A stretch of DNA of 64,000 nt, taken from the NCBI GenBank assembly GCA_963820525.1, contig CAWGAA010000001.1, positions 1,088,001-1,152,000 of the forward strand. The letters run 5' to 3'. Below, in pieces: positions 1 through 64,000 of this stretch (positions are counted from its first letter, which is position 1; every line of letters starts with the position of its first letter). This DNA is from an uncultured Spirochaetota bacterium (GTDB taxonomy: Bacteria > Spirochaetota > Spirochaetia > SZUA-6 > Fen-1364). The position numbers and the translations under genes are program-made. The notes beneath the pieces are model-generated. The model did no database searches. It worked only from the letters and a program-made list of their open reading frames with translations, and was not told the DNA's origin.

Positions 1-993
1 GAACTTGAGGGTTTGCATCATCTGACGGCCGTAACCGGAAATCCGTCGATCAACGTCGGTTTCTACACCGAGGTGCTGGGCCTGCGCATGGTGAAAAAGA
101 CCGTGAACCAGGACGATGTCGGCGCCTATCACCTTTTTTATGGAGACGATGCCGGTCATCCCGGCACCGAAGTGACATTTTTCGACTGGCCTCACGCCGG
201 ACTGACCGTGCGGGGCGCGGGCACCATCACACTGACCGCCCTGAGGGTCCCCGGCCTCGCCGCCGTGGAGAACTGGGCGCAGCGTCTGACACGGTTCGGA
301 GTCCCGCATGAGGGAATTTCCGATTACAGCGGCAGGGCTTCGATCGCCTTTCGCGATCCCGAGGGGCAGCGCCTGGAGCTGGTGGATGACGGCGGCAAAC
401 CAGGCGGAGTCCCATGTGGGAAAAGCCCGGTGCCTGAGGAGATGTACATCCGAGGGCTTCATGCCGTACACATCCCCGTGAGGCGGCCCGATCCTACAGC
501 GCGGCTCCTCACCGAGGTCCTGGGCTTCAGGCTGGCCGCTGAATACCATCGGCCGGATGGATCCGTCGTGCTCGTCTTTGATGTGGGATCGGGGGGGCCG
601 GGGGCCGAGATCCACCTGGAGGAACAGCGGAATCTTCTCCCGGGCCGCGTCGGCATCGGCGGCGTGCATCACGTGGCATTCAGGACTCCGGACGATGAGC
701 AACATCGTGCATGGCAGCATCGGCTGGCGGAGGCGGGAGTCGGAGTCACGCCGATCATCGACCGGTTCTACTTCCACTCCATCTATTTCCGTGAGCCCGG
801 CGGCGTGCTCTTCGAGATCGCCACGGACGGGCCGGGATTCGCCACTGATGAAGAGTCGACCCATCTCGGCGAGAGGCTTGCCCTTCCGCCGTTCCTGGAA
901 CCCCGCCGCGCACAGATCGAGGCGGGCCTGAGACCCATCAATCCCGTACAGATGGCGGCGGCGAACGGGCAGCTTTCGGACAGATCAACTTAA
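1..993 (+). CDS. Ring-cleaving dioxygenase, glyoxalase/VOC family (MhqA/MhqO-like); 5' end probably outside the window
   Basis: GLHHLTAV, KKTVNQDD..YHLFYGD, VHHVAFR and DRFYFHSIYFREPGGVLFEIATDGPGF motifs; frame open from base 1. Confidence 0.9.
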   Translation, partial: ELEGLHHLTAVTGNPSINVGFYTEVLGLRMVKKTVNQDDVGAYHLFYGDDAGHPGTEVTFFDWPHAGLTVRGAGTITLTALRVPGLAAVENWAQRLTRFGVPHEGISDYSGRASIAFRDPEGQRLELVDDGGKPGGVPCGKSPVPEEMYIRGLHAVHIPVRRPDPTARLLTEVLGFRLAAEYHRPDGSVVLVFDVGSGGPGAEIHLEEQRNLLPGRVGIGGVHHVAFRTPDDEQHRAWQHRLAEAGVGVTPIIDRFYFHSIYFREPGGVLFEIATDGPGFATDEESTHLGERLALPPFLEPRRAQIEAGLRPINPVQMAAANGQLSDRST

Positions 994-1003
994 GGAGGTT
1001 TTT

Positions 1004-1627
1004 ATGGAGTTCAATTCTCTTCCCACAAAGGAGCGGATCAAAAAAGTGCTGGAAGCGGTCAATTCGCGCGGCATCAAGGCTCAATTGGTGGAGACGAAGG
1101 AAGAAGCGCTGGAAAAAGTGAGAAGCATGATTCCTGGCGGAGCCGACGTCATGACGGGCGCCTCGATCACGCTCCAGCAGATCGGCTTCGAGGATCTTCT
1201 CGTCTCGGGCAAGCATCCCTGGCATAATTTGAAGGACGGTATTCTAGCCGAAAAAGACATGGCGAAGCAGGCGACGCTTCGAAAGCAGGGCACGATGTCG
1301 GAGTACTTCTTGGGCAGCGTGCACGCAATCGCTGAAACGGGAGAGATTGTCTTCGCCAGCGCCACGGGAAGCCAGCTTCCGGCCTACGCTTTTTCCAGCA
1401 GCAATGTGATCTGGGTGGCCGGAGCCCAAAAAATCACGTCATCCCTGGAAATGGCGATCAAGAGGATACGTGAATATATCGTGCCCCTCGAGGATCAGCA
1501 CATGAAACAGCTTTACGGACCGCAAGCCGCCACCATGATCGGAAAAATGCTGGTATTCGAGCGCGAATCACCCATGCTTCATCGCAACGTGAACCTCATT
1601 ATGGTCAATGAGGTATTGGGTTTTTAA
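1004..1627 (+). CDS. LUD-domain (lactate utilization LutC/YkgG-like) protein
   Basis: AAGGAGG RBS; YFLGSVHAIAETGEIV..SATGSQL..VIWVAGAQKI pattern. Confidence 0.8.
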   Translation: MEFNSLPTKERIKKVLEAVNSRGIKAQLVETKEEALEKVRSMIPGGADVMTGASITLQQIGFEDLLVSGKHPWHNLKDGILAEKDMAKQATLRKQGTMSEYFLGSVHAIAETGEIVFASATGSQLPAYAFSSSNVIWVAGAQKITSSLEMAIKRIREYIVPLEDQHMKQLYGPQAATMIGKMLVFERESPMLHRNVNLIMVNEVLGF

Positions 1628-1645
1628 AGGGAGAGGAATCAGAAC

Positions 1646-2287
1646 ATGAAAATCGCTCTAGTCGGGGCATCGGGATTCGTCGGAGGATTCATATTGAAAG
1701 AGGCCCTCAGCCGCGGTCACGCGGTAACGGCAATATGCCGTCATCCGGAAAAATTGACCGGGCAGCCGAACCTCACCATTATAATGGGCGATGTTCTGGA
1801 TGAGGGCGGATTCGCCAAAAGCATTTCAGGGCATGACATTGTCATCAGCGCTTTCAATCCCGGATGGAGCAATCCGGAGATTTACAGCGACTACGTGAAG
1901 GGAATGCACGCGATCATCAAAGGGGTCAAGAAGTCCCGCGTAAAACGGCTCCTGGTAGTGGGCGGCGCAGGGAGCCTCGAAATCAAGCCGGGTCTTCAGC
2001 TGGTTGATACCCCTGAGTTTCCCGCCCAATTCAAAGATGGCGCTCTGGGTGCCAGGGAAGCGCTGAACATTCTCAAAAAAGAAACGGAGCTGGATTGGAC
2101 TTTGGTATCCCCATCGATCACGCTGCAGCCGGGGGAACGTACCGGCAAATTCAGATTGGGGACCGATCAATTGCTGTTTGACGGCAAAGGGGAAAGCAAG
2201 ATTTCAACACAGGACCTGGCAATGGCGATCCTGAATGAAGCCGAAAAGCCCCAATTCATCAGGAAGCGGTTTACAGTCGGCTATTGA
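1646..2287 (+). CDS. NAD(P)H-binding oxidoreductase (NADH-flavin reductase-like)
   Basis: N-terminal Rossmann motif MKIALVGASGFVG; RLLVVGGAGSL; RKRFTVGY terminus. Confidence 0.9.
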   Translation: MKIALVGASGFVGGFILKEALSRGHAVTAICRHPEKLTGQPNLTIIMGDVLDEGGFAKSISGHDIVISAFNPGWSNPEIYSDYVKGMHAIIKGVKKSRVKRLLVVGGAGSLEIKPGLQLVDTPEFPAQFKDGALGAREALNILKKETELDWTLVSPSITLQPGERTGKFRLGTDQLLFDGKGESKISTQDLAMAILNEAEKPQFIRKRFTVGY

Positions 2288-2424
2288 AATTGCTGCCTCC
2301 GCACGGACCCGATCCCGAAGAGAAAAATCCGGGTGTGCCCCGTACGCGGGGCGCCCGGTTTCGATCAAAGCACCACTCATGTCCGCCCTCGTGCGGGTCC
2401 CTCCAGCTTGAACCCTGGCAGCGG

Positions 2425-3266
2425 ATGAAACATAATCGGCCGCATAGAAGACGTTGACCGGCCCATCATCTCGGGAAGCGACTCGCCCATACCTGCCGGA
2501 TACTTCCGGATAATCCTTGTCCGGCAGGGCGCCGTGAGACTTGCGCAGGGAGGGGAGCGGAGGATCGTTCTGCCCCGAAGCGCCATCTTCATTCCTGCCG
2601 GCGTGTCGCGATGCATCGAGGCCGGAGGCGGCGCGGAGCTCGCGCAGGTGGCCTTCTGCAAAAGCGTCCTGGACCCGGAGATGCTGGGAGAGGCCGCGGA
2701 CGAGCTTTTTGCCATGCTTGGCTTGGGGCGGAACCCGGCGGCCCCTGAACCTTTAATCCGCGTCGCCCGCCTCCCACCTACCGCCTTCGACGAGGCGTGC
2801 GCTCTGCTGAAGCGTATCGAGGCAGAGCGCGGACAGAAACGGCCGGGAAGAGAGATCATGCAGAGGCTCGCCCTGGTGGAGCTCCTCGTTGTCGTTTATC
2901 GCTGCTTCCAATCAGGGCAGGAGGCACAAAACACCGGTCCCGCACGCTTCAGGATCGCGGAGGCGGTTGGCTACATCAGGGACCGCTACGCGGAGGAGCT
3001 TTCTCTACCTGAGCTCGCTTCCCGCTTCGGGCTCAACCCCAGCTACTTCTCGCGCCTCTTCACCAGACATACCGGCCTGCACGTCTTCGAGTATCTGAAC
3101 AGGATCCGCATCCAGAAAAGCTGCCTGCTGCTGAAGCGCTCTTCCATGAGCATTTTACAGATCGCGTTCTCCGTGGGCTATAACAACCTCTCCCATTTCA
3201 ACAGGTACTTTCCGGCGGATCATGGGAATGAGCCCGCGCGAGTACAGAAATCGAAGCGTAAAGTAA
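2425..3266 (+). CDS. AraC-family transcriptional regulator with two apparent +1 homopolymer frameshifts (near 2428 and 3208)
   Basis: AraC HTH LASRFGLNPSYFSRLF...IAFSVGYNNLSHFNRYF; removing one T at 3208-3211 restores RRIMGMSPREYR* (TAA 3264-3266); removing one A after ATG 2425 opens the N-terminus. Confidence 0.8.
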
Positions 3267-3343
3267 AAAAAGTATCAGTTTAATCCCGAATGGTGCCGGA
3301 ATCCGCATCCCGAAAAGCCCATACTTTCAATCAAGGAGGCGCC

Positions 3344-3577
3344 ATGGAAAAGCTTGAACAATTCCTGGAGGAATCCCCGATCGCAATACGGGTTACGCTC
3401 CCGACCAAAATCATCGTGCATGAGCTGAAGCTCAGTTACGCGGCCTTCGCGCCTTCCAACGGAAAAGTGTGCGAGCTGGAGGTGGGCGGCCGGCGCATCG
3501 CCAGGGGCAGAATCGTGCGCAGACGGGGTGAGTACTTTTTCAAGGTAGGAGAGATGGCGAAAGGAGGCGCGCAATGA
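3344..3577 (+). CDS. Small FliN/SpoA-like (FliMN_C) protein
   Basis: [36 protein letters not shown] resembles the SpoA beta-strands; ATGA overlap with fliN. Confidence 0.65.
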
Positions 3578-3825
3578 AGCTGGGTCACCTGAAAGAAATC
3601 GGGGTTGAATTGAGAGTCGAGCTGGGCAGGGCGACGCGCAGCCTCGCCGACGTGGCGGGGATCAGCGAAGGAACAATCATTGAGCTGCACAAGCTTGCAG
3701 GCGAGCCGGTGGATCTCCTTGTCGCGGGTGAGCTCATCGCAAAAGGTGAAGTGGTGGTGATAGACGAGAGCTTCGGGATCCGCGTCACCGAGATGGTGGA
3801 AAAGGAGAAGGAGGCCGGAGAATGA
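3574..3825 (+). CDS. fliN: Flagellar motor switch protein FliN paralogue
   Basis: LRVELGR...[40 protein letters not shown] signature. Confidence 0.85.
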
Positions 3826-5642
3826 CCGACGCCCTGCACCAGATCAAGATCTACGATTTCAAAAGGCCGGACAAGTTTTCCAAAGACCAGATACGCACCG
3901 TCTCCATCATGCACGAGACCTTTGCGCGCCTGACAACCACCGCCCTATCGGGGCAACTGAGAAGCCTTTCATCCGTTCATGTGGCTTCGGTGGACCAGCT
4001 CACCTATGAGGAGTTCATCCGCTCCATTCCCAACCCGGCCACGATCGCTATTCTCTCCCTGTATCCGCTGAAGGGCTCAGCGCTGCTGGAGATCGACCCG
4101 GCAATCACCTTCTCCATCATCGACAGGCTGTTCGGCGGACAGGGGGACGGATGGAAGCTTTCGCGGGAGATCACCGGCATCGAAAGCTCTGTGATCGAGG
4201 GCAGCGTCGTCCAGATGCTCGGCGCCCTCCCCGAGTCCTGGAAAAACGTGATCGACCTGAAACCCGGGCTGACGCGCATAGAGACCAATCCCCAGTTCGC
4301 TCAGGTCGTGCCGCCGCATGAGATGATCGTGCTCGTGTCCCTTTCCGTGGAAATGGGAGAGGCGCGGGGAATGATGAACCTCGCCCTTCCCTACCTCACC
4401 ATCGAGCCGATCATCCATAAGCTTTCAGCGCAATACATGTACTCAGTGTTCAGGAGGAAGGGCAGTCCCCAGATGGCCAGGGCTTCCTTCAAGCTGGATC
4501 TTCCCGTCGAAGTTTATCTTGAAGGGGCAAGGCTTTCTCTGCGCGATCTGGGTGGGTTGAAGAGAGGCAGCCTCGTGAAGATTTCCGGTTACCGGCAGGG
4601 CAAGGCGTTCCTCCGCATGGGCGGGCGCACCCTCTTCGGCCTGAAGGCCCGGCCCGGCGGGAGGGGAAAGCCTGCAACCTACGAGGTCGTGAGCGGGGTT
4701 TCAAAAGAAAGCATACCCTTCCTCGAGCCCATAGAGAAAATAGGCGAACCCTCGGAGCTGGAAACCATAGAGGCGGGGATGCGCGAGGCTTTGCTGGAGC
4801 TGGGCTCCAAGATAAGCGAGTCCCTTGCCGGCATGAAAAACTCCATCGGGGCGCTGCAGAAGAAGCAGGACGAGATGGCAGACCAGCTGGCTTTCGGAGC
4901 GCAGGAACAGGAAGCCCCCGATATGAAGAGAGGCGCGGAGCATGCAAGACCGTTCGACTTCCTTGGCCGGGCGGACCCTGAGCACTTCCTGAGCGTCATC
5001 CAGCACGAGCACCCGCAACTGATAGCGCTGATCCTCTCCTATCTCGAGCCGCAGAGGGCTTCCGCCATCCTCGGAAGTCTCCCTGCGGAGCTTCAGCCCG
5101 ACGTGGCAAAGAGGATTGCCGGCATGGGCCGTACCCATCCCGAGGTCCTCCGCGAGGTGGAGCGGGCATTGGAGAAGCAGCTCTCCGTGCTTTCCTCGGA
5201 GGACTACGCCGAGGCGGGCGGCGTGGAGGGCCTGGTCGAGATCCTCAACATGGCGAATCGCTCCACGGAGAGATTCGTGGTCGACTCGCTGGAGAAGAAG
5301 GACGCGAAGCTGGCCGAAGAGATCAAGCGGAGGATGTTCGTCTTCGAGGACATCGTGCTTCTGGAAAAAAAGGACGTGGAGAAAGTGGTGAAGAAGGCGG
5401 AGACGGACGTCCTGCTCCGCGCCATGAAAGCCGCTCCCGATGAAGTAAAGACCTTCATCTGGGGATGTCTGCCGCCTGAGGACGTGGAGAGGCTCACGCT
5501 GCGATTGAAAGAGCTGGGTCCGGTCCGGCTGCACGAGGTGGAGCGTGCCCAGCAGAGGGTTGTCGGCGTGATTCGGGAGATGGAAGAGGCTGGAGAGATC
5601 GTCGTGGCCCGAGCGGGTGAGCAGACGAAGATCGTGGAATAG
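3822..5642 (+). CDS. fliM-fliG: FliM-FliG fusion protein (FliM middle domain, SpoA-like segment, FliG middle and C-terminal domains)
   Basis: FliM motifs [37 protein letters not shown]; FliG motifs EHPQ (5007-5018), GGVE, MFVFEDI, GPVRL..VE.AQ in one uninterrupted 606-aa ORF. Confidence 0.85.
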
Positions 5643-5653
5643 AGACGCAGGGA

Positions 5654-5845
5654 ATGGACCATCCCCTATTGACTGGGGTGGTGCCCGTGGCGCACGGCGA
5701 GCACACGCATGCCATGATCGCCGGATCGAAGCTCGTCACCTATCCCACGGGGGGACACCTCATGGCCGGCCGGCTAGAAGGCTTTCTCTCCACTGCGAGG
5801 CAAGCCGCAGGGCTGCGCCCCCGGCTCATCCGCCGGAGTAGCTGA
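5654..5845 (+). pseudogene. Probable C-terminal fragment of an alpha/beta hydrolase
   Basis: VVPVAHGEHTHAMIAGSKLVTYPTGGHL resembles the catalytic-His region; no N-terminus. Confidence 0.4.
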
Positions 5846-6965
5846 TCCGATAGATGGCTCCGGCCGCATCATCTGAAACCAGCAGGGCGCCGTCCGGCAT
5901 GACCTGTACGTCAACCGGCCTGCCCCATGCGGTTCGGTTGACAAGCCAGCCCTCGGCAAAGGGCTGGTAGGAAATCGCCTTTCCGCCACTCAACTTCACC
6001 AGGCTGACACGATATCCAATGGGCGTGGTCCTGTTCCATGAGCCGTGCTCGGCGATGAAGATCTGGTTCCTGTACTCCGCGGGGAACATCCCGCCGGTAT
6101 AGAATCTCATCCCGAGCGCGGCCACGTGGGGCCCCAAGAGGATAGCGGGCGGAGTGAAAAGGGATAAATCCTTGTTCTGGCCCAGCTCGGGGTCATGGAT
6201 ATAGCCGGCATGGACATAGGGATAGCCGAAATGGAGCCCCGGCTGCGGGGCCTTGTTCAGCTCGTCAGGAGGCTGGTTGTCCCCCAGCCAGTCCCTGCCG
6301 TTGTCCGTAAACCACAACTCCCCGGTGGCTGGATCCCAGTCGAATCCGACGGTGTTTCGTATTCCCCGCGCAAAGATCTCCATGTCCGAGCCGTCGGGCT
6401 TCATCCGCGTGATGGAGGCGTATGGGTCGGGGCGCTCGCAGATGTTGCACGGCGCGCCGATTGGCACGTAGAGAAGCCCGTCGGGCCCGAAGCGGATGAA
6501 CTTCCAGCCGTGCGTTTCGTTGGTGGGCAGACGGTCCGTAACCACCACGGGCGCGGGAGGAGATCCGAGTGAGCTTTCTATCCTGTCGTAGCGGAGGATG
6601 CGGCTAACCTCTGCCACGTACAGAGACCCGTCCCGGAATGCGACTCCATTGGGCATGTGGAGGCCGCTGGCGATGGTGAGCACCTTTCGGGGTCCCGATG
6701 CCGGGCGCACGGCATTCGGGATGGCATAGACCTTCCCTATGTCACGGGTGCCGATAAAAAGGGTCCCGCTCTCGCCAAGAGCCAGGGAGCGCGCGCCGGG
6801 AACATTCGGCGCGAATACCTCGATCTTGAAGCCAGGCGGGAGGCGGATTTGGTCCAGGCGAGGATCTCCCGGGCGGAAGGCCGCCCCGCAGCCAAAGAGG
6901 AAAAGAGACAACAAGAGCATCGAAAAGATTCGCGGTTCTGCTCGCTCGAAGGACTTTCTCTTCAT
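5826..6965 (-). CDS. PQQ-dependent sugar/sorbosone dehydrogenase family beta-propeller lipoprotein
   Basis: LFLFGC lipobox-like signal; FGPDGLLYVPIGAPCN, GIRNTVGFDW, AEHGSWNR, GRPVDV..PDGALLVSDD motifs. Confidence 0.9.
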   Translation of the reverse strand: MKRKSFERAEPRIFSMLLLSLFLFGCGAAFRPGDPRLDQIRLPPGFKIEVFAPNVPGARSLALGESGTLFIGTRDIGKVYAIPNAVRPASGPRKVLTIASGLHMPNGVAFRDGSLYVAEVSRILRYDRIESSLGSPPAPVVVTDRLPTNETHGWKFIRFGPDGLLYVPIGAPCNICERPDPYASITRMKPDGSDMEIFARGIRNTVGFDWDPATGELWFTDNGRDWLGDNQPPDELNKAPQPGLHFGYPYVHAGYIHDPELGQNKDLSLFTPPAILLGPHVAALGMRFYTGGMFPAEYRNQIFIAEHGSWNRTTPIGYRVSLVKLSGGKAISYQPFAEGWLVNRTAWGRPVDVQVMPDGALLVSDDAAGAIYRISYSGG

Positions 6966-7124
6966 AAAGGAAATATACGTGTTGATCTGTGGGAGAGGAT
7001 ACAGAGGTGGGGCTCGCCGCCGCCGGCGCTGCAAAATGCGAGCACTCTCGACCCCGCGCGCGCATCCTGGCGCGCTGGACCCCTTGACATATTCGGCCCT
7101 TTTATGGTCTGGTAAATTCGACTT

Positions 7125-7197
7125 TCCCCTGTAGCTCAGCTGGTAGAGCGGGTGGCTGTTAACCACTAGGTCGGCGGTTCGAGTCCGTCCGGGGGAG
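7125..7197 (+). tRNA. tRNA-Asn (anticodon GTT at 7158-7160); CCA not encoded
   Basis: Cloverleaf: acceptor TCCCCTG/CGGGGGA, D-arm GCTC-AGCTGGTA-GAGC, anticodon arm GGTGG-CTGTTAA-CCACT, T-arm GGCGG-TTCGAGT-CCGTC. Confidence 0.97.
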
Positions 7198-7211
7198 CTG
7201 AGACCGAGTCG

Positions 7212-7251
7212 AACAGGCCCTTTTATGGTTAACACTATAGGAGGGCCTGTT
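7212..7251 (+). terminator. 18-bp hairpin downstream of the tRNA (part of the reusable 'R1' att arm)
   Basis: AACAGGCCCTTTTATGGT-TAAC-ACTATAGGAGGGCCTGTT with G-U pairs; T-rich tail. Confidence 0.7.
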
Positions 7252-7276
7252 TCGTTTCGGCGTAAGCCAGTCACCA

Positions 7277-7414
7277 TCAGCTTGTCACGTTCTTTCGGAG
7301 TTCATGCCAGCTATTTGCCTCGGTGATGATGCTCTCACTGAGACATTCTGCGACAAATCCGCCATCCTGCTCTTGAAGTACTTCGAAAACGAGTTTGCCA
7401 TTTAGAGTCGCCAT
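7277..7414 (-). pseudogene. hicB: Truncated HicB-family antitoxin (45 aa, below the ORF-track cutoff)
   Basis: MATLNGKLVFEVLQEQDGGFVAECLSESIITEANSWHELRKNVTS*; similar to 33783-33995. Confidence 0.65.
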
Positions 7415-7640
7415 AGGCTATGTTCTTACTAGACTACTGACTCGTTTGTCGACGAATATTCAAAAGGGGTCAGTTTCTCCTTGTTCTTTTGCTCATGGCG
7501 GCTGGCTCGAAGCTCGTCAATCTGGGCGGGCGACTCCTGTGTTCCGCCGCCGGTCTTGAAAACCTCAGCGCTTCGCGATAAAGATAGCGGGGAGATGAGA
7601 AATTCGGGCCAAGAGCCACGACGCACCTGAAAAGCAGAGC

Positions 7641-10118
7641 ATGACAGACAGACAAGAGTTGCAGAACGAGATCTCACGCGAGGATACCCGGCTCACCGTC
7701 CTCAAAGCCGAAGTGGAGAAAAGCAACACCCGCTTAAACGCGCTTCGTGAGCAGCTCGCCGCTGAGCCGCCCCTGCAGATCGCCGTCCCCAGGCTGCCGG
7801 CTCCAGAGACAACACCGACACCGATGACGAATGCGGCCAAGGTCGCCCTTTTCCGGTCGCTTTTCCGAGGCCGCGAAGACGTCTTCCCGCGACGCTGGGA
7901 GAACGCGAAGAATGGCAAATCCGGCTACTCACCGGCCTGCACTAACGAGTGGGAGTACGGATTGTGCGCGAAGAAGAAGGGGCTCAACGCCAGCCGGCGT
8001 GTTCACTGCTGTGAGTGCCCCAGCCAGGCATTCATCCCGGTTTCAGACGAGGAGATCGCCAAGCACCTGCGAGGGGACCAGATCATGGGGGTCTATCCCC
8101 TCCTGCCAGACGATACGTGCTGGTTCCTCGCAGCCGATTTCGACAAGAAAACGTGGCATGATGATGTCATGGCGTTTATCGAGACCTGCGACACACACGG
8201 TATCCCCGTGGCGATCGAGCGATCCCGCTCGGGCAACGGCGCGCACGCCTGGTTTTTCTTCGCATCGCCTGTGCCCGCGGCAACAGCACGCAAGCTCGGC
8301 TGCTTTCTCATCACCGAGACCATGGCACATCGGCACCAGCTCTCGATGGAATCGTACGATCGCCTATTCCCCAACCAGGACACCATGCCGAAGGGCGGAT
8401 TCGGCAATCTGATCGCACTCCCTTTCCAACGTCATTCGCGCGACGCGGGCAACACCGTGTTAGTCGATGCCGTCCGAAAGCCCTGGTCCGATCAGTGGAC
8501 CTTTCTCGCCGGCATCAAGCGCCTCGATGCGACCTTCATCCACGCCCTCGCCGAAGAGGCCGCGAGTCGCGGGCAGGTGATCGGCGTCCGTGTAAGCGAG
8601 ACACTCGACGATGACGATCTGACGCCCTGGACCCGACCGCCTTCCGGACGCCCGAGAAAGGTCGTGATCACCGCGCCCCTACCTCCTAAGGTGAAGGCGG
8701 TCCTGAGCCAACGCTTGTTTATCGAGAAGGCCGGTTTGCCGTCGCCCCTGCTCAACGAGCTCAAACGCCTTGCTGCATTCCAGAATCCAGAGTTCTACAG
8801 GAAGCAGAGCATGCGCCTCTCAACGGTGCTCACGCCCAGGGTGATCGCGTGTGCCGAGGACTCCCCCGAACACATCACTCTTCCGCGCGGCTGTTTGCCC
8901 GATGCCGAGGCTTTGCTTCGCCAGAATGGAGTCGCGATAGATGTCAAGGACAAGCGTGAAGGCGGGACGCGGTCGACTTCGCATTCCAGGGCACCCTCAC
9001 CCCACTCCAGGAGTTTGCCGTGAAGGCGCTCCTCGAACATGATACCGGCGTGTGTGTCGCGCCGCCGGGCGTCGGCAAGACCGTAGTCGGCGCGTACCTA
9101 ATAGCAGCCCGGAAGACTAGCACGCTCATCCTCGTCTATCGCAAGCCGCTCCTCGACCAGTGGATCGGCCAACTGTCAATGTTCCTCGGCATCGGGCCCA
9201 AGGACATCGGCCGGATCGGCGCGGGGAAATCTAAACCCAATGGCCGGCTCGATGTGGCCATGGTCCAGAGCCTCGCGCGAAAAGGGAAGGTCGCAGATCT
9301 CGTCGCAGGCTACGGCCAGGTAATCGGTAATCCAAGACGAGGTCCATCATGCACCGTGTGTGAGCTTCGAGCGTGTTCTGGCCGAGGTGAAGGCCAGGTA
9401 CCTCGTCGGCCTCACCGCGACTCCACAGCGCCGAGACGGGCTCCATCCCATTCTCCACATGCAGCTCGGTCCGATCCGGTTTACGGCAGACGCGAAGAGC
9501 CAGACAGCCCAACGGCCGTTCGACCACAAGCTCGTCGTCAGAGAGACGGGGTTCTCACCCACTGGCCACACGGCCGATGCTGGAATCCAGGAGCTCTACG
9601 CGGCACTCGCCGCCGACAAGAAGCGCAACGACCTCATCTTCGACGACGTGCTGTGTGCTCTCGAGGAGAAGCGCTCGCCCATCCTGCTCACGGAACGGCG
9701 GGAGCATTTGGAACACTTCGCCGACCGGCTTCAACGCTTCACTTGACATCTTATCGTGCTCCACGGCGGCATGAAAGACAAGGAGCGACGTGAGGTTCTC
9801 TTGAAGCTCGCCGGGATCCCCGACGGAGAGGAGAGGCTTATCATCGCGACCGGCAGGTACATCGGCGAAGGCTTCGACGACGCCCGGCTCGACACCCTGT
9901 TTCTCGCGTTGCCTGTCTCATGGAAGGGGACGCTCGTCCAGTACACCGGCCGGCTGCATCGCCTGCATGCGGGCAAGACCGAGGTTCGGATCTACGACTA
10001 CGTTGACAGTGCGGTCCGGATGTTGTTGAAGATGTTCGAGAAGCGGCTTCGCGGCTACAGGGCGATCGGATACGTCCGTGACGAGGAGGTGCTTCGAAAC
10101 CCCGAGGATAGGACATGA
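7641..10118 (+). pseudogene. AEP-primase-like (TOTE-conflict type) domain fused to a superfamily II DExH helicase; disrupted
   Basis: CWFLAADFD, IERSRSGNGAHAW, FGNLIALP; Walker A APPGVGKT; DEVHH; GLTATP.RRDG; GEGFD..RLDTL; frameshift ~8968, 7-bp duplication 9319-9332, in-frame TGA 9744-9746. Confidence 0.85.
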
Positions 10119-10126
10119 GGAAAATA

Positions 10127-10353
10127 ATGGCCGCAGATAAGAGAAAGCCGTCAAAGAAGAAGGGGCATAGCAGGACTCCGTCGAACGCGAGGCTCGAGCG
10201 GATCGATATGACGATGACGAGCATATTGTCGCGGTCTGTACGCACGGGAAGTCGCCCCAACGCGTCCCGATCCTTGACCCACCGCTGCCTGACCCACTTC
10301 CCGCTGGCGCGGAGTGGATCGACGCATTTCGCCGCTGGGCACGAGGGAGATAA
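10127..10353 (+). pseudogene. Internally deleted/frameshifted CcbP-like ('calcium-binding') small protein
   Basis: Alternative frame gives DDEHIVAVCTHGKSPQRVPILDPPLPDPLPAGAEWIDAFRRWARGR*; the N-terminal ARLE joins directly to RID. Confidence 0.55.
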
Positions 10354-10355
10354 TC

Positions 10356-11051
10356 ATGGCCGGTCGACAGATCGATCGAGACAAGCTTAGGGCGGCCGTC
10401 CGCAGGCTGGGCGATGAGTACGTGTTCTATATGTTGGACGAGGCTATCGACCTCTTGCCCCAGGCGAAGCTCCTGAAGCTGGCAAAGCACTATATCGACC
10501 CGTCGAAGCTTGAACCGGATGGCAAGGCCGAAGGGAGCCTGCTCTCCGACGTGAAGGTTTTCGAGAAGGCGAGCTTGGCCGGCGAGTACTACGAGAGCTT
10601 CAATGTCAACTCGAAGAACTGCGTGGAAAAATCCACCGGCACCAGGGCTTGGATCGCCGATTGTCACCGGCTACTCGACCGCTGCGTGGCCCAGGAAAGG
10701 AAGGGCGATCCCGCCGATGTGCGCCAGGCTTTCGAAATCATCTTCGGGGTATTGGACCGCATCGACGAGTGTCTCGACGACGTCATCTTTTTCGCCGACG
10801 AGGCGGGATCGTGGCAGGTCGGCGTCGACTGGAACAAGGTCCTGCCTTCCTGGTTCAGGGTTCTTTCGGCAACTGCCGAGCCCGCGGAGTACGCCGAAAG
10901 GATCACGGTTTTGCTGGAGCGCCACTACAACTACGGGAGCAGGAAGATGCTCGCCGTCGCACGAAGGACGGCGACACCACAGCAACGTAAGGCCCTTTCT
11001 TGCGTCGTGAATCGGAAACCAAGTCAGCGACTACGCTGCAGGAAATCATGA
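10356..11051 (+). CDS. Hypothetical protein (island operon gene)
   Basis: GGGAG RBS; SLAGEYYESFNVNSKN and IFFADEAGSWQVGVDW segments; coupled to the next gene. Confidence 0.7.
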   Translation: MAGRQIDRDKLRAAVRRLGDEYVFYMLDEAIDLLPQAKLLKLAKHYIDPSKLEPDGKAEGSLLSDVKVFEKASLAGEYYESFNVNSKNCVEKSTGTRAWIADCHRLLDRCVAQERKGDPADVRQAFEIIFGVLDRIDECLDDVIFFADEAGSWQVGVDWNKVLPSWFRVLSATAEPAEYAERITVLLERHYNYGSRKMLAVARRTATPQQRKALSCVVNRKPSQRLRCRKS

Positions 11052-12187
11052 GCGAATACCAGTACTACGAGTTCCAGGCGATCGACCGGCCGCTCAGCGC
11101 GAAGGAGATGAGCGTGCTGCGGTCATACTCGACGCGGGCCCGCATCACGCCGACGAGCTTCGTCAATCACTACGAGTGGGGCAGCTTCAAGGGCGACGAG
11201 GACGCGTGGATGGAAAAGTACTTCGACGCGTTCGTGTACCTCGCCAATTGGGGCACGCACGTGCTTAAGCTGCGATTGTCGTCGAGGCTGCTCGATCCGG
11301 CAATGGCCGGGAAGTACTGCGGCGGCAATAGCGCCTTCATCCACGAGAAAGCCGGCAAGGTCATCCTGACCTTCGTGTCCGAAGACGAGGAAGGCGGCGA
11401 GTGGGAAGAGGGTGAAGGCCAGCTCTCCTCGATGATCTCCGTGCGGACCGAGCTGGCGCGCGGTGACTTGCGGGCCCTGTACCTGGGCTGGCTGCTTCGG
11501 GCGCAAGCCCGGGAACTCGACGACGAAGATGTAGAGCCGCCCGTTCCGCCGGGCCTCGGTCAGCTCAGTGCATCGCTGGAAAGCCTGGCCTCGTTCCTGC
11601 GCATTGACGACGACCTGCTGCACGTGGCCGCCGAGACCAGCAGGCCGCTTGGAGACACGGATATAGATCGGAACGAGGTCCGAGCGTGGGTCGAGAAGCT
11701 GGCGACCAAGGAGAAGGACGCGCTAATCGCGAACCTCATAATGGATGCCGACCACACCCTGGTTACGGAGCTGCTACAGCGGTTCATCAAGGAGCGATCG
11801 ACTGAAACCACGACGGACACGGTCCGAAGACGGACCGTGAGGCAACTCTGCCGGGCAGCCGAGGCCTTCGCAACGAAGCGTAGTCGCATCGAGGCTCACA
11901 AGCGTGCCGAGGCGAAAGCCCGCCTCGAACGCAAAGCCGCCATCGCCAGGGAAAAACATCTCGACAGCCTCGTCGGCCGCGAGCAGAAGCTGTGGGCCAA
12001 GGTAGAAACGCTAATCGCCGCCACGCAGCCGAAAAGTTACGACCTGGCCTTGAAGATCCTTGTCGACCTGCGCGATCTGGACGTCCGCGGCAAGGGCGGC
12101 GACTTCGCTCTGCGCATGGAAACGCTCCGGCAGGCTCACGCTCGAAAGCCCAGCTTCATCGAGCGGCTCGGGAAGGCAGGGCTGTAA
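11048..12187 (+). CDS. Hypothetical protein of the MSEYQYYEF..IDRPL type
   Basis: ATGA overlap; 379 aa; GDLRALYLGWL and RKPSFIERL..AGL terminus. Confidence 0.75.
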   Translation: MSEYQYYEFQAIDRPLSAKEMSVLRSYSTRARITPTSFVNHYEWGSFKGDEDAWMEKYFDAFVYLANWGTHVLKLRLSSRLLDPAMAGKYCGGNSAFIHEKAGKVILTFVSEDEEGGEWEEGEGQLSSMISVRTELARGDLRALYLGWLLRAQARELDDEDVEPPVPPGLGQLSASLESLASFLRIDDDLLHVAAETSRPLGDTDIDRNEVRAWVEKLATKEKDALIANLIMDADHTLVTELLQRFIKERSTETTTDTVRRRTVRQLCRAAEAFATKRSRIEAHKRAEAKARLERKAAIAREKHLDSLVGREQKLWAKVETLIAATQPKSYDLALKILVDLRDLDVRGKGGDFALRMETLRQAHARKPSFIERLGKAGL

Positions 12188-12846
12188 TGGCGGCGAACAG
12201 GCACACCAGAAAACCTCTGGATCGGCGTAAGAAAACGACACCGAAATCGACAAAAGGTAGCCGGAAGAGCGTCTTGGGCAAAATGGCCCCATATGAGCTG
12301 GCCACCGTCCTGCAAGCCCTGCTGAAGAGACATCCGGAGCTCAAAGCCGAGGCGGAGGCGGCCGCCATCGGGATGGTGTCCGCCTTATCCGTCGAAGACA
12401 TCGCCGCGAAAGTGTTCGATGCAGTGACATCGCTCGGCCTCGAATCCCTTCACGGCCGCGCGGGCAATCAGCCGTGGGGCTACGTGGAGCCGGCAGACGC
12501 CGCCTGGGAATTGCTCGAAGAACCGGTCGAGGACATCATCGCCGACATGAAACGGTACATGGACCTCGGGCTGAAGACGGCGGCTGAAACGATCTGCTGT
12601 GGAATCGTGGCGGGTCTCCACAAGGCCGAGAGCGTCGGCTCAAACGGTCTGCTCGGTTGGGCGCCGGACTTTGCCGAAGAGGAAGCGTGTAATGCCGTCT
12701 TCGAGTTGATCCGCGCGTGCCCTGGCAAGGACCGCCGTGCCGTCCACGACAGGCTCGTCGAGGCTCTCGACGACCTCGTCCTGAACTGGCACAAAACGCT
12801 CTCTCAAACGGCAGTTCGCGCGTTACACAGCAGCTCGGTGTCGTGA
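12187..12846 (+). CDS. Hypothetical protein
   Basis: TAATG overlap; GRAGNQPWGYVEP.DAAWELLEE segment. Confidence 0.65.
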   Translation: MAANRHTRKPLDRRKKTTPKSTKGSRKSVLGKMAPYELATVLQALLKRHPELKAEAEAAAIGMVSALSVEDIAAKVFDAVTSLGLESLHGRAGNQPWGYVEPADAAWELLEEPVEDIIADMKRYMDLGLKTAAETICCGIVAGLHKAESVGSNGLLGWAPDFAEEEACNAVFELIRACPGKDRRAVHDRLVEALDDLVLNWHKTLSQTAVRALHSSSVS

Positions 12847-12885
12847 AAAACATACACACCCATGGTTAGAGTGCGGCCGGAATAC

Positions 12886-12978
12886 AGCTTCTTTTACTGT
12901 TTCCGCTTCCGTGATGAGTTGGGGATCAAGGGGGGAAGTCACGACGTATCCACATTCTTCGGCTTCTTCCAGCGTAAG
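12886..12978 (-). pseudogene. hicB: Internal fragment of a HicB antitoxin
   Basis: LTLEEAEECGYVVTSPLDPQLITEAETVKEA vs LTLQEAEEGGYVVTSPLDPQLITEADTVKEA in 33783-33995; no start codon. Confidence 0.85.
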
Positions 12979-12984
12979 TTTGAA

Positions 12985-13233
12985 TTACTTCTTGCTCGAC
13001 CTTGCTCCAGCGACCCGGTATTCGCGGTAGTCGAGACCGAGGGGGAAACGGCCGGCTTGGTTGTACCAGTTACCGGCAGAGCGTTTCAAGTCAGTAATCC
13101 CGGCGATGTTCATCTCTGGCAGGTGCGGGCCGTGGTAGAACTGCTCTCTTCGGGCGTTCCGCCGAATGAGGACAAATCGCGGCAGCGGCAAAGCGTCCTC
13201 GATCAGGCTTATGAATGAGGGCATTGATCGTTT
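12985..13233 (-). pseudogene. 'LIED' att-adjacent ORF remnant, copy 1 (putative HTH/recombinase-domain protein)
   Basis: FISLIEDALPLP...GPHLPEMNIA...GLDYREYRV aligns with 32456-32770. Confidence 0.6.
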
Positions 13234-13263
13234 GGTCGCTGGTTCGAGTCCGTCCGGGGGAGC
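13234..13263 (+). repeat. tRNA-Asn 3'-half direct repeat (att junction 2)
   Basis: GGTCGCTGGTTCGAGTCCGTCCGGGGGAGC, 28/30 identical to 7169-7198. Confidence 0.95.
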
Positions 13264-13275
13264 AAAGGAAAGGTC

Positions 13276-13315
13276 GAGCTGGCTCTCTCTGGCGTTCGCC
13301 ATGGAGAGCCGGCTC
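13276..13315 (+). terminator. R1-type hairpin
   Basis: GAGCTGGCTCTC..TGGCG-TT-CGCCA..GAGAGCCGGCTC. Confidence 0.65.
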
Positions 13316-13403
13316 TGACAATAGTCATTCCGCTTGGCGATTTCGGAAGTGCGGCGGGAGGAGCGGAAGTTTCAATAGGAGCGGCAGACCAATCTGGCAT
13401 GAG

Positions 13404-13682
13404 TCACTGGCGGCGCCATTCCATTCTTTCATACACATCCTTCCTGTGACAGACGCCAAGAATGAGAATGTCTTCACCTTCGATTTTCAGAACAATCCGA
13501 TAGTCCCCAACCCGCAGCTTTCTGTAGCCTTTCAGAGTTCTTCTCAATGGCTCCGAGTACTTGTCTGGAGATTCAAGTAGCCGCTGCTCAATGGCGACCT
13601 TGACTCTTTTCTGGATTGTCCGGCTGAGTTTTGGCAAGTCCTTTGCCTTGACGTCCGGGTGGTAGCTGAGGTGATAGGGCAC
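13404..13682 (-). CDS. relE: RelE/ParE-family toxin
   Basis: PLRRTLKGYRKLRVGDYRIV...HRKDVY signature. Confidence 0.9.
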   Translation of the reverse strand: MPYHLSYHPDVKAKDLPKLSRTIQKRVKVAIEQRLLESPDKYSEPLRRTLKGYRKLRVGDYRIVLKIEGEDILILGVCHRKDVYERMEWRRQ

Positions 13683-13684
13683 CT

Positions 13685-13912
13685 CTATCCCCAGACCTCA
13701 GCGTGCGTTAGGGTTTTCCGACGGGCTAGTGAATCAACACGCTCATCCGCAAAGCTCACGAGGGCAGAGTCCTCGAGGATTTCCAGAGCCTCCCGGACCA
13801 AGTCCCTGGTCACCATGGACAAGGACAATCCTCTCTCCTTCGCCATCCTCTCGATCAACGAATAGACCGGCCTTTCGAGGGCAACATTGATTCGGGGATT
13901 CTTGGTAGGCAT
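13685..13912 (-). CDS. RHH (CopG-like) antitoxin
   Basis: MPTKNPRINVAL..YSLIERMA..RGLSLSMVTRDLVREALE; directly upstream of the toxin; GGAGG RBS. Confidence 0.85.
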   Translation of the reverse strand: MPTKNPRINVALERPVYSLIERMAKERGLSLSMVTRDLVREALEILEDSALVSFADERVDSLARRKTLTHAEVWG

Positions 13913-13930
13913 TGCTTTCCTCCAAGGAAT

Positions 13931-13959
13931 AGTGTATCACTTATGAGACACTGTGGCAA
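13931..13959 (-). promoter_or_regulatory. Sigma70-type promoter with overlapping operator for the RelE/RHH operon
   Basis: TTGCCA-17 nt-TACACT, conserved at 33465-33493; AGTGT..ACACT dyad. Confidence 0.65.
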
Positions 13960-14257
13960 CTGCCCATGAGGGCGCTTGACCGCCGAGTAGGGCAATCGCG
14001 GCTGCCAAGGGGATCTGCAACGCCGAAAACGCCACTCCGAGAACATGGTCGCTGCGAGGTTGATCCACGGCCGCTTTTACTTTGAGCCCGTCGTTATCAG
14101 GAATGCCTTCACACGGCGCACAAGCCGCAAGCGCAAGGTTGTAGAGGAGCGACCTTGAGCGACATGAATCCGTCCTTTGCCGATTTCGGTGCTTGCCGTA
14201 TGAGAAATGGACGGTATCCTCGATCATTTGCAGCAAATGACCGCGTTACCAACCCGT
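13960..14257 (-). pseudogene. 'LIED' ORF remnant, copy 2 (strongly decayed)
   Basis: QMIEDTVHF and GIPDNDG; TCCTCGATCA DNA motif at a similar distance from the repeat. Confidence 0.4.
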
Positions 14258-14285
14258 TCGGCGGTTTGAGTCCGTCCGGGGGAGC
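14258..14285 (+). repeat. tRNA-Asn 3'-half direct repeat (att junction 3)
   Basis: TCGGCGGTTTGAGTCCGTCCGGGGGAGC, 27/28 to 7171-7198, followed by the R1-like GAGTCGAACTGG. Confidence 0.95.
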
Positions 14286-14385
14286 GAAGATTGAGTCGAA
14301 CTGGTTTCCCCTGGCTAACACGTCGCAGCTTGCAGGGGGCGTCCCCAAGGCGCCCAGGAGGATCCGGCTGAAGAACTGAGAGAGG

Positions 14386-14637
14386 CTACCCCGTGCTCTT
14401 CAGCTCCTCTCTGAGGATGCGGCGAAGGGTTTCCACGTCCAGCGGACGCGCTGACCTTCCCAGATACTCACGGAGGGCATCGTTTATCATGGTCTGGTAT
14501 CCCCGGCCGGCGGCATCCGCACGGTTGCGGAATTCCTCCAGAATCTCATCATCAAGGTAGATGCTGATCCTGCTCTTCCCTTTCTGAGGGATGACCGCCC
14601 CCCGCTTGGCCTTGCTGAAGTCATATTCCTTCCTCAT
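14386..14637 (-). CDS. brnA: BrnA antitoxin family protein
   Basis: MRKEYDFSKAKRG...RISIYLDDEILEEFR...GYQTMINDALR. Confidence 0.9.
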   Translation of the reverse strand: MRKEYDFSKAKRGAVIPQKGKSRISIYLDDEILEEFRNRADAAGRGYQTMINDALREYLGRSARPLDVETLRRILREELKSTG

Positions 14638-14893
14638 AGTTTTTCCTCTCACTCCTCGTCGCGGTCCTGGCCGAAATCAGCCGGATTGTCTGACCGCGAT
14701 AGGAGTAGACAATGACAACAATCCGGCCTGATGAATCCGTCCCCATGGACACGAACCGTTGCTCGCCGCGAGCCTGGGAATCCTCCCTTGTGAGGGCAAA
14801 GGGATCAAAGAGCACCGCCTCGGCGTCGGAGAAGCGAATCCCATGCTTCCTTTGATTCGACGCAGCTTTCCGGGGATCCCACACAACTTGCAT
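14621..14893 (-). CDS. brnT: BrnT family toxin
   Basis: WDPRKAASNQRKHGIRFSDA...GEQRF...IRLISARTATRSER. Confidence 0.9.
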   Translation of the reverse strand: MQVVWDPRKAASNQRKHGIRFSDAEAVLFDPFALTREDSQARGEQRFVSMGTDSSGRIVVIVYSYRGQTIRLISARTATRSERKNYEEGI

Positions 14894-15027
14894 ACTCAGA
14901 GCATATACATACATTATACATATATCAAGTGCCTGACGGCAATCGGAATACGGAGGGACGCAGGCAAAGTCGTATGGGGCCGCGAAAGCGAAATCATCGC
15001 TGAGCGGGTAGACGCTGGAGCTTAGAC

Positions 15028-15168
15028 TCAAGGATTTCCGAATGCGATGGCTGCGAGTGAAAGGCTGTACAGATGCGGCCTTGGAAAGCACAAGCTTTGT
15101 ATTTGCATGCTCCGGCTCCCTTTGTGCATGAAGCATAGCAAGTCCTCGATCAGCGGGATGGCCGACCG
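15028..15168 (-). pseudogene. 'LIED' ORF remnant, copy 3
   Basis: AIPLIEDLL...RPHLYSLSLA, in frame with APPDGLEP across the repeat. Confidence 0.5.
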
Positions 15169-15210
15169 TGTTAACGTCCAGGTCGCTGGTTCGAGTCCGT
15201 CCGGGGGAGC
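15169..15210 (+). repeat. tRNA-Asn 3'-half direct repeat from the anticodon loop (att junction 4)
   Basis: TGTTAACGTCCAGGTCGCTGGTTCGAGTCCGTCCGGGGGAGC, 37/42 to 7157-7198. Confidence 0.95.
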
Positions 15211-15220
15211 AGAGTTGGAC

Positions 15221-15257
15221 AGGCAGTCGGCACAGAGTCGACTGCCTTTTCTGTTTC
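15221..15257 (+). terminator. Rho-independent terminator; its antisense encodes a recombinase C-terminal tail ('R2' arm)
   Basis: AGGCAGTCGGC-ACAGA-GTCGACTGCCT then TTTCTGTTTC; antisense reads AQETEKAVDSVPTACPTLLPRTD. Confidence 0.75.
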
Positions 15258-15274
15258 TTGGGCGCAGCGGCAGG

Positions 15275-15745
15275 TCAGAGGGTCCGGCGCCAATAGAAGA
15301 TCGCCAGCTGGGTCCTACCACGCAGGTTCAGCTTCTCCAGCACCGTGGAGATGATGTTGCGGGCGCTGCCCTCGCTGATGAGGAGAGCGTCGGAGATCTC
15401 GCGGTTGGAGCAACCCCTGCGCCACCAACTCCGCCACCTCGTTCTCACGCGGCGTGAGGCCGGGTAGGGGCTGGGGATACGCGTCCGTGAGACGGTCCAG
15501 CATGCGCGCGTCCAGCACGGCGGTCTCCGTCATGAGGGCGCGAAGCCGCTACGCCATGCCGGCGGTGGGGGTGGATTTCAGCAGGTAGCCGGCCGCGCCG
15601 GCCTGGAGGGCCTCGCGGATACTCTGATCGTCCTCAAAGGTGGTGAGGATCATCACCCGGACCGTCGGCCAACGGCTTCGGATTTTTCGCGTCGCCTCGA
15701 TGCCGTCCATGCCCGGCATGCGCAGGTCCATGAGCACGGCGGGCG
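15275..15745 (-). pseudogene. NarL/LuxR response regulator, 5'-truncated with an internal stop and frameshift
   Basis: VLMDLRMPGMDGIEAT..ILTTFEDD..GAAGYLLK; LTPRENEVAELVAQG/SNREIS. Confidence 0.85.
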
Positions 15746-15897
15746 CCCACTTCCATACTGACCGCGTTTTTTTTGTCTAAAAAAATCCTTAAAAAGCTCT
15801 TGACAAGGATGATATTTAGTAGCATTATACACTTAATTGCTTTTTGCACTTATAGAATTATTACTTATAGATGTGTAGTGAAGGATGGAGAGAGACG

Positions 15898-16299
15898 ATG
15901 TACCAGTCAGGTGATTGCGGAAGCATGAAAGGGCATGGTGAAGGGTCTTGTAGCTGCGAATCCAGGCATGAGAAGTTCATCGATCCCTGCCTGCTTCTCC
16001 TCATTGCGCAAGATCCATCCCATGGCTACGACCTCATCGAGCGGCTTAAAAAATACGGCTTCGATGGGGTGGATCCCACCAGAGTGTATCGGCGCCTGCG
16101 CCATCTGGAGGATTGCGGATTCCTCGAATCCGCGTGGTCGACGGACACTCCCGGGCCCGCGCGTAGAGCGTACAGGATCACAAAGGAGGGCCTGGATTTC
16201 CTTCAGACATGGCCTCCCGCGGTCCAGAGATCGATCGAGTCGTACAAGTCTTTTATCGACGATTTGACCGCTCTGAAGAATAAGGGGCAAAAAGGGTGA
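15898..16299 (+). CDS. PadR-family transcriptional regulator
   Basis: LLLLIAQDPSHGYDLIERL..VYRRLRHLE..GPARRAYRITKEG. Confidence 0.9.
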   Translation: MYQSGDCGSMKGHGEGSCSCESRHEKFIDPCLLLLIAQDPSHGYDLIERLKKYGFDGVDPTRVYRRLRHLEDCGFLESAWSTDTPGPARRAYRITKEGLDFLQTWPPAVQRSIESYKSFIDDLTALKNKGQKG

Positions 16300-17246
16300 A
16301 AGCCATGCAAGACAACGACGCTGCCGTTGTTGCCGTTGAAGCGGATGGGCTGGTGAAACGCTTTGAGAAGAACATCGCCGTGGACCGCGTCAGCTTCCAG
16401 GTGAGAAGAGGGGAGATTTTCGGCTTTCTGGGGCCGAACGGTGCGGGCAAAACCACGACGGTGAGGATACTCACGGGTGTTCTCAAGGCAGACGGGGGGA
16501 GCGCGTTGATTTTCGGCGCCAGGGCCGGCAGTCTTGAAGCCAAACGATTCGCGGGCGTGGTGCCCGAAATGGCGAACGCTTATGGAGACCTGTCAGGGTG
16601 GAGCAATCTGATGTTGATGGCGGAACTCTCGGATGTTCCCACAAAAACGGCGAGAGAGAGGGCGACGAAGCTCCTTCGAGAACTTGGGCTTTTCGAGAGA
16701 AAAGGCGACCTCGTGAAGGGATACTCCAAGGGAATGAAACAGCGCCTGATCCTGGGCATGGCGCTCATCGGCGATCCGAAGATCCTGTTCCTGGACGAGC
16801 CGACCTCGGGATTGGACGTGCAGAGCGCTCGTCTCATCAATGACCTCCTGCGCGGCTTGAACGCGGACGGTACGACCATTTTTCTCACAACCCATGACAT
16901 GGACGAGGCAAACCGCCTCTGCAATCGTGTGGCCATCATAGATCGCGGGAGGATTGTCGCTACGGACGCGCCGGAGAAGCTCAAGAAAGCGACGAGCGGC
17001 ATGCACTCGATAGAGATCAGCTTCGATGGCGCAGCGAGCCTAGAATCGTTTGAGGGTATATCAGGAGTGAGGGAAGTGAAGAGAATCGGAGACAAGCTCA
17101 AGCTTTATACTACGGACCCGGGGGAGCTTGTGGTCGAGATGGTCTCCTACTCCCGCGCGAACGGGCTTAAAATCGTATCGCTCAATACGCCGATTCCCTC
17201 GCTCGAAGACGCCTTTCTGGCGCTCACACACAAAGGAGCATCGTGA
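16296..17246 (+). CDS. ABC transporter ATP-binding protein (DrrA/ABC-2 type)
   Basis: GPNGAGKTT, YSKGMKQR, LFLDEPT, TTH motifs. Confidence 0.95.
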   Translation: MKAMQDNDAAVVAVEADGLVKRFEKNIAVDRVSFQVRRGEIFGFLGPNGAGKTTTVRILTGVLKADGGSALIFGARAGSLEAKRFAGVVPEMANAYGDLSGWSNLMLMAELSDVPTKTARERATKLLRELGLFERKGDLVKGYSKGMKQRLILGMALIGDPKILFLDEPTSGLDVQSARLINDLLRGLNADGTTIFLTTHDMDEANRLCNRVAIIDRGRIVATDAPEKLKKATSGMHSIEISFDGAASLESFEGISGVREVKRIGDKLKLYTTDPGELVVEMVSYSRANGLKIVSLNTPIPSLEDAFLALTHKGAS

Positions 17247-17470
17247 TGCCGGCAATTTCAACAGCTCTGGGGCAGTCCAGGCGCGTATGGACCATCGCCA
17301 AGAAAGACATCCGCATCTACTATTCCAAGGGCCCGGTGGTGATATTCGGCATCATCTTCCCCGTTTTCCTTTTTCTTTCGTTCATGATCGGCAGGAGGCT
17401 GACCCTCGATTCCACGATGCCCGGGCTTATGGGAATGATCCTTTTCTTTTCCGCCACTGCAATATCCAGT
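17243..17470 (+). pseudogene. ABC-2 permease N-terminal fragment, followed by unrelated fragments
   Basis: WTIAKKDIRIYY..IIFPVFLFLSF...PGLMGMILFF; similarity ends abruptly near 17470. Confidence 0.7.
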
Positions 17471-17795
17471 TCCGCTCGTCATCGGATTGGTCCTACCTTA
17501 CTTTCTGTTCTCCCTGACGGTTCGGGAGTGGCTGGTTTTCATCTCGATCGGGACCCCGATCGGATTCCTTTCCCATATCCTCTTTTTTTTCCTGTTAGTA
17601 TACGGGATGTACATGCCGTTCATCCGCATACCGTCGATCTGGTTATGAAACCACGCAACGGCCTTCCTCGCCGCGTACGCGAATCCCCTGCTCGACTTTT
17701 AATCGAACGGTATCGTGAAAACGACGTGAGTCCTTATTCGGATGACTACTCAACGCAGATCTGCGTGCCGGTGGATAGAGTACGCTGGTTCCGCC

Positions 17796-20700
17796 TCAGC
17801 GTCTCCGCAGCACGATCCCGTCAAAGGGCTCCAAGACCACCTCGCGAGCGGGACTCCCATCATTGTAGCGCGCTGCCGACTCGACGTAGACCGCGTCCGC
17901 GTACAGAAGCCCTTGACCTTGGGAGTTCCTTATCCGCAGTATGGGTCTGTCCCGCGTTTTGAGGGCGACCTGCGCAACATCCCGCCACGCGTCAGGGTTC
18001 CGCGTTTGATCTATTTTCGCGCTGGCGATGATCTTCCCCAGCGCCACGATCTCGTAGACGGCGGCCTTTGTCCTGGACGACCGGTTTGGCGCGTCGGGGA
18101 GCCATACGCGGATGGTATAGGTCCCATCCTCCGGAATCATCAGGTCGTATTCCGCCGCCGCGTCCCTTTGGACCGCTTCCCTGCAAGTCGATCCCCAGTC
18201 ATGGTAGAAAGGCGGCTCCACTTTCCATTCGTGCGTATCACGATGGACTGTCGACCAGCCGCCGGAAAACTTGACGCCCGGTCCGTCGTCGTCTATCACG
18301 TATTGCCGCTTCGGCGCCTGGGCGCCTACTATGCGCGAGAAGCCATCGCCCAGCGGGATAGTCTTCGGCTCGGAGGTCCCGTTGAGAAGGACGATGCCTT
18401 TCTCGAAATCCCTTCGGTAGACGTCCGGCGGCAGTTCGTCCATGAACACGTCGTCTATATGGACAACGCCCGTAGCATCCGCGAGAAAGAACTGCAGCCC
18501 CGCGTCCGAACGGCCGCCCGTCGCGGTGAATCCTACCGTATATTCCTTCCACTCGCGGCCCATCTCGAACCTCTTCCACAATCCCAGCCCCTCCCAGTCG
18601 CCCGCCCGCCGCTGCAGGGAGACGACTAGCGGCCGCGGGGTGTCCGCCTTGGCGGAGAATCGCACGACGTAAGAGACGCCCTTGCGTACCTTCACTCCAT
18701 CCCTGTAGAAATTGACGAAGTGGGGCTGGGCGGAAGGGGGCAGCGCGCGGACTTCGATACGGGCCGATCGCTGGCCGGAGGCGGCATCCGCGTCGTAGGA
18801 AAAATACGCCAACACGCCCTGATTCGGCTGAACGAAAAAGGACCACGAGGAATTTCCGGGGTTCTCGAAATCCCCGTCGGAGAAGAGGGGACGGGGGATG
18901 GGCTCCGGAGCGCCCGCCGTCCGAGCATACTCCGCGGGTCCGAGTGGAGCGCCGAGCCGGTAATCGAATTCGTCGTACGTCCATTCCTCGCAATAAAGCA
19001 CGTCGCTGAAATGGCGTTCGAAGAGCCCGTTCCCCATGAGGGCAAAGGCAAGGCCGAAACGCATGGACGGATACCAAGTCCGCGCGAAGTCAAGGACGCC
19101 GGGAGGAATGCGGCGTTCCGCCTCCTCGAAGGAGGAGTATACGCCGTACCCGTACCCCAGCTCGTTCGGCGCGCCCACGTCGATCACGCTGACGTTCGGT
19201 CCCATGCCGCCTTTCTCCCAGCCATGGTAGCGGTCCCAGATATCGCTGAACCTGATCCGGCCTTCAATGGCGTCGATGCAGATAAAAGCCAGGTTGTCGC
19301 CGTCGAAGTATTCACCGAGCTCATCGGCTCCTTTCGAAAGATGTCCCGTAGCGATCGCCCCGGGCATGGTTTCCCGCCAGAGGCGCACCATCTCCAGCAT
19401 CCCCTTCCTCCATGCTGCGTCCAAAACCACGGGGTCGTCCTCATTCCCGTCGCCGTCCGCGTCGATACGGATAGGATTGCCGTATGCGTCCTTCTTGTTA
19501 TAGGAAACATCCAGTATGAAGCTGTCAAAGAAGACGCCGTCGAAGAGCAGATCGGCGGCGGATATGGTCTCACGGATGCGCCGCGCATTGAACTCCACCA
19601 CTTCGGGTTTCGTGAGGTTCAGGCGGTGTGATCCGGGCCACAGTGTGATCCGCTCGCCGGAAACATCCCGGAGGTAATACTCATCCGGGATGGAAGGCTC
19701 GCCGTCGAAGTACTCCAAGGGCTGGAGCGTCGCCAGCAGGATGACGCCAGGGTTGACGCTTCTGATTCTACGCAGGCTTTGCGGATCGGCCCACCCAAGA
19801 ACGGCCAACTGGAGCCTGGCCGTATAGTCCCGGTATTCCGGATCCGCGAGCCGCCAGCTCCATAGATTCGCGATGCGGGGATAGTCCGCTTTCATGGCGG
19901 GCACGCTCCGATAGCTGAGCATGAGCGTGAAATCGGGGGCCGCCGAGGAACGCAGGTAGACCCGATTCATCTCCATGGGATCGGGAGAGAGGTTCCTGAT
20001 CTCGGTCTCGTGGACCGTCCTGCCGGAGCCCGAATCGAAGGGGTGCATCGAGCCAAAGGGCAGCTCCTCGTTCAAGGACCAGCGGACCTCGGCCGGCACG
20101 GGGCTCGAGACCCTCAGCCGCAACGACGTTGAGCCCGCGGGAAGGAGGGTCGAATCGGGGCGCGCATCCGAGAGGGGCGGGCCCAGGTAGATGAAGGATC
20201 CGCGGGCGGCGCCCGCGGTGATCGCGACCTCGTCCCCGGCCGAAAGGCCCGTCAGGGGGAAGATTACCTCGGCGGAAAAGGGCGGGTCGCGCCGAGCAGC
20301 TTCCGCAGCGACGCGGCTGGGGTCCAAAGTCTCGCGCGTGATGCGCACCGAGTCCATGGCGTACATGGGATTCCCGAGCGCAAAGCGCGTCGAACCCGCA
20401 GGCGCGACGTAGCGGCCTTCATTCGTGTCGCCCGCCGCCCGCCCGTCGACGTACATGCGCATATAGTTCTGCGACTCCGAGAAGACGAAGACGACGTGGT
20501 GCCAGCTGCCGGCCTTCCAGGAACGCATCGAACCTTCATTGGAATATGCGCTGAGATAAGCTCCTCCGATGGTCGCTTGAGCGCAGACGATTCCCGTAGA
20601 CGCTTGACGCACATAAAGCGAGTCGCCGTTCGACGCCGCATAAGCGAAGAACGGGAGGTCGGCGGCGTACCCCGCGGACGATCCGTCTCTTAAAGGGGAG

Positions 20701-21134
20701 ATCCAGAATTCGACGGTCCCCTGGTGGGGGTCATACAAGCCTTGTGTCGCGAAAGGGACGCCCCCGGACGGCGCAATAAAGCCCTGGCCGAAGCGGCCGG
20801 GGACGAATACGGCCCCGGCGGCAGAAATGGGCTTCTCACCCCGCGCCGTCACGAGGTCGCCGTCGGCCGCAAGATGGAAGGTCTCCGCGAGGGAGCCTTC
20901 CCTAGAGGGCACGTTATTCACTGTCCAGCGGTATGAGCTTCCCGGTCGAGCGGCAATGAGGTCAGCGGCTAAAAAACGATAGTCCGAGCTCGGCCGAAGC
21001 CGAATCGATGGCTCTTGGGGAAATGCCCTAATGGAGGCGGCGGCGAGGCAAACGATTAGGAGGGCACAGCGATGATACTCGCTTGGCGGGAACCTGATCC
21101 AGATTCGGGGAGTCATTAATCCAATCATTTTCAA
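17796..21134 (-). CDS. Large secreted modular glycoside-hydrolase-like protein (LamG, putative GH barrel, CBM4/9-like, golvesin-like domains)
   Basis: Signal-like N-terminus; GTVEFWI..WHHVVFVF..MYVDG (LamG); FDGVFFD, MRFGLAFALMGNG, VYRRDFEKGIVLLN; DGDFE..SW.F..YVVRFSAKAD (CBM). Confidence 0.7.
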   Translation of the reverse strand: MKMIGLMTPRIWIRFPPSEYHRCALLIVCLAAASIRAFPQEPSIRLRPSSDYRFLAADLIAARPGSSYRWTVNNVPSREGSLAETFHLAADGDLVTARGEKPISAAGAVFVPGRFGQGFIAPSGGVPFATQGLYDPHQGTVEFWISPLRDGSSAGYAADLPFFAYAASNGDSLYVRQASTGIVCAQATIGGAYLSAYSNEGSMRSWKAGSWHHVVFVFSESQNYMRMYVDGRAAGDTNEGRYVAPAGSTRFALGNPMYAMDSVRITRETLDPSRVAAEAARRDPPFSAEVIFPLTGLSAGDEVAITAGAARGSFIYLGPPLSDARPDSTLLPAGSTSLRLRVSSPVPAEVRWSLNEELPFGSMHPFDSGSGRTVHETEIRNLSPDPMEMNRVYLRSSAAPDFTLMLSYRSVPAMKADYPRIANLWSWRLADPEYRDYTARLQLAVLGWADPQSLRRIRSVNPGVILLATLQPLEYFDGEPSIPDEYYLRDVSGERITLWPGSHRLNLTKPEVVEFNARRIRETISAADLLFDGVFFDSFILDVSYNKKDAYGNPIRIDADGDGNEDDPVVLDAAWRKGMLEMVRLWRETMPGAIATGHLSKGADELGEYFDGDNLAFICIDAIEGRIRFSDIWDRYHGWEKGGMGPNVSVIDVGAPNELGYGYGVYSSFEEAERRIPPGVLDFARTWYPSMRFGLAFALMGNGLFERHFSDVLYCEEWTYDEFDYRLGAPLGPAEYARTAGAPEPIPRPLFSDGDFENPGNSSWSFFVQPNQGVLAYFSYDADAASGQRSARIEVRALPPSAQPHFVNFYRDGVKVRKGVSYVVRFSAKADTPRPLVVSLQRRAGDWEGLGLWKRFEMGREWKEYTVGFTATGGRSDAGLQFFLADATGVVHIDDVFMDELPPDVYRRDFEKGIVLLNGTSEPKTIPLGDGFSRIVGAQAPKRQYVIDDDGPGVKFSGGWSTVHRDTHEWKVEPPFYHDWGSTCREAVQRDAAAEYDLMIPEDGTYTIRVWLPDAPNRSSRTKAAVYEIVALGKIIASAKIDQTRNPDAWRDVAQVALKTRDRPILRIRNSQGQGLLYADAVYVESAARYNDGSPAREVVLEPFDGIVLRRR

Positions 21135-21512
21135 TGCTCCTATTGATACGATTCGATTTCCCCATGCACAGCCTAATCCGCCCTTACTTCCAGTGCAAGG
21201 GCGGGATGGACGCTAATGGGGGTGAGATTCCCAGGCACGAAACGAGATGTCTATAATCAGCCCGATTTTCAGCGTGCCGCTGGAATAGAGTGATAGGCAA
21301 AACGATAATTCCCCCCTTTTTCTAATATCGCCAGAGAATACATTCCACAGCCTCATCCTACACTGAAACGGCGGAGTGCGTAAGAGACAGAAGTCATTGC
21401 GTCCCTTTCAGTTCACTCCCCCCGCCCTCGGGAAGCGATGAAAGCCCGCATTTCACTCAGGTGACGGCCTTCCGCATGAGACACAAGACAGTTCTCTCCC
21501 TCTGCCCGTTTC

Positions 21513-21773
21513 ATGTTTAGGTTGAGTCTAAAGGAAGTGCATGAATTGAATGAACAAAACGTCCCTCTTAAACAAGGGCGAAACATTAAACACTTGCCGA
21601 GAGCTTTTACGATCTTTGGCATCCTCATGCTCACGGGCACGTTGCGAAGCGAGAAAGTTGCGGACATGAACCGGCGAATCTTGAAAGTGTTCTGGGACAT
21701 CATGTTCAATTCAATCCCTTCGCCTCAATTTGTGACCTTGAATAAGGTCTTTCGAGAGCTGTTTCCAGTGTAG
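21513..21773 (+). pseudogene. ORF6N-domain (phage antirepressor-like) remnant
   Basis: FMFRLS..E...KHLPRAFT.FGILML.G.LRSE.VADMN..ILKVF pattern; lower-GC patch. Confidence 0.5.
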
Positions 21774-21972
21774 ATTAGCCGTAACTGTTTGTCATATCTA
21801 CAGTTAGGCGCTTAGACTCGCCTCTCTATCTCTTGATACTTCCCCCATAAACGATCTGTCGCAAAGGTGTTTCTATTGAAGCTTTCCATTTGATACACTG
21901 CTGTCGTACCGCGTCCGGATGCATGCCTTGAAAAATCTATCCTGAGAAATCACAGATCGAGGAGGATTGAAT

Positions 21973-23139
21973 ATGTCGGAAATCGAACAGCTGGCCGTTC
22001 ACACCGGCACTGTCGATGTGCCCCCCGCGGAAGTCGGTTACGACGAAGAAGCGATCAGGAGACTGGATGCCCACCTGCAAGGGCTTGTCCGGGAGAACAA
22101 GCTGCAGGGCGCCAGCTACCTTCTTGCCCGATACGGAAAGGTTTTCGCCTGCAAGTCGATGGGCAGGCTGACTCACCACCAGGGCAGCTCCGACCTTCTG
22201 ACGGATTCACTGTGGTGCATTGCATCGATCACCAAGCTCTTCACCGCCATGGCGATCATGACGCTGGTCGAATCCGGCAGGCTGTATCTCGGCAAGCCGA
22301 TCGCCGAAATCATCCCGGAGTTTGGCACTGATACGCACAGGAAAATCACCATCTTTCATCTGTTGACCCATACCGCGGGCCTCATGCCGGATCCGGGCTA
22401 TTTCTTGGAACCCTATCCCCGTGGCTGGTGGGTGGCGCTCATGGCTCAGGAGGCGCCAGGATATCCGGAAGACCAGAAGATCGGCTGGATAAAGGCAGCC
22501 CTTTCGGGCGCCATGCACTGCAAGCCAGGCGAGAAATGGGGCTACTGCTCGGCTGGATTCTTGATCCTGGGCGAGATCATAAGCCGAGTTACAGATATGC
22601 CGTGCGAACAGTACATCGACGATCGTATCATAAAGCCTCTTGGTCTGAAGAATACTTTTTTCGATGTTCCACATGATTTGCAGGAGAATGTCTGCTTCAC
22701 CAACGACTGGGCCGAGAGAGAGTTGAAGAAGAGGGAAAAGGGAGCGGGACGGCCTCCGGGAACGGCAGGGGGTCTTTACTCCTCGCTCGCCGACTTGAAC
22801 ACGTTCGCACAAATGACCCTGAAGAACGGTCTCTCCAACGGTACCCGCATCGTGAGCCGGAAAACCATTGAATACATGACCAAGAATCACCTGCGGGGTG
22901 TCCCTGCCTTCCATTGGGGGGCGGAGATCAAGGATCACAGACACGGCCTCGGATTCGCGATTTACCAGACGGATCTCGTATCGCCTAATACCTATATCCA
23001 TGAAGGGGCGGGTCGCAGCGCACTTCAAATCGATCCCGATGAGGAGCTGGTCTCAGTGATCAATGTTCCTTCGACGGTGGACTGGCTGCCCGAGTCGATC
23101 ATCGGGACGCATTCGGTGATTTGGTCCGGCCTCCTTTGA
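21973..23139 (+). CDS. Serine hydrolase, beta-lactamase-related family
   Basis: SxxK (ASITK), HLLTHTAGL, PGEKWGYC, HEG; GGAGG RBS. Confidence 0.9.
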   Translation: MSEIEQLAVHTGTVDVPPAEVGYDEEAIRRLDAHLQGLVRENKLQGASYLLARYGKVFACKSMGRLTHHQGSSDLLTDSLWCIASITKLFTAMAIMTLVESGRLYLGKPIAEIIPEFGTDTHRKITIFHLLTHTAGLMPDPGYFLEPYPRGWWVALMAQEAPGYPEDQKIGWIKAALSGAMHCKPGEKWGYCSAGFLILGEIISRVTDMPCEQYIDDRIIKPLGLKNTFFDVPHDLQENVCFTNDWAERELKKREKGAGRPPGTAGGLYSSLADLNTFAQMTLKNGLSNGTRIVSRKTIEYMTKNHLRGVPAFHWGAEIKDHRHGLGFAIYQTDLVSPNTYIHEGAGRSALQIDPDEELVSVINVPSTVDWLPESIIGTHSVIWSGLL

Positions 23140-23164
23140 CAGGGACCTCGCGAGGAGCTGGCCC

Positions 23165-23599
23165 ATGGAGGCTCATGACCGCACGAATGGTCTTGGGAGC
23201 CAGGGTCCTCAGGGCAGTCGCCTTCGTCACGTACAAGGAGTGAGCGGCATACAGGAGCTTCAACTTCTCCAATATCTGTTGCAAGAACCGATGGCTTTTA
23301 GGTGGCAGACAGACGTATGGACTACCAAACGGATTGCAGATTCGATTGAAAGGAAGTTCGCCATAAGCTATCACTACGCGCATGTCAGCCGCATCATGCA
23401 TGCCTTGGAATGGAGTCCACAAAAGCCTGAACAGCGCGCTCTACAACGCAACGAGGCAGTCATCCAAGAGTGGAAGACTACCAACTGGAAGAGGATAAAA
23501 AAAACGCCACGCGGCTGGGCGCCCACCTTATTTTTATCGATGAATTGGGTTTCATGCAGCCCTACGATGAAAAGAGGTGCAATGCCGAAATCTCAATGA
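23165..23599 (+). mobile_element. IS630-family transposase remnant
   Basis: WTTKRIA..I..KF.ISYH..HVSRIM..L.WSPQKP..RA.QRNE; a shift at the A8 run 23497-23504 gives LIFIDELGF; truncated. Confidence 0.8.
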
Positions 23600-23657
23600 A
23601 CGTTGCTTGACATAGTGGGCGTGTTCCCAGAAGCGCACTCTCCTTTTCGGTGAGTAC

Positions 23658-24185
23658 ATGAACGAGCACCTCCTGCTCCTGCTGCCCCACCGCCAGTTCG
23701 TTTGGACCATACCTAAGATCTTACGATGCTATCTCAGGCACGACCGTAGCTTATATGCCGACATCGGCAGGCTCATATTCGAAATTCTGTCCTCCTATTT
23801 CAGTCAGGCTTCGGGCAGGCCGATCCAGGGAGCCATGGTCAGTAGCCATCAGACATTCGGACAATTCGCCGTTTGGAACCCTCACTGGCACACCATCGGG
23901 TTGGAAGGCGGATTCGACCGCTGCGATCGGTTCTTTTTCATTCCCCTGGGCGCCAACGAAGCTCTTGTGGAAATCTGGCGATGCAAGGTGGTTGCGTTGT
24001 TCCTCGATAAAGGCCTGCTGAATCCGAGTTTCGCCCAAACTCTGCTGAAGTGGCGCCACTCGGGCTTCTCAATCGAGAGCAGCACACGCATCTACGACGA
24101 GGATGCGCGCAGGGCATTGAGCCAGTACATCGTGCGCGCCCCGTTGTCGCTGACAATGCTCGAATGGGATCAGGAGCAGGACACC
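23658..24185 (+). mobile_element. IS91-family (HUH) transposase internal fragment
   Basis: LPHRQFVWTIPK.LR, QTFG...WNPHWH, WRHSGFSI, YIVRAPLSL. Confidence 0.8.
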
Positions 24186-24197
24186 GTTCGGGGGAGC
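24184..24197 (+). repeat. att junction 5 (tRNA 3'-end-like core)
   Basis: CCGTTCGGGGGAGC followed by AGGATCGGACAGGCAG, similar to the arm at 15211; hairpin 24206-24233 with T-run. Confidence 0.8.
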
Positions 24198-24513
24198 AGG
24201 ATCGGACAGGCAGTTGGGTTACCATCTGCCTGTTTTTTATATCCTGAGCGTAGTTGCGCGCCGCCTGTGCCATTCGGTGAATGATGTAGAACGGAGGCTT
24301 GAAGGCAAGGGCCACTTGGTCGTCCTTGAGCGCCGAGCCTGGCATGATGAAGTGCAGGAGAGCCGCCCGTTAGGCTTGGCCCCGCCTTCGGTAGAACACT
24401 TAGGCGTTCCAGGCGATCTCCAGGAGCCGGATCCCCTGCTCGATGTAGTTCTGGTCCGCCTTCTCGTGCCGCTCGATCTGAGCGCGGATTTAGGCCTGTT
24501 CCTCGCGCCACTG
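24186..24513 (-). pseudogene. C-terminal remnant of a large serine recombinase reading into the att core
   Basis: QWREEQA*IRAQIERHEKADQNYIEQGIRLLEIA.NA*VFY...RAALLHFI.PGS.LKD...AFKPPF then, after a shift, TACPILLPRT; three in-frame TAA. Confidence 0.7.
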
Positions 24514-24714
24514 AAAGAGGTTTCGGCGGTTGGCGGCCGCGCGGGAAGCGGGGATCAAGTACCTCATCCGCTTCGACCGGCTTCGGGCGACGCCGCTTCC
24601 GTTGCCGTAAAACCGTCTCCGAAAAAGCGGGACAGTCCGTCCCGGGCCGTCCTCGAGCCGTTTCCCTTGACGCGCTTCTCGGATGTTGTACCATTGAAGT
24701 ACGAGGTAGAACAA

Positions 24715-26636
24715 ATGAAAAGACGCGCGTTTTCCCTGGTATTGCTGGTAGCGTTAGGCTGGTTCGGGTGGTCGGAAAAACTGGTCATCCGGCCGGCCCA
24801 GGATCTCGGCAAGGGGTTCATAATGGGCGCCGACGTTTCGATGCTCGATCAGATCGAATCCCTCGGCGGCGCCTATTACGACGAGAATGGAAAGCGGGGC
24901 GATTGCCTCGCCATCCTGAAGGCCGGCGGCGTCAACTGGATCCGCTTGAGGATATGGAACGATCCCGTGAACAAGGAGGACGTTATCGAGGGCGACCGCG
25001 TCCTCTCGAAGGCGGGCGACCCGGCGGGCGGGGGGAACGACGACCTCGCCGCGTTTATACGCGTCGCCAAACGCGCGAAGAAACTCGGCCTCAAGGTATT
25101 GGCCGATTTCCACTACAGCGATTTCTGGGCCGATCCGGGCAAGCAATATACCCCCTACGCGTGGAAGGGCCTGGGCCTCGAGGAGCTCAAGAAGGAACTC
25201 TATCGCTATACCGACGCGAGCCTGAAAGCCATGCGCGCCGCGGGCGCGATGCCGGACATGGTTCAAGTCGGGAACGAGGTGGACGGCGGCTTCCTCTGGC
25301 CGGTCGGCAAGATATGGCAATCGGGAACCGACGAGCTGGTAGGCGGTGAGAGCGCTTTCATCGCCCTTCTAAAAGAGGCGGTCCGCGCCGTTCGCAACAA
25401 TGATCCGGCCAAGGGCAATCCCTCGAAACGGATCAAGGTAATGATCCACGTATCGAACGGCGGGGACAACGCGCTGTTCCGGAAAGTATTCGATCCCATA
25501 ATCGAAGGAGGCGTCGACTTCGACGTCATCGGCCTTTCCTTCTATCCGTATTGGCATGGCAAGCTCTCCGATCTTGCGGCGAACATGGCTAACCTCGCGA
25601 CCCGTTACGGGAAGGAGATGATCGTCGCGGAGACGGGGTACGCCTGGACCCTCGAACCTGGAGATTCCCTGGAAAACAGCTTCGGGCCGGGATCCGACAA
25701 GCTCGGCGGCTATAGGGCGACGGTCCAAGGCCAGGCGATTGCTTTATGCGATATCATCAGAACCGTCGCGGGCGCGCCCGCCTCCAAGGGCATCGGCATC
25801 TTCTACTGGGAACCGGATTGGATACCGGTCGCTGGGGCCGGCTGGAGGACGGGCGACGGTAGCTCATGGGAAAACCAGGCGCTGTTCGACTATACGGGGA
25901 AGGCCTTGCCCTCGATCAAGACGTTTAAGCTCGTCGCGGCGAAGGGGGAAATTCCCGATTTGAGGGTCATCGAAGTCGAGGGCGTCAAAACGAAGATCCC
26001 GGCCGGCGGAGTCCTCGCGCTGCCTCCCAAGGTACTGGCTACCTATTCGGATGATTCCTACCGAACCACGCAGGTGAATTGGAGCAAGCCCGATCCCGCC
26101 GCATTGAAAAACTCGGGACCCTCGAGGTAAAAGGCTCGGTGTGGGGATACAAGGGAGACGTGATCGCGACAGTCGAAATAGTCGCCGATGTCAACTTGAT
26201 ACCAGACTCGAGCTTCGAGTCTGGAGTTCTCGATCCCGGATGGGAGCTCTCCGGGGAGGGGGTCAAAGCCGCGCTGGTCGAGAGGAATCCGGGCAACGCG
26301 CACAGCGGCGAATACTCGTTCAAGTACTGGCTCGACAAGCCCTTTACGTTCACCCTCGTCCGGCGTTTCTCCGGGCTGAAGGACGGGACCTATACGCTTC
26401 GGGTCTGGGCCGCGGGAGGCGGAGGGGAGAAGGATTATTACCTATTCGCGCGGGACTACGGCGGTCCCGAACTGACTGCTAAAATCGTCAACACCGGTTG
26501 GCAGAAATGGAAGCTCTACGAGATCAAGGGCATACCCGTCAGCGGAGGCGTTTGCGTTATCGGGCTGTCGATGGACGGCAATCCGGGCAACTGGGGCAAC
26601 GCGGACGATATCGAGTTCACGCGCGACTCCGATTGA
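24715..26636 (+). CDS. GH53 endo-beta-1,4-galactanase with C-terminal Ig-like/CBM modules; single frameshift at the A-run ~26107
   Basis: FIMGADVS, NWIRLRIWNDP, DFHYSDFWADPGKQ, VQVGNE, SFYPYWHG, VAETGY, GIFYWEP, WENQALFD. Confidence 0.9.
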
Positions 26637-26787
26637 GGCGGACGCCGACGCGCTAGGCGTCTCGCCGGAGGCCGCGTTCCGCGGATCGACGCTCTTTCGA
26701 GTCGGCCCCGCCCTAAATGATAGCAGTTTTATACTCGGAGCAGGGCCGGCGGCGCTATTGGGCGACCGAGCCGTCTACGCCGTGCGA

Positions 26788-27011
26788 GAACTCGTTGTCG
26801 GAGGTGAAGCAGATTACGGTGCCAACTCCGTTCTCATCGATGCTTATCTTTTTCAGCGACAGCGGGGGTCGAGCGATGCATTGGACAGGGCCTCGCGGCC
26901 TCTGATCGAAAAAGCCGAAATGCGGATGGAATGGTCCACGGAAAAACCAGAGTGCATCCAGTTGATGAGGCTGGTGGCCAGATGCGCGTTGATCAGCTCT
27001 TTCTTCAGGAA
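26788..27011 (-). mobile_element. Second IS91-family transposase fragment (frameshifted)
   Basis: FLKKELINAHLATSLINWMHSGFSVDHSIRI..REALS/CIARPPLSL aligns with the 23658 fragment. Confidence 0.7.
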
Positions 27012-27364
27012 CCCGCACTTTCATTGCCTCGTTGTGGAAGTTTGTCCATATCCCCCTTCGACGATATCCAGCGGATGTCGGAGTACTTCCGTCGAGTGGT
27101 CATCAAGTTTTCCATAGCAAAAATTCGCTAAGGTATCAAAGGACCGGCTCCTTCTTCCAGCTCTGCCCGCCCGTTCATCCTCGTCATGCGCTCCCTGACG
27201 CACGGCGTCCCTGCTGCGCGTCCCCGCCTGCTCGGCGCCGTGCTTCGCAAGCGGAGCACGGCCGGCAGAGGAATGAGCCCTCATATAATGTGGGGAAGGA
27301 GGGGGTCGCAGGTACGGGTCCGTTTGCCTTGGACCGCAAATGGCAATATACTGTGAAGAATGTC

Positions 27365-27952
27365 ACGACGGGCAGGAGCCACCAGCGCGTGATGATACTG
27401 GAGGTGATGGGACGCACCGCTGGATGGATCGCGCTCGAGGCCGGGATTTCGGGCGGCGCACATATCATTCTCATCCCGGAGATCCCCTATTCCATAGATC
27501 GAATAGTCGAGAAAATCCAGCTCAGAGAAAAGGGAGGCAGCCCCTTTACCATAATGATGGTGGCTGAGGGCGCCCACGAGGAGGGCGGTGACGTCATCAC
27601 ACAGGCATCCGCCTCAACGCGGCTTCAGGGCGTTGTCCAACTCGGAGGGGTCGGATTCCATATCGCCGACGCGATAAAAAAGCGCATAGATCTTGAGGTT
27701 CGCTGCACGGTTCTTGGTCACATTCAGCGCGGGGGATCGCCCTGCGCCTTCGACTGCGTTCTGGGGACAAGGTTGGGCAGCTACGCCGTATAGGCCGCAG
27801 CGGAAGCGAAATTCGGCACCATGGTAGCCCTGAAAACCCCGGATATTGCCTTGGTTCCACTTTCGGAACTTGCGGGGAAAGTACGCAGGGTCCCGCCTGA
27901 TTCACAGCTCATCCAAAGCGCGGAGCTCATTGGAATCAGCATGGGGAGGTGA
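27365..27952 (+). pseudogene. pfkA: 6-phosphofructokinase C-terminal half with in-frame TAG (27791)
   Basis: SHQRVMILEVMGRTAGWIAL, ILIPE, VAEGA, TVLGHIQRGGSP. Confidence 0.85.
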
Positions 27953-27971
27953 GGCGGAGACTACGGCAGCG

Positions 27972-28084
27972 GTAGAAAGCGTTCCATTCTAATGTATTTG
28001 CCTTAGCTCCCCCTATTGGACGAGCTTCGAACCTACTGCTACGAGCATCAGATCGAGAGATCCCCGCGCTACTGGCGGTTGTGA
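27972..28084 (-). repeat. att junction 6, inverted (core GCTCCCCC at 28006-28013), R3 arm joined to the 'LPLLDELRTYCYE' arm
   Basis: R3 arm is an imperfect inverted copy of 28203-28236; the other arm matches 29995-30051 plus 31605-31626. Confidence 0.8.
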
Positions 28085-28202
28085 AGGGGTGTTCGAGGGA
28101 GTCCTTGGTTCTCAAGCGGAGAAAGGGCGGCAACGAGATGATGCCCTCGATTTGCGCGGGGGTTGCTCGGCGCGCGTTCGCTACCTATTGCCCCGGGGGA
28201 GC
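28085..28202 (+). repeat. att junction 7 (core 28195-28202) preceded by 'LIED' ORF remnant copy 4 on the minus strand
   Basis: CCGGGGGAGC; minus strand APPGQ*VAN..AQIEGIISLPPFLRLRTKDSLEHPF resembles LIEDTLQLPSLFRLRDHIDTEQPI. Confidence 0.7.
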
Positions 28203-28412
28203 AAAGACCAACACACTCGAACGGAGCGCTTTCTGGCTCACACTGGAAAGCGCTATTTTTATGCCTCCCTCCAACAGCTGAAAGGAGGAGATCAGGCCCG
28301 TCAAAGCTGTCTTTTGTTCGTCCTCGCGCTGCCTAAGCGCCTTCTGGATTCGGCTCCTGTATGCTGCGAATAAATTCTTGTCATCGGAGACGAGGCTTTC
28401 AAGTTCATCGAT
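28185..28412 (-). pseudogene. Probable C-terminal tail of a second large serine recombinase lineage crossing the core
   Basis: IDELESL..EQKTALTGLISSFQLLEGGIKIALS..KALRSSVLVFAPPGQ*; ends on the core. Confidence 0.5.
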
Positions 28413-28456
28413 GGATTGGCCAACGAGAGCCACGGCGGCCGGCCCAATAGGGTCAT

Positions 28457-29056
28457 TCACTTCTTTGTGTACAGGATGAAACAGCCCTTCACTTTTCGAC
28501 ACTCCAAATCCTGTAGACCAGCCGCGCGAAAAAGCCGTTCCATCTCCCTTCGCGAGTAAAAGTGATAAACACCGAATTTTAAAAAGGGCACAATGCCATT
28601 TGCCAAAACGCGAATGGGATTGGGAAAATCTAATTCCGCAATGAGAAGAAGGCCGTCCGGCTTGAGCACACGCAACATCTCCTTGAGCACCGCCATGGGC
28701 CGCGGGTAATGGTGGAAAGAAGAGGTGCATATCACGACGTCGAATTCGCGGTCGGGCCACGGCAGGAATTCGGAATCGCCGACCACGAGCCGGGCCTTAC
28801 CCGCAAGTCTTTGTCCCGCCTGTTTTATCATCTCGGGAGAGATGTCGATTCCGCTTATTTTTTTTCCTTCTTTCCACAGCATCTCCATGATTCTGCCGTC
28901 ACCGCAGCCCACGTCGAGAAGGGATTCACAGGCGAAACCGTTTATCAGCCGCGCGATTTCCTCATCCGCGTTCGAGCCCATGTGCGCCGTACCGTAATTC
29001 CCCGCCCACCTATCAAATTGCTTTTTTGATTTTTCCTTGTAAACCGCCGCTTGCAT
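28457..29056 (-). CDS. Class I SAM-dependent methyltransferase
   Basis: LLDVGCGDG, GIDIS..MI, FDVV..SFHH, RVLKPDG. Confidence 0.9.
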   Translation of the reverse strand: MQAAVYKEKSKKQFDRWAGNYGTAHMGSNADEEIARLINGFACESLLDVGCGDGRIMEMLWKEGKKISGIDISPEMIKQAGQRLAGKARLVVGDSEFLPWPDREFDVVICTSSFHHYPRPMAVLKEMLRVLKPDGLLLIAELDFPNPIRVLANGIVPFLKFGVYHFYSRREMERLFRAAGLQDLECRKVKGCFILYTKK

Positions 29057-29524
29057 AAATTCCTCCTATACAATAATGGTCATATTATTGATAAAGGCAG
29101 CTGCGAGGGCTGCCCTTTCGTTAGTTAAAGTCCATACATTTTGAGTGCGCCCCGGGCAGAAGAATGATTAAGGCGGCAATAAAAATTAAGTGAAGTGATA
29201 AGTGTATTTATAGCCCTCCATACCGCGGGAGCTTCCGATTCCGCTCACATCCACTCCCCCCACCGGTTTGTTACTCCCTTTCCCGCACCGCCGAACTGAC
29301 GATCAAAGTAGAACCATCGATCGCCAGCGTCAAGATGGGATTTTATCGTGATCGCCCATGCACCAGCGGATCTGTGAGTATAATCGTCCCGCCACAGAGG
29401 GTAAAATCACTACTACGTCGCCCGGCAGGGGAGTAGATCCTACAACCCGATCATCCCTCCACGGGCGGCCCCCGGCCGGCCATTCGTAGGGATGCCAGCA
29501 CCATAAAGGCATATCTTCGCGCGC

Positions 29525-29963
29525 TCAACCAGGGTCCTTGATTAGCCGGACTCTGAATTCCATCCGCAGGAAGGCATGATGACCGTCGCGCAGCAGGTTG
29601 CGCACACAGCACAGGCTCTCGATTGGGTCATGGGTGGTCAGCCTATTCGCAACATCGTATGGTCTTTGGTCGATCACTGCGCGCATCACCGCGGCGCCCT
29701 GACCGTGTACTCCCTGTCGCTCGGAAAAGTGCCCCCGATACCGTACGGCGTCTGAACGGATCGCTGTAACCATACGGCGCACCATCTCGTCATGTCGTCG
29801 CTTTTCTGTAAATCCGGAATCCGAAGCCCAGATGGACCCAGGGGTGTTTGGTGCCTGCTCGTACCCTCACCTTGCCGCCGCGCACAGCGTTTCGTGCGTT
29901 GCGGCAGTCATGAGGCGGTCTTCGATGAGGGCGGGAGGCCCGACGTTAGCCTTCGGTCTGCTG
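29525..29963 (-). pseudogene. 'LIED' ORF remnant, copy 5 (longest, several lesions)
   Basis: APASRPKAN..PPALIEDRL; downstream frames give APYGY and AAVMRAVI..DVANRL. Confidence 0.4.
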
Positions 29964-29986
29964 GCGGGAGCAGAGACTGAGTCGAA
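29964..29986 (+). repeat. att junction 8 (variant core GCGGGAGC plus a short R1 arm)
   Basis: GCGGGAGCAGAGACTGAGTCGAA vs GGGGGAGCTGAGACCGAGTCGAA at 7191-7213. Confidence 0.7.
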
Positions 29987-30139
29987 TGAAACGATCAGAT
30001 GGCCAGGAGCGTGGGTATCTCATCGATTTTATTCTCATAGCAGTAAGTTCTGATATGAAGTGACCTGTCAAGCCTGCCCTCTTTTTTCCTCTTATCTGTT
30101 CCTCCTTGGGCGGGGCATTTCGAGCAAAGGTCGAAGCGG

Positions 30140-30300
30140 CGTTCGACGACGGCTGATCACTCTGATATTCGCGGATCGAGCGTCACTGCCCGCCTGCATA
30201 ATCGTGATCCGTCGGGAGCTGCCTCTGACTAAGAACGCGAGTCCGGTCGATATCGACCTGTCGCATAGAACCTATCGAGGATTCTCCTTTCCGTGTGCCG
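30140..30300 (-). ncRNA. Putative bridge/seek RNA of the IS110 element
   Basis: Non-coding end downstream of the transposase, with two stem-flanked loops holding target-matching (TAGGTTCTA, CTTAG) and donor-matching (ATTATG, ATATCAG) segments. Confidence 0.7.
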
Positions 30301-30362
30301 TGCGACCTTTGCCCGCAATACCCCACCATCATAGCTTGCTTACCTCGGCGCGGCGCACCCTT

Positions 30363-31511
30363 CTACGCCGCGCCTTTTGCCTTCTGCGCCTGAGCGCTTT
30401 CCACGCTCACCCCGATGGCCCAGATGAATCCCAGCATCTCGCGTGCCACCGCAGTAACCACTTCCTGTCTTGATTTGCCTTTGCCCAGCAGGTGCATATA
30501 GCGGCTATGAAGGCGGTGACGTGCCTTCGATGCAACCTCCTGCACTTCCGCACTCAGGCCTTCCTGGCGCTTGCGCATGGCGAGGCTGAGCACTGGTTTG
30601 TAGCGTTGGGACCACGCCGCTTCCACTATGACGCGTCGCAAATGGGCGTTGCCGGTCTTGGTAATCCCTCCGCGGCGAGTCTTGCCGCCGCTGGAATGCT
30701 CGCTGGATACCACCCCGCTGTATCCCATGAGCTGACGCGGGTGCTCAAAGCGCGACAGCGTGCCCAATTCGGCCACGATCGTCACCGCCCCCACCTTCGC
30801 CACTCCCCGAAGCGCCTGCAGCGCTTGGATGAGTTCACGCATGCTCTCCGGCGCCTGCTCGACTGCCTCGTCGATCGCCTTCTCAAGCCGGACAATTCGT
30901 ACGCTAGTATGCTCCACTTCGTTGAGGTAGTCCTCCAAGGTCACCTGCTGGGGCCGCTGATCGAAGCTCACCTCCCGTTTGATCCAGTCGAGGTACTGTT
31001 GCGTCCACGACCGCATTGTCTGCGGCGGGCGTTTGCCATGCCGCAGAAGGTATTTCCCAAGTCGATGGCGAGCTCGGAGTTGGTCTTGCTTTGACGCCTC
31101 CCGCGCACGCACCAGGTCTCGCAGTGCCTCGTGTGCCGCATCGGGCACCCACACCGGCGTTAGCTCCCCAGCCCGAAAGCTGCAAGCCAACCGCTCGGCA
31201 TCCCGCCTGTCGGTCTTCACCCGATCCCCTGCCTTCGTTGGCACCAGTGTCGGCGCTATCACCACACAGGGGATCCCCAGCTTCGTCAGTTGCCAGTACA
31301 GCGTGTAGCCCGTCGGTCCGGCCTCGTAGCAAGCCGCCCACGCGCCCCCCTCATTGAGTTTCTTCACGAGCTTTCGAACGCTCTCCTCCCGATTGGGGAT
31401 GCTCCCGAGCCTGCGGACTGCCTCATCCTTTTCCGCCATCGCCGCCACGATGGTCTCCGCATGGGCATCGAGCCCTACAAAACGCCGCACTGCTGTGATA
31501 GCCTTCTTCAT
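30363..31511 (-). CDS. IS110-family DEDD transposase/recombinase
   Basis: FVGLDAH, YEAGPTG, KTDRRDA, SEHSSG..RRGGITKTGN. Confidence 0.95.
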   Translation of the reverse strand: MKKAITAVRRFVGLDAHAETIVAAMAEKDEAVRRLGSIPNREESVRKLVKKLNEGGAWAACYEAGPTGYTLYWQLTKLGIPCVVIAPTLVPTKAGDRVKTDRRDAERLACSFRAGELTPVWVPDAAHEALRDLVRAREASKQDQLRARHRLGKYLLRHGKRPPQTMRSWTQQYLDWIKREVSFDQRPQQVTLEDYLNEVEHTSVRIVRLEKAIDEAVEQAPESMRELIQALQALRGVAKVGAVTIVAELGTLSRFEHPRQLMGYSGVVSSEHSSGGKTRRGGITKTGNAHLRRVIVEAAWSQRYKPVLSLAMRKRQEGLSAEVQEVASKARHRLHSRYMHLLGKGKSRQEVVTAVAREMLGFIWAIGVSVESAQAQKAKGAA

Positions 31512-31604
31512 GACCGCCTCCTTCGTATGTAGCTCTGCGCTACTTTCACCCGATCGCAGCGCAATCTACGATGCTACGATCGGGGCGGTCACTTCATTAT
31601 GACT

Positions 31605-31678
31605 AAGCTCGTCCAATAGGGGGAGCTGAGACAGAGTCGAACTGGCTCTCTTTGGCTAAGACCATGGGGAGCCGGTTC
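31605..31678 (+). repeat. att junction 9 (core 31619-31626) with R1 arm and hairpin 31639-31678
   Basis: CCAATAGGGGGAGCTGAGACAGAGTCGAACTGGCTCTC...GGGAGCCGGTTC. Confidence 0.85.
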
Positions 31679-31872
31679 TTCTTCGGCCTCTTCCACGCCG
31701 GCTCCTTTCAAATAGTGCTAGAATACTTTGTTGTTTCTGCGAGGTGCAAATACTACCAGTGTCAACGCTCGGTGAGCTGCGCAGACTAGGTCATCAGGAA
31801 TCTGCCGGATGGCTATGGAAGCTTGTCGCAGACCAGGGAAAGATGTAGACTTCACATGAGAGGCCACTTGTC

Positions 31873-32073
31873 ATGATGATAGATACAGAGAGAGAAGAGG
31901 ATGGCCGCTGGATCGCCGAGGTTCCCGATTTACCTGGTGTGTTGGTCTATTCAACAACACGGACCGCGGCGATTGCGAAAGCAAAGGCTATGGCTCTTCG
32001 GGTCATAGCCGATAGGCTCGACCACGGCGAAGAGGTGCCGGAGCTCAATAAGCTATTTCCTACTCCCGCATGA
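31873..32073 (+). CDS. hicB: HicB-family antitoxin
   Basis: EREEDGRWIAEVPDLPGVLVY.TR..A.AKAKA.ALRV.ADRLDHGE. Confidence 0.9.
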   Translation: MMIDTEREEDGRWIAEVPDLPGVLVYSTTRTAAIAKAKAMALRVIADRLDHGEEVPELNKLFPTPA

Positions 32074-32285
32074 CACGATGGCGATCCGTCAAGGCGCGCA
32101 CCGTCCTCAGCGCTCTGCATCGATTGGGCTGGGTGATCAAGCGCGAGACGGGAGGTTCGCACAGAGTTCTCTCTCGTCCGGGATTTCCTGACTTTGTATT
32201 TGCTTTTCATGAGGGCGAAGAAATCGGGCCTCGAATGCTGGCAAGAATCTCAAAACACACCGGACTTAGCCCAGAAGACTTGTAA
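32070..32285 (+). CDS. hicA: HicA-family toxin
   Basis: AL.RLGW.IKRETGGSHRVL..FAFHEGEEIGPRMLARI.K.TGL; ATGA overlap. Confidence 0.9.
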   Translation: MTRWRSVKARTVLSALHRLGWVIKRETGGSHRVLSRPGFPDFVFAFHEGEEIGPRMLARISKHTGLSPEDL

Positions 32286-32455
32286 CAAGGCAAGGGGCGA
32301 GCCAACAAATTTCTTCACGTAGATGGTGCACTCGTTTAGGACCCAAGACAGTCCACCTTTGAGCTATGCCATCGCCTGGAACCCCGAGGGGGCAGCTACC
32401 TGTCAGGTTACGTTGCTTCTAGATGGAAAAAGCAGTTGAAAAATCTCCCGGAGAA

Positions 32456-32770
32456 TCAAACCGCAGGCTTTGTGGTGCTGGATAGCCAAATCGCGTCCTG
32501 TTCAATCCTGCTCTTCACAACCCAGTGTTCGCCGTAGTCGTAGCCGCAGAGCATTTGGCTGGGAAGCTCGTGCCCGTTTCCCCCATGTGGGATGCCAAAC
32601 TCGTTCAATGCCGCTATCACAACTGAACAGCCCACAGCGGCTTTGCGGGCGATGTTCAGCGCGGGCAGGTGTGGACCGCAGATGGGCTGTTCCGTGTCGA
32701 TATGATCCCGAAGGCGGAATAATGACGGCAGTTGCAAAGTGTCCTCGATTAGGCGTATGAAGGGGGGCAC
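32456..32770 (-). pseudogene. 'LIED' ORF remnant, copy 6 (best preserved)
   Basis: FIRLIEDTLQLP..GPHLPALNIARKAAVGCSVVIAALNEFGIP..GNGH..SQMLCGYDY..VVKSRIEQDAI; HTH-like segment then a G.DY motif. Confidence 0.6.
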
Positions 32771-32861
32771 TAACCTCCTGGTCGGCGGTTCAAGTCCGTC
32801 CGGGGGAGCTGAGACCGAGTCGAACTGGCCCTTTTATGGTTAACACCAAAGAGGGCCAGTT
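32771..32861 (+). repeat. tRNA-Asn 3'-half plus R1 arm direct repeat (att junction 10)
   Basis: 35/39 identical to 7160-7198, then near-identical to 7199-7251 with a compensatory stem change. Confidence 0.95.
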
Positions 32862-32937
32862 GTGTCTTACCGTCATTTCACGGAGCGGAAGAAATGGTCC
32901 GACAGACGTTGGAGAAGCACCACCTCCTGCGATTGGA

Positions 32938-33216
32938 CTACTGGCTGCGCCACTCCATTCTCTCGTACACATCCTTTCGGTGGCAAATACCGAGAATCAG
33001 GATGTCCAAGCTTTCAATCTTCAGAACGATCCGATAGTCCCCAACCCTCAGCTTTCTGTAGCCTTCCAATGTTCTTCGGAGCGGCTCCGAGTACTTCTCC
33101 GGGGACAACAAAAGCCTCTGCTCGATGGCGGTCTTGATTCGTTTCTGAATGGTCCGGTTGAGTTTGGGAATATCCTTCGCTTTGACGTCAGGGTGATACC
33201 GGAGGCGGTAGGGCAC
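32938..33216 (-). CDS. relE: RelE/ParE-family toxin (paralogue of 13404-13682)
   Basis: 79/92 aa identical by manual count. Confidence 0.9.
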   Translation of the reverse strand: MPYRLRYHPDVKAKDIPKLNRTIQKRIKTAIEQRLLLSPEKYSEPLRRTLEGYRKLRVGDYRIVLKIESLDILILGICHRKDVYERMEWRSQ

Positions 33217-33218
33217 CT

Positions 33219-33446
33219 CTATTCCCAGACTTCAGCGTGCGTCAAGGTTTTGCGACCGGCCAGCGCCGCAACGCGCGCATCCGCGACGTGGACCAGCACG
33301 GCATCCTCATGGATTTCCAGAGCTTCCCGGACTAAGTCCCGTGTCACCATGGACAGGGACAATCCTCTCGCGTGAGCCATTCTCTCGATCAGGGAATAAA
33401 TCGGTTTCTCCAGAGCAACGTTGATGCGCGGATTCTTGGTAGGCAT
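33219..33446 (-). CDS. RHH antitoxin (paralogue of 13685-13912)
   Basis: 61/75 aa identical by manual count; promoter TTGCCA-17-TACACT at 33465-33493. Confidence 0.85.
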   Translation of the reverse strand: MPTKNPRINVALEKPIYSLIERMAHARGLSLSMVTRDLVREALEIHEDAVLVHVADARVAALAGRKTLTHAEVWE

Positions 33447-33507
33447 TACGTACCTCCAACTCCGAGTGTAACACTTATGAGACACCCTGGCAAGAGCCCG
33501 GCAAGGC

Positions 33508-33566
33508 TTAAACGGCCAGGAGAGCGGGTATCTCTTCGATCCTGTGCTCGTAGCAGTAAGAGTTCG
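33508..33566 (-). repeat. Orphan 'YCYE' att arm lacking its core
   Basis: YCYEHRIEEIPALLAV*; 33514-33560 is 39/47 identical to 30001-30047. Confidence 0.8.
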
Positions 33567-33592
33567 GTCACCGATGCTACCTTCCAGCCCTC

Positions 33593-33786
33593 CTACGCTC
33601 CCACAGGGGCTTGAATCCCGAGTATCCTGCGAATCCCCTGGCGGTCGCCCTCTTGATAGTCGTGTGCCTCGGCACGGGTGCGTGTGATTGTGTTCTTGGA
33701 TTTACCCAAATGTCATGGTGACTTCCGTGATGGTTGAGAAAACAGCCGTGCAAGCGAAGGTGCCTTTCAAGCGCCCTCCGATTCAT
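33593..33786 (-). CDS. hicA: HicA-family toxin (apparent frameshift in the G-run near 33637)
   Basis: MNRRALERHLRLHGC..HHGSHHDIWVNP..APVPRH; adding one base restores RGIRRILGIQAP. Confidence 0.8.
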
Positions 33787-33995
33787 GCTTTCACCCCAGC
33801 CAACTTTTTAATCAGTTTTCGTCGGGAGGCAGCAAGAGCAGCCAGAGCGTCTCGCGCATTCTCGAAGGCTTCCTTGACGGTATCCGCCTCGGTGATAAGT
33901 TGGGGGTCAAGGGGAGACGTCACAACGTACCCGCCCTCTTCGGCTTCCTGAAGAGTGAGAACGACTTTTCCGCCGCTCACAGTGCATTGTTTCAT
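33783..33995 (-). CDS. hicB: HicB-family antitoxin
   Basis: LQEAEEGGYVVTSP.DPQLITEADTVKEAFENARDA; promoter TTGACG-18-TATCCT at 34003-34032. Confidence 0.85.
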   Translation of the reverse strand: MKQCTVSGGKVVLTLQEAEEGGYVVTSPLDPQLITEADTVKEAFENARDALAALAASRRKLIKKLAGVKA

Positions 33996-34219
33996 CGTAA
34001 TTAGGATATGCCTCAGTTGGCTCTTGCGTCAATCGCTCTCCTCAAACGGTTGATGACGACAAAGGGGAAGGTGTCACTACGCTTCGATTGAAAGAAGATG
34101 GGTTTGTGGCTGGCACGATGATAAAACCGTCTTTCCCGTTTCCGACAGATTTATACCTTCTCTTCATGCAGCAGTATGCCGCGATGGCACAAAGGGCCGC
34201 GTCGATGAAATCGATCGAA

Positions 34220-34366
34220 TCAAGCGCGTGTGTCGTCTCGCAACATCTCCCCGCGCCAGTCGCTCACGTTAAGCGGCGGATTGGCGAGTATGAAGTCCGC
34301 CTTGAGGTCGGGGTGACGGTCGTTGTGGAAGGTGTCGCCGTGGTCGATCCGGCTGTCGATGCCGCG
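34220..34366 (-). pseudogene. hsdM: Type I restriction-modification methyltransferase fragment
   Basis: [39 protein letters not shown]. Confidence 0.75.
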
Positions 34367-34494
34367 GAGAAGGGGAGGTTTCCCGCGAAGCTTCAAGGGC
34401 ATAGAGCCATGACACGGACAAGGTTTTCGCATCCGCCAAACGGGTGCTTGCGGTCGTCGCGCATTGGGTCGAAGCCTGATCGGCCGAAACGAGA

Positions 34495-35661
34495 CTACCC
34501 GGTCCCGGCAAATTGCGGAAGCGGAGCCGCAGTCCGCTCGATGTGACGGGCCGTGAGGCGCCAGAGCGACGTCAGCTCCGCCGCGCGTGCCACGTGGAGC
34601 GGGTCGGTGTCATCGGAAACCCGCGGATGGTTCGGCCGTACATCCATCCGTCCCGCGTCCGTCAATCCCGCCTCGTCGAATGCGGCGAGCAGCCCGGCCC
34701 GCGAACGCAGGCCCAGATGCTCGGCGAGATCCGAGAGCACCAGCCAACCCTCGCCCCCCGGCTCCAGGTGCGATGCCAGTCCGCCGAGGAATCCGCGCAG
34801 CATGCGGCTCTCGGGATCGAAAACCGCATGCTCGATGGGGGAGCTTGGCCGCGCCGGGATCCAGGGCGGGTTGCAGACGATGAGCGGAGCCCGCGCCTCG
34901 GGGAAGAAATCCGCCTGCACGACCTCCACCCGCCTGTCCAGCCCGAGCCGCGTGAGGTTCTCGCGGGCGCACGCCAGTGCGCGGGGGTCCCGATCGGTGG
35001 CCACAACGCGCGCTATGCCCCGGCGGGCAAGCACCGCGGCCAGCACGCCGGTCCCGGTGCCGATATCGAAGGCCAGATCCCGCGAGGGCAACGGCGCTTC
35101 GGCCACCAGACCCACGTACTCTGCGCGAACCGGCGCGAACACGCCGTAGTGCGGGTGGATGCGGCCGCCAAGCGCCGGGATCTCGATGCCCCTCTTGCGC
35201 CACTCATGCGCGCCGATCAGGCCCAGCAACTCCCGCAGCGAGGCGACGGAGGGCCCCTCTCCCGGGCCGTAGGCCTCCACGCACGCTTGCCGCATGTCCG
35301 GTGCCCGTCGCAGGGGGATGCCGTAGTCGCCCTCGATCGGTATCAACAGCATCCCCAGCGTGCGTGCGCGCCGGTACTGGACCTGGCGATATAGATGGAA
35401 GGCTACGGCCGGCGACGAGGCCGGCTTGCGGGGCTTGCGGTCGGCGCGCCGCGCCAGCGCCTGCAGCAACTGGCGTGCGTTCTGGAAATCGCCCCGCCAG
35501 AGCATCGCGGTGCCCCCACAGGCAAAACGATATGCGTCGTCGGCCGTCATGAGGTCGGTGGCGATGATCATGCGCTTGGGCGGCGGCGCCCCGTTCTCGG
35601 AGTGCCAACGGGCGACGCGGGCCTTCCCTTCCTCGGTCCAGGCAACGACCGGACAAGCCAT
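34495..35661 (-). CDS. Class I SAM-dependent methyltransferase (MTS-like)
   Basis: [30 protein letters not shown]; very high GC. Confidence 0.85.
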
Positions 35662-35869
35662 AATTCACGACTATGGCATTCAAACAGGGAATAGGCTACA
35701 TATCTCCCGTGCCGCAAAGTGCAAGTCCGCCAATATGCCTGCGGAAAACCGATACGGCCCATGTCGATCGTACGAACCACAATGGGAGCGCTCCCGGTGA
35801 CAAGCGACCTACCGGACCGTCTCATCGGGCCGCCATCCGAGGGCCTGGTAGTGTTTGCCGCAGCGTTTT

Positions 35870-36190
35870 TCAGATAAGGAGCGTCACAACCCCGCTCCAG
35901 AATCTCGGCGTGCGGCGCGTCGCTCTCTTCGGATCGACCGCGCGGGGCGATGCCGTCCCGATTCGGATGTAGACCTCCTTCTGGAATTCGATAAGGGCCG
36001 TAAAACCTTCGACGCATTTATGGATGCCGCCGACATCCTGACGCCGGAATCCTTCGATGACCGGAGAAGAGCACGGGTCCGGTCGGAGGCCGTGTACTTT
36101 GAAATCAAAGTCGTGATCTTCTGCGGGACATCGTAGCGGAAGCGCGCCTTCCCACGGAGCCTCGATATCATCGGAGAAGCGGTCAGTGGT
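35870..36190 (+). pseudogene. Decayed MNT nucleotidyltransferase / HEPN (DUF86) toxin-antitoxin pair
   Basis: GVRRVALFGSTARG/RPDSDVDLLLEF across a frameshift; SLDIIGEAV fragment follows. Confidence 0.7.
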
Positions 36191-36479
36191 TGACTATATA
36201 CTTTCCACGATGTCGTCATCAGCAAAATTCCAGACCTCCATGCTTCGGTAGCCAATATCCTGATTGAAGACGAGTCGACAACCAAGTAACCCGGTTCAAG
36301 CGATAGGAAAAACCGCAAGCGCCCCCTATGTTCAACACAGGTCCAGCACGTGGAAGGGATGCCACAGAAAATGTCCCCCCGGGGGAACGTCGTTGGGGTA
36401 CGGTAGACGGCAGCCCGACGCTTCAGACAGAGTAGGAACGATATTACGAAAGGTCTTCTCGCTGTCCTCCTCGTAGCAC

Positions 36480-36901
36480 GTCTGGCGTCGCTCCCCGGCA
36501 ACACCGCTCCCGTCCTGTGCGGTGCCGCAGCAGTGCTCGGCCACGTCTTCCCCGTTTTTGCAGGCTTTCGAGGCGGCAAAGGGGTGGCGACCGCGGCTGG
36601 GGCGAGCGTGGTTCTGTTCCCCACTCTGGCCCCATTCTGCCTGGCTGCCTTAATCCTGGTGGCTGTCGTGAGCCGCCGGGTGTCCCTCGCTACCCTGTCG
36701 GCCGCATTCCTCCTACCGACGAGCAATATTATAGCGAGCTTTGTGCTCGGGTCCCTCGAGTGGTGGAAAGCATCTTTCAGTGTCTTTGTCTTCCTTGTGA
36801 TGCTCATTACCCATCGCGGGAACATCGTGCGGCTGATCAGAGGAGAGGAGCCGAAGCTCGACTTTGCACGCCTGTTCCGCAGGCACGAGCCACCGGGCTG
36901 A
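36480..36901 (+). pseudogene. plsY: Glycerol-3-phosphate acyltransferase PlsY, C-terminal half only
   Basis: AVLGHVFPVF.GFRGGKGVAT..G; H.GNI.RL..GEE. Confidence 0.8.
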
Positions 36902-37067
36902 AAGCAAAGCCGTGGGCATCAGCTCCCGTGGGAGCAGCCTCCGGATTCCCGTACGCATGGAGGAACGGCGGCTAAACCCCTGGCGCAGCCCGTTTCCGGG
37001 CTTTCCGTTGTACTTTTCGATTTCAGCGCGAGTATATTAATGCAGAACGTAAGGAAAGGAGAATCAG

Positions 37068-37769
37068 GTGACGATGAAGCAAAAGTCTACACCCCCCTAT
37101 ATCACCATGGTGGAAGAGCGCGGCGACTTCAAAATCTGGATGGTTGACGGCAGCTATATTCGCGGCCACATCGACGAAGAGTTCACCAACTTCGGCCAGC
37201 ATTTCCGGTTCCCCTATATTCCTGAAAACGAGCTGTGGCTGGATCAGGAAGCCGAGCACGATGAAAGGCAGTTTTTCATCGACCACCTGCTCGTCGAGCA
37301 CAGGCTGATGAAAGCGGGACGGCGCTACGCGGAGGCCATCGTCGAAGCAGACAAGCAGGAACGGAAGGAGAGGAGGCGGGCGGGGGATGTCCGGAAAGCC
37401 ACCGGGAGCGGGGCCACTCTCCCTATGGGGGAATCCATGCACGAGAAACTGTGGAAAAGGCTTGAGAACGCCGTCACTGTTTGGATCGTGAACGGCCGGC
37501 TGGTGCGGAGTACTTTCGACATCGACTTCACCGAGGGGGGGCACGACAAGGTGTACGAGTTCGTGCCAAGCGAAGAGGTCTGGATCGACGATGCGATCGT
37601 CGAACAGGAGCGGGGATACGTCCTCCTGCACGAGCTGCACGAGAGAAACCGGATGTCGACGGGATGGCCCTACAGCAGGGCGCATGCCGAGTCAAGCCGC
37701 ATCGAGTACCGGTGTCGACATCATCCGGATGAGCTGCACGACGCGCTGGCCGCGGAGGGCTGGGCATAA
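37068..37769 (+). CDS. Hypothetical protein with an internally duplicated metallopeptidase-like domain
   Basis: Two ~70-aa repeats (W.V[DN]G..[IV]R..D.[ED]FT..G....P..E.W[LI]D); HELHER in the second. Confidence 0.7.
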   Translation: MTMKQKSTPPYITMVEERGDFKIWMVDGSYIRGHIDEEFTNFGQHFRFPYIPENELWLDQEAEHDERQFFIDHLLVEHRLMKAGRRYAEAIVEADKQERKERRRAGDVRKATGSGATLPMGESMHEKLWKRLENAVTVWIVNGRLVRSTFDIDFTEGGHDKVYEFVPSEEVWIDDAIVEQERGYVLLHELHERNRMSTGWPYSRAHAESSRIEYRCRHHPDELHDALAAEGWA

Positions 37770-37805
37770 TGTTTTTGCAACCGTGCTATACTTTATTCCG
37801 CGGTA

Positions 37806-38366
37806 ATGAAAATCCGGCTATTCGTCATTCCATTCGCGCTCTTCTTGTCCATCCTGACAGGTTGTACCAGCCTCTCATGGCAGCGCCCGCCGCAATCGGA
37901 GTACGATAATAGGGAATCCGGGCCATACGTCGGGATTCAGAGACAGGAATCCCCGGAATCTATTGCCAAGCGGCATTCCAGAGACTCTACCCCAGGCGGT
38001 AGAGTCCTGAGAGCGGCAATCCAGATGATCGAGATGAAAATCGTTGTCGTCGGAGCCTGCTGGGATTTCGTGAATGCCGTGTTCAACAACGCGGGCTTTC
38101 CGGCCGCGAAACGGTTTACCATGTACAACTCCAAAGAGAGCGGTCCGTTCGTGGATTCGACACTCATCAAACCCGGAGACTGGATATATTTCGTGAACTA
38201 CACTTTCAACAACATCGGTCACAGCGCCATCTTTGTGGACTGGGTCGACTTCCGCAGCCGACGCGCCCTCACTATTGAGTACGTGGGACTGAACAGACGG
38301 GTGCCCGGCCGGTACGCGGAATACGACATCTCGGAATGTTATGGTGTATTCCGGGGCAAAGGATAG
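37806..38366 (+). CDS. Lipoprotein with an NlpC/P60-like (papain-fold) Cys-His domain
   Basis: LTGC lipobox; GACWDFVNAVF, KPGDWIYF, GHSAIFV. Confidence 0.6.
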   Translation: MKIRLFVIPFALFLSILTGCTSLSWQRPPQSEYDNRESGPYVGIQRQESPESIAKRHSRDSTPGGRVLRAAIQMIEMKIVVVGACWDFVNAVFNNAGFPAAKRFTMYNSKESGPFVDSTLIKPGDWIYFVNYTFNNIGHSAIFVDWVDFRSRRALTIEYVGLNRRVPGRYAEYDISECYGVFRGKG

Positions 38367-38627
38367 GCATCCGGCGCGTGCTAATGCGAGCTGAAACGGA
38401 GCAAATCGGACATGGATGCCAAAAAAACTACCTCGCCAAGCGGAAACCAAAGGAGTTATTCTCATCATATGGAGAGCGGTTGTACACAAGGCCCAATTGC
38501 TGGTTAGCCAAACTACTATTCCAGGCCCCGCCCCGCCTCACTCGGGAATTCACAGTATCCCAGTCAAAGCACCACTCATACACGTTACCGCTCATGTCGT
38601 AGACCAAGGGCGTTGGCTGTTTTGCTT

Positions 38628-38990
38628 TTAGCTATTGCGGTTGACACTCCTGAATTGTCGGTGCTCACCGCCACCTTCCCGGTCTCGACCGAGTCCAACT
38701 TCTCGATCGAGCGGCGATGGAAATCGCTGCTGGAACTTGTTCCCTCTGGCGCGGGCGCGTTCGGCTTCGACCTGGCGATCGCGCGGCTCAGCCCTGGTCA
38801 CAAGCGAGCCCAGCAGATTGCGTGCAGCCATAGCCACTTCCTCGATGGCGAGAGTGAACGCCTCCTCGTTGGCCTTTGATGGCTTGCTGAAGCCCGAGAT
38901 CTTTCTCACGAACTGGAGCGAGGCTCCCCGGATCTCGTCCTCCGTAGCGGGGGGATCGAAGTTATAAAGGGTCTTGATGTTCCGACACAT
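38628..38990 (-). CDS. DUF2277 family protein
   Basis: MCRNIKTLYNFDPPATEDEI.GASLQFVRKISGF.KPSKANE.AF. Confidence 0.8.
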   Translation of the reverse strand: MCRNIKTLYNFDPPATEDEIRGASLQFVRKISGFSKPSKANEEAFTLAIEEVAMAARNLLGSLVTRAEPRDRQVEAERARARGNKFQQRFPSPLDREVGLGRDREGGGEHRQFRSVNRNS

Positions 38991-39015
38991 GGCTTTCTCT
39001 CCCAGACCGGCGGTG

Positions 39016-39918
39016 TTATCGGGGTCCGCGTCCAAAGGAGCTCGAAGCGCTTTCGGCTGCCGCCCGTTCGGCGCGTTCGAGCAGCGCCTTGCCCCCGATT
39101 CGTGCCGCAAGCCGCCCCGCCTCCGGCTGCGGTCCTCTCCAGATAAGTTCATCGACGGAGCTGAAAAGAGGGGCCTCCGTTCGAAGGGTTGCCAGATCGC
39201 GGAATAGCAAGGCGAGATCCCAGTTCGACCGCAGGCTGAGCGCGAGCTTTGCGCCGTTGACTGTATTCGGGCGCCATTCAGACTCCATGACGGGGATATC
39301 CGCCAGGCACCCATAGCGAGAGAGCACGGTTGCGGCGGACTTCGCTCCCCAGCCAGGGATCCCCGGATACCCATCGGCGCTGTCGCCTACCAAAGCCAGA
39401 TAATCCTGAATCGAGCGCGGCGGCACGCCGAACTTGGCCTGTACCGCCGCCTCGTCTCGGATCTGCCCCGAACGCCGATCCACCTGCACTACCCGACCGC
39501 CCACTACGCATTGAGCCAGATCCTTGTCCGGGGTCCAAATGCAAACCTTCTGCACTTCCGGTACCGCCGCAGCGGCGGCTGCTCCCGACGCCAGCGCGTC
39601 ATCCGCTTCAAGCTCGACCATCGGCCACACGGCGAACCCGAATGCCGCAAGCGCATCCTCCATGGGGTGGAACTGCGCGAGCAACGCCGGCTCGATGCCG
39701 GCACCGGTCTTGTACCCTGGCCATAAGGCGTTGCGAAAAGATTCGATGACATGGTCGGTCGCCACGCCGAGGTGCGTCGCCCCCTCCTCCACCATCTGCA
39801 GCAGGGTGCGCAGAACCAGACGGACGGCGCCGTTGCCGTCGTCCTGTTGGGTCGAACGCTTCAGGCCGTAGAAGCAGCGGAAAAGCTCGTACGTGCCGTC
39901 GATAAGGTGAACGATCAC
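39016..39918 (-). CDS. 5'-3' exonuclease / flap endonuclease (PolI N-terminal-like)
   Basis: HLIDGTYELFR, SFRN.LWPGYK, EADDALAS, DKDL.Q, ALVGDSADGYPGIPGWG.KSA; start uncertain. Confidence 0.9.
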   Translation of the reverse strand: MIVHLIDGTYELFRCFYGLKRSTQQDDGNGAVRLVLRTLLQMVEEGATHLGVATDHVIESFRNALWPGYKTGAGIEPALLAQFHPMEDALAAFGFAVWPMVELEADDALASGAAAAAAVPEVQKVCIWTPDKDLAQCVVGGRVVQVDRRSGQIRDEAAVQAKFGVPPRSIQDYLALVGDSADGYPGIPGWGAKSAATVLSRYGCLADIPVMESEWRPNTVNGAKLALSLRSNWDLALLFRDLATLRTEAPLFSSVDELIWRGPQPEAGRLAARIGGKALLERAERAAAESASSSFGRGPR

Positions 39919-40291
39919 GTATGCCCGCCGTTGACCGGTGCCATCTATCATCCTCCTTAGAAGAATCAAAAAGCATTATTGCATGCTAAATATACTCAAA
40001 CGTTTCCAACACGAGTTGTCGCGCGGGCAGGTAGCCAATAACCGCCAGGCAATAAAAAAAGTTGCCGGGTGACTGAGAATCCATTTTCAAGAATTCAAAG
40101 ATCGGGCGCATGGCGCTAAACGGTTGTCCACAATTCACTTTCACCCCTGCTATATCGTTCTTCGTGAACTGCAAGACGCAGGCAGAGGTGGATTCATGGA
40201 GCCTCCTTCTGGAAGTTGCGCTCCAGCATAATATCCGCAATGCCGAACTGGAATAGGGCCGGCGTTTGCGCTCATTGAGTATATTGCTACC

Positions 40292-41119
40292 ATGCACTTG
40301 AGGAAGAGCGCGGTCCTTACTGAGATTTTCTTTGCTATCGCCGCGTGCCTTTTCGCGGCGGACGTCCCCACGCCCCGCTATGATCATGTCGTCATTGTGA
40401 TAGAGGAGAACCATTCCGCCGCCGATGTGGCGGGAAGCCCGTACCTATCCTCCCTCGCCGCTCGCGGGATGCTCTTCACGCGGTCCTTTGCCGTGGCGCA
40501 TCCCAGCCAGCCCAATTACATCGCACTCTTCAGCGGCTCGATCCAGGGCGTATCCGACGATGGGCACCACGACCTTACGGCGCCTAACCTCGCGCTCTCG
40601 CTGGCAGCGGCGAGGCTTTCGTTTGCAGGCTACAGCGAGGATCTCCCCGCCATGGGCTTTCGGGGCGACCGTTCCGGCGGCTATGTGCGCAAGCACAACC
40701 CCTGGGCGAGCTTCAGGAACGTGCCGGATGCCATGAACCGATCCTTCCATGACTTCCCGGCGGCCGACTTCAGCGCCCTGCCAACCGTCTCTTTCGTCGT
40801 GCCGAACCTCCGCAACGACATGCACGACGAATCCGTGGCCGAGGGGGATTCCTGGCTGCGCGCGAACATGGACGGATACGCGGCTTGGGCTGTCTCGCAC
40901 AACAGCCTTCTCATCGTCACCTTCGACGAGGGGCCCGGAAAGCAGCCAGTCGCCGAAACGCCGATCGCCACGATCCTCATGGGCGCGCACGTGCGGAGAG
41001 GGACCACGGATCAGAACATCACGCATTATTCGATCCTGCGCCTTATCGAGGACATCTACGGCCTGCCGTACCTCGCGGAGGATGCATCCGCCATGAAGAT
41101 CACGGGGATATTGAACTGA
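40292..41119 (+). CDS. Secreted phosphoesterase / acid phosphatase
   Basis: DHVVIVIEENHS, HPSQPNYIALFSG, YVRKHNPW, DMHD, IVTFDE, THYSILR.IED. Confidence 0.9.
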   Translation: MHLRKSAVLTEIFFAIAACLFAADVPTPRYDHVVIVIEENHSAADVAGSPYLSSLAARGMLFTRSFAVAHPSQPNYIALFSGSIQGVSDDGHHDLTAPNLALSLAAARLSFAGYSEDLPAMGFRGDRSGGYVRKHNPWASFRNVPDAMNRSFHDFPAADFSALPTVSFVVPNLRNDMHDESVAEGDSWLRANMDGYAAWAVSHNSLLIVTFDEGPGKQPVAETPIATILMGAHVRRGTTDQNITHYSILRLIEDIYGLPYLAEDASAMKITGILN

Positions 41120-41205
41120 AACAGCTTGATGATCGGTTGACGCTGGACGCTCTTGAGCGTTCTTCGTCCACCAGGCTAGATCGGACCGCACGGAGGGAAT
41201 AGGAG

Positions 41206-42417
41206 ATGAGCACAGGCGGGCTATCCAAAGCGCGGCTTGACCGCATGCATGACGTCATGTCGAGCTACGTGGAGCGTGGTGAAGTGCCTGGCATGGTCAC
41301 GCTGGTCAGCAGGCGGGGCGAGGTGCATGTCGATGCCATGGGCATGAAGGCGGTCGGCGGCAGGGACCCCATCCGGCGCGACATGATCTTCCGCATCTCC
41401 TCGATGACCAAGCCGATCACGGCCGCAGCCGCGATGATCCTGGTGGAGGAATGCAAGCTGAGGCTGGACGAGCCGGTGGATCGCCTGCTGCCGGAGCTGG
41501 CCGGCCGCAAGGTCCTGAAGCGGCTGGACGGGCCGCTGGAAGACACCGTGCCCGCCAACCGCCCCATAATCGTGCGAGACCTTCTTACCTTTCTTATGGG
41601 CTTCGGCATGGTCATGGCGCCACCGGGCACGTATCCCATCCAGAAGGCGATAGGCGAGCTGCTCCTCGGCCAGGGGCCCCCTACCCCATCAATACCGCCT
41701 GCGCCGGATGAGTGGATCCGCCGCTTGGGGACGCTGCCGCTCATGCACCAGCCCGGTGAGGAGTGGATGTACAATACGGGGGCCGACGTGCTGGGCGTCT
41801 TGATCTCGCGCGCCTCGGGCCAGCCGCTCGAGACGTTCTTGCGCGAACGCATCTTCGAGCCGCTCGGCATGAAGGACACCGGCTTCAGCGTGCACGCCGC
41901 CAAGATAGACCGGCTTGCCACCAGCTACTGGAGCAATCCCGAAACTGGGGCACTCGAGCTCTATGACGAGGCCAAGGGCGGCCAGTGGAGCCGCCCTCCT
42001 GCATTCCCGTCCGCCGCCGGCGGTCTGGTCTCAACAATAGACGACTACCTGGCCTTCGGTCAAATGATGCTGAACAAGGGCAGACACGGCACCACGCGCA
42101 TCCTGTCCAGGCCTTCGGTTGAGACCATGACGACAGATCAGCTGACCCCCGAGCAGAAGGCGGTGTCCGGTCTGGTCCCCGGCTACTTCGACAGCCACGG
42201 TTGGGGGTTCTGCATGTCCGTGATCACCAGGCGCGTCGACGTGGCAGGGACCATCGGAAGGTTCGGCTGGGACGGCGGCTTGGGAACTTCCTGGTGCTCG
42301 GACCCCAAGGAGGACATGGTCCTGATCCTGATGACCCAGCGATCCTGGGATTCGCCCAGCCCTCCAGGAGTCGGTCTGGATTTCTGGACTTCAGCCTACC
42401 AGGCCATCGACGACTGA
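41206..42417 (+). CDS. Serine hydrolase, beta-lactamase-related family
   Basis: FRISSMTK, HQPGEEWMYNT, GWDGGLGT. Confidence 0.9.
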   Translation: MSTGGLSKARLDRMHDVMSSYVERGEVPGMVTLVSRRGEVHVDAMGMKAVGGRDPIRRDMIFRISSMTKPITAAAAMILVEECKLRLDEPVDRLLPELAGRKVLKRLDGPLEDTVPANRPIIVRDLLTFLMGFGMVMAPPGTYPIQKAIGELLLGQGPPTPSIPPAPDEWIRRLGTLPLMHQPGEEWMYNTGADVLGVLISRASGQPLETFLRERIFEPLGMKDTGFSVHAAKIDRLATSYWSNPETGALELYDEAKGGQWSRPPAFPSAAGGLVSTIDDYLAFGQMMLNKGRHGTTRILSRPSVETMTTDQLTPEQKAVSGLVPGYFDSHGWGFCMSVITRRVDVAGTIGRFGWDGGLGTSWCSDPKEDMVLILMTQRSWDSPSPPGVGLDFWTSAYQAIDD

Positions 42418-42529
42418 AAGCCGCGAACTCACGTTCGCCGACATCTTCTGCTATAATCCTGCGTGGAATATCGGAAGTCTCAGTGATCCAATGTGATGAG
42501 CCTGCCCGCAACAGGCAGGAGGATGAAAA

Positions 42530-43189
42530 ATGACGCAGATTGAAGCACAGCCAAAGATGAGCGCGACAAGAGTGGGCGTCCTGATAGTCGGGATCATCGG
42601 CGGACTGGTAAGCATGGAGCATGGCTTCTTTGAAACACTCCAGGGCAATACTCCGACGAACGGTGTATTGATAGATGCCATTGGCCCAGCCGACCGGTTC
42701 TGGGAATCCGGGAGGGAGCTTGCCCTGACTATTATCCCGAATTTCCTTATCTCTGGAATCTGTGCAATAATCGTCGGCGTCTTCGTCATTGTCTGGTCGG
42801 TCGGGTTCGTTCACGGGCGCTATGGCGCCCTGGTCTATTCTCTGCTGCAAATCATACAACTCTTAGTTGGAGGAGGCGTCGCGTTCTTCGCCCTGGGACT
42901 GATGATGAGCATCGCCGCAACACGGATAGACAGGCCGCTTACATGGTGGCGCAAGCACGTTCCTGTCAAAGCACGGCGCATTCTTGGAAAGCTATGGCTG
43001 TGGTTGCTTCTCCCTGCCGTGACTCTGTTCAGCCTCCTGGTCCTCGCCGCAATCTTCGGAGTATGGTTCTTGGATGCGGACACCACCATCAGCTCAATGG
43101 GGGTATTTGGCTACATATCGCTTGGACTCATGATTGTCGCCATCATTGCCGGTATTGCGCGCGATAGCTGCGAACCGACTGATATCTAG
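42530..43189 (+). CDS. Hypothetical integral membrane protein
   Basis: HGFFETLQGN, ALTIIPNFLISGI; several hydrophobic helices; GGAGG RBS. Confidence 0.7.
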   Translation: MTQIEAQPKMSATRVGVLIVGIIGGLVSMEHGFFETLQGNTPTNGVLIDAIGPADRFWESGRELALTIIPNFLISGICAIIVGVFVIVWSVGFVHGRYGALVYSLLQIIQLLVGGGVAFFALGLMMSIAATRIDRPLTWWRKHVPVKARRILGKLWLWLLLPAVTLFSLLVLAAIFGVWFLDADTTISSMGVFGYISLGLMIVAIIAGIARDSCEPTDI

Positions 43190-43238
43190 GCCGGATTTCC
43201 CTCAAGCGGCTGGTGGAAAAGCCTGCCGTTCCCGAATA

Positions 43239-43643
43239 CTATCCCGCAAAGTGCTTTCGAACTTTCGCCGTAATCTGGCGATCCGTCATTTTGTCAATTG
43301 TTTCAACACCAACGATGCGTCCGCCAAGGTTGATTCTCTTGAGACGTTTTTTCAGCTCGCCCTTTGCCTCACCAGGACCGAATATCAGAATGGATTCCGC
43401 ATCACGAATGCTCGCAATTACCGCTTCGTAGTAAATGTTGAGATGTCCCGTAAAGGCTCTCTGTCGGCTGTCATCTGCCCGTACTTGCTGTGGTTCATAG
43501 GGGCCCGCATGGCGCGATTTCAGAGAACGACGGGCCTGTTTTTCAACCGCAGATATTATCAGACTTATCACTTGCCCTTTGTCAGTAACCGTCACAATAA
43601 GAGCCTTCCTATGGTCAATCCAAAGACCCACTTTGGTTCTCAT
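43239..43643 (-). CDS. Hypothetical protein, release-factor-like (baeRF/host-attachment) fold
   Basis: VGLWIDHRKA.IV, ILIFGPGEAKGEL, DKMTDRQI.AKVR. Confidence 0.65.
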   Translation of the reverse strand: MRTKVGLWIDHRKALIVTVTDKGQVISLIISAVEKQARRSLKSRHAGPYEPQQVRADDSRQRAFTGHLNIYYEAVIASIRDAESILIFGPGEAKGELKKRLKRINLGGRIVGVETIDKMTDRQITAKVRKHFAG

Positions 43644-43879
43644 CGAGCTCTCCTTTGCCTACGTGCTCCCCTAGAGACGCATGATGGCCCTGACCATTAT
43701 TCCCAAACGGAAGCCGTCCATAGAACAGTATAGCATACTGCTCGTCGGTTCAGATCAGCACAAAGAACCCATCGCCGTCTCGCTGATCAGTCGGCCCCGC
43801 GCGCCCGTGAATCGAAGTTCCTATCTTTTTACGCCCACCATGGTTATATTGTGTTTTAGAAATAAAAAGGAGTGCCAAG

Positions 43880-44221
43880 ATGCCAGAATATCGAATGAAG
43901 GTTGCGCCCGATACAGTGGCGTATGCTGACGCGGAGAACCGCAAGCTCGTAGTGGAGTTCGCCATCCCCGGAGCGGCAGCGGATACCGTCGATGTGAAGA
44001 TCCTGCAAGACAGCGTCCACCTGACAGCGCCGGCAAGGGACATCGAGTATGTTGCATCACTGGCTTTGGGTTGGCCGGTTAAACCTGACAAAGCCGAAGC
44101 TACCTACGAGAACGGCCTGCTTCGAATCGAGGTGCCATTCAAAGATCCGATGGAAGATGCTGTGAAGGTGGTCATTAAAGCAGGTGGCGCGGAAACCAAG
44201 ACGAAAAAAATCGCAGGCTGA
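43880..44221 (+). CDS. Hsp20/alpha-crystallin family protein
   Basis: PVKPDKAEATYENGLLRIEVP; AAGGAG RBS. Confidence 0.85.
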   Translation: MPEYRMKVAPDTVAYADAENRKLVVEFAIPGAAADTVDVKILQDSVHLTAPARDIEYVASLALGWPVKPDKAEATYENGLLRIEVPFKDPMEDAVKVVIKAGGAETKTKKIAG

Positions 44222-44284
44222 TGACCCGCTAAACTGTTGTTGAGCGAACCGCAATCCGGATTCACCGTTGGGCCATGAAACGCT

Positions 44285-45340
44285 TTAGCTTTGCACCGGA
44301 AATAATTCTTCGGGGGTATTATTATCCTTGCGGACGTTCGCGACGCACTTTTCAAGATACATCCTTTCAAAGGCAGCCAGGCGCTCCTCGGTCATGTACC
44401 GCCGTCCCAAGCCGAAGAACTCCTTGTACTCGGTGAACGAAGACCACGGGTAGGACCGATCCACGGGCTGAAACAGGACGTCGATGAGCTCCCTGTCGGC
44501 GGACTGCTTGCTCCTCGTGGACAGGTCGAGGAGCCTGAGGACGAGTTCCACGGTCGAAAGGTCATCCTCAGAAAGTTCGACTGGCGCGGATACGTCGAAC
44601 CCAACGAGGAACACCTCCTGTCCCTCAAGGAGTGTTCGGGCTTCCCGGGCCGGCAGGTTCGACATTATGTAACCGTCCGCGTGTGCGTGACCTCCGATCT
44701 CCACAGCCGGGAAAATGAGCGGGATGGCAGAGGAGGCCATGACCGCCTTCATGAGCCCGTCCGGCCCAGGGATGGTCCTGACAGCCCTGTCGCCCGTTTC
44801 TCGTCCGGCCGTAAAGATGACGGGTACTCCCTCGACCAAGTCGACTGCCACGGCCGCGAAGGGAACCTTCAGGGTCTGGAAGGTGATGCCTTCAAAAATT
44901 CTGCCGAAAATGGACGCAGCGTCCTTCTCCGCGACCATGACCGAGGTGACCATTGCCTTGCCCAGATGCATACCGTTCTTCAGTGTTCCGGCGAGACCAA
45001 AGAAGAAATGTTTCATCCCGGACTGCACATGACCGTCCGCGGGCTTTCTCTCCCCGAAATACTTTCTTTCGAACTCCTCGAACTCGTCGGAGGCGAGGAC
45101 GATCTCGACCTGCCTGAAAACATCCTCGATGTTCCCGAAATGGCAGTAGAGCGCCCCGAACAACGCACCCGCGGAGGTGCCTATGATGAAGTCGGGCCTG
45201 ATCCCCCTCTTCTCGAGCGCCTCGATCATCCCGAGATGGCAGAGCCCCGAGGCCGCTCCTCCGGAGAGGACGTAGACCATTTTCGGGGAGTACCGGTCGA
45301 GGCTGCGGTCCGAACGGATCCTTTCAATATAACCTGGCAT
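44285..45340 (-). CDS. Patatin-like phospholipase (3' end possibly truncated)
   Basis: VLSGGAASG..H.G, GTSAG, ASSAIP, DG motif. Confidence 0.85.
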   Translation of the reverse strand: MPGYIERIRSDRSLDRYSPKMVYVLSGGAASGLCHLGMIEALEKRGIRPDFIIGTSAGALFGALYCHFGNIEDVFRQVEIVLASDEFEEFERKYFGERKPADGHVQSGMKHFFFGLAGTLKNGMHLGKAMVTSVMVAEKDAASIFGRIFEGITFQTLKVPFAAVAVDLVEGVPVIFTAGRETGDRAVRTIPGPDGLMKAVMASSAIPLIFPAVEIGGHAHADGYIMSNLPAREARTLLEGQEVFLVGFDVSAPVELSEDDLSTVELVLRLLDLSTRSKQSADRELIDVLFQPVDRSYPWSSFTEYKEFFGLGRRYMTEERLAAFERMYLEKCVANVRKDNNTPEELFPVQS

Positions 45341-45423
45341 GATAAGGCCCCCTGGACGGATTGCAACTACACATAATACATCTTCATGGACCAGCCCGCC
45401 CAGATTAGTCGCCTAACAGGGCT

Positions 45424-46020
45424 TCAGTCGGTGGTGGAAGGGGTATCATCATCGTCAGTCTCCTCAGAACGGTTCAAAGCCATTGCAGGAGCTTGCACCC
45501 GACAGGCGCGCACCATGCCCACGACATTCTCTGCAGTGGAGACCCCCAACAAAGACACCGGGACAGCAATAGCGGCCCACTCCATGACCGCAGGGACCTG
45601 GATGGCGAATGCCGAAACCCATGGCGCCGAGCTTGCCATCACGATAAGGACGTAACATGCGGCTCCGTTGTATCTTCCCAGGCGGGTATACGCCAGGCGG
45701 CCGGCTATCGCGCTGTAAGCGCCCCAGGAAGCGAAGCACGCTATCATCAATCCCGCGAGACCTAGAAAACGCGCATCCTTCAAGCCCACTACAGCGGCCG
45801 CGACGATGAGGACGACCGCGTCGCACGCCGCGTCCAGCAGTTGTCCGCGGAGACCGGCTGTTGAAAACCTTCGGGCGATTGGACCGTCAATGAGGTCGGT
45901 CAGGACGATCGCGGCCATGATGAGCAAAGCCCAACGGCTTCCCGCGGCCTGGAGCCACACCCAGGGGGCGATCAGGACAAGCCGGGATAGGCTCACCGCG
46001 TCCGCCAGCCTGCGCCTCAT
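45424..46020 (-). CDS. CDP-alcohol phosphatidyltransferase family protein
   Basis: TDLIDGPIARR....G.RGQLLDAACD signature. Confidence 0.85.
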   Translation of the reverse strand: MRRRLADAVSLSRLVLIAPWVWLQAAGSRWALLIMAAIVLTDLIDGPIARRFSTAGLRGQLLDAACDAVVLIVAAAVVGLKDARFLGLAGLMIACFASWGAYSAIAGRLAYTRLGRYNGAACYVLIVMASSAPWVSAFAIQVPAVMEWAAIAVPVSLLGVSTAENVVGMVRACRVQAPAMALNRSEETDDDDTPSTTD

Positions 46021-46763
46021 TTCCTTGTTCCCTTCAGGAAGCTGTCTACGGCCTCGGCGAATGAGCCTATCCGTTCCTCGAATGCCTTCCCGGAACCTCC
46101 CCAGACAAGCTTGGTCGTTTCTTTGAGCTTCATGCCCTTTTGCGAGGCCAGCTCGGAAAGCCGCTGGAGATCCTCGTCCTTGAACGCCGCAAACCATCCC
46201 GCGAGGATCGCGAATACGGGAAGGGAGATCGGCGGGTGGGCGTTGACGAACTCCCGAAGTGGAGGCCGGATTTGTCCCCCATACACGGGAGAAGCGAGGA
46301 TCAGCGCCTTGTAGCTTTTCTGATCCAAGGCAAGCCCGGGATGGGCCGTCATTATCGAGACGGCGTACCCTCTGGCCGCAAGGTCCTCCCCCAGCCTCGT
46401 CACGATCTTTCGCGTGAAGCGCGACCCGCCGGGGTGGTAGACGATGGCGATCTGTCCGGAGGATGAGCCTTCTCCTATGACGACGGGGGCCTCGCTCCTG
46501 GGCTTATCGAAACGTTCGCTCAAGACAGTCCCGACGCTGACAAGAGAACCGATGACGGAGACGAGAACCAGAATCGAGAACACAATGAGAAGCGGCACCT
46601 TGAGCCCTGCGGGCATCTGCAGCCAAAGCGCGACAGCCCAGAGGATGCCGGCCGCGATAAGACCGACCACGGTAAAACCGTTCTTGCCGCTCCCCAAGAT
46701 CAACGGGGTAAAGACAAACAACGCCAGAACTGCGGTCAAGACATACGCAAGGGTTCGTGACAC
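46017..46763 (-). CDS. Membrane-anchored flavodoxin-like protein
   Basis: Three TM helices, then IVYHPGGS.FT..I, LILASPVYGG. Confidence 0.65.
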   Translation of the reverse strand: MSRTLAYVLTAVLALFVFTPLILGSGKNGFTVVGLIAAGILWAVALWLQMPAGLKVPLLIVFSILVLVSVIGSLVSVGTVLSERFDKPRSEAPVVIGEGSSSGQIAIVYHPGGSRFTRKIVTRLGEDLAARGYAVSIMTAHPGLALDQKSYKALILASPVYGGQIRPPLREFVNAHPPISLPVFAILAGWFAAFKDEDLQRLSELASQKGMKLKETTKLVWGGSGKAFEERIGSFAEAVDSFLKGTRK

Positions 46764-46772
46764 GAAATCCTC

Positions 46773-47423
46773 CTACACCGAAACGGCGTGCCGCGGTTCT
46801 ACGGCGCGGACAGAACGATGCCGATCCACCCAGAGACCGAAGGGCAGGAGCAGGAGTTGCGCCAAACAGGGCAACCCCTCCAGTCCCGATGGGAGAAAGA
46901 CCAACGCTGGAAAGGCGGCGATGAAGGCGATCATGAGCCAGAACGCCCATACTCCCACGCGGTCTTTTGCTTTCGTTCCGGTCATGTAGAGGACGATCCC
47001 GCCGGCGAGCAGCCCGAGATCCGTGACCAGGGCTGCGGCCACGGAGGTGTACAGCCCGAGCCCTACCTTCAGCGATCCGTCGAAGAGAAGCGGCAGGTCC
47101 GGAGGCAGGATTCGGCCCATCCCCATGGGATGCGAGATGAAGTCCAGAACCCAGTGACTGAAGACCAGGAGCCCGATCACGATTCCAGCTCTAAAATCGC
47201 GGGAGGCGAGGAAGACTATCGCAAAGACCGCGATCGACCAGACTGCGGACATGAGAAGCCCATGAGACCAGCCGATCGAACCGTTCACGCGCTCGATGCC
47301 CAGGGAGAAGAACACGCCAAAGAGGGTGTCGAGCGCCGTGGCCGCCGCCAACAGAAAGCCGAGAGAAACCTTGGGGGCCGCCCGCTTCGCCGCCAGCCCG
47401 ATTCCGATGTGCCCGAAAAGCAT
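46773..47423 (-). CDS. Membrane-bound metal-dependent hydrolase-like protein
   Basis: MLFGH, WSHGL, SHWVLDFISH, GLGLY. Confidence 0.7.
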   Translation of the reverse strand: MLFGHIGIGLAAKRAAPKVSLGFLLAAATALDTLFGVFFSLGIERVNGSIGWSHGLLMSAVWSIAVFAIVFLASRDFRAGIVIGLLVFSHWVLDFISHPMGMGRILPPDLPLLFDGSLKVGLGLYTSVAAALVTDLGLLAGGIVLYMTGTKAKDRVGVWAFWLMIAFIAAFPALVFLPSGLEGLPCLAQLLLLPFGLWVDRHRSVRAVEPRHAVSV

Positions 47424-47435
47424 TCGCGTCCTGCT

Positions 47436-48014
47436 TCAATCCTTTTTCAACGCCATGTCGATCGCATCGCAGAGCGAAGCGATTCGCTGCTCGATTTCAC
47501 GCGCCGAGCTTCCCGTCCCGATCTTGGTGGCGGCGGCGAGACTTACGTTGGCCCGATCGAGAACCTTTGAGAGGTTCGGCAGATCGTATTCCTCATAGAA
47601 CGTCATGCCGAAGCCGGTGAGCACGGCGAAAACGGGAACGGAGAAGGGCGCATTCGCTGATATGAACTCCTGGATGGGCGGGCGGATCTCCGCGCCGTAG
47701 ACCGGAGAACCGAGGACGAGTGCTTCGAAGCTTTCCTGATGGAAGGAACGCGCGCTGTTGGCCGTGATCAGGGTGACGACATAGCCCCGAGATGCCAGCT
47801 CATTCCAGGCGATTCGACCGGACGAACCGTCGGATCCCAATGTCACGGGGTCCTCGTATGCGGGCATGTCCCAGGTCTTGCAGCCTGCGCTGAAGAAGCA
47901 GATAACCGCAAGGAGAATGAGCCGTCCACGGAGAAGCCGGAGCGTGTCCACCCTCGCCGCTCCCTCGAAGAGCCCGGTGTGTGTGCGGAGGATAAGGTTG
48001 TCCTTCATAAGCAC
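47436..48014 (-). CDS. Flavodoxin-like lipoprotein (paralogue of 46017-46763, possibly internally deleted)
   Basis: SAGC lipobox; LVLGSPVYGAEIRPP..F..AN.P.S.PVFA.L.G. Confidence 0.6.
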   Translation of the reverse strand: MLMKDNLILRTHTGLFEGAARVDTLRLLRGRLILLAVICFFSAGCKTWDMPAYEDPVTLGSDGSSGRIAWNELASRGYVVTLITANSARSFHQESFEALVLGSPVYGAEIRPPIQEFISANAPFSVPVFAVLTGFGMTFYEEYDLPNLSKVLDRANVSLAAATKIGTGSSAREIEQRIASLCDAIDMALKKD

Positions 48015-48899
48015 CTACCTGAAGTTGATGATCCGGCCCAGGTCCCCGCGCCGCAGCATGATGTGCAGCACCCGCTTGAAATCCGGGGATTCGTACATGG
48101 GCTGATCGCGAAGGATGCCGTGGAGCCTCATCCCCAACCCGGCATCCACCTTGTGCGTTTCTTCCGCGACGAAATCCTTGATCCTGCTTAGATATTTCAT
48201 GTCGAACCTCAGGCTGTCCGGATTAACCAATCCCGCCTCGATGGCGGATTGGGTCTTCTTCTTGCACCGGCAGGGGTTTGCCTCGTTCATCAGGCCGCAC
48301 TTTTCGTTCATGAAATTGGCCAGCTGCTTTCTGGCCCGTGAGAGGATCTGCCGGTAGTTCTCAGGGGTCGTCTCCAGGAGGTCCCCTCCCAGCGCCGAGT
48401 CCGCGCCGAAGAATGTGCTGAGCACGAGCGCCATCCGCTGCGGCCTGTCCAGACAGAGGAGCATGCCGGACAGGCAGCCCGCCCTGGCCTCCCAGACGAG
48501 GAGCTGCTCCTCCACGGGATTTCGTCGCGGCAGCTCGGAATCGGACGGCGCGAGGCTGTCAATGAGATCAGCTTGTTTGTCGAATGATGAAAACATGCGT
48601 TCCCACGGCCGCCGCCTCATGGTGAGGACGTGATTGACCACTATGCGATAGAGCCAGGTTCTGAAGCTGCTTCTCTTTTCGAAGGTGGAGAGCTTGGTGA
48701 TGAGCTTGATGAAGATCTCCTGCACGACATCCTGGGCGTCCTGCGGGCTTCCTACCATCCGAAGCACGATATTGTAGATCCATTCCTGATGCTTTTTGAT
48801 CAGAGCTTCCAGCGCCGCCTTCTCCCCCTGCTGCGCGCGGTCAACGAGCGATGCATCGCCAATATCCCCCGAATAATCGGCGCCGAAGATATTCTCCAT
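48015..48899 (-). CDS. ECF sigma factor with a Cys-rich C-terminal extension
   Basis: DAQDVVQEIFIK, SFRTWLYRI..N, RQ.LSRAR, CGLMN..NPCRC. Confidence 0.9.
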   Translation of the reverse strand: MENIFGADYSGDIGDASLVDRAQQGEKAALEALIKKHQEWIYNIVLRMVGSPQDAQDVVQEIFIKLITKLSTFEKRSSFRTWLYRIVVNHVLTMRRRPWERMFSSFDKQADLIDSLAPSDSELPRRNPVEEQLLVWEARAGCLSGMLLCLDRPQRMALVLSTFFGADSALGGDLLETTPENYRQILSRARKQLANFMNEKCGLMNEANPCRCKKKTQSAIEAGLVNPDSLRFDMKYLSRIKDFVAEETHKVDAGLGMRLHGILRDQPMYESPDFKRVLHIMLRRGDLGRIINFR

Positions 48900-48929
48900 C
48901 TCACCGTTCTCCAATTGTCGTGACTAACA

Positions 48930-49745
48930 TTATAACACCGCCGCGTCGGTTAATGCGCCGTGAGGCGCCCCTTCCCCATACGAACAGTGCGTCACGCAGC
49001 GCGAACAGACGTGCATCGTGTGCTCGTCGAACGCCCTCTGGTTCATGAGGCGGGCGGCAGCCTTCGGGTTCAATCTCGTCAAGAGCATGAAGCGCAGTCG
49101 CGGCATGAAAGGTGTTCGCGCGGTGTGCCTGAGGCACCGCATGATGTCCACACGCCTTGCTTCTTCTGATATGGCATGCACGGGGCAGGCATCGATACAG
49201 ATGAGGCAATCCGCCGGACAGCCATGCGCATTCGTCTCGGGTATCCGCAGTGACGGAAGGTCGGCCGTCGTGACCACACCCCCCAGCATGAGGCGTGCTC
49301 CGAACTGGGAATTGAACAGCAGCCCGTTCCGCCCAATGGCGCCTATCCCGGTGAGCTTCCCCATACGGATCTGGTTCAGATGGCCCGCGACCTCACCCCT
49401 CCCATTGACCGCCATTGGCAAACAGCCGAACACGGGGGCGGCCTGCGCGCCGCACTCCTCCAGCAGCTGGGCCAACCTGAGCGAAATTGTGTCGAGGCGC
49501 CGGTAGTACAGGTTCTGGGAACGCCAGATCGTTTCCGTGGTGTAGAGCGTCTCTCGGAGCGCGCCGCGGGGCACGGGTATTCCGAAGCATATCATGCTCT
49601 GCGCGTCTGGGAGTAAATCTTGCGGACGATATCCTGGCGGTTCGTCCGCCATTGCCGCGCATGGACCCATGCCCAAAACCGGGACGCCTTCGGACTGCGC
49701 AATCGCAATGATCCCATTTGTCATTCTCTCCCCGACACTCTCCAT
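48930..49745 (-). CDS. Epoxyqueuosine-reductase-like 4Fe-4S protein
   Basis: G.GAIGRNGLL...FGARL.LG.V.T; C..C..CIDACP; C..C...C. Confidence 0.75.
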   Translation of the reverse strand: MESVGERMTNGIIAIAQSEGVPVLGMGPCAAMADEPPGYRPQDLLPDAQSMICFGIPVPRGALRETLYTTETIWRSQNLYYRRLDTISLRLAQLLEECGAQAAPVFGCLPMAVNGRGEVAGHLNQIRMGKLTGIGAIGRNGLLFNSQFGARLMLGGVVTTADLPSLRIPETNAHGCPADCLICIDACPVHAISEEARRVDIMRCLRHTARTPFMPRLRFMLLTRLNPKAAARLMNQRAFDEHTMHVCSRCVTHCSYGEGAPHGALTDAAVL

Positions 49746-49914
49746 TGCTCCCCCCTGACGGCCTGGGGCGTACGATACGCCCATCGTTGATTAGACTCCC
49801 TCTACTGCCGGGTTGTGACAAAGGACACCGTCCCTCGGAATCGCGCTTGACGACGCCGTAGGGCGGGGTTAGAGTAGCTACCGCGGCAGCGGCCCGGAGC
49901 AAGGAGACAAGGAC

Positions 49915-50490
49915 ATGGGCATGGACTCGGTACTGCTCGTCGACAACTTCGACTCCTTCACCTACAACGTCCTGCACGGTCTGGCGGCGGCGGGCGCGCA
50001 CGTGAAGGTCCGCCGAGCCGACACGATCACGCCCGACGAAGCGGAAGAGTTGGCACCCGGTCTAATTCTCATCTCGCCGGGTCCAGGCAGCCCCGAACGA
50101 GCCGGTCTCGCCTTGGCGCTCATAGAGCGTTTTGCCGGGCGGGTGCCGCTGTTTGGCGTGTGCTTGGGGATGCAGTGCCTGGCGGTGGCGGCGGGAGGCC
50201 GGGTTGGACGGGCCAAACAGCCGGTGCACGGCAAGACCAGTCCCATCCGGCATGACGGCAAGGGCATCTTCGGCGGCGTTCCCTCCCCCTTTCTTGCCGG
50301 GCGCTATCACTCCTTGTGTGTTACCGACCTGCCTGTCGACTACGAGGTCAACGCGTGGACGGATGATGGCGTCCCCATGGCCATCCGCCACCGCCGGCTG
50401 AAGCTGGCCGGCGTCCAGTTCCACCCTGATTCCTTCCTCACCGAGTACGCCCAAGCTATGTTCCGTCATGTCGTCAATCGAGATTTCTGA
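49915..50490 (+). CDS. pabA: Aminodeoxychorismate/anthranilate synthase component II
   Basis: DNFDSFTYN, ISPGPG.P, GVCLG.Q, RYHSL, GVQFHP. Confidence 0.88.
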   Translation: MGMDSVLLVDNFDSFTYNVLHGLAAAGAHVKVRRADTITPDEAEELAPGLILISPGPGSPERAGLALALIERFAGRVPLFGVCLGMQCLAVAAGGRVGRAKQPVHGKTSPIRHDGKGIFGGVPSPFLAGRYHSLCVTDLPVDYEVNAWTDDGVPMAIRHRRLKLAGVQFHPDSFLTEYAQAMFRHVVNRDF

Positions 50491-51742
50491 GGCCTGGACT
50501 CGACAGCATCGCGAGCTCGATACCCGGGACTTTTTCAGCCAAGAGCCCAAGGAGCCATTCGCCTTCCTCTACGGCGACGGACCTCTGTCTGACTGGCTCA
50601 TCCTCGGCTGGGACCCGCTCATCATCCTGGACAAGCCGGCACAAGAGCCGCTTGTCCTCGTACGGCACGGTGAAGTACCCGCCATCCGGCCTGATTTCAT
50701 TGGCCTGATAGCTTACGAGTTTGGCCGCGATCTCGAACCATTGCGGCCGCGCCCTCGCCCCGGACCTTTTCCCTTCCCCGATTTCCGTTGTGCGCTGTAC
50801 CGCAACCTCCTGGCCTACCATCGCTCCAGTCACACTCTCTTCTCTGCGAGGCGCGTGGTTGTTGGACTCCCCCAAGACGAGGCAAGGCCGCACTGCCTGC
50901 GCGCCGGGGATTTTTCCGCCCGCAAGGCGTGGGATAGCGACACCCGCTCGAGCTACGCGGCCAAGGTGGAAAAAGCCCGTGAGGAAATCGGCCGTGGCAA
51001 CGTCTACCAGGTCAACGTGACCCGCCAGGAGAGGTGGGAGACGCGCGGCAGTTATGCGCAGCTCGCCCAACGACTCTGGGCGGCCAATCCCGCGCCCTAC
51101 TCCGCCCTGATTGCAGACGCAGACCTGGTGGTCATCTCTTCGTCCCCCGAGTGCTTCCTGCGTCTCCGGGAAGGTCGCCTCTGTTCCCGGCCCATCAAGG
51201 GCACCGCGCCCCGCTCGGCCGCCGCGGCAGATGACGAACGTCTGGCCAAGGAGCTTGTCGCCAGCCCGAAGAACCGTGCCGAGCTCGCGATGATCGTAGA
51301 TCTGGTGCGCAATGATCTTGCCCGCATCTGCCGCGTGCCATCGGTAGTCGTCGACCGTTTCCCCGAGCTGGAGAGCTATGCAAACGTCCACCATCTCGTT
51401 GCAACCATCTCCGGCACGCTGCCCGCCGGCACGCCCTTGGACAGCGTACTGGCCGCCCTGTTCCCCGCCGGCTCCGTCACCGGCTGTCCCAAGCTCGCCG
51501 CCATGCAGCTCATCCACGAGCTGGAAGAGATGCCACGCGGGGCGTACACCGGCGCTATCGGCTGGTTCGCCCACGACTGCAGCCAATTGGAGCTGTCAGT
51601 AGCTATCCGAACGGCCTTTGGCGCAGGCGACAGCTTGATCTTTGGCGTCGGCAGCGGCATCGTGTGGGACTCTGACCCCATCAGCGAATACGAAGAGACT
51701 GTGCACAAGGGGAGGTCGATCGTCCAATGCTTGATCTGGTGA
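50468..51742 (+). CDS. pabB: Aminodeoxychorismate synthase component I
   Basis: YQVN, SSPE.FL, PIKGT, MIVDLVRNDL, GSVTGCPK, AIRT. Confidence 0.85.
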   Translation: MSSIEISEAWTRQHRELDTRDFFSQEPKEPFAFLYGDGPLSDWLILGWDPLIILDKPAQEPLVLVRHGEVPAIRPDFIGLIAYEFGRDLEPLRPRPRPGPFPFPDFRCALYRNLLAYHRSSHTLFSARRVVVGLPQDEARPHCLRAGDFSARKAWDSDTRSSYAAKVEKAREEIGRGNVYQVNVTRQERWETRGSYAQLAQRLWAANPAPYSALIADADLVVISSSPECFLRLREGRLCSRPIKGTAPRSAAAADDERLAKELVASPKNRAELAMIVDLVRNDLARICRVPSVVVDRFPELESYANVHHLVATISGTLPAGTPLDSVLAALFPAGSVTGCPKLAAMQLIHELEEMPRGAYTGAIGWFAHDCSQLELSVAIRTAFGAGDSLIFGVGSGIVWDSDPISEYEETVHKGRSIVQCLIW

Positions 51743-52494
51743 CCGATACAAACGTAGACCTCGCTCGCTCGGGCGCTCGGCACGGCATGGGCGCCTTTGA
51801 AACCATCCGCGCCGAAGGCGCTCGTGCTCTGCTTCTGCGCCGGCACCTGGCTCGCTTGGCCCGCGCCACGAAGTTCCTTGGCCTCCCGCCTCCGCCGCCA
51901 CCCGAGGATGTACAGGCGTTTGTCGCGAAACGCAAGCTGCTGCCGGGCAGCGGCCTGTCGCAGTTGCGTCTGGTCGCGGTCGACGAGCGGCTCATCGTCT
52001 CCACCACGCCCTGGGGTGGTGCGCCGCCCGATCCCGCCCGGCTCGTGATCTCGCCTTCGATCACGCGCTTTGCCGGTAACCCCCTGGCCCGCCACAAGAC
52101 GCTCGCCTATGCCGAGAACATCCTGCTGGCACGCGAAGCCGCCTCACACGGCTGCTTTGACGCCGTGGCCTGCAACGAGCGCGGCAACCTCACTGACGGC
52201 GGACGCTGCAACGTGTTTGCCGTCATCGCCGGCCGGGTAGTAACGCCGCCCGTGGCCGACGGCTGCCTTCCGGGCATCATCCGCGAGCTGCTCATTGAGG
52301 CGAGACTCGCCGTGGAGCAGTCGCTTACCCAATCAGAGCTGGCCGCCGCCGATGCGTGCTTTCTCACCAGCTCACTCGTTGAGGTGCTGCCGATGGCTTC
52401 CATCGTCGGCCAACCGCCGCGCTGGAGATTGGACCATCCAGCCATTACCCTCGCCCTGGAAACGGTGCGCGCTGCGGCGGCACGCGAACTCTGA
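51727..52494 (+). CDS. pabC: Aminotransferase class IV (4-amino-4-deoxychorismate lyase-like)
   Basis: G.FETIR, HL.RL, HKT..Y, LPGIIR, FLTSS. Confidence 0.75.
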   Translation: MLDLVTDTNVDLARSGARHGMGAFETIRAEGARALLLRRHLARLARATKFLGLPPPPPPEDVQAFVAKRKLLPGSGLSQLRLVAVDERLIVSTTPWGGAPPDPARLVISPSITRFAGNPLARHKTLAYAENILLAREAASHGCFDAVACNERGNLTDGGRCNVFAVIAGRVVTPPVADGCLPGIIRELLIEARLAVEQSLTQSELAAADACFLTSSLVEVLPMASIVGQPPRWRLDHPAITLALETVRAAAAREL

Positions 52495-52564
52495 GCCTGG
52501 TACCGCGGGACGCGCCGCTGGATCGTTGAATGACCTGGATGCGCGCCGCATTCAGTAGCCTCCT

Positions 52565-53040
52565 TCACCCAGAGCTCATCACGCTTTTGGCCCACGCCAC
52601 CACGTTTTCCGGCCGGATCGTGTCGTAGTCTTCTTTGCCCATGCGCCTTAGGATATGGCGCATGAGGGGTGACTCTTTCGCCATGACCAGCCTGCCGCCC
52701 AAATTATGGGCAGCGCAGGATGCGGCCAGCAGCTCGGCCGGATAGCTCGCCGTGTAGAGCGCCTGACCTCGGATTCGTTTTTGCTCCCCGAACAGACGAA
52801 CAGATGGACCTCTTTGCGGATCAGCTCGGACAGGTGCTTGCGGACAAACCGCATCACCCTCTTGTTCAGCCGGGAGGCAAAAGCGTTCGCCCCGATGACA
52901 ACCCGGTCATACGCGGCCAGGTCGGGAATCTTCCGTGAAACATCCGCGAGAGCCGCGGCATCTCCCAGGGTCTGCTGGATGAGCTCGGCACAGGCGCGCG
53001 TGGAGCCCCGGCGCGAACCATAGACGATCAGAGTGCTCAT
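52565..53040 (-). CDS. Flavodoxin-domain (HemG-like) protein with an apparent frameshift
   Basis: LIVYGSRRGST..CAE.I, YDRVVIG; C-terminus DYDTIRPENVVAWA in another frame. Confidence 0.7.
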
Positions 53041-53113
53041 TCAATCCTCCAAAAGTTGAAATGTCACATGATTAGAGGAGGACGAAAGGCGAAAAGATAC
53101 GCGCCTGACCCCT

Positions 53114-53432
53114 TCAGAAAGCGTTTATTCTCTGTTTCAGCGACTGCGGAATCTTCCACTCCAGGGCGGGGAACCGGCCGTAAAGCTCGTCCAGGTTACC
53201 CGCCGATTTCAAGGCTGCGGCTACCTCGCCGGCGAAGCTGCTGTCGCCATGGATCTCTTTGAGAGGATCTCCCCTATCTCCGCGAAGCTCAGGCCGAAGT
53301 GGCTGCGCAAGAGAAAGACGATGCGCTGTTGGGCCGTCAGAAGACCGAGGATGAAAAAATGGCATTCCCGGCGCACCTGCGCCACAAGTTCTTGGTAGAA
53401 AAGCGCCTTTTCCGGATCTGTCCGCCAGACGT
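53114..53432 (-). pseudogene. ECF sigma factor region-4 fragment
   Basis: DPEKALFYQELV..VRREC..LLTAQQRIVFLLRSHFGLSFAEIGEI. Confidence 0.6.
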
Positions 53433-53610
53433 CCAGTTCGCTGCCGGATGCGGGATTCTCTTGGCCATGGGAAGCGATCCAGTCTCGAGCGGGCGCCGCC
53501 GATCACCAATGCTGACGGCCAGCAACTGAAAGCAGCCAATTCAGGCACCGCCGATCGCCGCGTTCTATAGCCGCGACGTGAGCGGCCTGCGCGCGTGTTC
53601 ACGCGCCCGA

Positions 53611-54066
53611 TTACAGCTCCGCCTCCACGAGCTTTCGGTCCACCGCGACCCTGAAGGGGACGGCGAGCACGAACAACAGGATGAGCGCGTAGAACACGCT
53701 GATCAAAAGCATCGCGAATCCCGTGGCGATTTTCGTGTCGGAGCGCATCATCCACAGCAGGGACATCACGCCGAGCAGAGCCCCGAGGAATCCGGAAAGA
53801 AGGATGTAACGCTCTAGGGCGCGGAAGAAGACCGCCGCCGTCTTCAGCTCCGACGTCTCCACCTGACCGCGGCTGAACGCGGCGCGGAAGCTCCTCCCCA
53901 TGTCCCGCGGAGAGAACGTGGCGAAACACAGCGCCAGGACGGGTACGATCACCACGATGAGGCTCGGCACGTCCAGGAAGTATGCGATGCTCGTCACGTT
54001 CCACACGATGGCAGCCGCGATGAGCCCGATGACGAGTATCACGGCAATGAAGTAGAACCTGTTCAT
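53611..54066 (-). CDS. Short MotA/TolQ/ExbB-like membrane protein
   Basis: FLDVPSLIVVI; GFLGALLG...L; IATGFAM.LI...YA; lacks the large cytoplasmic loop. Confidence 0.6.
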   Translation of the reverse strand: MNRFYFIAVILVIGLIAAAIVWNVTSIAYFLDVPSLIVVIVPVLALCFATFSPRDMGRSFRAAFSRGQVETSELKTAAVFFRALERYILLSGFLGALLGVMSLLWMMRSDTKIATGFAMLLISVFYALILLFVLAVPFRVAVDRKLVEAEL

Positions 54067-54410
54067 AAGATCTTTCTCCTTTCGAACGAGCTCTTGATGA
54101 TGTCCCTCATGCGTTCTGCGCTCGGCAGGTAGCGTTGATACGCCTTTTCACTCCATATGGAGGCAACGGCTTCCCGAAGCGGCGTCGTCTGTCTTGACGC
54201 CGCCGGCAGGATCGCGAGGAGGCCCGCGATGACGACGGCGGCCGCGGCGCGCACCAGCAGATCGAGCGCGAATGGATGCGCACTGCGGCGGTGCCAGGAG
54301 GCCGTGAGCTCGGGGTCAGGCTCGGGCACGGCGACGCGGTCCATCTCATTCTCGAAATATTGAAACAGCAAGCCCTCTACAAACCTGTCTCTCCTCTTCC
54401 CACTATGCAT
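54063..54410 (-). CDS. Putative single-TM anti-sigma factor
   Basis: Overlaps both the ECF sigma stop and the next start; one hydrophobic helix. Confidence 0.5.
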   Translation of the reverse strand: MHSGKRRDRFVEGLLFQYFENEMDRVAVPEPDPELTASWHRRSAHPFALDLLVRAAAAVVIAGLLAILPAASRQTTPLREAVASIWSEKAYQRYLPSAERMRDIIKSSFERRKIL

Positions 54411-54975
54411 CGTCGCCCTCCAGGTGCGCGCGCATCTTCTCACGGAGCTTGTGCACGCGAAACTTGACCGTTCCGACCGGAATGCCCATGACCCTTGAGA
54501 TCTCGCGGTAGCCAAGCCCCTGATGGAACCGCAGGAAAGCGAGCTGCTTCGTATCCGGATCCACGGCTTCCATGAAGGAAGCCATGCGAGCTTCGTCGTT
54601 CTTGCCGAGAAGAACGTGTTCAGGCGTTATCTCATGGACGGGCTGCGACAGGTCGGGAAGGTCCGAGAGGGAGCTCACGTGCGGCTCCGCACGGCGGCGC
54701 CGGAGACGGTCGAGGCAGCGGTTGCGCGCGATCGCGAAAGCCCATGTCGAGAAGCTGTAAACGGGGTTGTATGAGTCGATGCCTTTGAAGAGCTTTTCCA
54801 TGATCTCCTGCACCAGATCCTCGGCCTCGGCTTCCATGCGGCAGTCGAACGCTCTGACAAAGGCGATGAGCCGCGGATATAAATCCCGCCATACCCTACG
54901 GAGGCACTCCTCTCGTGCCCTTTGGTTCGACGAAAGTGCGCGCACTATCGCAAGGCCGGCGAGCGGTTTCTCCAT
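54403..54975 (-). CDS. ECF sigma factor
   Basis: EAEDLVQE, FSTW.F.IARN..LD.LR, GLGYREIS.VMGIPVGTVK.R. Confidence 0.9.
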   Translation of the reverse strand: MEKPLAGLAIVRALSSNQRAREECLRRVWRDLYPRLIAFVRAFDCRMEAEAEDLVQEIMEKLFKGIDSYNPVYSFSTWAFAIARNRCLDRLRRRRAEPHVSSLSDLPDLSQPVHEITPEHVLLGKNDEARMASFMEAVDPDTKQLAFLRFHQGLGYREISRVMGIPVGTVKFRVHKLREKMRAHLEGDDA

Positions 54976-55479
54976 ACCCTTACCATTGTATACGCGGATA
55001 GGGGACGATGGTTGGCGAATTTTCCCGGAGCCTGGCGAAGGATGGGACGGCGCAGGATCAGCTGGGGCGCAATAACAGGCCGCCGCACGGTGGCCAGGCG
55101 AGGGGGCGCGGTGACATGCCGCCGCGCCGTCTTCATCTGCCAGGCCGCGCCTTCCTGGCCGGGGCTGCATCCGATGACTAAAGGCGAATTGCTGCCGTGA
55201 AACCCTCGAGCGCGACTCCTAAGGACGCCGCGTCGGGAATGGATTGCGCTCGGAAAAGCCGCTCTGATGCCAGTAGGAGTAGATCATCTGCCGCTCGCTT
55301 GATCGGCCGAGCAGTCGATATTCCATGTCTTCTAAAATACCGAGAGGGCGTCCGAACGGACAATGGGAGAGGTGGCCCATAGCGGCACGGCATGCAAACC
55401 GCGGATATCAGGGCAATACCCAATGTACCACGTGCCTCCCTTGCTGGTCCTTCATGCGCTCGAGGGCTATACTGTGGTC

Positions 55480-56409
55480 ATGAAACGGAAAGCCTTTGCT
55501 GCCCTCATGATCGTTGTATCCGCTTCTCTTTGGGCTTTTTCTCTGCCGCAGCCCACCGCGGAGATCAAGCGCTTCCAGGTCGACGCCATCACCCTGCGCG
55601 ATGTGACCTTCCTCTTCGAGCTCGCGGTGAAGAATCCCTATCCGGTGAGTCTCGCCTTCAATGGGATGACCCTCGCCTTCACCGTGGAAGGCGCCAAAGT
55701 CTTCACCGCCGCCAGCAAGGGGGGCTTCACGGTCACCCTTGCGTATGACGCCATCATCAAGCTGGTCAAGGACTACGTCTCCAAGGAATGGCTCAACACG
55801 GTGATCGACGGAACTCTCGTGATACCCCTCCCGCGGCTTCCAGGCGTGCCCAAGGATGTATCATTCTCGTACAAGCTGGAAAAGAAGATACCGGCCATCA
55901 AACCTCAGCTAGCAGTACTGGACTTCAAGGTGACACCCCCCTCCGCGAACCAGGTGGCTGAGGCCATCGCCAAGGCGGGAAAAAAGACCGATCCTGGAAA
56001 GGCCCTGGGCGTTTTCAAGGACATCCTGGCAGGAAAGACCCCTGCCGTGCCGGTGATCGATCCCGCGGACCTCGATGTGCCCCTCACCGTGAGCTTCACC
56101 CTGGAGATCAAAAACCAGGCCAACGGGCCTCTGTCCTTCAACAAGCTCGACTACGAGCTGTTCGTGAACAAGAAGAGCCTGGTCACGGGCGCGACATCGA
56201 GCATCGTCAGGAAGGCGGGCGCAAGTCTGGTGACCGTAACGAATGACTTCAGCTCCGCGAAGCTGTCGAAGAGCGTGAAGGAGCTGTTCTCCAGAAGGAC
56301 GGGGAATTTCACCGTCAAGGGCAGTGCCTCGATCAAGCTTCCCGATGAAATCCGAAAAGAGCCGATCCCGCTCACCTTCGACGAGTCGGGCAGCTTCTCC
56401 TTGAAGTAG
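55480..56409 (+). CDS. Secreted protein with two LEA_2/WHy-like domains
   Basis: Signal peptide; FELAVKNPYP..L and FTLEIKN..N.PL...LDYEL repeats. Confidence 0.7.
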   Translation: MKRKAFAALMIVVSASLWAFSLPQPTAEIKRFQVDAITLRDVTFLFELAVKNPYPVSLAFNGMTLAFTVEGAKVFTAASKGGFTVTLAYDAIIKLVKDYVSKEWLNTVIDGTLVIPLPRLPGVPKDVSFSYKLEKKIPAIKPQLAVLDFKVTPPSANQVAEAIAKAGKKTDPGKALGVFKDILAGKTPAVPVIDPADLDVPLTVSFTLEIKNQANGPLSFNKLDYELFVNKKSLVTGATSSIVRKAGASLVTVTNDFSSAKLSKSVKELFSRRTGNFTVKGSASIKLPDEIRKEPIPLTFDESGSFSLK

Positions 56410-56459
56410 GGCTGCTGCGCGCTCAGTCAGGATTTCGCGCGCTCGCTGGGCGCCGCTCA

Positions 56460-57905
56460 CTACCGCGCTTCGTGCGCTTTCCCGCTCCCCTTCATCGGTA
56501 TCTCGAAGTATTGCACGGCGTTGTTCCAGCAGATGTCACGCACAATTCCCCCCAGAAGGTCGTAATCTTCGGGGGCTTCGCCGCGCTCCACGGCGCCCCC
56601 CAGCATGTCGCAGAGGATACGGCGGAAGCATTCGTGGCGGGGATACGAGAGGAAGCTGCGGGAGTCAGTGACCATGCCCACGAAACGCGCAAGCAGTCCC
56701 ATGTCAGCAAGCACCTTCATCTGCTCTTCCATTCCATGGGGCTGGTCGTTGAACCACCATGCCGATCCGAACTGCATCTTTGCACGCACGCTTTCCTGGG
56801 GATAATTGCCCGTCATGCAGGCAAGCACCGCATTGTCTGCCGGGTTCAGGCAGTAGAGGATGGTCTTTGGAAGAATGCCTTCGGCATCCAGCCTGTCCAT
56901 CAAGCGGGCAAGGCTGCGGGCAAAGGGAGCGTCCCCGATGGTGTCGAAACCGGAGTCCGGCCCCAGGGCCTTGCTGAAACGGGTATTGATGTTGCGCAGG
57001 GCCCCGATGTGAAGCTGCTGGACCCACTTTTTCTCCGCGTCCATGCGGGCAAGCTCCACCAGGATGGCGGACTTGAAGACGAGCACCTCTGACGGTGAGG
57101 GGGCGCGCCCGGCGCGCGCGGCAAGAAAGATAGCGCGGGCTTCCGCCTCCGTGAAATCTTCGGCGTATGGCACCTCGATTCCGTGATCCGAGATCCTGCA
57201 GCCGCTTTGGTGAAAGTAGTCGTGGCGCCTGCGCAGGGCGTCGATCAGGCGCTGCCAGTCCGGGATCTCTATGCCGGCGGACACCGCCAGCCTGTCCACC
57301 CAGGAGTTGAAGGCGGCGGGATCCTCCACCGCCATGGCGCGGTCCGGCCTGAAGGCGGGCACTACCGTAACGCCGAAGGATTCATCCCCGCGCAAACGGG
57401 CATGGTGTTCCAGGGAGTCCACGGGGTCATCCGTTGTGCACACCACGCGCACACCCATGCGCTCGAGCAGGCCGCGCACCCGGAAATCTTCGCGGCTCAG
57501 CAGGGCCGAGCAGTCGTCATAGATCTCCCGCGCGGTGCGCGGGCCAAGGAGCTTTCCAGAAACGCCGAAGTAGCGCTTGAGCTCCAGGTGGGTCCAGAGG
57601 TAGAGCGGGTTACCAACCGTGGAGGGTACAACCTCGGCCCAGGCCAGGAACTTCTCCTGATCCGAAGCGTCTCCCGTTATCAGGCGCTCCGGCACGCCGC
57701 AGGTCCGCATGGCGCGCCACTTGTAGTGGTCTCCGCCCAGCCACGCCTCGGTAATGCTTCCAAATCTCCGGTTCTCCGCGATGTCCTTCGGCGGCAGGTG
57801 GCAGTGAAAATCGAAGATCGGCATTTGCCGGGCATGCTCGTGGTACAGCCTTTTCGCCGCGCGGCTGCCAAGGAGGAAGCCCTCATCAAGGAATCGCCCC
57901 CCCAT
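56460..57905 (-). CDS. uxaC: Glucuronate isomerase
   Basis: PIFDFHCHL, WLGGDHYKWRAMR, GNPLY.WTHLEL, FGSAWWFND, TDSRSFLSYPRH. Confidence 0.95.
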   Translation of the reverse strand: MGGRFLDEGFLLGSRAAKRLYHEHARQMPIFDFHCHLPPKDIAENRRFGSITEAWLGGDHYKWRAMRTCGVPERLITGDASDQEKFLAWAEVVPSTVGNPLYLWTHLELKRYFGVSGKLLGPRTAREIYDDCSALLSREDFRVRGLLERMGVRVVCTTDDPVDSLEHHARLRGDESFGVTVVPAFRPDRAMAVEDPAAFNSWVDRLAVSAGIEIPDWQRLIDALRRRHDYFHQSGCRISDHGIEVPYAEDFTEAEARAIFLAARAGRAPSPSEVLVFKSAILVELARMDAEKKWVQQLHIGALRNINTRFSKALGPDSGFDTIGDAPFARSLARLMDRLDAEGILPKTILYCLNPADNAVLACMTGNYPQESVRAKMQFGSAWWFNDQPHGMEEQMKVLADMGLLARFVGMVTDSRSFLSYPRHECFRRILCDMLGGAVERGEAPEDYDLLGGIVRDICWNNAVQYFEIPMKGSGKAHEAR

Positions 57906-57923
57906 TGCGCACCTCCCCTGTGT

Positions 57924-58994
57924 CTACTCTATCATTTGCAGCGCCGCGCGCATGTACCCGATGGCATACGCCATGCCCGCGTGCCATGGCGCCGAGCACT
58001 CAAGGAGCGGCGTATGGTCCGGGATGAGAACCCCGGCGTATTGGTTCTTTTTCAAGATGCGGAGGATTCGCGGCACGTCGATGTCGCCCTCGTCTATGAA
58101 GACCTCGTGATATCGGGGAATCTTTCCGCGTACATTGCGCAGGTGGACGTATGCCAGCTTTCCCTGCGCGCTATAGAGATCCGTCGCCTCGTAGACGTCT
58201 CCCTCCGTCATCTCGGCGATGGTGCCTATGCAGAACTCGAGCGCATTGGAGCGGCTGAGCTTGAGGTCCAGAAGCCGCTGGTAGAGATGGGACTGGTAGA
58301 CGAGACGCGGCGTGCCGCGCACAACGGCGGCGGGAGGATCGTCGGGATGCGCCGCAAGGATGACGCCCGCCTCTTCGGCAACCGGCACAAGCTCATCAAG
58401 GAACCGCGCAAGCCGTCTCCACAGCTCTTCATGGGTGATGGGAGCGTGCGTTCCCGGAGGCGCATGCCGGTCATAGATCATGTTCCAGACCATGCCCTGG
58501 GGGATGGGCGTTTGGTCCACGCCCTCCACGCCCACTGACTCCGCCGCGCCGCGAGCGAAGGGGCCCGTCACTCTCCCGGCCACCCCCGCAATGCTGAAGT
58601 TGTACCCCATGACGGGAATCCCCGCCGCGCCCACGCTTCTTACCAGGCGCTTCAAGCCCCCCATCTGCGCCTCACGCTTTGGCCCATCCAGGAGCACGTC
58701 ATACCAGAAGGCCGGATCGAAGTTCTCGATAGCCTCGAGCGTAAGTCCCTCCGCCTCGATCTCCTTGCGAACGGCCAGAAGCTCTTCCGTGGTCCACAGC
58801 GCGTCAGGATCTCCGGCCACTCCCCAGCCTCCGCTCCAACTGCCCACCGGCTGGTTGTCCGTGGCCGCCGGGCCATCCGGCTTTCTGAAATAATCCACGA
58901 GGTGGATCACGACGTGCGTGCAGCCGATCTGCCTCGCGAATCTGTAGTTTTCCGGGGTGAGCATGTGCCTGTAGAGGCCGATTCCCAGCTTCAT
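57924..58994 (-). CDS. uxuA: Mannonate dehydratase
   Basis: GYNF, AHPDDPP, VHLRNVRG, PDHTP, AIGY. Confidence 0.85.
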   Translation of the reverse strand: MKLGIGLYRHMLTPENYRFARQIGCTHVVIHLVDYFRKPDGPAATDNQPVGSWSGGWGVAGDPDALWTTEELLAVRKEIEAEGLTLEAIENFDPAFWYDVLLDGPKREAQMGGLKRLVRSVGAAGIPVMGYNFSIAGVAGRVTGPFARGAAESVGVEGVDQTPIPQGMVWNMIYDRHAPPGTHAPITHEELWRRLARFLDELVPVAEEAGVILAAHPDDPPAAVVRGTPRLVYQSHLYQRLLDLKLSRSNALEFCIGTIAEMTEGDVYEATDLYSAQGKLAYVHLRNVRGKIPRYHEVFIDEGDIDVPRILRILKKNQYAGVLIPDHTPLLECSAPWHAGMAYAIGYMRAALQMIE

Positions 58995-58996
58995 AT

Positions 58997-59812
58997 TCAA
59001 ACGCAGTCCACAAGGAAGCCGCCGTCCACCGGAATGCAGATTCCGGTGACAAAGCCCGAGGCCATGTTGTTGGCCAGGAACAGGACGGCGCCCGCAAGGT
59101 CTTCCGGGCTGCCGAACTTGCCGCACGGCGTTCTGGCAATGATGTCACGCCCGCGCTGCGTGAGCTCTCCTGACTTTTCATCCACGAGCAGCGCCCTGTT
59201 CTGCTTGCCCAGGAAGAAGCCCGGCGCGATGGCGTTGACGCGGATGCCGTACGGGGCGAACTCCTTTGCGGCGGCCATGGTGAGGTTCAGCACTCCCGCC
59301 TTGGCGGCATCGTACGCCCACACCCCGGAGAGGGGCACGTAGGATGACATCGATGCCATGTTGATGACGGATCCTTTCGCCTTCCTGTCAATCCAGGAGC
59401 GGCAGACCGCCTTGGTGGGCACCATGAGCCCCGCGATGAGGTTGAACTTCAGCACCTCCTCGAACTTTGCGATATCGGTATCCAGGAACGAGGTCTTTCC
59501 CCGGTTTCCTCCCACCGCGTTGACAAGGACGTCAATGCCGCCGAACGCGTGTTCGGTTGTACGCACGGCTTCCGCTACGGAGGCTTCGCTTCCCGCGTCC
59601 GCCACAACCCATGCAACGCGGTCTTTCGCATCCGCGGCTGAGCTCAAGCGCCGCGCCGCCTCCTGAAGCGAATCCTCATGCGGGCCCCAAAGAGACACCT
59701 TGGCGCCAGCGCCAAGAAGGGCTTCCGCCATGGCGCCGGCCAGGACCCCGCCCCCTCCCGCAATAGCGACGGTCCGCCCTTCAAGCCCGAACATCCGCTC
59801 GAGATATCCCAT
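58997..59812 (-). CDS. SDR oxidoreductase (D-mannonate oxidoreductase-like)
   Basis: AGGGGVLA, YDAAK, RVNAIAPGFF..QNRALL, PVDGG. Confidence 0.9.
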   Translation of the reverse strand: MGYLERMFGLEGRTVAIAGGGGVLAGAMAEALLGAGAKVSLWGPHEDSLQEAARRLSSAADAKDRVAWVVADAGSEASVAEAVRTTEHAFGGIDVLVNAVGGNRGKTSFLDTDIAKFEEVLKFNLIAGLMVPTKAVCRSWIDRKAKGSVINMASMSSYVPLSGVWAYDAAKAGVLNLTMAAAKEFAPYGIRVNAIAPGFFLGKQNRALLVDEKSGELTQRGRDIIARTPCGKFGSPEDLAGAVLFLANNMASGFVTGICIPVDGGFLVDCV

Positions 59813-59852
59813 GCCTATCCCCCGTTGCGGGCAGCTTACCCGCTGGATCCCG

Positions 59853-60947
59853 TTATCTCTGCACCCGGGCTCCCCGCCCCTGCGCCATGGCCACTACCTG
59901 GTCCAGGCGGGCCATAGTGATGTCCCCTGGATACGTGGTTAAAAGCGCTCCGTGCGCCCATCCCAGCCTGAGGGCGAGCTCGGGCGGCTGGTCCGTGAGC
60001 AGGCCGTAGATGAGGCCCGAGGCGAACCCGTCTCCACTGCCAATGCGGTCAAACACGTCAAGCGCGCACTCATCGCTCTCGTAAAAGCGGCCGTCGTACC
60101 AGAGAACCGCCTTCCACAGGTGGCGGGAGGCCGAGAGCACCGCGCGCAGCGTCGTTGCCACCGCCTTGATGGCGGGAAAATCGGCCCTCACCTTTTCCAT
60201 CATCTCCCGGAAGGCGCGCGTGTCCAGCGTGGATTGCCGGGATGAGACGTCGGGCCCCGGGATGCCCAGCCCCAGCTGCATGTCTTCCTCGTTTCCAATG
60301 AGGACGTCCACTCGGGAGACGATCCTTCGATTCACCTCGACAGCCAGGGCGGCTCCCCCGCCGGATGCCTCCCAGAGCTTCTTTCTATAGTTCAAATCGA
60401 AGGAGGTGACGGTTCCGGCATGCCGGGCGGCATCCATTCCCTGCTCTATCAAGGCCGAGCTTCCGGGGGAAAGCGAAGCGAAGATCCCTCCGGAGTGGAA
60501 CCAGCGCACGCCGCGGGACTGCAAGATGTCTTTCCAATCGAAGTCTCCCGGCGCGAGCAGGGCTCCTGCTTCGTTGGCACGGTCGTACCAGACCTCGGGC
60601 GCGCGCACGCCAATGCCGCGATCCGAATAGGTATTCCCGATGCGGGGCCCCTTGACCCCGTCGTAGTCGAACCATTTATAGAAGGCATCCACACCGGCTC
60701 TGCGCACCTCGGATTCCACCCACCACCCGGGGGGGTAGCGAACGTTCGCCGTCGCAATCGCGGTCCGCAGGCGAAAGCACTTGGCCAGGTTGGCCGCCGG
60801 GTTGTACTCAGCCCCCGAGCAGTGCCGCTCGAAGTGATGCGCCTCGTGCAGGGGGACCAGTCCCGGATCGAAGCGCTGCACCAGCGCTCCAAGGGCCAGG
60901 AAATCGAAAGCACATTCACCGGCATCTCGAATTTCAAGCTTCCCCAT
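59853..60947 (-). CDS. kdgK: PfkB sugar kinase, 2-dehydro-3-deoxygluconokinase-like
   Basis: SFDLNYR.KLW, GNEED, DRIGSGDGFASGLIYG; hexuronate context. Confidence 0.8.
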   Translation of the reverse strand: MGKLEIRDAGECAFDFLALGALVQRFDPGLVPLHEAHHFERHCSGAEYNPAANLAKCFRLRTAIATANVRYPPGWWVESEVRRAGVDAFYKWFDYDGVKGPRIGNTYSDRGIGVRAPEVWYDRANEAGALLAPGDFDWKDILQSRGVRWFHSGGIFASLSPGSSALIEQGMDAARHAGTVTSFDLNYRKKLWEASGGGAALAVEVNRRIVSRVDVLIGNEEDMQLGLGIPGPDVSSRQSTLDTRAFREMMEKVRADFPAIKAVATTLRAVLSASRHLWKAVLWYDGRFYESDECALDVFDRIGSGDGFASGLIYGLLTDQPPELALRLGWAHGALLTTYPGDITMARLDQVVAMAQGRGARVQR

Positions 60948-60951
60948 TCCG

Positions 60952-61980
60952 TCACCCTCCTTGTGCGGCGCCGATCAGCGCGTCCAAGTTCTCCGCTGGC
61001 GTTCCGGGGGAAACCCCTCCGCCCGCGGAGAGAAGGAACGCGGGGTGACCGCCGTTTTCATTGATGCACCTCTTTGCACGGGCCGCTACCTCCTGGGGAG
61101 ACCCCTTGACCAGAACGTCCAGCGGCGCGACGTTTCCCATGAGGCAGACCGAGTCGCCCACGCGCCGCCGAGCCGAGCCGATGCTCTGCAGGTGCGTGAA
61201 GTTGAAGACGTTCACGCCCAGGTCAGCCAAAAACTCATAGCACACGGGCGAGTCGGTGTCGTTGTGAAGGATCTTCACGCGGGCCGGAATCCCGAACACT
61301 TCCTTGAAGCGGGGATGCGCGAACTCCCGGTAGTCTTCAGGGGAGAGAAACCCCATCACGTCGTCCAGCACCATGATCCCCTCGGTGCCCGGCAGAACGT
61401 CCGCCTGCGCCTCCAGCCACTCCTTCACGGTTCGCGTGGTCGTCTCCAGCAGCTTGTGCGTCTTTTCAGGCCAGGTTTTCATTCCCACGAGAAAGTCCGT
61501 GAGGCCCAACAGGTGCGCGGCCAGGGCAAGCGGCCCGCGGCTTGCCACGATCTTGATGTCCATCCCTGCGGCGCGAACCATCGGCAGGGCGCTCTTGTAC
61601 AGGGAGAGGACCAACGGCATCAACCCGTCCCGCCGGGGGTTGGCGGGGGTAAGCGCGTCGAGCTGGCACACATCCGAGGCGATGGGGTGGATGGACGGGG
61701 GCTGCACGGCCGAAAAAACCAGGCGGCAGCCGAAACCGGAAGGCTCTGCCGCCATGCCCGGCTCCACCCAGAAGCCGGGCAGGAAAATCGCGTCGGGAAA
61801 CCTGTTCATCACCGTCATGTTGGCCTGGAACCAGACCTCGGGGATGGCAATGTAGTCAACCGTTGAGATGCCGAGGAATGGCGGGATCCACGGGCTGTCG
61901 ATTATCAGGGCAACCGGGGGGGTCGGGAGGGGTTCTCCCCGGGAGGCCTTCAGAAGGTGTTCCCACTGTGCTGCCCTCAT
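60952..61980 (-). CDS. Uroporphyrinogen decarboxylase / MtaA-CmuA methyltransferase family protein
   Basis: RGPL..A.HL.G, DDV.GFLSP..Y.EF..P, LMGNV.P, LSAGGGVSPGTP.EN; start uncertain. Confidence 0.8.
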   Translation of the reverse strand: MRAAQWEHLLKASRGEPLPTPPVALIIDSPWIPPFLGISTVDYIAIPEVWFQANMTVMNRFPDAIFLPGFWVEPGMAAEPSGFGCRLVFSAVQPPSIHPIASDVCQLDALTPANPRRDGLMPLVLSLYKSALPMVRAAGMDIKIVASRGPLALAAHLLGLTDFLVGMKTWPEKTHKLLETTTRTVKEWLEAQADVLPGTEGIMVLDDVMGFLSPEDYREFAHPRFKEVFGIPARVKILHNDTDSPVCYEFLADLGVNVFNFTHLQSIGSARRRVGDSVCLMGNVAPLDVLVKGSPQEVAARAKRCINENGGHPAFLLSAGGGVSPGTPAENLDALIGAAQGG

Positions 61981-62007
61981 AGCATCCCCCATGGGCTCAT
62001 TTTTTTC

Positions 62008-62036
62008 TTGACAAGACGGGAGAGGGGGTCCACAAT
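62008..62036 (+). promoter_or_regulatory. Sigma70-type promoter upstream of the GntR gene
   Basis: TTGACA-17 nt-CACAAT. Confidence 0.55.
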
Positions 62037-62051
62037 GCCTGCCATACAAGT

Positions 62052-62789
62052 ATGGTAGCACCGAAGCGGCTGATGGTCGAGATACTGGAACAAGAAAAAA
62101 ACCAGCCCATCCACCAGTGGGTTTACCAGGTCCTTCGGACCAATATCATCAAGCTCACCCTGAGGCCCGCCCAGCACATAAGCGAGAACGAGGTCTCCGA
62201 AGCCCTGGGAATAAGCCGGACTCCCGTTCGGGAAGCGTTCATCAGGCTGGCTGAGGACGGCCTGATCAAAATCACGCCGCAGAAAAGGTCCAGCATTTCT
62301 CTCATTGACCTTGAACAGGCTGAAGAGGCGCGGTTCGTGCGCATGGCCCTGGAAAAGGCCGTGCTGCGGGAGGCGTGCCGCGGGTTTTCCGAGACGGACC
62401 TCGCGGCCCTGAGCGCGAACATCCAGCAGCAGCGGGATTGCCGGCGTTCCAAGGCCTACGAGCGGATGCTGATTGTGGACAACGATTTCCATCACATCAT
62501 TTTCCGCGGCTGCGGGAAGGAGCGAAGCTGGTACTATCTGAAGAAGCTGGACTACAACTACGACAGGCTTCGAACCATGGTCATGCCCATCTCCCTGGAC
62601 CAGATCATCCTGGAGCACTCCCGGATCAGGGACGCTATTGCGGGCGGGGACATCGAGTGCGTCGACGAAATCGTGGATCGGCACCTGACGTGGGAGAAGA
62701 TCGAGAGAGTGGTGCACGAATGTCCCCCGGAGTATTTCAAGCAGAACCTTAGAAACGGACGGCTCGAGGCGTCCGTGGCGGCGCGCTGA
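62052..62789 (+). CDS. GntR-family (FCD) transcriptional regulator
   Basis: ISENEVSE.LGISRTPVREAF.RL..DGLI; DNDFH. Confidence 0.92.
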   Translation: MVAPKRLMVEILEQEKNQPIHQWVYQVLRTNIIKLTLRPAQHISENEVSEALGISRTPVREAFIRLAEDGLIKITPQKRSSISLIDLEQAEEARFVRMALEKAVLREACRGFSETDLAALSANIQQQRDCRRSKAYERMLIVDNDFHHIIFRGCGKERSWYYLKKLDYNYDRLRTMVMPISLDQIILEHSRIRDAIAGGDIECVDEIVDRHLTWEKIERVVHECPPEYFKQNLRNGRLEASVAAR

Positions 62790-62886
62790 TGGCGCCGCGT
62801 CGAGCATGAGCGGAAAGGAGGTACGGAAGCTCAAGACCGGAAAGACTTCGGGAATCAATCCCGAAAAAAGACTGTAAGGAGGCGAC

Positions 62887-64000
62887 ATGAAAAATTTCTT
62901 CGAATGGCTGTCATTTTCGTCGCGCTGGCCCTCACGCCCACGCTTCTCTTCTCTCAGGCCGACTGGACGGGCAAGCCCGTGAAGCTCAGCATCATCGACG
63001 TGGCGGGGAACCTGCGCCTCTCCAAGCCGGCAATCGAGGCGTTCAAGGCCGCAAACCCGAAGATGATTGCCGACATCGAGTACATCATCGCAACGGCCCC
63101 CGAGCTGGTGGCGAAAATCAAGGCGCAGCAGATGGCGGGCAACCTGGATACCACGATGGTCCTCACGGGCTATGACGGCATGGCGTCCGGAAAAGAACAG
63201 GGGGTCTGGGTGCAGCTCATGCCCAAGTACAAGGACGTATTCCAGAAATCGGTCGATTCCTATGTTCCCGGGGCAAAGGCGGCGTACAACCTGTTCGAGG
63301 GCTTCGGGATCGCCTACGTTTTCTGCCCCGGCGGACCCATGTTCACGTACAACCCCGACAAGGTGAAGACCCCGCCCAAGACCGCCGCGGATCTCCTGGC
63401 GTGGGCCAAGGCCAATCCCGGCAAGTTCCTCTATGCCAGGCCCGCGAACTCCGGGCCGGGACGCGCCCTGCTCCAGGGGCTGCCGTACATCCTGGGAGAC
63501 CCCGACCCGAAAGACCCGGCCACGTGGACAAAAACGTGGGCGTATCTGAAGGAGCTGGACAACTACATCGATTACTACCCCTCGGGAACCGCAATCACAT
63601 TCAAGGAGCTGGCGGAAGGCACCCGGTGGATCCTTGCCAGCCACCTGGGCTGGGACATGAACCAGCGCATCCTGGAAACCATTCCCGCCAACTTCCAGGG
63701 ATTCTTCCTCGATAAAACGACCTGGGTCAACGACACCCAGTTTATGGTGGTTCCCAAGGGCCTGGACGCCAACCGTGAAAAGGCAACCATCGCCCTCATG
63801 GAGTGGCTCATGCAGCCGGCGCAGCAGGCGGTCACCTATGACGACGGCTACTTCTATCCCGGCCCGGCCATCAAGGGCGTTCCCCTCTCCATGGCTCCGC
63901 AGGCCAGCCAGGACCGGATCAAGCCCGCTATGCGCGCCGCCTATGACGCGGCCATCCAGAAGCTTCCCAACGCTTCGCAGCTGGATGCCAAGCCGCTTGT
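62887..64000 (+). CDS. ABC transporter extracellular solute-binding protein; runs off the window end; apparent missing A at 62890-62894
   Basis: AAGGAGG RBS; open frame from 62904: IDVAGNL, YARPANSGPGR, YFYPGPA. Confidence 0.85.

Follow-up and report, generated by a model that had tools for sequence, protein, structure and literature searches.

Elements that pile up at a single chromosomal site have been met before: the accretion of CIMEs is a close precedent for what is described here, and composite SCC islands are similar. Another close precedent is the ssrA locus of Dehalococcoides (PMC3146451), where serine-recombinase islands lie in tandem, with copies of the 3' end of a small-RNA gene as their boundaries, and where some units have no integration module. 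These systems resemble the locus analysed here, found in a 64,000-nt stretch (hereafter the window) of the genome of an uncultured Spirochaetota bacterium, which the initial annotation had likened to no described system. Our main reading, to which we give a probability of roughly 80%, is that the window between 7.1 and 34 kb holds a fossil 'accretion' array built by integrative elements whose large serine recombinases (LSR), all of one clade, have the tRNA-Asn 3' end as their target. What appears new is that attP lies inside the serine integrase's own gene.

The 8-bp core GGGGGAGC has 14 exact copies in the window, against 5.46 expected (sd 2.38, largest 13) from 100 dinucleotide-preserving shuffles, 0 of which reached 14. 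Nine of these copies have homologous flanks (7191, 13256, 14278, 15203, 24190, 28006 on the minus strand, 28195, 31619 and 32802), and the one-mismatch variant GCGGGAGC at 29964 is flanked as the other sites are, which bears out the ten places first reported. Flank homology was not found at the remaining five (16495, 17120, 34837, and 49747 and 60352 on the minus strand), of which the first three were aligned and the last two lie outside the self-compared region. When 7-35 kb was compared with itself by BLAST, 17 matches off the diagonal had E <= 1e-3, the best of which joins the tRNA site to site 10 (7160-7251 and 32771-32861, 90% over 92 nt, E 1e-28).

Alignments and self-BLAST also uphold the original division into arm types. 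Downstream of the core stand R1 (at 7191, 13256, 14278, 29964, where it is short, only about 16 nt, 31619 and 32802), R2 (at 15203 and 24190) or R3 (at 28195; a degenerate copy in inverted orientation lies to the left of 28006). Upstream stands (i) the tRNA itself, at 7191, (ii) the tRNA 3' half, from the anticodon loop to the 3' end, with the box TCCTCGATCAG in front of it (sites 2, 3, 4 and 10), (iii) an arm that carries this box but is not tRNA-derived, at 28195 and 29964, or (iv) an 'LPLLDEL' arm, at 28006 (minus strand) and 31619. Extra arm fragments were detected by self-BLAST at 30001-30047 and 33511-33560, the latter without a core and within the second ParE unit, and the same arms occur at five further places in the genome (C1:2123530, C1:2132874, C2:200590, C2:200692 and C2:206904), the 'LPLLDEL' arm of site 6 recurring at C2:200590 and C2:206904. 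The two pieces of arm at 30001-30047 and 31605-31633 correspond to a single unbroken arm at 27999-28080, so the IS110-family element, which is present once in the genome and has its ends at about 30048 and 31604, inserted within an 'LPLLDEL' arm; 29964 and 31619, first listed as separate sites, mark either end of a single ~100-bp unit that it split.

Table 1. Features of the tRNA-Asn array, in window coordinates.
Feature	Position	Strand	Content and basis
tRNA-Asn(GTT), attB	7125..7198	+	ARAGORN; Rfam tRNA model, 66.2 bits
Site 1	7191..7262	+	core 7191-7198, R1 with strong hairpin; fold z = -8.13
Unit 1 (6.07 kb)	7199..13263		TOTE-type AEP primase 7641-9023, broken helicase (pieces 9020-9793 and 9756-10118), several unknown ORFs; Pfam
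Site 2	13196..13327	+	box 13196-13206, tRNA 3' half 13217-13255, core 13256-13263, R1 hairpin; z = -5.92
Unit 2 (1022 bp)	13264..14285		ParE toxin 13404-13682(-), RHH antitoxin 13685-13912(-); Pfam
Site 3	14217..14349	+	box 14217-14226, tRNA half 14239-14277, core 14278-14285, R1 with decayed hairpin; z = +1.19
Unit 3 (925 bp)	14286..15210		BrnA antitoxin 14386-14652(-), BrnT domain within 14621-15136(-); Pfam
Site 4	15143..15274	+	box 15143-15153, tRNA half 15164-15202, core 15203-15210, R2 (hairpin then T-run); z = -2.43
Site 5	24184..24261	+	core 24190-24197, R2; 85% identity to 15197-15230 over 34 nt; z = -4.33
Site 6 (inverted)	27953..28085	-	degenerate R3-like 27953-28005, core 28006-28013, 'LPLLDEL' arm 28014-28085; alignments, repeat I1 (93% over 29 nt)
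Site 7, unrecombined attP in decayed LSR gene	28080..28466	-	LSR tail/R3 28466-28203, core 28195-28202, non-tRNA P arm and LIEG start 28194-28080; sequence matches across core
Site 8	29918..30047	+	box 29918-29929, non-tRNA P arm, variant core 29964-29971, short R1 29972-29988, distal 'LPLLDEL' part 30001-30047
IS110-family element	30048..31604	-	transposase 30363-31511; Pfam DEDD_Tnp_IS110 and Transposase_20; short inverted ends
Site 9	31605..31690	+	remaining 'LPLLDEL' arm, core 31619-31626, R1 hairpin; z = -3.63
HicAB unit (1183 bp)	31627..32809		HicB 31873-32073(+), HicA 32070-32285(+); Pfam
Site 10	32742..32873	+	box 32742-32752, tRNA half 32763-32801, core 32802-32809, R1; z = -5.03
Second ParE unit	32810..33560		ParE 32938-33216(-), RHH antitoxin 33219-33485(-); Pfam

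The key to these arms is a recombinase gene. The 'LIED' of the ORF noted upstream of the core is the box TCCTCGATCAG read on the minus strand; the ORF is where the C-terminal DNA-binding domain (LIEG, ~135 aa) of one LSR clade begins. An exhaustive HMMER search with a 137-aa LIEG ORF (L038) found 1219 proteins at E <= 1e-3. Full LSRs among them with LIEG at their C-terminal end (P0141, 654 aa; P0143, 626 aa; P0217, 601 aa; 32-49% over about 130 aa) are Resolvase, Recombinase and Zn_ribbon_recom proteins by Pfam, and LIEG itself, which matches positions 3-50 of PF07508 at 24.3 bits (cut-off 21.1), combines an HTH with the opening half of a second fold of the recombinase type. In related Spirochaetota/Elusimicrobia contigs, an intact 523-aa LSR lies tail-to-tail with tRNA-Asn and ends ...FAPPAGLEPAT*, which is the core and the tRNA read backwards; uninterrupted LSRs of 650-700 aa run from ...APP directly into LIEG, and attP is thus inside the recombinase gene, which is split at the core. 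An LSR ending ..FAPPDG at tRNA-Asn had been anticipated, and the gene found in G004 and G021 is of this kind. The switch is at the core: residues 1-183 of P0124 align to residues 338-515 of LSR_G021 (38%, E 8e-34) and stop at ..AP, after which P0124 enters LIEG and G021 reads ..PAGLEPAT*, the tRNA backwards. Similarly, L080 is one open frame of 682 codons (675 aa from the first start codon) that reads ...NQKALRSSVLVFAPP-NQPEANAG..ALIEG..., and L074 and L075 read ...NQKALRSSVLVFAPP-AGLEPAT*, so that the genes form a natural before-and-after pair. Overlap of the LSR 3' end with tRNA-Asn was seen in two relatives (G004 and G021), at 5 of the 10 loci from genome_contigs and at 15 of the 46 from metagenomes; at 6 of these 46, LIEG directly follows the LSR, and L080, L084, L091, L093 and L099 proved to contain single frames of 648-698 codons. 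In the uninterrupted genes seen, the linker is of a weakly tRNA-like 'canonical' type, and no live LSR was found with the strongly tRNA-like linker (box and tRNA half) that dominates the window. Nor was an LSR N-part at attL found together with LIEG at attR on a single contig, the tRNA-adjacent contigs (20/20) ending inside the recombinase module or a little past it.

Seen in this light, the R arms are the last codons of that LSR gene: R1 encodes ..ESQFDSVSAPP (at site 1, its minus strand gives ..GLFDSVSAPPDGLEPPT*), R2 reads ..CLSNSAPP and R3 encodes ..QKALRSSVLVFAPP, the tail of the live genes L074 and L080. The view that the recombinase is a large serine recombinase, that exchange takes place at the 8-bp core and that more than one lineage was involved stands. 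In 8 of the 10 R arms the fold has z <= -3; one of these is the live attL of G021, whose hairpin is within the LSR coding sequence. LSR remnants persist in the window itself. At site 7, where the tail is identical to that of L074 and L080, residues 90-219 of P0124 align across the core (34%, E 2.5e-10) and residues 438-517 of LSR_G021 match 28430-28191. LIEG pieces are left at the end of unit 1 (a decayed remnant, 12985-13302 on the minus strand, where residues 161-280 of P0124 align to 13323-12988 across the core, E 1.6e-8) and in the HicAB unit (32456-32770 on the minus strand; the LIEG of L038 matches 32824-32489, 37.5%, E 6e-15). No intact LSR of the clade was found in this genome, so the array is a fossil here, and Pfam found no Resolvase or Phage_integrase match in 60 ORFs at 3.8-36.8 kb or in 33 flanking ORFs.

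That arms switch at the core, as initially suggested, is confirmed across genomes. The ParE cassettes of G017, G022 and G013, whose homology to the second ParE unit begins at the core, share 87-92% identity over the R1 arm and 91-96% over the cargo; to the left of the core, their arms are unrelated, with 10/30 to 27/39 positions matching in the tRNA-half zone. The same cassette is joined at the exact core to different left arms, and units have therefore been shuffled there. The ~0.1-kb 'units' once counted as cassettes are instead cargo-less scars, which in one relative lie in frame inside the recombinase linker.

In our reading, the free element carries a recombinase gene of about 650-700 codons, specifying in order a catalytic domain, a recombinase domain, a zinc ribbon, a coiled coil, a short linker and LIEG, with attP within the linker, where the core on the opposite strand encodes Ala-Pro-Pro. 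Strand exchange in the core would fuse the tRNA to the last LSR codons (attL), the LSR gene would then end ...FAPP-AGLEPAT* on tRNA sequence, and the hairpin within its 3' coding end would be placed where the tRNA needs a terminator, which it may well provide. The LIEG domain would stay at the far end of the element (attR); each insertion would thus split the integrase gene in two, the attachment site being inside it. Later elements would insert at any site keeping a tRNA-like left arm and the core, and repeated insertion would stack units and swap arms at the core, although both this order of events and the use of internal sites as targets are what we infer. Canonical LSRs are not known to accept attL or attR as a partner of attP, and stacking therefore requires relaxed partner choice or a tRNA-like arm serving as a regenerated attB. 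All catalytic parts have since been lost from this genome. It retains the addictive TA pairs, an AEP primase-helicase defence gene that is broken, the LIEG pseudogenes and the att scars, besides an IS110 seated in one arm. Counting against this scheme, besides partner choice and the linkers and contig ends described above, are the left arm at 24190, which is not recognisable (ORF 23658-24284 reads through), the tRNA-half sites of relatives that have no box (7/25), and the inverted pairs of sites (28006/28195, the ends of L002, and C2:200590/206904), for which it does not account.

Could the array instead be a working platform, in which any two-core unit, TA units without a recombinase included, is cut out as a circle and put back in trans by an LSR that an incoming element brings, in the manner of integron cassettes and IntI? 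Many units of ~0.7-1 kb retain both arms (units 2 and 3, for example), five cores of G008:C92 are 695-889 bp apart, the box of an 805-bp DUF433/PIN unit in G014 is 26 nt past the cargo stop codon, and the box is present at a fixed offset in 18 of 25 tRNA-half sites of relatives. Add to this the same cassette behind different left arms in different genomes, and an LSR-bearing element at a tRNA-half site without the tRNA 5' half (L074 and L075), which means that internal sites can be targets, and trans-mobilisation of ~1-kb TA units, raised in the initial annotation, is plausible on sequence grounds. However, the genome has no LSR of the clade, the two ParE units of the window are only 73% identical (the match covering 13102-13965) and so give no sign of recent movement, and no circular junction was seen in the contigs of four metagenome runs. 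Moreover, ParE units of 1.0, 1.6, 3.3 and 4.3 kb differ through internal change rather than whole-unit gain or loss, coding constraint on ..ALIEG/D.. accounts for the box, and arms might persist through slow decay. We consider a working platform rather unlikely.

Homologous recombination and deletion among repeats of ~45-90 nt, after only one or two true integrations and with no need for repeated site-specific insertion, might also have mixed the arms, since the repeats are long enough for RecA-dependent exchange (30-92 nt, 80-97% identity), the genome is without a recombinase and the internal content of units differs between genomes. It is nonetheless improbable because breakpoints fall at the 8-bp core even between non-homologous arms ('LPLLDEL' and tRNA half), where homologous recombination would not place them, and because the LSR tails belong to three or more divergent lineages (R1, R2 and R3), which calls for several independent elements. 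A tyrosine integrase crossing over in the anticodon loop, with the tRNA halves as attR scars and the serine pieces as unrelated neighbours, would account for tRNA identity starting at that loop (GTTAAC) in box-type arms and for the 7/25 tRNA-half sites of relatives in which the box is absent and the tRNA copy is exact from the loop (for example L027:14473 and L032:4065); these box-less sites could indeed be due to other integrases with a crossover in the anticodon loop. The genome has 12 PF00589 matches, one of them 3.4 kb past the window end, but there is no tyrosine integrase within 3.8-64 kb, cassette homology breaks at the 3'-end core instead of the anticodon loop, the succession of box, tRNA half, core and R arm gives a single LSR gene segment, and 22 independent contigs show a live LSR gene that ends in the tRNA, which makes this very improbable. 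As for separate loci collapsed on the tRNA-derived repeat, short-read contigs of other metagenomes do break at a core (15203-15210), one loose end, at 15182, has the left arm that belongs to the second locus, C1:2132840, and tRNA-Asn is at a contig end in many relatives. Against this, the genome is in 4 contigs, with the window inside one of 3.2 Mb, core 14278 is spanned, with no more than one mismatch, by contigs of other samples (X2 record 15, X4 record 31), and over 10 independent assemblies show this architecture again; the mis-assembly that the initial annotation named as a possible refutation has left no sign in contigs, evidence that does not reach every single junction, and we give it hardly any credence.

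The tRNA-Asn is the only one among the genome's 46 tRNA genes (ARAGORN). Site 4 closes the first uninterrupted array, and site 5 has a weak Y2_Tnp match, below the Pfam cut-off. The surviving cargo includes TA and defence genes: cassettes like unit 2 (79-81% identity) are present in 8 relatives and orthologues of unit 3 in 6, and the primase-helicase broken in unit 1 has an intact 838-aa paralogue at L002:10099-12615 (67% DNA identity).

The sole tRNA gene of the window, a tRNA-Asn(GTT) at 7125-7198, is also the only one for Asn in the 5.05-Mb genome, which has 46 tRNA genes. Its final eight bases, the core GGGGGAGC, are present 14 times in the window where 5.46 copies are expected, and none of 100 shuffles reached 14. 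Alignment, repeat finding and self-BLAST of 7-35 kb bear out the homologous flanks that the initial annotation had seen around the cores at 7191, 13256, 14278, 15203, 24190, 28006 (minus strand), 28195, 31619 and 32802, as well as around a variant core with one mismatch at 29964, and they uphold its arm classes, i.e. R1, R2 and R3 on the right and four kinds on the left (the tRNA, a tRNA half plus box, a non-tRNA arm plus box and 'LPLLDEL'). The 8-bp core is common to the aligned sites, and the arms diverge at once on either side of it. Cores 7191, 13256, 14278 and 15203 form a tandem array in direct order downstream of one target gene, with a tRNA-half copy at each of the last three, and more sites reach 32802. 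A conserved box, TCCTCGATCAG, whose minus-strand translation is the 'LIED' ORF start named previously, precedes every tRNA 3'-half copy at a constant distance. On a reading of the sequence alone, the site may have imperfect dyad symmetry: GTTCGAGTC (T loop) and GAGTCGAAC (R1) lie ~10 nt to either side of the G|A of the core, the motif being placed otherwise in R2 and R3 arms; on the same reading, the anticodon stem of the tRNA half plus box is unpaired, and the idea that this arm is a D-arm-less tRNA was dropped. An Rfam scan of 6.5-35.5 kb returned the tRNA only, next to a Histone3 match (E 0.008) that we regard as chance. A strong hairpin is found 12-20 nt past the tRNA end in eight of ten R arms, and we infer that it takes the place of the displaced terminator of the tRNA; in the live attL (the tRNA/LSR-tail junction) of the relative G021, one of these eight, the hairpin lies inside the coding region of a large serine recombinase (LSR).

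The origin of these arms emerged from relatives. While the degenerate LIED ORF of the window (32456-32770) found no longer relatives in a word-index search, a less decayed copy on another replicon of the same genome (L001) led to intact ~150-aa LIEG genes in five relatives, one of which (from locus L038) was the query that worked in protein searches. It has 153 close homologues by word-index search, many already tagged PF07508, and 1219 homologues by exhaustive HMMER search (E <= 1e-3). Three of the database proteins (P0141, P0143 and P0217) are complete LSRs, with Resolvase, Recombinase and Zn ribbon domains, in which LIEG is the C-terminal domain, and LIEG alone matches positions 3-50 of the Recombinase model over the cut-off. 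The LSR of G021 likewise has a serine (Resolvase) catalytic domain (E 6.5e-33), a Recombinase domain and a zinc ribbon. The box is the conserved start of the LSR C-terminal domain and the R arms are the final LSR codons, and the array repeats can be explained as LSR-gene plus tRNA-like sequence. Six other database proteins of 520-660 aa (P0166, P0177, P0186, P0191, P0199 and P0214) contain 6-8 tandem stretches resembling the first HTH of LIEG, and in P0167 (847 aa) a Resolvase domain precedes five repeats of the Recombinase domain.

In two relatives, G004 and G021, tRNA-Asn is met tail-to-tail by a 523-aa LSR whose sequence closes with ...FAPPAGLEPAT and a stop. This tail (from APP onwards) is the core (APP) followed by tRNA-Asn read backwards as far as the anticodon stem, which supplies the stop codon. 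When the last 178 residues of this LSR are aligned with P0124, the alignment ends at ..AP, where P0124 enters LIEG. The LSR ends inside tRNA-Asn in five of ten related loci of public genomes (Spirochaetota and Elusimicrobia MAGs), the others being two full-length genes with LIEG and three fragments. It does so in 15 of 46 metagenome contigs, while LIEG directly follows the LSR in six, five of which were verified as single frames of 648-698 codons; the remaining contigs are mostly fragments or cut by contig ends. In contigs L074 and L075, the LSR ends in a tRNA half without a tRNA 5' half. A before-and-after pair is provided by L080 (...NQKALRSSVLVFAPP-NQPEANAG..ALIEG...) and L074 (...NQKALRSSVLVFAPP-AGLEPAT and a stop), which switch right after ..APP. 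Because of these LSR/tRNA tails, the P0124 alignment and the uninterrupted versus tRNA-truncated genes, attP (the site in the free element) is placed within the integrase coding sequence, so that integration would split the gene, as in SSV-type elements. The decayed LSR tail of the window that runs through a core into LIEG (see table) is probably an unrecombined attP. None of the 10 + 46 loci had a complete element whose two ends share a contig, no live LSR with a strongly tRNA-like arm as linker was found, and none of seven contigs (six with uninterrupted full-length genes) was circular by terminal overlap.

Coordinates of cargo, recombinase remnants and module features in the window and in related loci
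Feature	Position	Strand	Remarks
TOTE-type AEP primase	7641-10118		helicase part broken
ParE/RHH			two copies among units
Other unit cargo			BrnT/BrnA; HicAB; IS110 transposase
LIEG remnants	13323-12988; 32824-32489	-	
Decayed LSR tail + core + LIEG start	28466-28080	-	
IS110-family element	30048-31604		DEDD_Tnp_IS110 and Transposase_20 domains (Pfam); single copy in genome
Xre-type HTH genes (related loci)	L052:1290-1511; L053:497-706; L054:27-254; L080:840-1064	-	
Hairpin pair + G-run (related loci)	L052:1160-1260; L053:330-420; L080:~560-700 and ~3200-3330		also downstream of LIEG in L038, L039, L043 and L045

In every live element examined, a small gene of Xre-type HTH is divergent from the LSR and likely regulates it. 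The xre-LSR module is flanked on both sides, as inverted repeats, by a conserved GC-rich hairpin pair followed by a G-run, of which no copy was found in G000, the genome under study. Homology between elements stops there, and this structure may be the boundary that separates the module from its cargo.

How much of this system is left in G000? No intact LSR of the clade is present in the window or elsewhere in the genome, only scraps at 28430-28191 of the window and at C2:204357-204473 (39 aa) on a second contig. The genome's only PF00239 gene (C3:236511) shares 26% identity and falls into another clade, and ten further LSR genes of the family are of an unrelated clade, six of the ten without any match. 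The LSR clade itself occurs in seven of 92 genomes of the order (E <= 1e-40). Pfam detected neither a Resolvase nor a tyrosine integrase in 60 ORFs (3.8-36.8 kb) and 33 flanking ORFs of the window; 3.4 kb past the window end, at G000:C1:1155438-1155899, there is a tyrosine-integrase match (86.9 bits) in a 420-aa open frame. The IS110-family element was considered as the recombinase of the system and dropped, as a single copy merely inserted in one arm. It sits within an LPLLDEL arm, with the break between the positions that correspond to 28027 and 34, and the cores at 29964 and 31619 therefore delimit one ~100-bp unit; an Rfam scan of 6.5-35.5 kb revealed no bridge RNA for it. Three units (13264-14285, 14286-15210 and 31627-32809) hold toxin-antitoxin (TA) genes and arms only, keep both att ends and have no recombinase.

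Evidence of unit exchange comes from the comparison of genomes. Like arrays are common in the family (one, G008:C92, has five cores 695-889 bp apart), with TA pairs as the main cargo, together with KatG/Fur, sugar-uptake genes and AbiE. All sequences compared contain 121 core occurrences, and in 25 distinct cases, the tRNA itself not counted, the left arm is a tRNA half, 18 of these with the box. Cargo recurs at 79-81% identity, ParE in eight relatives and BrnTA in six. In an alignment of five ParE cassettes that covered -130 to +330 relative to the core, homology was continuous to the right (R1 arm 87-92% and cargo 91-96% identical in G017, G022 and G013), and to the left the cassettes carried arms of differing kinds. 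Homology between ParE cassettes of different genomes hence starts at the core, the boundary that the initial annotation had proposed for unit exchange, and strand exchange was probably confined to the core, as in LSR elements. The interpretation of the array as units inserted at this core by serine recombinases is largely right; in G000, which has no intact LSR of the clade, the system is a fossil. In contigs from four metagenome runs, whose cover is fragmentary, core 13256 is unbridged by any piece. These contigs contained no circular junction, which such material would rarely reveal. Among tRNA-half arms, the T stem varies on both strands with pairing kept (GCCCG/CGGGC versus GCTGG/CCGGC; e.g. 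L035:3893, L024:14237 and L029:9872), and it looks as if the halves had been copied from tRNA-Asn genes of different hosts.

The window has the hallmarks of an accretion array, with tandem units bounded by repeats of the target 3' end and recombinase-less units that keep both ends. The closest match in layout, the comparison being of layout and not of LSR sequence with DsiB, is with the ssrA-GIs of Dehalococcoides, tandem islands that follow a single-copy small-RNA gene and have direct repeats of its 3' end as their boundaries, in which the ~540-aa serine recombinase DsiB lies on the reverse strand adjoining attL, and 15 islands without an integration module are read as cis-mobilizable elements (CIMEs) gathered by accretion (PMC3146451). 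The target is tRNA-Asn here and the tmRNA gene there, neither an intragenic attP nor a detachable C-terminal domain is mentioned for ssrA-GIs in the accessible part of that account (PMC3146451), and the second small recombinase DsiA has no equivalent noted for the tRNA-Asn system. Moreover, units are as small as ~0.7-1 kb here and hold mostly TA pairs, in contrast to ssrA-GIs, and the hosts are Spirochaetota and Elusimicrobia instead of Dehalococcoides. In the SCC/SCCmec elements of staphylococci, the LSRs CcrAB and CcrC insert at the 3' end of rlmH (orfX); composites form tandem arrays between short direct repeats, and pseudo-SCC without recombinase can be moved by Ccr in trans. The resemblance (LSR at a gene 3' end, tandem arrays) is one of description and not of CcrB sequence; in SCC, it is a protein gene that is targeted and element size is much greater, and we know of no split recombinase gene there. 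Chromosomal integrons share with our arrays ~1-kb units, ~100-nt structured repeats, TA-rich cargo and IS110/IS1111-type elements inserting in the repeat. However, there is no IntI, attI or Pc here (no PF00589 match among 93 window ORFs), a tRNA gene heads the array, the repeats can be explained as LSR-gene pieces and a tRNA mimic instead of attC, and cargo genes lie in both orientations.

An intragenic attP has precedents among tyrosine enzymes. In SSV-type 'suicidal' archaeal integrases, as far as the accessible parts of two accounts go, attP lies in the integrase ORF, integration in a tRNA gene splits it and fossils pile up; the likeness is in the site and the difference in the enzyme, a serine recombinase here (PMC7253208, PMC8371274). 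Unlike in the SSV type, the N-terminal 523 aa on the attL side keep all canonical LSR domains and only the accessory C-terminal domain is removed, and the LSR therefore need not be 'suicidal'. In the integration-dependent immunity of mycobacteriophages, according to the accessible part of the source, attP lies in a coding gene and the free and integrated proteins differ in their C termini, but it is a repressor gene that is split, by a tyrosine integrase, and not the integrase's own gene as here (PMC8092301). No report of a serine recombinase with attP in its own gene was found in the literature covered, which excluded subscription journals. The layout of the tRNA-Asn system is thus known (ssrA islands, SCC composites), and its predicted integrase-gene attP in a serine recombinase is the feature for which we found no report.

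Could the two properties belong together? Our joint reading, doubtful at a probability of roughly 0.3, is that this LSR clade runs a cassette-exchange system and that the cut of the recombinase gene at attP is a built-in switch. In cassette exchange, the resemblance of the element-side left arm to the 3' half of the tRNA would let integration restore a target-like site (tRNA-like arm, core, flank) together with a donor-like one, and any core-bounded units, including recombinase-less TA/defence cassettes, could insert, excise and reshuffle in trans. As for the switch, integration would be the work of the full-length enzyme, which has the extra DNA-binding domain, and the truncated enzyme plus free LIEG protein would behave differently (excision or silence). 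If true, cassette exchange would be an integron counterpart based on serine recombinases. As tools for genome engineering, serine integrases are highly valued, and the control of their direction and partner-site choice is an active question. The clade with intragenic attP makes it testable whether integration automatically removes an accessory DNA-binding domain and sets directionality, on a target, a conserved tRNA 3' end, that is common to several phyla, with arrays that would record variant sites accepted in nature. LSR arrays would also (i) explain the hotspot breaking assemblies at tRNA-Asn in many Spirochaetota MAGs and (ii) show how TA and defence genes (TOTE primase-helicase, BREX-like system, AbiE) are gathered there.

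Several minor observations concern the surroundings of these sites. Elsewhere in G000, locus L002 (C1:2118000-2137999) contains at 5493-14924 a 9.4-kb element that encodes an intact 838-aa AEP-TOTE primase-helicase and a methyltransferase along with MNT-type genes and is flanked by two identical inverted copies (46 nt) of core plus R2 hairpin. Within it, 1.6 kb (7971-9545) are 98.5% identical to window 34363-35928, hence a recent duplication that is not core-bounded. The window ORF 23658-24284(+) stays open across core 24190 and the R2 arm, with the reading ...RGSRIGQAV..., and has a weak Y2_Tnp (IS91-type) match under the Pfam cut-off; the L002 element reads similarly at its left end (~5530-5560). 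In the relative G019 (C10:766000-800000, loci L046 and L047), two LIEG modules in inverted orientation, separated by ~19 kb, enclose a BREX-like cluster of defence genes (DUF6079, DNA methylase, PglZ, SNF2 helicase), and in L047 two cores face each other over one perfect palindrome of the R2 stem. Insertion sequences lie repeatedly in or beside att arms, which seem to be favoured targets: IS630-type DDE_3 elements on G000:C2 (L001 8730-9839) and in G019 (L046 6153-6830), and a second IS110-family transposase near the G004 array (L034 283-1335). Integron attC sites are similarly favoured by IS1111 elements. Upstream of the tRNA, a 606-aa ORF at 3822-5642(+) looks like a FliM-FliG fusion, in which residues 11-201 form a FliM domain and residues 386-594 the middle and C-terminal domains of FliG, and a FliN-like ORF lies just upstream (3574-3825). 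Finally, in the relative G018 (C18, L048 7867-11166), a HepT/MNT TA pair and a LIEG module are enclosed by two partial, nearly identical copies of a gene for a radical-SAM protein; in other relatives, this gene is the left neighbour of tRNA-Asn.

Follow-up and report, generated by a model that had tools for sequence, protein, structure and literature searches.

Tandem toxin-antitoxin units bounded by repeats of the tRNA-Asn 3' end in a free-living spirochete

Gene content of the tRNA-Asn locus

The window analyzed here is a 64-kb stretch from the genome of a free-living spirochete (G000; relatives are designated by G numbers and contigs by L numbers). ARAGORN detected a single tRNA-Asn gene in the whole genome, tRNA-Asn(GTT), at positions 7125-7198 on the forward strand (66 bits with the Rfam tRNA model). 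The 23-nt 3' end of this gene (GGTTCGAGTCCGTCCGGGGGAGC) recurs downstream, with at most one mismatch, in copies ending at 13263, 14285, 15210, and 32809. Including the tRNA gene itself, five matches to this core were found in the window versus none in 100 shuffles. Shorter pieces of the core remain on the forward strand, with ends at 24197, 28202, and 31626, and on the reverse strand, with an end at 28013. We propose that the tRNA-Asn gene is the primary attachment site (attB) of the units that follow it. An independent Logan contig covers 13689-14882 with one difference, which supports the assembly over junction 3.

An earlier note on this DNA, made from the sequence alone, had described consecutive units of approximately 1 kb, each with a single toxin-antitoxin (TA) operon, and Pfam searches bear this description out. 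The unit at 13263-14285 (unit 2, 1022 bp) has a RelE/ParE-RHH pair as its only genes, both on the reverse strand: a RelE/ParE-family toxin of 92 amino acids (13404-13682; PF05016, E = 1.7e-10; TIGR02385, E = 1e-5, which is below the cut-off) and an RHH (RelB-like) antitoxin of 75 amino acids (13685-13912; PF01402, E = 3.6e-4; RelB models, E of about 2e-4, below cut-off). The next unit, at 14285-15210 (925 bp), contains only BrnT-BrnA, again on the reverse strand, with a BrnA antitoxin of 88 amino acids (14386-14652; PF14384, E = 9e-12) and a BrnT toxin of about 90 amino acids (14621-14893; PF04365, E = 4e-27). The listed open reading frame of BrnT extends to 15136, and the domain begins at its residue 86.

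Pfam also confirmed the pairs that had been assigned farther downstream. HicB (31873-32073) and HicA (32070-32285) lie on the forward strand between junctions 9 and 10, in a unit of 1183 bp (31626-32809). Beyond junction 10, all on the reverse strand, are a second ParE/RelE toxin (32938-33216) with its partner gene (33219-33485), and then a HicA/HicB pair at 33577-33995 (HicA, 33577-33786; second gene, 33783-33995). The region of the second RelE/ParE pair shares 73% identity over 869 nt with that of unit 2. The two genes are 2 nt apart in RelE/RHH (13682/13685) and overlap by 32 nt in BrnA/BrnT and by 4 nt in HicB/HicA. The RelE/ParE-RHH, BrnT-BrnA, and HicA-HicB pairs thus have the gene layout of type II TA modules, in which the antitoxin is predicted to neutralize the toxin. 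Genome-wide, 5 of the 14 matches to HicA, ParE, and BrnT fall in this locus, which is a rough enrichment only as these families were picked because they are present here.

Both focal operons were found to have promoter-like sites upstream, in agreement with the idea that they are self-promoted. The site of the RelE/RHH operon (13959-13931, reverse strand) has 9 of 12 consensus matches and a TG extension, and that of the BrnTA operon (14942-14913, reverse strand) reads TTGCCG-18-TATAAT with 10 of 12. The scan, which operates at consensus level only, returned three sites versus 1.0 ± 0.9 in shuffles. The view that the operons mostly face the tRNA holds within the window (four of five operons) but not for the small units overall, where only 8 of 14 do so.

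Two HicB remnants suspected previously are real at the DNA level. A HicB-position gene remnant on the reverse strand at 7285-7395 matches positions 6692-6802 of contig L001 from the related genome G008 (blastn, 90% over 111 nt), and a HicB remnant adjoining the arm of junction 2 (12887-12978, reverse strand) matches a HicB-position gene at 9161-9252 of the same contig (blastn, 79%). The first unit, which spans 6 kb, has as its cargo an AEP (TOTE-type) primase (7641-9023) and a helicase whose coding sequence is spread over two frames (9020-9793 and 9756-10118), all on the forward strand and identified by Pfam, and it contains no recombinase. Homologues of the primase and helicase were detected in L004, L005, and L148; in L148 the helicase is followed by an N-terminal piece of a large serine recombinase (LSR) adjoining a junction. 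The ORFs of the first unit at 10115-13218 and the junction-spanning ORFs had no Pfam match and no similarity to LSR elements. An IS110-family transposase (30363-31511, reverse strand; Pfam) adjoins the truncated junction at 31626.

Anatomy of the junctions

Every junction has a pseudo-tRNA of about 75 nt, in which a GTCCTCGATCA arm is conserved, and behind it a hairpin; the order GTCCTCGATCA, GTTAAC, core, hairpin is kept in approximately 38 junctions. The conserved left arm that precedes the core measures about 120-170 nt. On the forward strand of the window, junction 2 (13102-13263) comprises an extended arm, GTCCTCGATCA at 13195-13205, the pseudo-tRNA, and the 23-nt core at 13241-13263; junction 3 (14116-14285) has an extended arm, the motif as TCCTCGATCA at 14217-14226, and its core at 14263-14285; and junction 4 (15040-15210) has the arm, the motif at 15143-15152, the core at 15188-15210, and a hybrid T-stem. 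The arm and motif are also found in junction 10 (32648-32872), whose core (32787-32809) is followed by a tail designated type A. In an Rfam search at E values up to 1, the true tRNA alone scored, and the junction copies thus do not resemble a tRNA in structure.

The operons had been described as ending near a hairpin (R1), and strong hairpins are present in five of six tails following cores (z of -4.1 to -8.1); the exception is the tail after 14285. The type-A tail directly after the tRNA gene (7199-7262; -36.6 kcal/mol, z = -8.1) shares 90% identity with the tail that follows 32809, and the hairpin in the tail of unit 2 (13264-13325) has the same folding energy of -36.6 kcal/mol (z = -7.4). 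The tail at 15211-15262 is of a second type (type B), with a terminator-like hairpin that is at the same time a vestige of the 3' end of the recombinase gene. All of these tails were read on the forward strand.

At four junctions, those ending at 13263 and 15210 in the window and those at 7882 in L005 and 11214 in L003, the T-stem is a hybrid, with the 5' strand GCTGG facing the 3' strand CCGTC, whereas the host tRNA has GGCGG/CCGTC. In four of four hybrids the switch from foreign to host sequence falls within the T-arm, across the T-loop. Because of these hybrid T-stems, the crossover may be placed, by indirect evidence, in or near the T-loop.

The spacers of the window units matched only the arms of other cassettes and no other genes. 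In many junctions the conserved arm has one antisense frame that runs 55-60 codons without interruption and stops at a similar place. A second antisense frame is frequently open too, and the excess at third positions is weak (0.45 versus 0.38-0.39). Known serine integrase sites measure about 50 bp. As the arm, at about 170 nt, is longer than such sites, another factor or enzyme may act at it.

Related arrays and the large serine recombinase

The earlier note had proposed a survey of tRNA-Asn loci in related genomes, and this revealed that small units with TA genes only recur both in relatives and in metagenome contigs. Direct repeats of the tRNA-Asn 3' end bound tandem units downstream of the gene in G008, G014, G034, and G004 as well. 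All 14 complete units of at most 1.4 kb (3 from the window, 5 from G008, 1 from G014, and 5 from metagenome contigs) have TA-family Pfam matches, as do all four units of 1.4-2.5 kb, and the 14 small units are without exception compact. A scan of genome contigs with a loose pattern returned at least 121 stretches; among the matches listed, most belong to unrelated taxa and few are useful spirochete records.

The longest array was found in G008, where contig L001 has seven junctions and six complete units (701, 3008, 695, 889, 797, and 840 bp), five of which carry TA genes only. In G014 the tRNA is followed by a DUF433/DUF5615 unit (805 bp), a junction, and HicAB. Homology of the DUF433/DUF5615 unit between G008 and G014 extends over its whole length, from one junction to the next (867 nt, 78%), and the two genomes have this unit and the HicAB-a unit in opposite orders. 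The neighbors of the BrnTA unit likewise differ between G000 and G008. Cassette DNA of G000 and G008 is 80-82% identical, compared with 70-75% for two housekeeping genes that serve as the sole references.

A broken C-terminal remnant of a CcrB-like LSR was detected in the window at 24160-24540 on the reverse strand (tblastn, 56% over 127 amino acids, E = 6e-30), with three internal stops. It overlaps both the junction remnant whose core ends at 24197 and a type-B hairpin (z = -4.9). Intact homologues with 88-92% identity are present in G016, G014, G007, and G010; the CcrB-like label refers to a match to the NCBIfam CcrB profile that is below threshold. In L162, L183, L185, L188, and L189, that is, in every locus where the LSR 3' end is present and uninterrupted, the core lies at the 3' end of the LSR gene and the gene is antisense. 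The remnant and the relatives' LSR genes abutting the core agree with the serine-recombinase/tRNA platform suggested earlier, but no intact LSR of this family was found in the window or in the G000 genome. In G008 the best LSR match is only 27% identical.

Type-B tails carry vestiges of the LSR 3' end, the tail at 15211-15262 having a weak tblastn match to LSR residues 490-519, whereas type-A tails were never seen adjoining a recombinase gene. The one complete LSR island examined, in G014, spans 27.9 kb between 219-nt repeats ending in the core. Genes of sugar metabolism occupy its far end, where no TA pair is present, and it thus lends no support to the idea that such a pair terminates LSR elements. 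Outside tRNA genes, solitary cores and an LSR island were found as well.

Low-depth Logan contigs from four runs (positions 6500-17500) contained no joint skipping a whole unit, and no excision product, circle, or presence/absence variant of a cassette. These contigs mostly break at the repeats, so this result has no bearing on mobility.

Origin of the array and comparison with known systems

With moderate confidence, we interpret the locus as a tandem accretion array at the genome's only tRNA-Asn gene, probably built by a CcrB-like LSR, in which the TA units would be recombinase-less derivatives. Elements with a pseudo-tRNA-Asn attachment site would insert successively; at each insertion, a crossover in or near the T-loop would regenerate the tRNA and shift the older units downstream. 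The recombinase would most likely be the CcrB-like LSR whose intact gene lies antisense beside the core. The TA units of about 0.7-1.3 kb would be minimal derivatives in which a single type II TA operon with its own promoter lies between a tail hairpin and the left arm with the core, and we infer that they are mobile in trans, being retained and reshuffled between genomes as discrete units. We read them as deletion derivatives that keep the attachment site and the addiction module, since unit order differs between genomes and some tails carry LSR 3' vestiges. The predominance of TA genes might reflect addiction or selection, which would shield TA pairs from the deletions that strip other cargo. 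The array in G000 is probably frozen because only recombinase fragments are left.

A bolder version, which we offer tentatively and consider clearly less probable, is that the ~1-kb TA units are non-autonomous circles with a pseudo-tRNA site that are captured singly, in trans, by the CcrB-like LSR at the T-loop. If so, free-living spirochetes would own an independently evolved, TA-dominated cassette system that works in an integron-like manner with another enzyme and another site. More speculatively still, as the attachment site overlaps the 3' end of the LSR gene, integration would alter the C-terminus of the LSR and could serve as a switch.

Slightly less probable still is decay alone, in which the units are stumps of large autonomous islands whose TA pair and att repeat survived and the small units never moved. 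The LSR vestiges in type-B tails fit such a history, and at least for units with these tails the suspicion of deletion remnants voiced earlier is well founded. In the window, HicB genes are truncated, the helicase is in fragments, junctions are degenerate, and a stump is left of the LSR, so that some decay has clearly taken place at this locus. An intact recombinase is missing from G000, and in larger units (L018, L149, and L005) the TA pair is located at the arm end. However, a small unit homologous from junction to junction occupies other positions in G008 and G014, in inverted order; the small units are compact throughout, with window spacers that match cassette arms only; and cassettes are more alike between genera than the two housekeeping genes. 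Large islands had been named as the finding that would reduce the units to remnants, but the homologues of the BrnTA, DUF433/DUF5615, and HicAB units are small and contain TA genes only.

It is improbable that no dedicated enzyme was involved and that the junction repeats of 100-250 nt served as portable homology through which homologous recombination, for instance with DNA that had been taken up, added, removed, and reordered units. The length of the junctions and their similarity of 70-90% would suit such a process, arrays occur in genomes without the cognate recombinase, and hybrid junctions would be expected from it too; on the other hand, it does not predict an LSR gene whose 3' end lies consistently on the core, a switch point in the T-arm in every hybrid, or cores and an LSR island away from tRNA genes. 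Tyrosine integrases use arm-type sites, which the long conserved arm would suit, and one of about 403 amino acids lies directly after tRNA-Asn in G008, G007, and G012 (split in G024); yet it is very improbable as the builder of the array, as its elements have another tail after the tRNA and no GTCCTCGATCA-type junction within 12-20 kb, its likely junctions (L002 3371 and L004 8977) retain true tRNA sequence starting at the anticodon loop and do not contain the motif, and no homologue was detected in G000 (best match, 28% identical). It represents a real tRNA-Asn element of the relatives, for which no link to the motif-bearing junctions was found.

Chromosomal superintegrons contain small, self-promoted TA cassettes that are bounded by recombination sites and stacked beside one primary site. 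The convergence with superintegrons proposed earlier is reduced to an analogy of layout: the spirochete array resembles them in architecture only. Its boundaries are direct pseudo-tRNA repeats rather than attC hairpins, no attC-type site was seen, and no match to IntI or Phage_integrase is present in the window, the nearest being about 3.4 kb past the window end, away from the array. Integron cassettes are mostly promoterless, unlike both focal operons here; nor was the logic of a common Pc promoter observed, and the recombinase gene has no constant place next to the array. SCC/SCCmec composite islands (CcrAB/CcrC) arise by tandem insertion of cassettes at a single chromosomal site and include pseudo-cassettes that lack a recombinase. 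The spirochete array shares with them a CcrB-like LSR, tandem cassettes, and recombinase-less units, but SCC elements target the end of a protein-coding gene (orfX/rlmH), measure tens of kb, and use two recombinase subunits.

The tycheposons of Prochlorococcus, as described in a preprint (Hackl et al., 10.1101/2020.12.28.424599), target tRNAs and form tandem elements split by partial tRNAs, with remnants deeper in the island, primase/helicase modules and, in some cases, a large serine recombinase, all of which they have in common with the spirochete array. According to that account, they mostly use tyrosine recombinases and carry nutrient-uptake or satellite genes; TA-only mini units are not mentioned in its main text, where the word "toxin" occurs 0 times. 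The dif (pdif) modules of Acinetobacter are plasmid-borne, bounded by inversely oriented 28-bp XerC/D sites, and shuffled between replicons; among them is a TA ("add") module of 768 bp (Mindlin et al. 2019, PMC6449649). They share with the spirochete units a small size, a discrete form, and boundaries at sites for a recombinase that acts in trans, as it would in the spirochete too; the spirochete units, however, are chromosomal and have direct, tRNA-derived repeats.

The closest described system is that of the Dehalococcoides ssrA islands, whose recombinase DsiB is a CcrB-like serine recombinase (McMurdie et al. 2011, PMC3146451). In that report, the islands are arranged in tandem downstream of a single-copy tRNA-like gene and bounded by a direct repeat of its 3' end, with a conserved non-matching motif just upstream of the repeat and T-loop insertion inferred; the LSR gene lies on the reverse strand beside the repeat, and many islands lack an integration module and were read as cis-mobilizable elements (PMC3146451). 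The tandem layout, repeat, upstream motif, antisense LSR, and recombinase-less units are the same in the spirochete array, and it is by layout that its LSR is likened to DsiB, its own CcrB match being sub-threshold. Relative to the islands as reported, the target here is tRNA-Asn instead of tmRNA, each unit has one TA operon in 0.7-1.3 kb where Dehalococcoides has multi-kb dehalogenase islands, a full-length pseudo-tRNA and about 100 further conserved nt make up the left arm, and the six-gene integration module was not seen.

Vibrio superintegrons and the pdif plasmids of Acinetobacter already provide two examples of small TA modules flanked by recombination sites. If the present case proved to be a third one of unrelated mechanism, it would favor a general rule by which addiction modules fill whatever site-specific stacking platform is available; here this platform would be a serine recombinase that acts on the chromosome at the T-loop of a tRNA. 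With a length of about 250 nt for the attachment site and about 530 amino acids for the recombinase, the two form a compact candidate pair for a new tRNA-targeting serine integrase. The repeats also account for the assembly breaks at tRNA-Asn loci in wetland spirochetes.

tRNA-Asn Repeats and Their Units

The sole tRNA gene of the window (detected with ARAGORN) is a tRNA-Asn(GTT) gene at 7125–7198, and the 5.05-Mb source genome (G000) has no other tRNA-Asn. Further copies of its last 23 nt (the core), with at most one mismatch, end at 13263, 14285, 15210, and 32809, giving five matches including the gene itself versus none in 100 shuffles. The window also has shorter tRNA-end remnants, three terminating at 24197, 28202, and 31626 and a fourth, at 28013, in inverted orientation. 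Pfam searches assigned a RelE/ParE toxin and RHH antitoxin to the unit 13263–14285 (1022 bp), BrnA and BrnT to 14285–15210 (925 bp), and HicB and HicA to 31626–32809 (1183 bp), and a second RelE/ParE pair followed by HicA/HicB was found after 32809. Both of the first two operons have a promoter-like site, and five of six tails after cores fold into a strong hairpin. The first unit (7198–13263) encodes a split helicase along with an AEP primase of the TOTE type and includes two HicB remnants, found via DNA similarity to a relative. The region 15210–31626 holds ordinary-looking cargo, degenerate junctions, transposase fragments, and one IS110 element, and a toxin–antitoxin (TA) pair is absent from all three large window segments bounded by degenerate junctions. 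The earlier note, which had described the repeats, unit contents, HicB remnants, promoter-like sites, and hairpins from the sequence alone, was correct in every checkable particular.

Junction Structure and the Serine Recombinase

Alignment of junctions from the window, relatives, and metagenome contigs revealed that each consists of a ~75-nt pseudo-tRNA preceded by ~100 nt more of conserved sequence. The pseudo-tRNA has a conserved GTCCTCGATCA at the place of the tRNA 5′ acceptor and D region, followed by a variable stretch, GTTAAC (anticodon loop), a 3′ anticodon-stem strand unlike that of the tRNA, and a final ~30 nt common to both. No junction copy scores as a tRNA. The hairpin after the core is of two main types: type A starts with GAGTCGAAC, and type B starts with GGACAGGCAG and terminates in a run of Ts. 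The T-stem of the tRNA in G000 and in a relative, G014, is GGCGG/CCGTC, and four junctions in these genomes join a GCTGG 5′ strand to the host CCGTC 3′ strand; such hybrid stems suggest that the exchange point lies in or beside the T-loop.

Neither Resolvase nor Phage_integrase domains were found in the window. A metagenome contig (L162) encodes a 528-aa large serine recombinase (LSR) with Resolvase, Recombinase, and Zn-ribbon domains, and at its 3′ end the gene extends, in antisense orientation, into the core of a junction and a type-B hairpin. The tblastn match of this protein in the window (24540–24160, minus strand; 56% identity over residues 395–517, E-value = 6e-30) is broken by three stops and overlaps with the junction remnant ending at 24197. 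Contig 2 of G000 has another LSR fragment, and a solitary tRNA-end copy is found ~4 kb away. A search of 92 genomes from the order detected intact homologs with 88–92% identity in G016, G014, G007, and G010; no intact cognate recombinase was found in G000 or in G008, a relative with an array of its own. The best NCBIfam match of the LSR is CcrB, far under the cut-off.

Wherever the 3′ end of the LSR gene is present and uninterrupted, the core is located there (L183, L185, L188, and L189); an IS110 comes after the gene in L184, and contig L187 stops before the core position. The order in G016 is KatG, arm (the conserved DNA upstream of the core), core, type-B tail, and antisense LSR gene. In G014, a 27.9-kb LSR island occupies a non-tRNA site (L183 and L190, approximately C6:318225–346375), flanked by 219-nt direct repeats that are 91% identical and end in the core. 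Among its cargo are a fusion of an SNF2-type helicase with an S24 peptidase domain and several large ORFs for which Pfam gave no hits. Type-B tails elsewhere still code for the last residues of the LSR; type-B units are therefore derivatives from which the recombinase gene has been lost. The serine-recombinase/tRNA platform for TA cassettes proposed in the earlier note gains support from the LSR beside the core in relatives, although the window itself keeps only a broken piece.

In the arm, ~170 nt upstream of cores (e.g., 14116–14285 and 15040–15210), one antisense frame is open for 55–60 codons, with a similarly placed stop in many junctions, and in G014 the intact recombinase ORF occupies this frame across the core. 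The arm, whose coding signal is weak, may specify additional C-terminal residues of the recombinase, or may have done so in the past.

Recurrence and Discreteness of Small TA Units

The survey of tRNA-Asn loci in relatives that the earlier note had called for showed that small TA units between tRNA-end repeats recur. The 23-mer was matched in 19 of 41 genomes (G000 and 40 relatives), with several copies close together in G000, G008, G014, and G034. One 14-kb contig of G008 has seven junctions and six complete units (701, 3008, 695, 889, 797, and 840 bp), which carry, in order, HicAB, Fur and KatG, HicAB, BrnTA, DUF433 and DUF5615 (PIN-like), and a weak HicA-like pair, beyond which lies a HigB/HTH pair. 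In G014 the tRNA is followed by DUF433/DUF5615 (805 bp), a junction, and HicAB, and in G034, from another family, by a 3.8-kb unit, a junction, and BrnTA. A metagenome scan for the motif and T-arm yielded 39 loci, most with such junctions, and TA genes flank these nearly everywhere (DUF433/DUF5615, BrnTA, HicAB, ParE, Gp49/HTH, MNT/HepT, UPF0175, AbiE, and HipA). With redundant contigs left out (L154, L155, L157, L171, L181, L182, L151, L167, and one of L043/L150), a TA-family hit was present in all 14 complete units of up to 1.4 kb (one weak, E-value = 7.5e-4), all four of 1.4–2.5 kb, and one (L018) of four above 3 kb with clear junctions; the others are the G008 Fur–KatG unit, the G034 unit, and the first unit of the window.

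An alternative raised in the earlier note is that such units are only deletion remnants of large autonomous islands, in which TA genes survived by addiction. Loss of the recombinase gene from type-B units agrees with this, but the same units recur discretely and in different orders. Those of G008 and G014 align junction to junction for DUF433/DUF5615 (867 nt, 78%), and over 541 nt (80%) for one HicAB unit; the order of these two units is reversed between the genomes, and they are adjacent in G014 and three units apart in G008. The BrnTA unit has different neighbors in G000 and G008, and MNT/HepT units occur within an array (L179) and next to solitary cores in two distinct chromosomal settings. 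Cassette DNA is 80–82% identical between G000 and G008, compared with 70% and about 75% for two housekeeping genes. On the other hand, plain decay evident in the window counts against units being movable, as do the lack of an intact cognate recombinase in G000 and G008 and the fact that no population variant of the array was seen. In our reading, the small units are non-autonomous deletion derivatives that retain their two attachment arms together with an addiction module, and have since been handled as units.

Support for the interpretation in the earlier note is partial. Our preferred reading is that the locus represents a novel form of tandem accretion driven by a recombinase at a tRNA gene, probably inactive in G000. 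We consider the full mechanism of array formation somewhat probable, and our confidence in the descriptive parts is much higher. TA units are enriched at the locus to a degree resembling that in integrons, and the suggested likeness to superintegrons holds for the layout and nothing beyond it. The closest known system is the Dehalococcoides ssrA islands, for which cis-mobilizable elements resembling the spirochete TA derivatives have been discussed (PMC3146451); tycheposons share the tRNA target, tandem build-up, and remnants, and among the dif modules of Acinetobacter is one of 768 bp that carries TA genes and is flanked by Xer sites (PMC6449649). Novel aspects are the group of hosts, a pseudo-tRNA site derived from tRNA-Asn that bears a long arm and, most importantly, how strongly ~1-kb single-operon TA units predominate; no account of such an array appeared among the listings of full-text literature searches, which covered papers other than subscription-only ones.

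Other Elements at the Locus and Attachment Sites

IS110-family transposase genes are located beside or inside junction cores in G000 (window 30363–31511, with 31560–31626), G004, and G007 (L018 283–1335 and L184 2283–2831), suggesting that an IS110-family element targets the attachment site. The window core beside it is reduced to GGGGGAGC, with the inverted partial copy at 28013. This would resemble the targeting of integron attC sites by IS1111-type elements.

Two solitary tRNA-Asn 3′-end copies in G000 are far from any tRNA-Asn gene. One (C1:2132859–2132881; L005 7860–7882) lies after an MNT/HepT pair and a UPF0175/DUF3368 pair; the other (C2:200692–200714; L006) adjoins a DDE_3 transposase, and the recombinase fragment ~4 kb away is N-terminal. 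A separate tRNA-Asn element in relatives (L010 180–5239 on G008 C117; also G007, G012, and G024) encodes a tyrosine integrase immediately downstream of the tRNA and a 919-aa D5_N primase-helicase, and its tail after the tRNA is unlike the cassette tails.

The TOTE-type primase–helicase module has two copies in G000 (window 7641–10118, its helicase split across two frames, and C1:2128151–2130374, L005 3151–5374; 67% DNA identity) and is also present near the tRNA-Asn of G034 (L004 18573–20000). In metagenome contig L148 (1–783), an N-terminal portion of the LSR comes after the helicase. A methyltransferase gene (34495–35661, minus strand) lies within a 1.57-kb stretch (34363–35928) that is 98.5% identical to C1:2125970–2127544, a copy adjoining the second primase–helicase copy; this pair may stem from recent duplication, or a mobile segment may link the two loci. 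Finally, a 606-aa ORF (3822–5642) combines a FliM domain (residues 11–201) with FliG middle and C-terminal domains (386–594); in four relatives, the two halves have their matches at sites separated by kilobases or on separate contigs.

Follow-up and report, generated by a model that had tools for sequence, protein, structure and literature searches.

The window analysed here is a stretch of 64,000 nucleotides from the genome of an uncultured Spirochaetota bacterium, and the segment under study (positions 24186-24513) overlaps what remains of a decayed large serine recombinase (LSR) gene, a pseudogene located on the minus strand at 24190..24537. The remnant comprises approximately the last 125 codons of the gene and is truncated at its 5' end. 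Its minus-strand frame reads ..NRRNLFQWREEQA*IRAQIERHEKADQNYIEQGIRLLEIAWNA*VFYRRRGQA*RAALLHFIMPGSALKDDQVALAFKPPFYIIHRMAQAARNYAQDIK.. and, because it contains three in-frame TAA stops and lacks approximately the first 390 codons, the remnant is a dead relic, a 3' gene fragment. To the left, an IS91-like transposase remnant (23616..24184, plus strand, weak Y2_Tnp match) takes the place of the remaining tRNA arm that would adjoin the attachment core described below, and the right neighbour is a GH53 galactanase gene that starts with ATG at 24716. A long plus-strand ORF over the remnant region, upstream of the GH53 gene, was rejected as an artefact.

The Pfam search of the raw minus-strand ORF (24173-24784), whose GC3 is low (0.45), gave no match, the homology being visible only once the correct frame is read through the stops. 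Window positions 24181-24567 (minus strand), with X placed at the three TAA stops, matched stop-free frames of 240-604 amino acids in 7 of the 60 genomes of relatives, all of one family. Six of these loci (E <= 2.7e-27) share 63-74% identity with the query over stretches of up to 103 residues. The full-length homologue P0003 matches window positions 24537-24163 (E 1e-29); the remnant is 58% identical to its residues 392-514 and begins at the end of the coiled coil. Intact relatives are 530-540 amino acids long, and the Resolvase, Recombinase (PF07508) and Zn_ribbon_recom (PF13408) domains were detected in all three intact homologues tested (L003, L005 and L007); the Resolvase catalytic domain (PF00239), present in these three, is absent from the 5'-truncated remnant. 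In an AlphaFold2 model the zinc ribbon is followed by long helices (338-434), in keeping with a coiled coil. The relatives' identity and the three domain-bearing homologues thus bear out the proposal of a first-pass annotation, made from the sequence, that the remnant is an LSR C-terminus.

The same annotation had the remnant end in TACPILLPRT exactly on an attachment core. The peptide is indeed encoded at 24214-24185 (minus strand), but the recombinase frame lies one base off. An A-run at 24233-24238 (T6 on the plus strand) is A6 in the window and A7 in the relatives and, for this reason, the TACPILLPRT frame is reached from the recombinase-homologous frame only via a one-base shift. The homologues continue ..QDIKKQAxxxxTACPxLLP... 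All other peptide strings quoted in the annotation were found at their places in the window, including the same tail in a second arm (TACPTLLPRTDSN, 15227-15198, minus strand).

The crossover core is the 7-bp sequence GGGGGAG, which is the 3' end of tRNA-Asn; it lies about 24 codons upstream of the recombinase stop and encodes the L-P of ..ACPxLLP.. on the LSR strand. Site types were assigned by lining up every copy of the tRNA-Asn 3' end with the loci of the relatives. Sites of attB, attP, attL and attR type are all present, with arms exchanged cleanly at GGGGGAG, and this alignment confirms that the recombinase ORF crosses the att core. The attB arrangement (ggttcgagtccgtcc / core / ctgagaccgagtcgaac) is found unoccupied at 7125..7221 (plus strand), where the tRNA-Asn(GTT) gene (7125-7198), the sole intact tRNA-Asn of the genome, is followed through the core (7191-7197) by the B' arm. 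The attP arrangement (aagctcgtccaata / core / caggatcggacaggcag) was observed at eight loci of the relatives. Sites of attL type (B / core / P') are located at 15203, at 24190, where the B arm is cut to 6 nt, and at C1:2132874, and sites of attR type (P / core / B') at 31619 and, inverted, at 28007. The attL-type junction next to the remnant (24184..24196, plus strand) consists of the six residual tRNA-arm bases CCGTTC and the core (24190-24196), and encodes ..LLPRT on the minus strand. The term "attP form" is used for the unrecombined P-core-P' junction only and is not evidence of a circular molecule; some attP-type junctions sit in chromosomal relics, on this genome's own contig C2 and at L103, where attP and attR lie 1.1 kb apart. 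In the relative G014, an attL-type and an attR-type junction are found 16.3 kb apart on one contig and in the same orientation, with the LSR beside attL; judging from this arrangement, the span of ~16.3 kb is a complete element.

The sequences GTCC..GGAC in attP and TTCGAGTC..GAGTCGAA in attB are dyad-symmetric around a common centre, which falls after the fifth G of GGGGGAG and before its A, and GGAC occurs at an equal offset in the B and P arms. This symmetry looks like that of a serine-recombinase site, which would have GA as its central dinucleotide; the dinucleotide would then lie in the acceptor stem of the tRNA. In LSR sites, the zinc-ribbon motif of the P arm would be shifted by 5 bp relative to the B arm. 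Such a shift (the conserved RT and SN both coming from GAAC shifted by 5 bp, P versus B arm) was considered; the P arm fits and the P' arm does not, and the idea is kept as a lead only. The 5-bp rule was not found in the portions of PMC5499577 compared.

Just upstream of the core in the recombinase ORF, the opposite, plus (tRNA-sense) strand contains a terminator-like hairpin with a T6 run (24206..24238, hairpin 24206-24233), with a folding energy of -24.3 kcal/mol for the 55 nt at 24191-24245. Read in antisense, 24206-24238 is the KKQA..TACP motif of the recombinase. A simple terminator scan finds the copy at 15221-15247 and misses the one at 24206-24238 because of a stem mismatch. A GC-rich hairpin was observed in all 36 sequences folded (34 loci and the two window copies), with a perfect stem run of ~8-16 bp followed by a T-rich run of T4-T8; inner stem sequences vary among the loci, and the pairing is kept. 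After integration the terminator is positioned ~9 nt past the core and hence some 8 nt beyond the 3' end of the tRNA, which would thereby gain a new, element-borne intrinsic terminator. At many attP-form loci, a pseudo-attB (B'-like arm, CTCCCCC and degenerate tRNA antisense) follows 3-10 nt after the stop of the tail, and next comes a small ORF that encodes an HTH and the first half of a Recombinase domain. Integration would separate this gene from the LSR. Other attP-form loci carry defence-like cargo further downstream (Peptidase_U49, SIR2_2, PRiA4_ORF3).

Several further relics were identified in the window. The second attL-type relic (15164..15270, plus strand) consists of a pseudo-tRNA 3' part, the core (15203-15209) and a P' arm with the terminator at 15221-15247, and encodes ..KAVDSVPTACPTLLPRTDSN in antisense. 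The attR-type junction (31605..31662, plus strand) consists of a P arm (LPLLDEL in antisense), the core (31619-31625) and a B'-like arm. Its P arm is split after LPLLDEL by an IS110-family insertion sequence (30052..31604, minus strand, DEDD_Tnp_IS110 and Transposase_20), which is single-copy in the genome, and the distal part of the attP-form tail, RTYCYENKIDEIPTLLAI*, is located at 29995..30051 (minus strand), followed by a degenerate pseudo-attB. The inverted attR-type relic (27999..28080, plus strand) has a B'-like arm, the core as CTCCCCC at 28007, and the frameshifted tail LPLLDELRTYCYEHQIE/... An orphan distal tail without a core, YCYEHRIEEIPALLAV*, lies at 33508..33558 (minus strand) and is followed by an RHH antitoxin-like ORF. 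The first-pass annotation had recognized these pieces as arms continuing from the core in one LP frame, and the pieces were confirmed: LPLLDEL at 31625-31605 (minus) and 28007-28027 (plus), YCYE..LLAI* at 30045-29995 (minus), YCYE..LLAV* at 33558-33508 (minus) and the frameshift in the copy at 28007-28080, as well as the insertion sequence that it had removed between 31626 and 29995, which spans 30052-31604.

A pseudo-attB that contains a pseudo-tRNA 3' half, the core and a B' arm is located at 32771..32851 (plus strand); it is 91% identical to 7160-7240, and similar sites are found at 13225-13305 and 14247-14327. The site at 32771-32851 lies within the 5' region of an ORF-X remnant (32489-32824, minus strand). 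This remnant and the one at 12991-13209 (minus strand) are what is left of the small HTH and half-Recombinase ORF, and the tRNA 3' halves correspond to the pseudo-attB sites that attP-form loci carry in the 5' region of the small ORF located after the tail. The small-ORF remnants with their pseudo-attBs therefore account for the halves at 32787 and 13241. An origin of the tRNA 3' halves (13241, 14263 and 32787) from a tyrosine integrase was rejected, the tyrosine recombinase domain PF00589 having no match within the window. Two other candidates were set aside: the sole intact LSR of this genome (C3:236295-238538) is unrelated to the remnant's tail, and a weak tblastn match at C1:2132847 is another tRNA-fragment/P' relic with no gene. 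No intact member of the remnant's LSR family was found in this genome, and further relics are located on contig C2. Every copy in this genome is decayed, so that nothing is active here. Around the tRNA-Asn gene, att relics and insertion sequences form a mosaic that also contains cargo of the defence and toxin-antitoxin types; for this genome the message is an ordinary one, a graveyard of such elements.

The C-terminal tails of the family were collected from 54 database proteins and from 94 related loci, 60 of which contained the C-terminal motif of the recombinase for which they were scanned; the sequences counted are related, and counts across them are not independent. Two kinds of tail were found. 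The attP-form tails (28 unique, ..LLP-LLDELRTYCYEHKIEEIPALLAV*) directly continue LSR ORFs, which in most cases are full length, and read LLDELRT[YF]CYEHKIEEIPALLAV* or variants; one protein, P0004, reads through the stop. Integrated copies read into the tRNA antisense, ..LLP-RTDSNQRPSG*, with the stop provided by the anticodon loop. These tRNA-antisense tails (29 unique) follow the pattern LPR[PTL]DSNQRPSG*, and 15 of the 29 have exactly 12 residues and end at the anticodon-loop stop. The expectations that the YCYE peptide would be contiguous with a recombinase ORF, that recombinases with both alternative tails exist, and that the integrated form ends in a tRNA-antisense peptide all hold in this collection, the last including exactly LPRTDSNRRPSG (P0020).

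The fetched loci contain 42 unique complete tails: 15 attP-form tails without a nearby tRNA, 22 tRNA-antisense tails and 5 others. Ten of the 22 tRNA-antisense tails overlap an intact tRNA (8 Asn, 2 Gln); among the remaining 12, three run off the contig and nine abut degenerate tRNA pieces. At nine L-type loci with enough flanking sequence an intact tRNA is absent, and therefore some tRNA-antisense tails arise at an element-borne pseudo-attB and not at a chromosomal tRNA. Integrated copies that lack the attP-form tail still retain intact LSR genes. More distant members of the family behave alike, and the ORFs of LSRs from Geobacter, from Micavibrio and from other alphaproteobacteria terminate within tRNA-Asn or tRNA-Gln. 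When 1.84 billion representatives were searched with a profile, 6044 matched at E <= 1e-30; among the best 150 of the 6044 cluster representatives, ~70 have tRNA-antisense-like ends (by a permissive pattern that made at least one false call) and ~13 have free tails picked by eye, nine of them with non-polar ends.

Selection on the attP-form tail was analyzed using 15 unique attP-form loci, and the figures are pairwise sums over related sequences. The distal tail, from YCYE to the end (18 codons; pS 0.82, pN 0.21; variability at codon positions 1/2/3 of 0.22/0.25/0.54), resembles the LSR body (pS 0.63, pN 0.19; 0.23/0.17/0.47) in pS, in pN and in codon-position variability. The variable linker is near neutral, with pN/pS about 0.9 (pS 0.55, pN 0.49; 0.43/0.60/0.49). 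In a frame control with 13 ungapped tails (23 codons), pN/pS is 0.24 in the LSR frame versus 1.26 and 1.56 in the other sense frames. These two sense frames together with two antisense frames fall at 1.1-2.5; the third antisense frame gives 0.38 and has stops in 13 of 13 sequences, and across the antisense frames of the tail stops occur in 9-13 of the 13. The attP-form tail evolves as a translated peptide and is under protein-level purifying selection, as the first-pass annotation had suspected for the orphaned tail. The four core codons (xLLP; pS 0.20, pN 0.26; 0.23/0.29/0.19) show little variation at any position, which indicates a DNA-level constraint, and the conservation of the first seven tail codons (LLDELRT), within ~25 bp of the centre, may also partly reflect a constraint on the DNA site.

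These figures bear directly on the reading in which the overlap is a functionless by-product of an att site placed at the 3' end of a compact gene, both tails being dispensable read-through and the tail conserved because a long attP arm is constrained as DNA. The att core and the terminator hairpin have clearly shaped the xLLP codons and the KKQA..ACP segment, LLDELRT falls within the expected half-site, and the shared offset of GGAC in the two arms points the same way, as do the integrated copies that keep an intact LSR gene without the tail; additionally, McMurdie et al. (PMC3146451), in the passages compared, doubted that the tRNA-like antisense part encodes a functional region. However, third positions account for most of the variation in the 16-18 distal codons, which lie more than ~25 bp away from the centre (pN/pS 0.24-0.26). 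The other sense frames and two antisense frames (1.1-2.5) do not share this pattern, and the third antisense frame (0.38) is stop-ridden in 13 of 13; the near-neutral linker implies that the region is not under a blanket DNA constraint. We regard a mere by-product as quite improbable.

In our preferred reading, the stretch at 24186-24513 is probably what is left, in inactive form, of a small integrative element that was directed at the tRNA-Asn 3' end and mobilized by an LSR similar to DsiB. An unrecombined attP copy encodes an LSR ending in LLP-LLDELRTYCYEHKIEEIPALLAV. Once attP has recombined with attB, the gene at attL reads into the tRNA antisense and ends in LLP-RTDSNQRPSG, and the displaced 3' piece of the gene stays at attR. 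The state of the DNA would decide which isoform can be made, and the attP-form tail would adjust the integrase produced before integration. Overall, the earlier interpretation, in which integration swaps the recombinase tail and may switch a degron, is partly supported.

What the tail may do was considered from its C-terminus, by comparing the 28 unique tails with the 3924 ORFs of at least 250 amino acids of this genome. Alanine occupies the penultimate position in 14 of 28 tails (background 9%), an A-[AVI] end is found in 12 of 28 (1.5%), the last two residues are both among AVILFG in 19 of 28 (15%), and a charged residue occurs among the last four in only 5 of 28 (72%). Known proteolysis-tag endings include LAA, LVA and AAV. 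A non-polar, often A-[AVI] C-terminus fits the idea of a C-terminal proteolysis tag, by which the unrecombined element would produce a short-lived integrase and the integrated isoform, without the tag, would be stable. The distant free tails, picked by eye, end in VAA, TAA, AAA, IAA, LVA or LAG, and the long, variable, low-confidence linker before the tail would suit an exposed tag; a precedent exists in mycobacteriophages, where integration strips an ssrA-like tag from the repressor (PMC9934374, PMC4557955). Against such a tag, the best-conserved part of the tail is internal (RTYCYE..IEEIP) and not the extreme C-terminus, and a stable integrase after integration would be of no obvious benefit. 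The ends also vary: AA ends are found in only 2 of 28 attP-form tails, several tails end ..VARA, ..FGE or ..VRQ, and IAC is also among the ends. The charged ends, the VARA, FGE and VRQ ends and the read-through in P0004 suit a strict C-terminal degron poorly. An instability tag is thus a tentative suggestion, and a somewhat doubtful one.

The tail could instead control activity or directionality, in the manner of IntP/IntX of phage Mx8: efficient integration would be limited to the tailed isoform, while its tRNA-antisense counterpart would differ in specificity, for example by excising only together with a directionality factor. The Mx8 attP is located inside int, and the new 3' end changes specificity without inactivation (PMC6070905), and McMurdie et al. 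(PMC3146451) raised the same idea for DsiB. Selection on the tail is possible only in the attP form, which ties it to integration, and at several attP-form loci the tail lies directly before the HTH and half-Recombinase gene that integration parts from the LSR. Structure prediction speaks against this reading. The AlphaFold2 model of the tailed full-length protein, built with a 41-sequence alignment, is mediocre (mean pLDDT 68.8, pTM 0.32), with pLDDT < 50 in the linker (489-515), and it places the tail (a short helix at 515-524, pLDDT 47-60) without confident docking or predicted contact to the rest of the protein. Moreover, the Mx8 enzyme that serves as precedent belongs to the tyrosine recombinases, whose mechanism differs. 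By this analogy, a modulator of activity or directionality is conceivable, though we would not call it probable. Another role, such as a partner-binding peptide, is unlikely, and it is likewise unlikely that the tail has no role.

Large serine integrases are prized in genome engineering because they integrate in one direction only, as long as no separate directionality factor is present. Should the tail swap be a switch, the excised or integrated state of the DNA would itself set the properties of the enzyme, a simple and portable control principle, and the question left from DsiB in 2011 would be answered. A bolder form of our preferred reading would extend this to the whole tRNA-targeting LSR clade (the 6044 library matches at E <= 1e-30) as a directionality and lifetime switch written by the DNA state: the tailed isoform, which only the unrecombined element can encode, would be integration-competent but short-lived owing to its non-polar A-[AVI] tag, and integration would swap the tail, uncouple the HTH and half-Recombinase gene and set a terminator behind the tRNA. 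This extension is speculative and its chances are low; if true, it would be a control layer independent of a separate directionality factor. For annotation, predicted integrase C-termini depend on whether the element is integrated, and in many database proteins the last residues are meaningless tRNA antisense.

The closest known system is DsiB, the 540-aa serine recombinase of the Dehalococcoides ssrA islands, whose gene always overlaps attL with its 3' end, has its stop codon only beyond the island, and may, as its authors suggested, be fully functional only on the circle (McMurdie et al. 2011, PMC3146451). The window family resembles it as a ~540-aa serine recombinase beside attL that reads outward into a tRNA-like 3' end; this likeness is drawn from the paper's description and not from a sequence comparison. 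The lack of a stop before the att core, as in dsiB, is found in the 28 attP-form and 29 tRNA-antisense unique tails. The target differs, being tmRNA (ssrA) for DsiB and tRNA-Asn or tRNA-Gln for the window family, and so does the partner, which is the small serine recombinase DsiA in one case and, as a neighbour, the HTH and half-Recombinase ORF in the other. In its passages compared here, the DsiB paper defines no attP-form tail and gives no selection test.

For phage Mx8 of Myxococcus xanthus (IntP/IntX), the passages compared describe attP inside int and integration yielding a new C-terminus, an altered specificity and a regulatory switch (PMC6070905). The likeness lies in an attP within the integrase ORF and a new 3' end after integration, but Mx8 Int is a tyrosine recombinase, whereas the homologues of the window family are serine recombinases. 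The integrases of mycobacteriophages with integration-dependent immunity are of the tyrosine type. In the mycobacteriophage BPs and its relatives, integration removes the ssrA-like tag of the repressor (PMC9934374, PMC4557955). There too the attP core lies in a coding sequence, whose product loses a C-terminal tail when the phage integrates into a tRNA gene, but the split gene is the repressor and not, as in the window family, the integrase, and the function of the tag was demonstrated by experiment there and is a tentative suggestion here.

For canonical LSRs, attP typically does not overlap int and most target sites lie in protein-coding genes, whereas in the window family attP falls within the ORF and integration takes place at the 3' end of a tRNA. 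The canonical enzymes (phiC31, Bxb1, A118/LI Int; PMC5499577) are similar to the window family in the order of their catalytic, recombinase and zinc-ribbon domains, the last with a coiled coil, and in att sites that are short, divided into P/P' and B/B' half-sites and centred on a dinucleotide. No statement of an LSR ORF that spans its own attP was found in the portions of the literature searched, including the main text of Durrant 2022 (PMC10083194). The overlap of the LSR 3' end with an att site is already known from DsiB (2011), and the tail swap from the Mx8 tyrosine integrase. New with respect to the literature passages compared are the definition of the attP-form tail, the measurement of selection on it, its breadth across a tRNA-targeting clade and the embedded terminator.

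An intrinsic terminator lies on the (+) strand at window positions 24206-24238 and 15221-15257, antisense to the final stretch of the recombinase ORF, and an antisense terminator within the 3' part of this ORF was also identified in 34 related loci. Because the terminator is embedded in the ORF, the RNA hairpin and T-run dictate the protein motif KKQA..ACP. After integration, this terminator would end the tRNA transcript. In the decayed large serine recombinase (LSR) remnant, each of the three in-frame TAA stops (window 24359-24489, (-) strand) is directly preceded by a GCC (Ala) codon, which is probably a coincidence; the matching codons of the homologues encode Q, Q/R and E.

In the loci that retain the unrecombined attP form, the C-terminal peptide encoded beyond the att core (the tail) is followed by a small ORF that encodes an HTH together with the initial half of the Recombinase domain (positions 2-50 of PF07508). 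This ORF can be observed, as remnants, at window 32489-32824 and 12991-13209 (both (-) strand), and at the related loci L032 (2002-2475), L033 (1579-2013) and L071 (628-957). It is possibly an accessory or directionality factor. A pseudo-attB with a pseudo-tRNA 3' half is located 5' of the ORF and could serve as a landing site for insertions in tandem. The same genome has further relics of this element family on another contig, C2 (200546-200714, 204493-204698 and 206836-207018). They include two attP-type junctions in inverted orientation, approximately 6 kb apart, both with a complete tail, ..AACPNLLPLLDELRTY[CY]YEHGIEEIPALLAV; an N-terminal LSR fragment sits between them, and a pseudo-attB adjoins one of the two.

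Immediately 3' of the tRNA-Asn, window 7599-9790 ((+) strand) contains conflict-system cargo: a protein with an AEP-TOTE primase domain (E 4.6e-95) and a fragment of a ResIII/DEAD helicase. These elements also appear to carry toxin-antitoxin cargo, since a BrnT-family toxin gene (14621-15136) and an RHH (CopG-like) antitoxin-like ORF (33222-33485), both on the (-) strand, sit amid the att relics. Just upstream of the IS91-like remnant, 21946-23596 ((+) strand) carries a gene for a beta-lactamase family serine hydrolase (PF00144) as well as a transposase-like HTH_33/HTH_32 fragment.

An IS110-family element (window 30052-31604, (-) strand) is located in the P arm, immediately past the LPLLDEL codons. 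A related IS in another genome (loci L003, L009 and L025; from 2190 in L009), with 88% identity across the first 647 nt in the comparison, lies at the identical position inside the attP of an intact LSR, whose tail is thereby swapped for SQNEVTAPIVVS*. This shared position suggests an IS that homes to the P arm of this att site.
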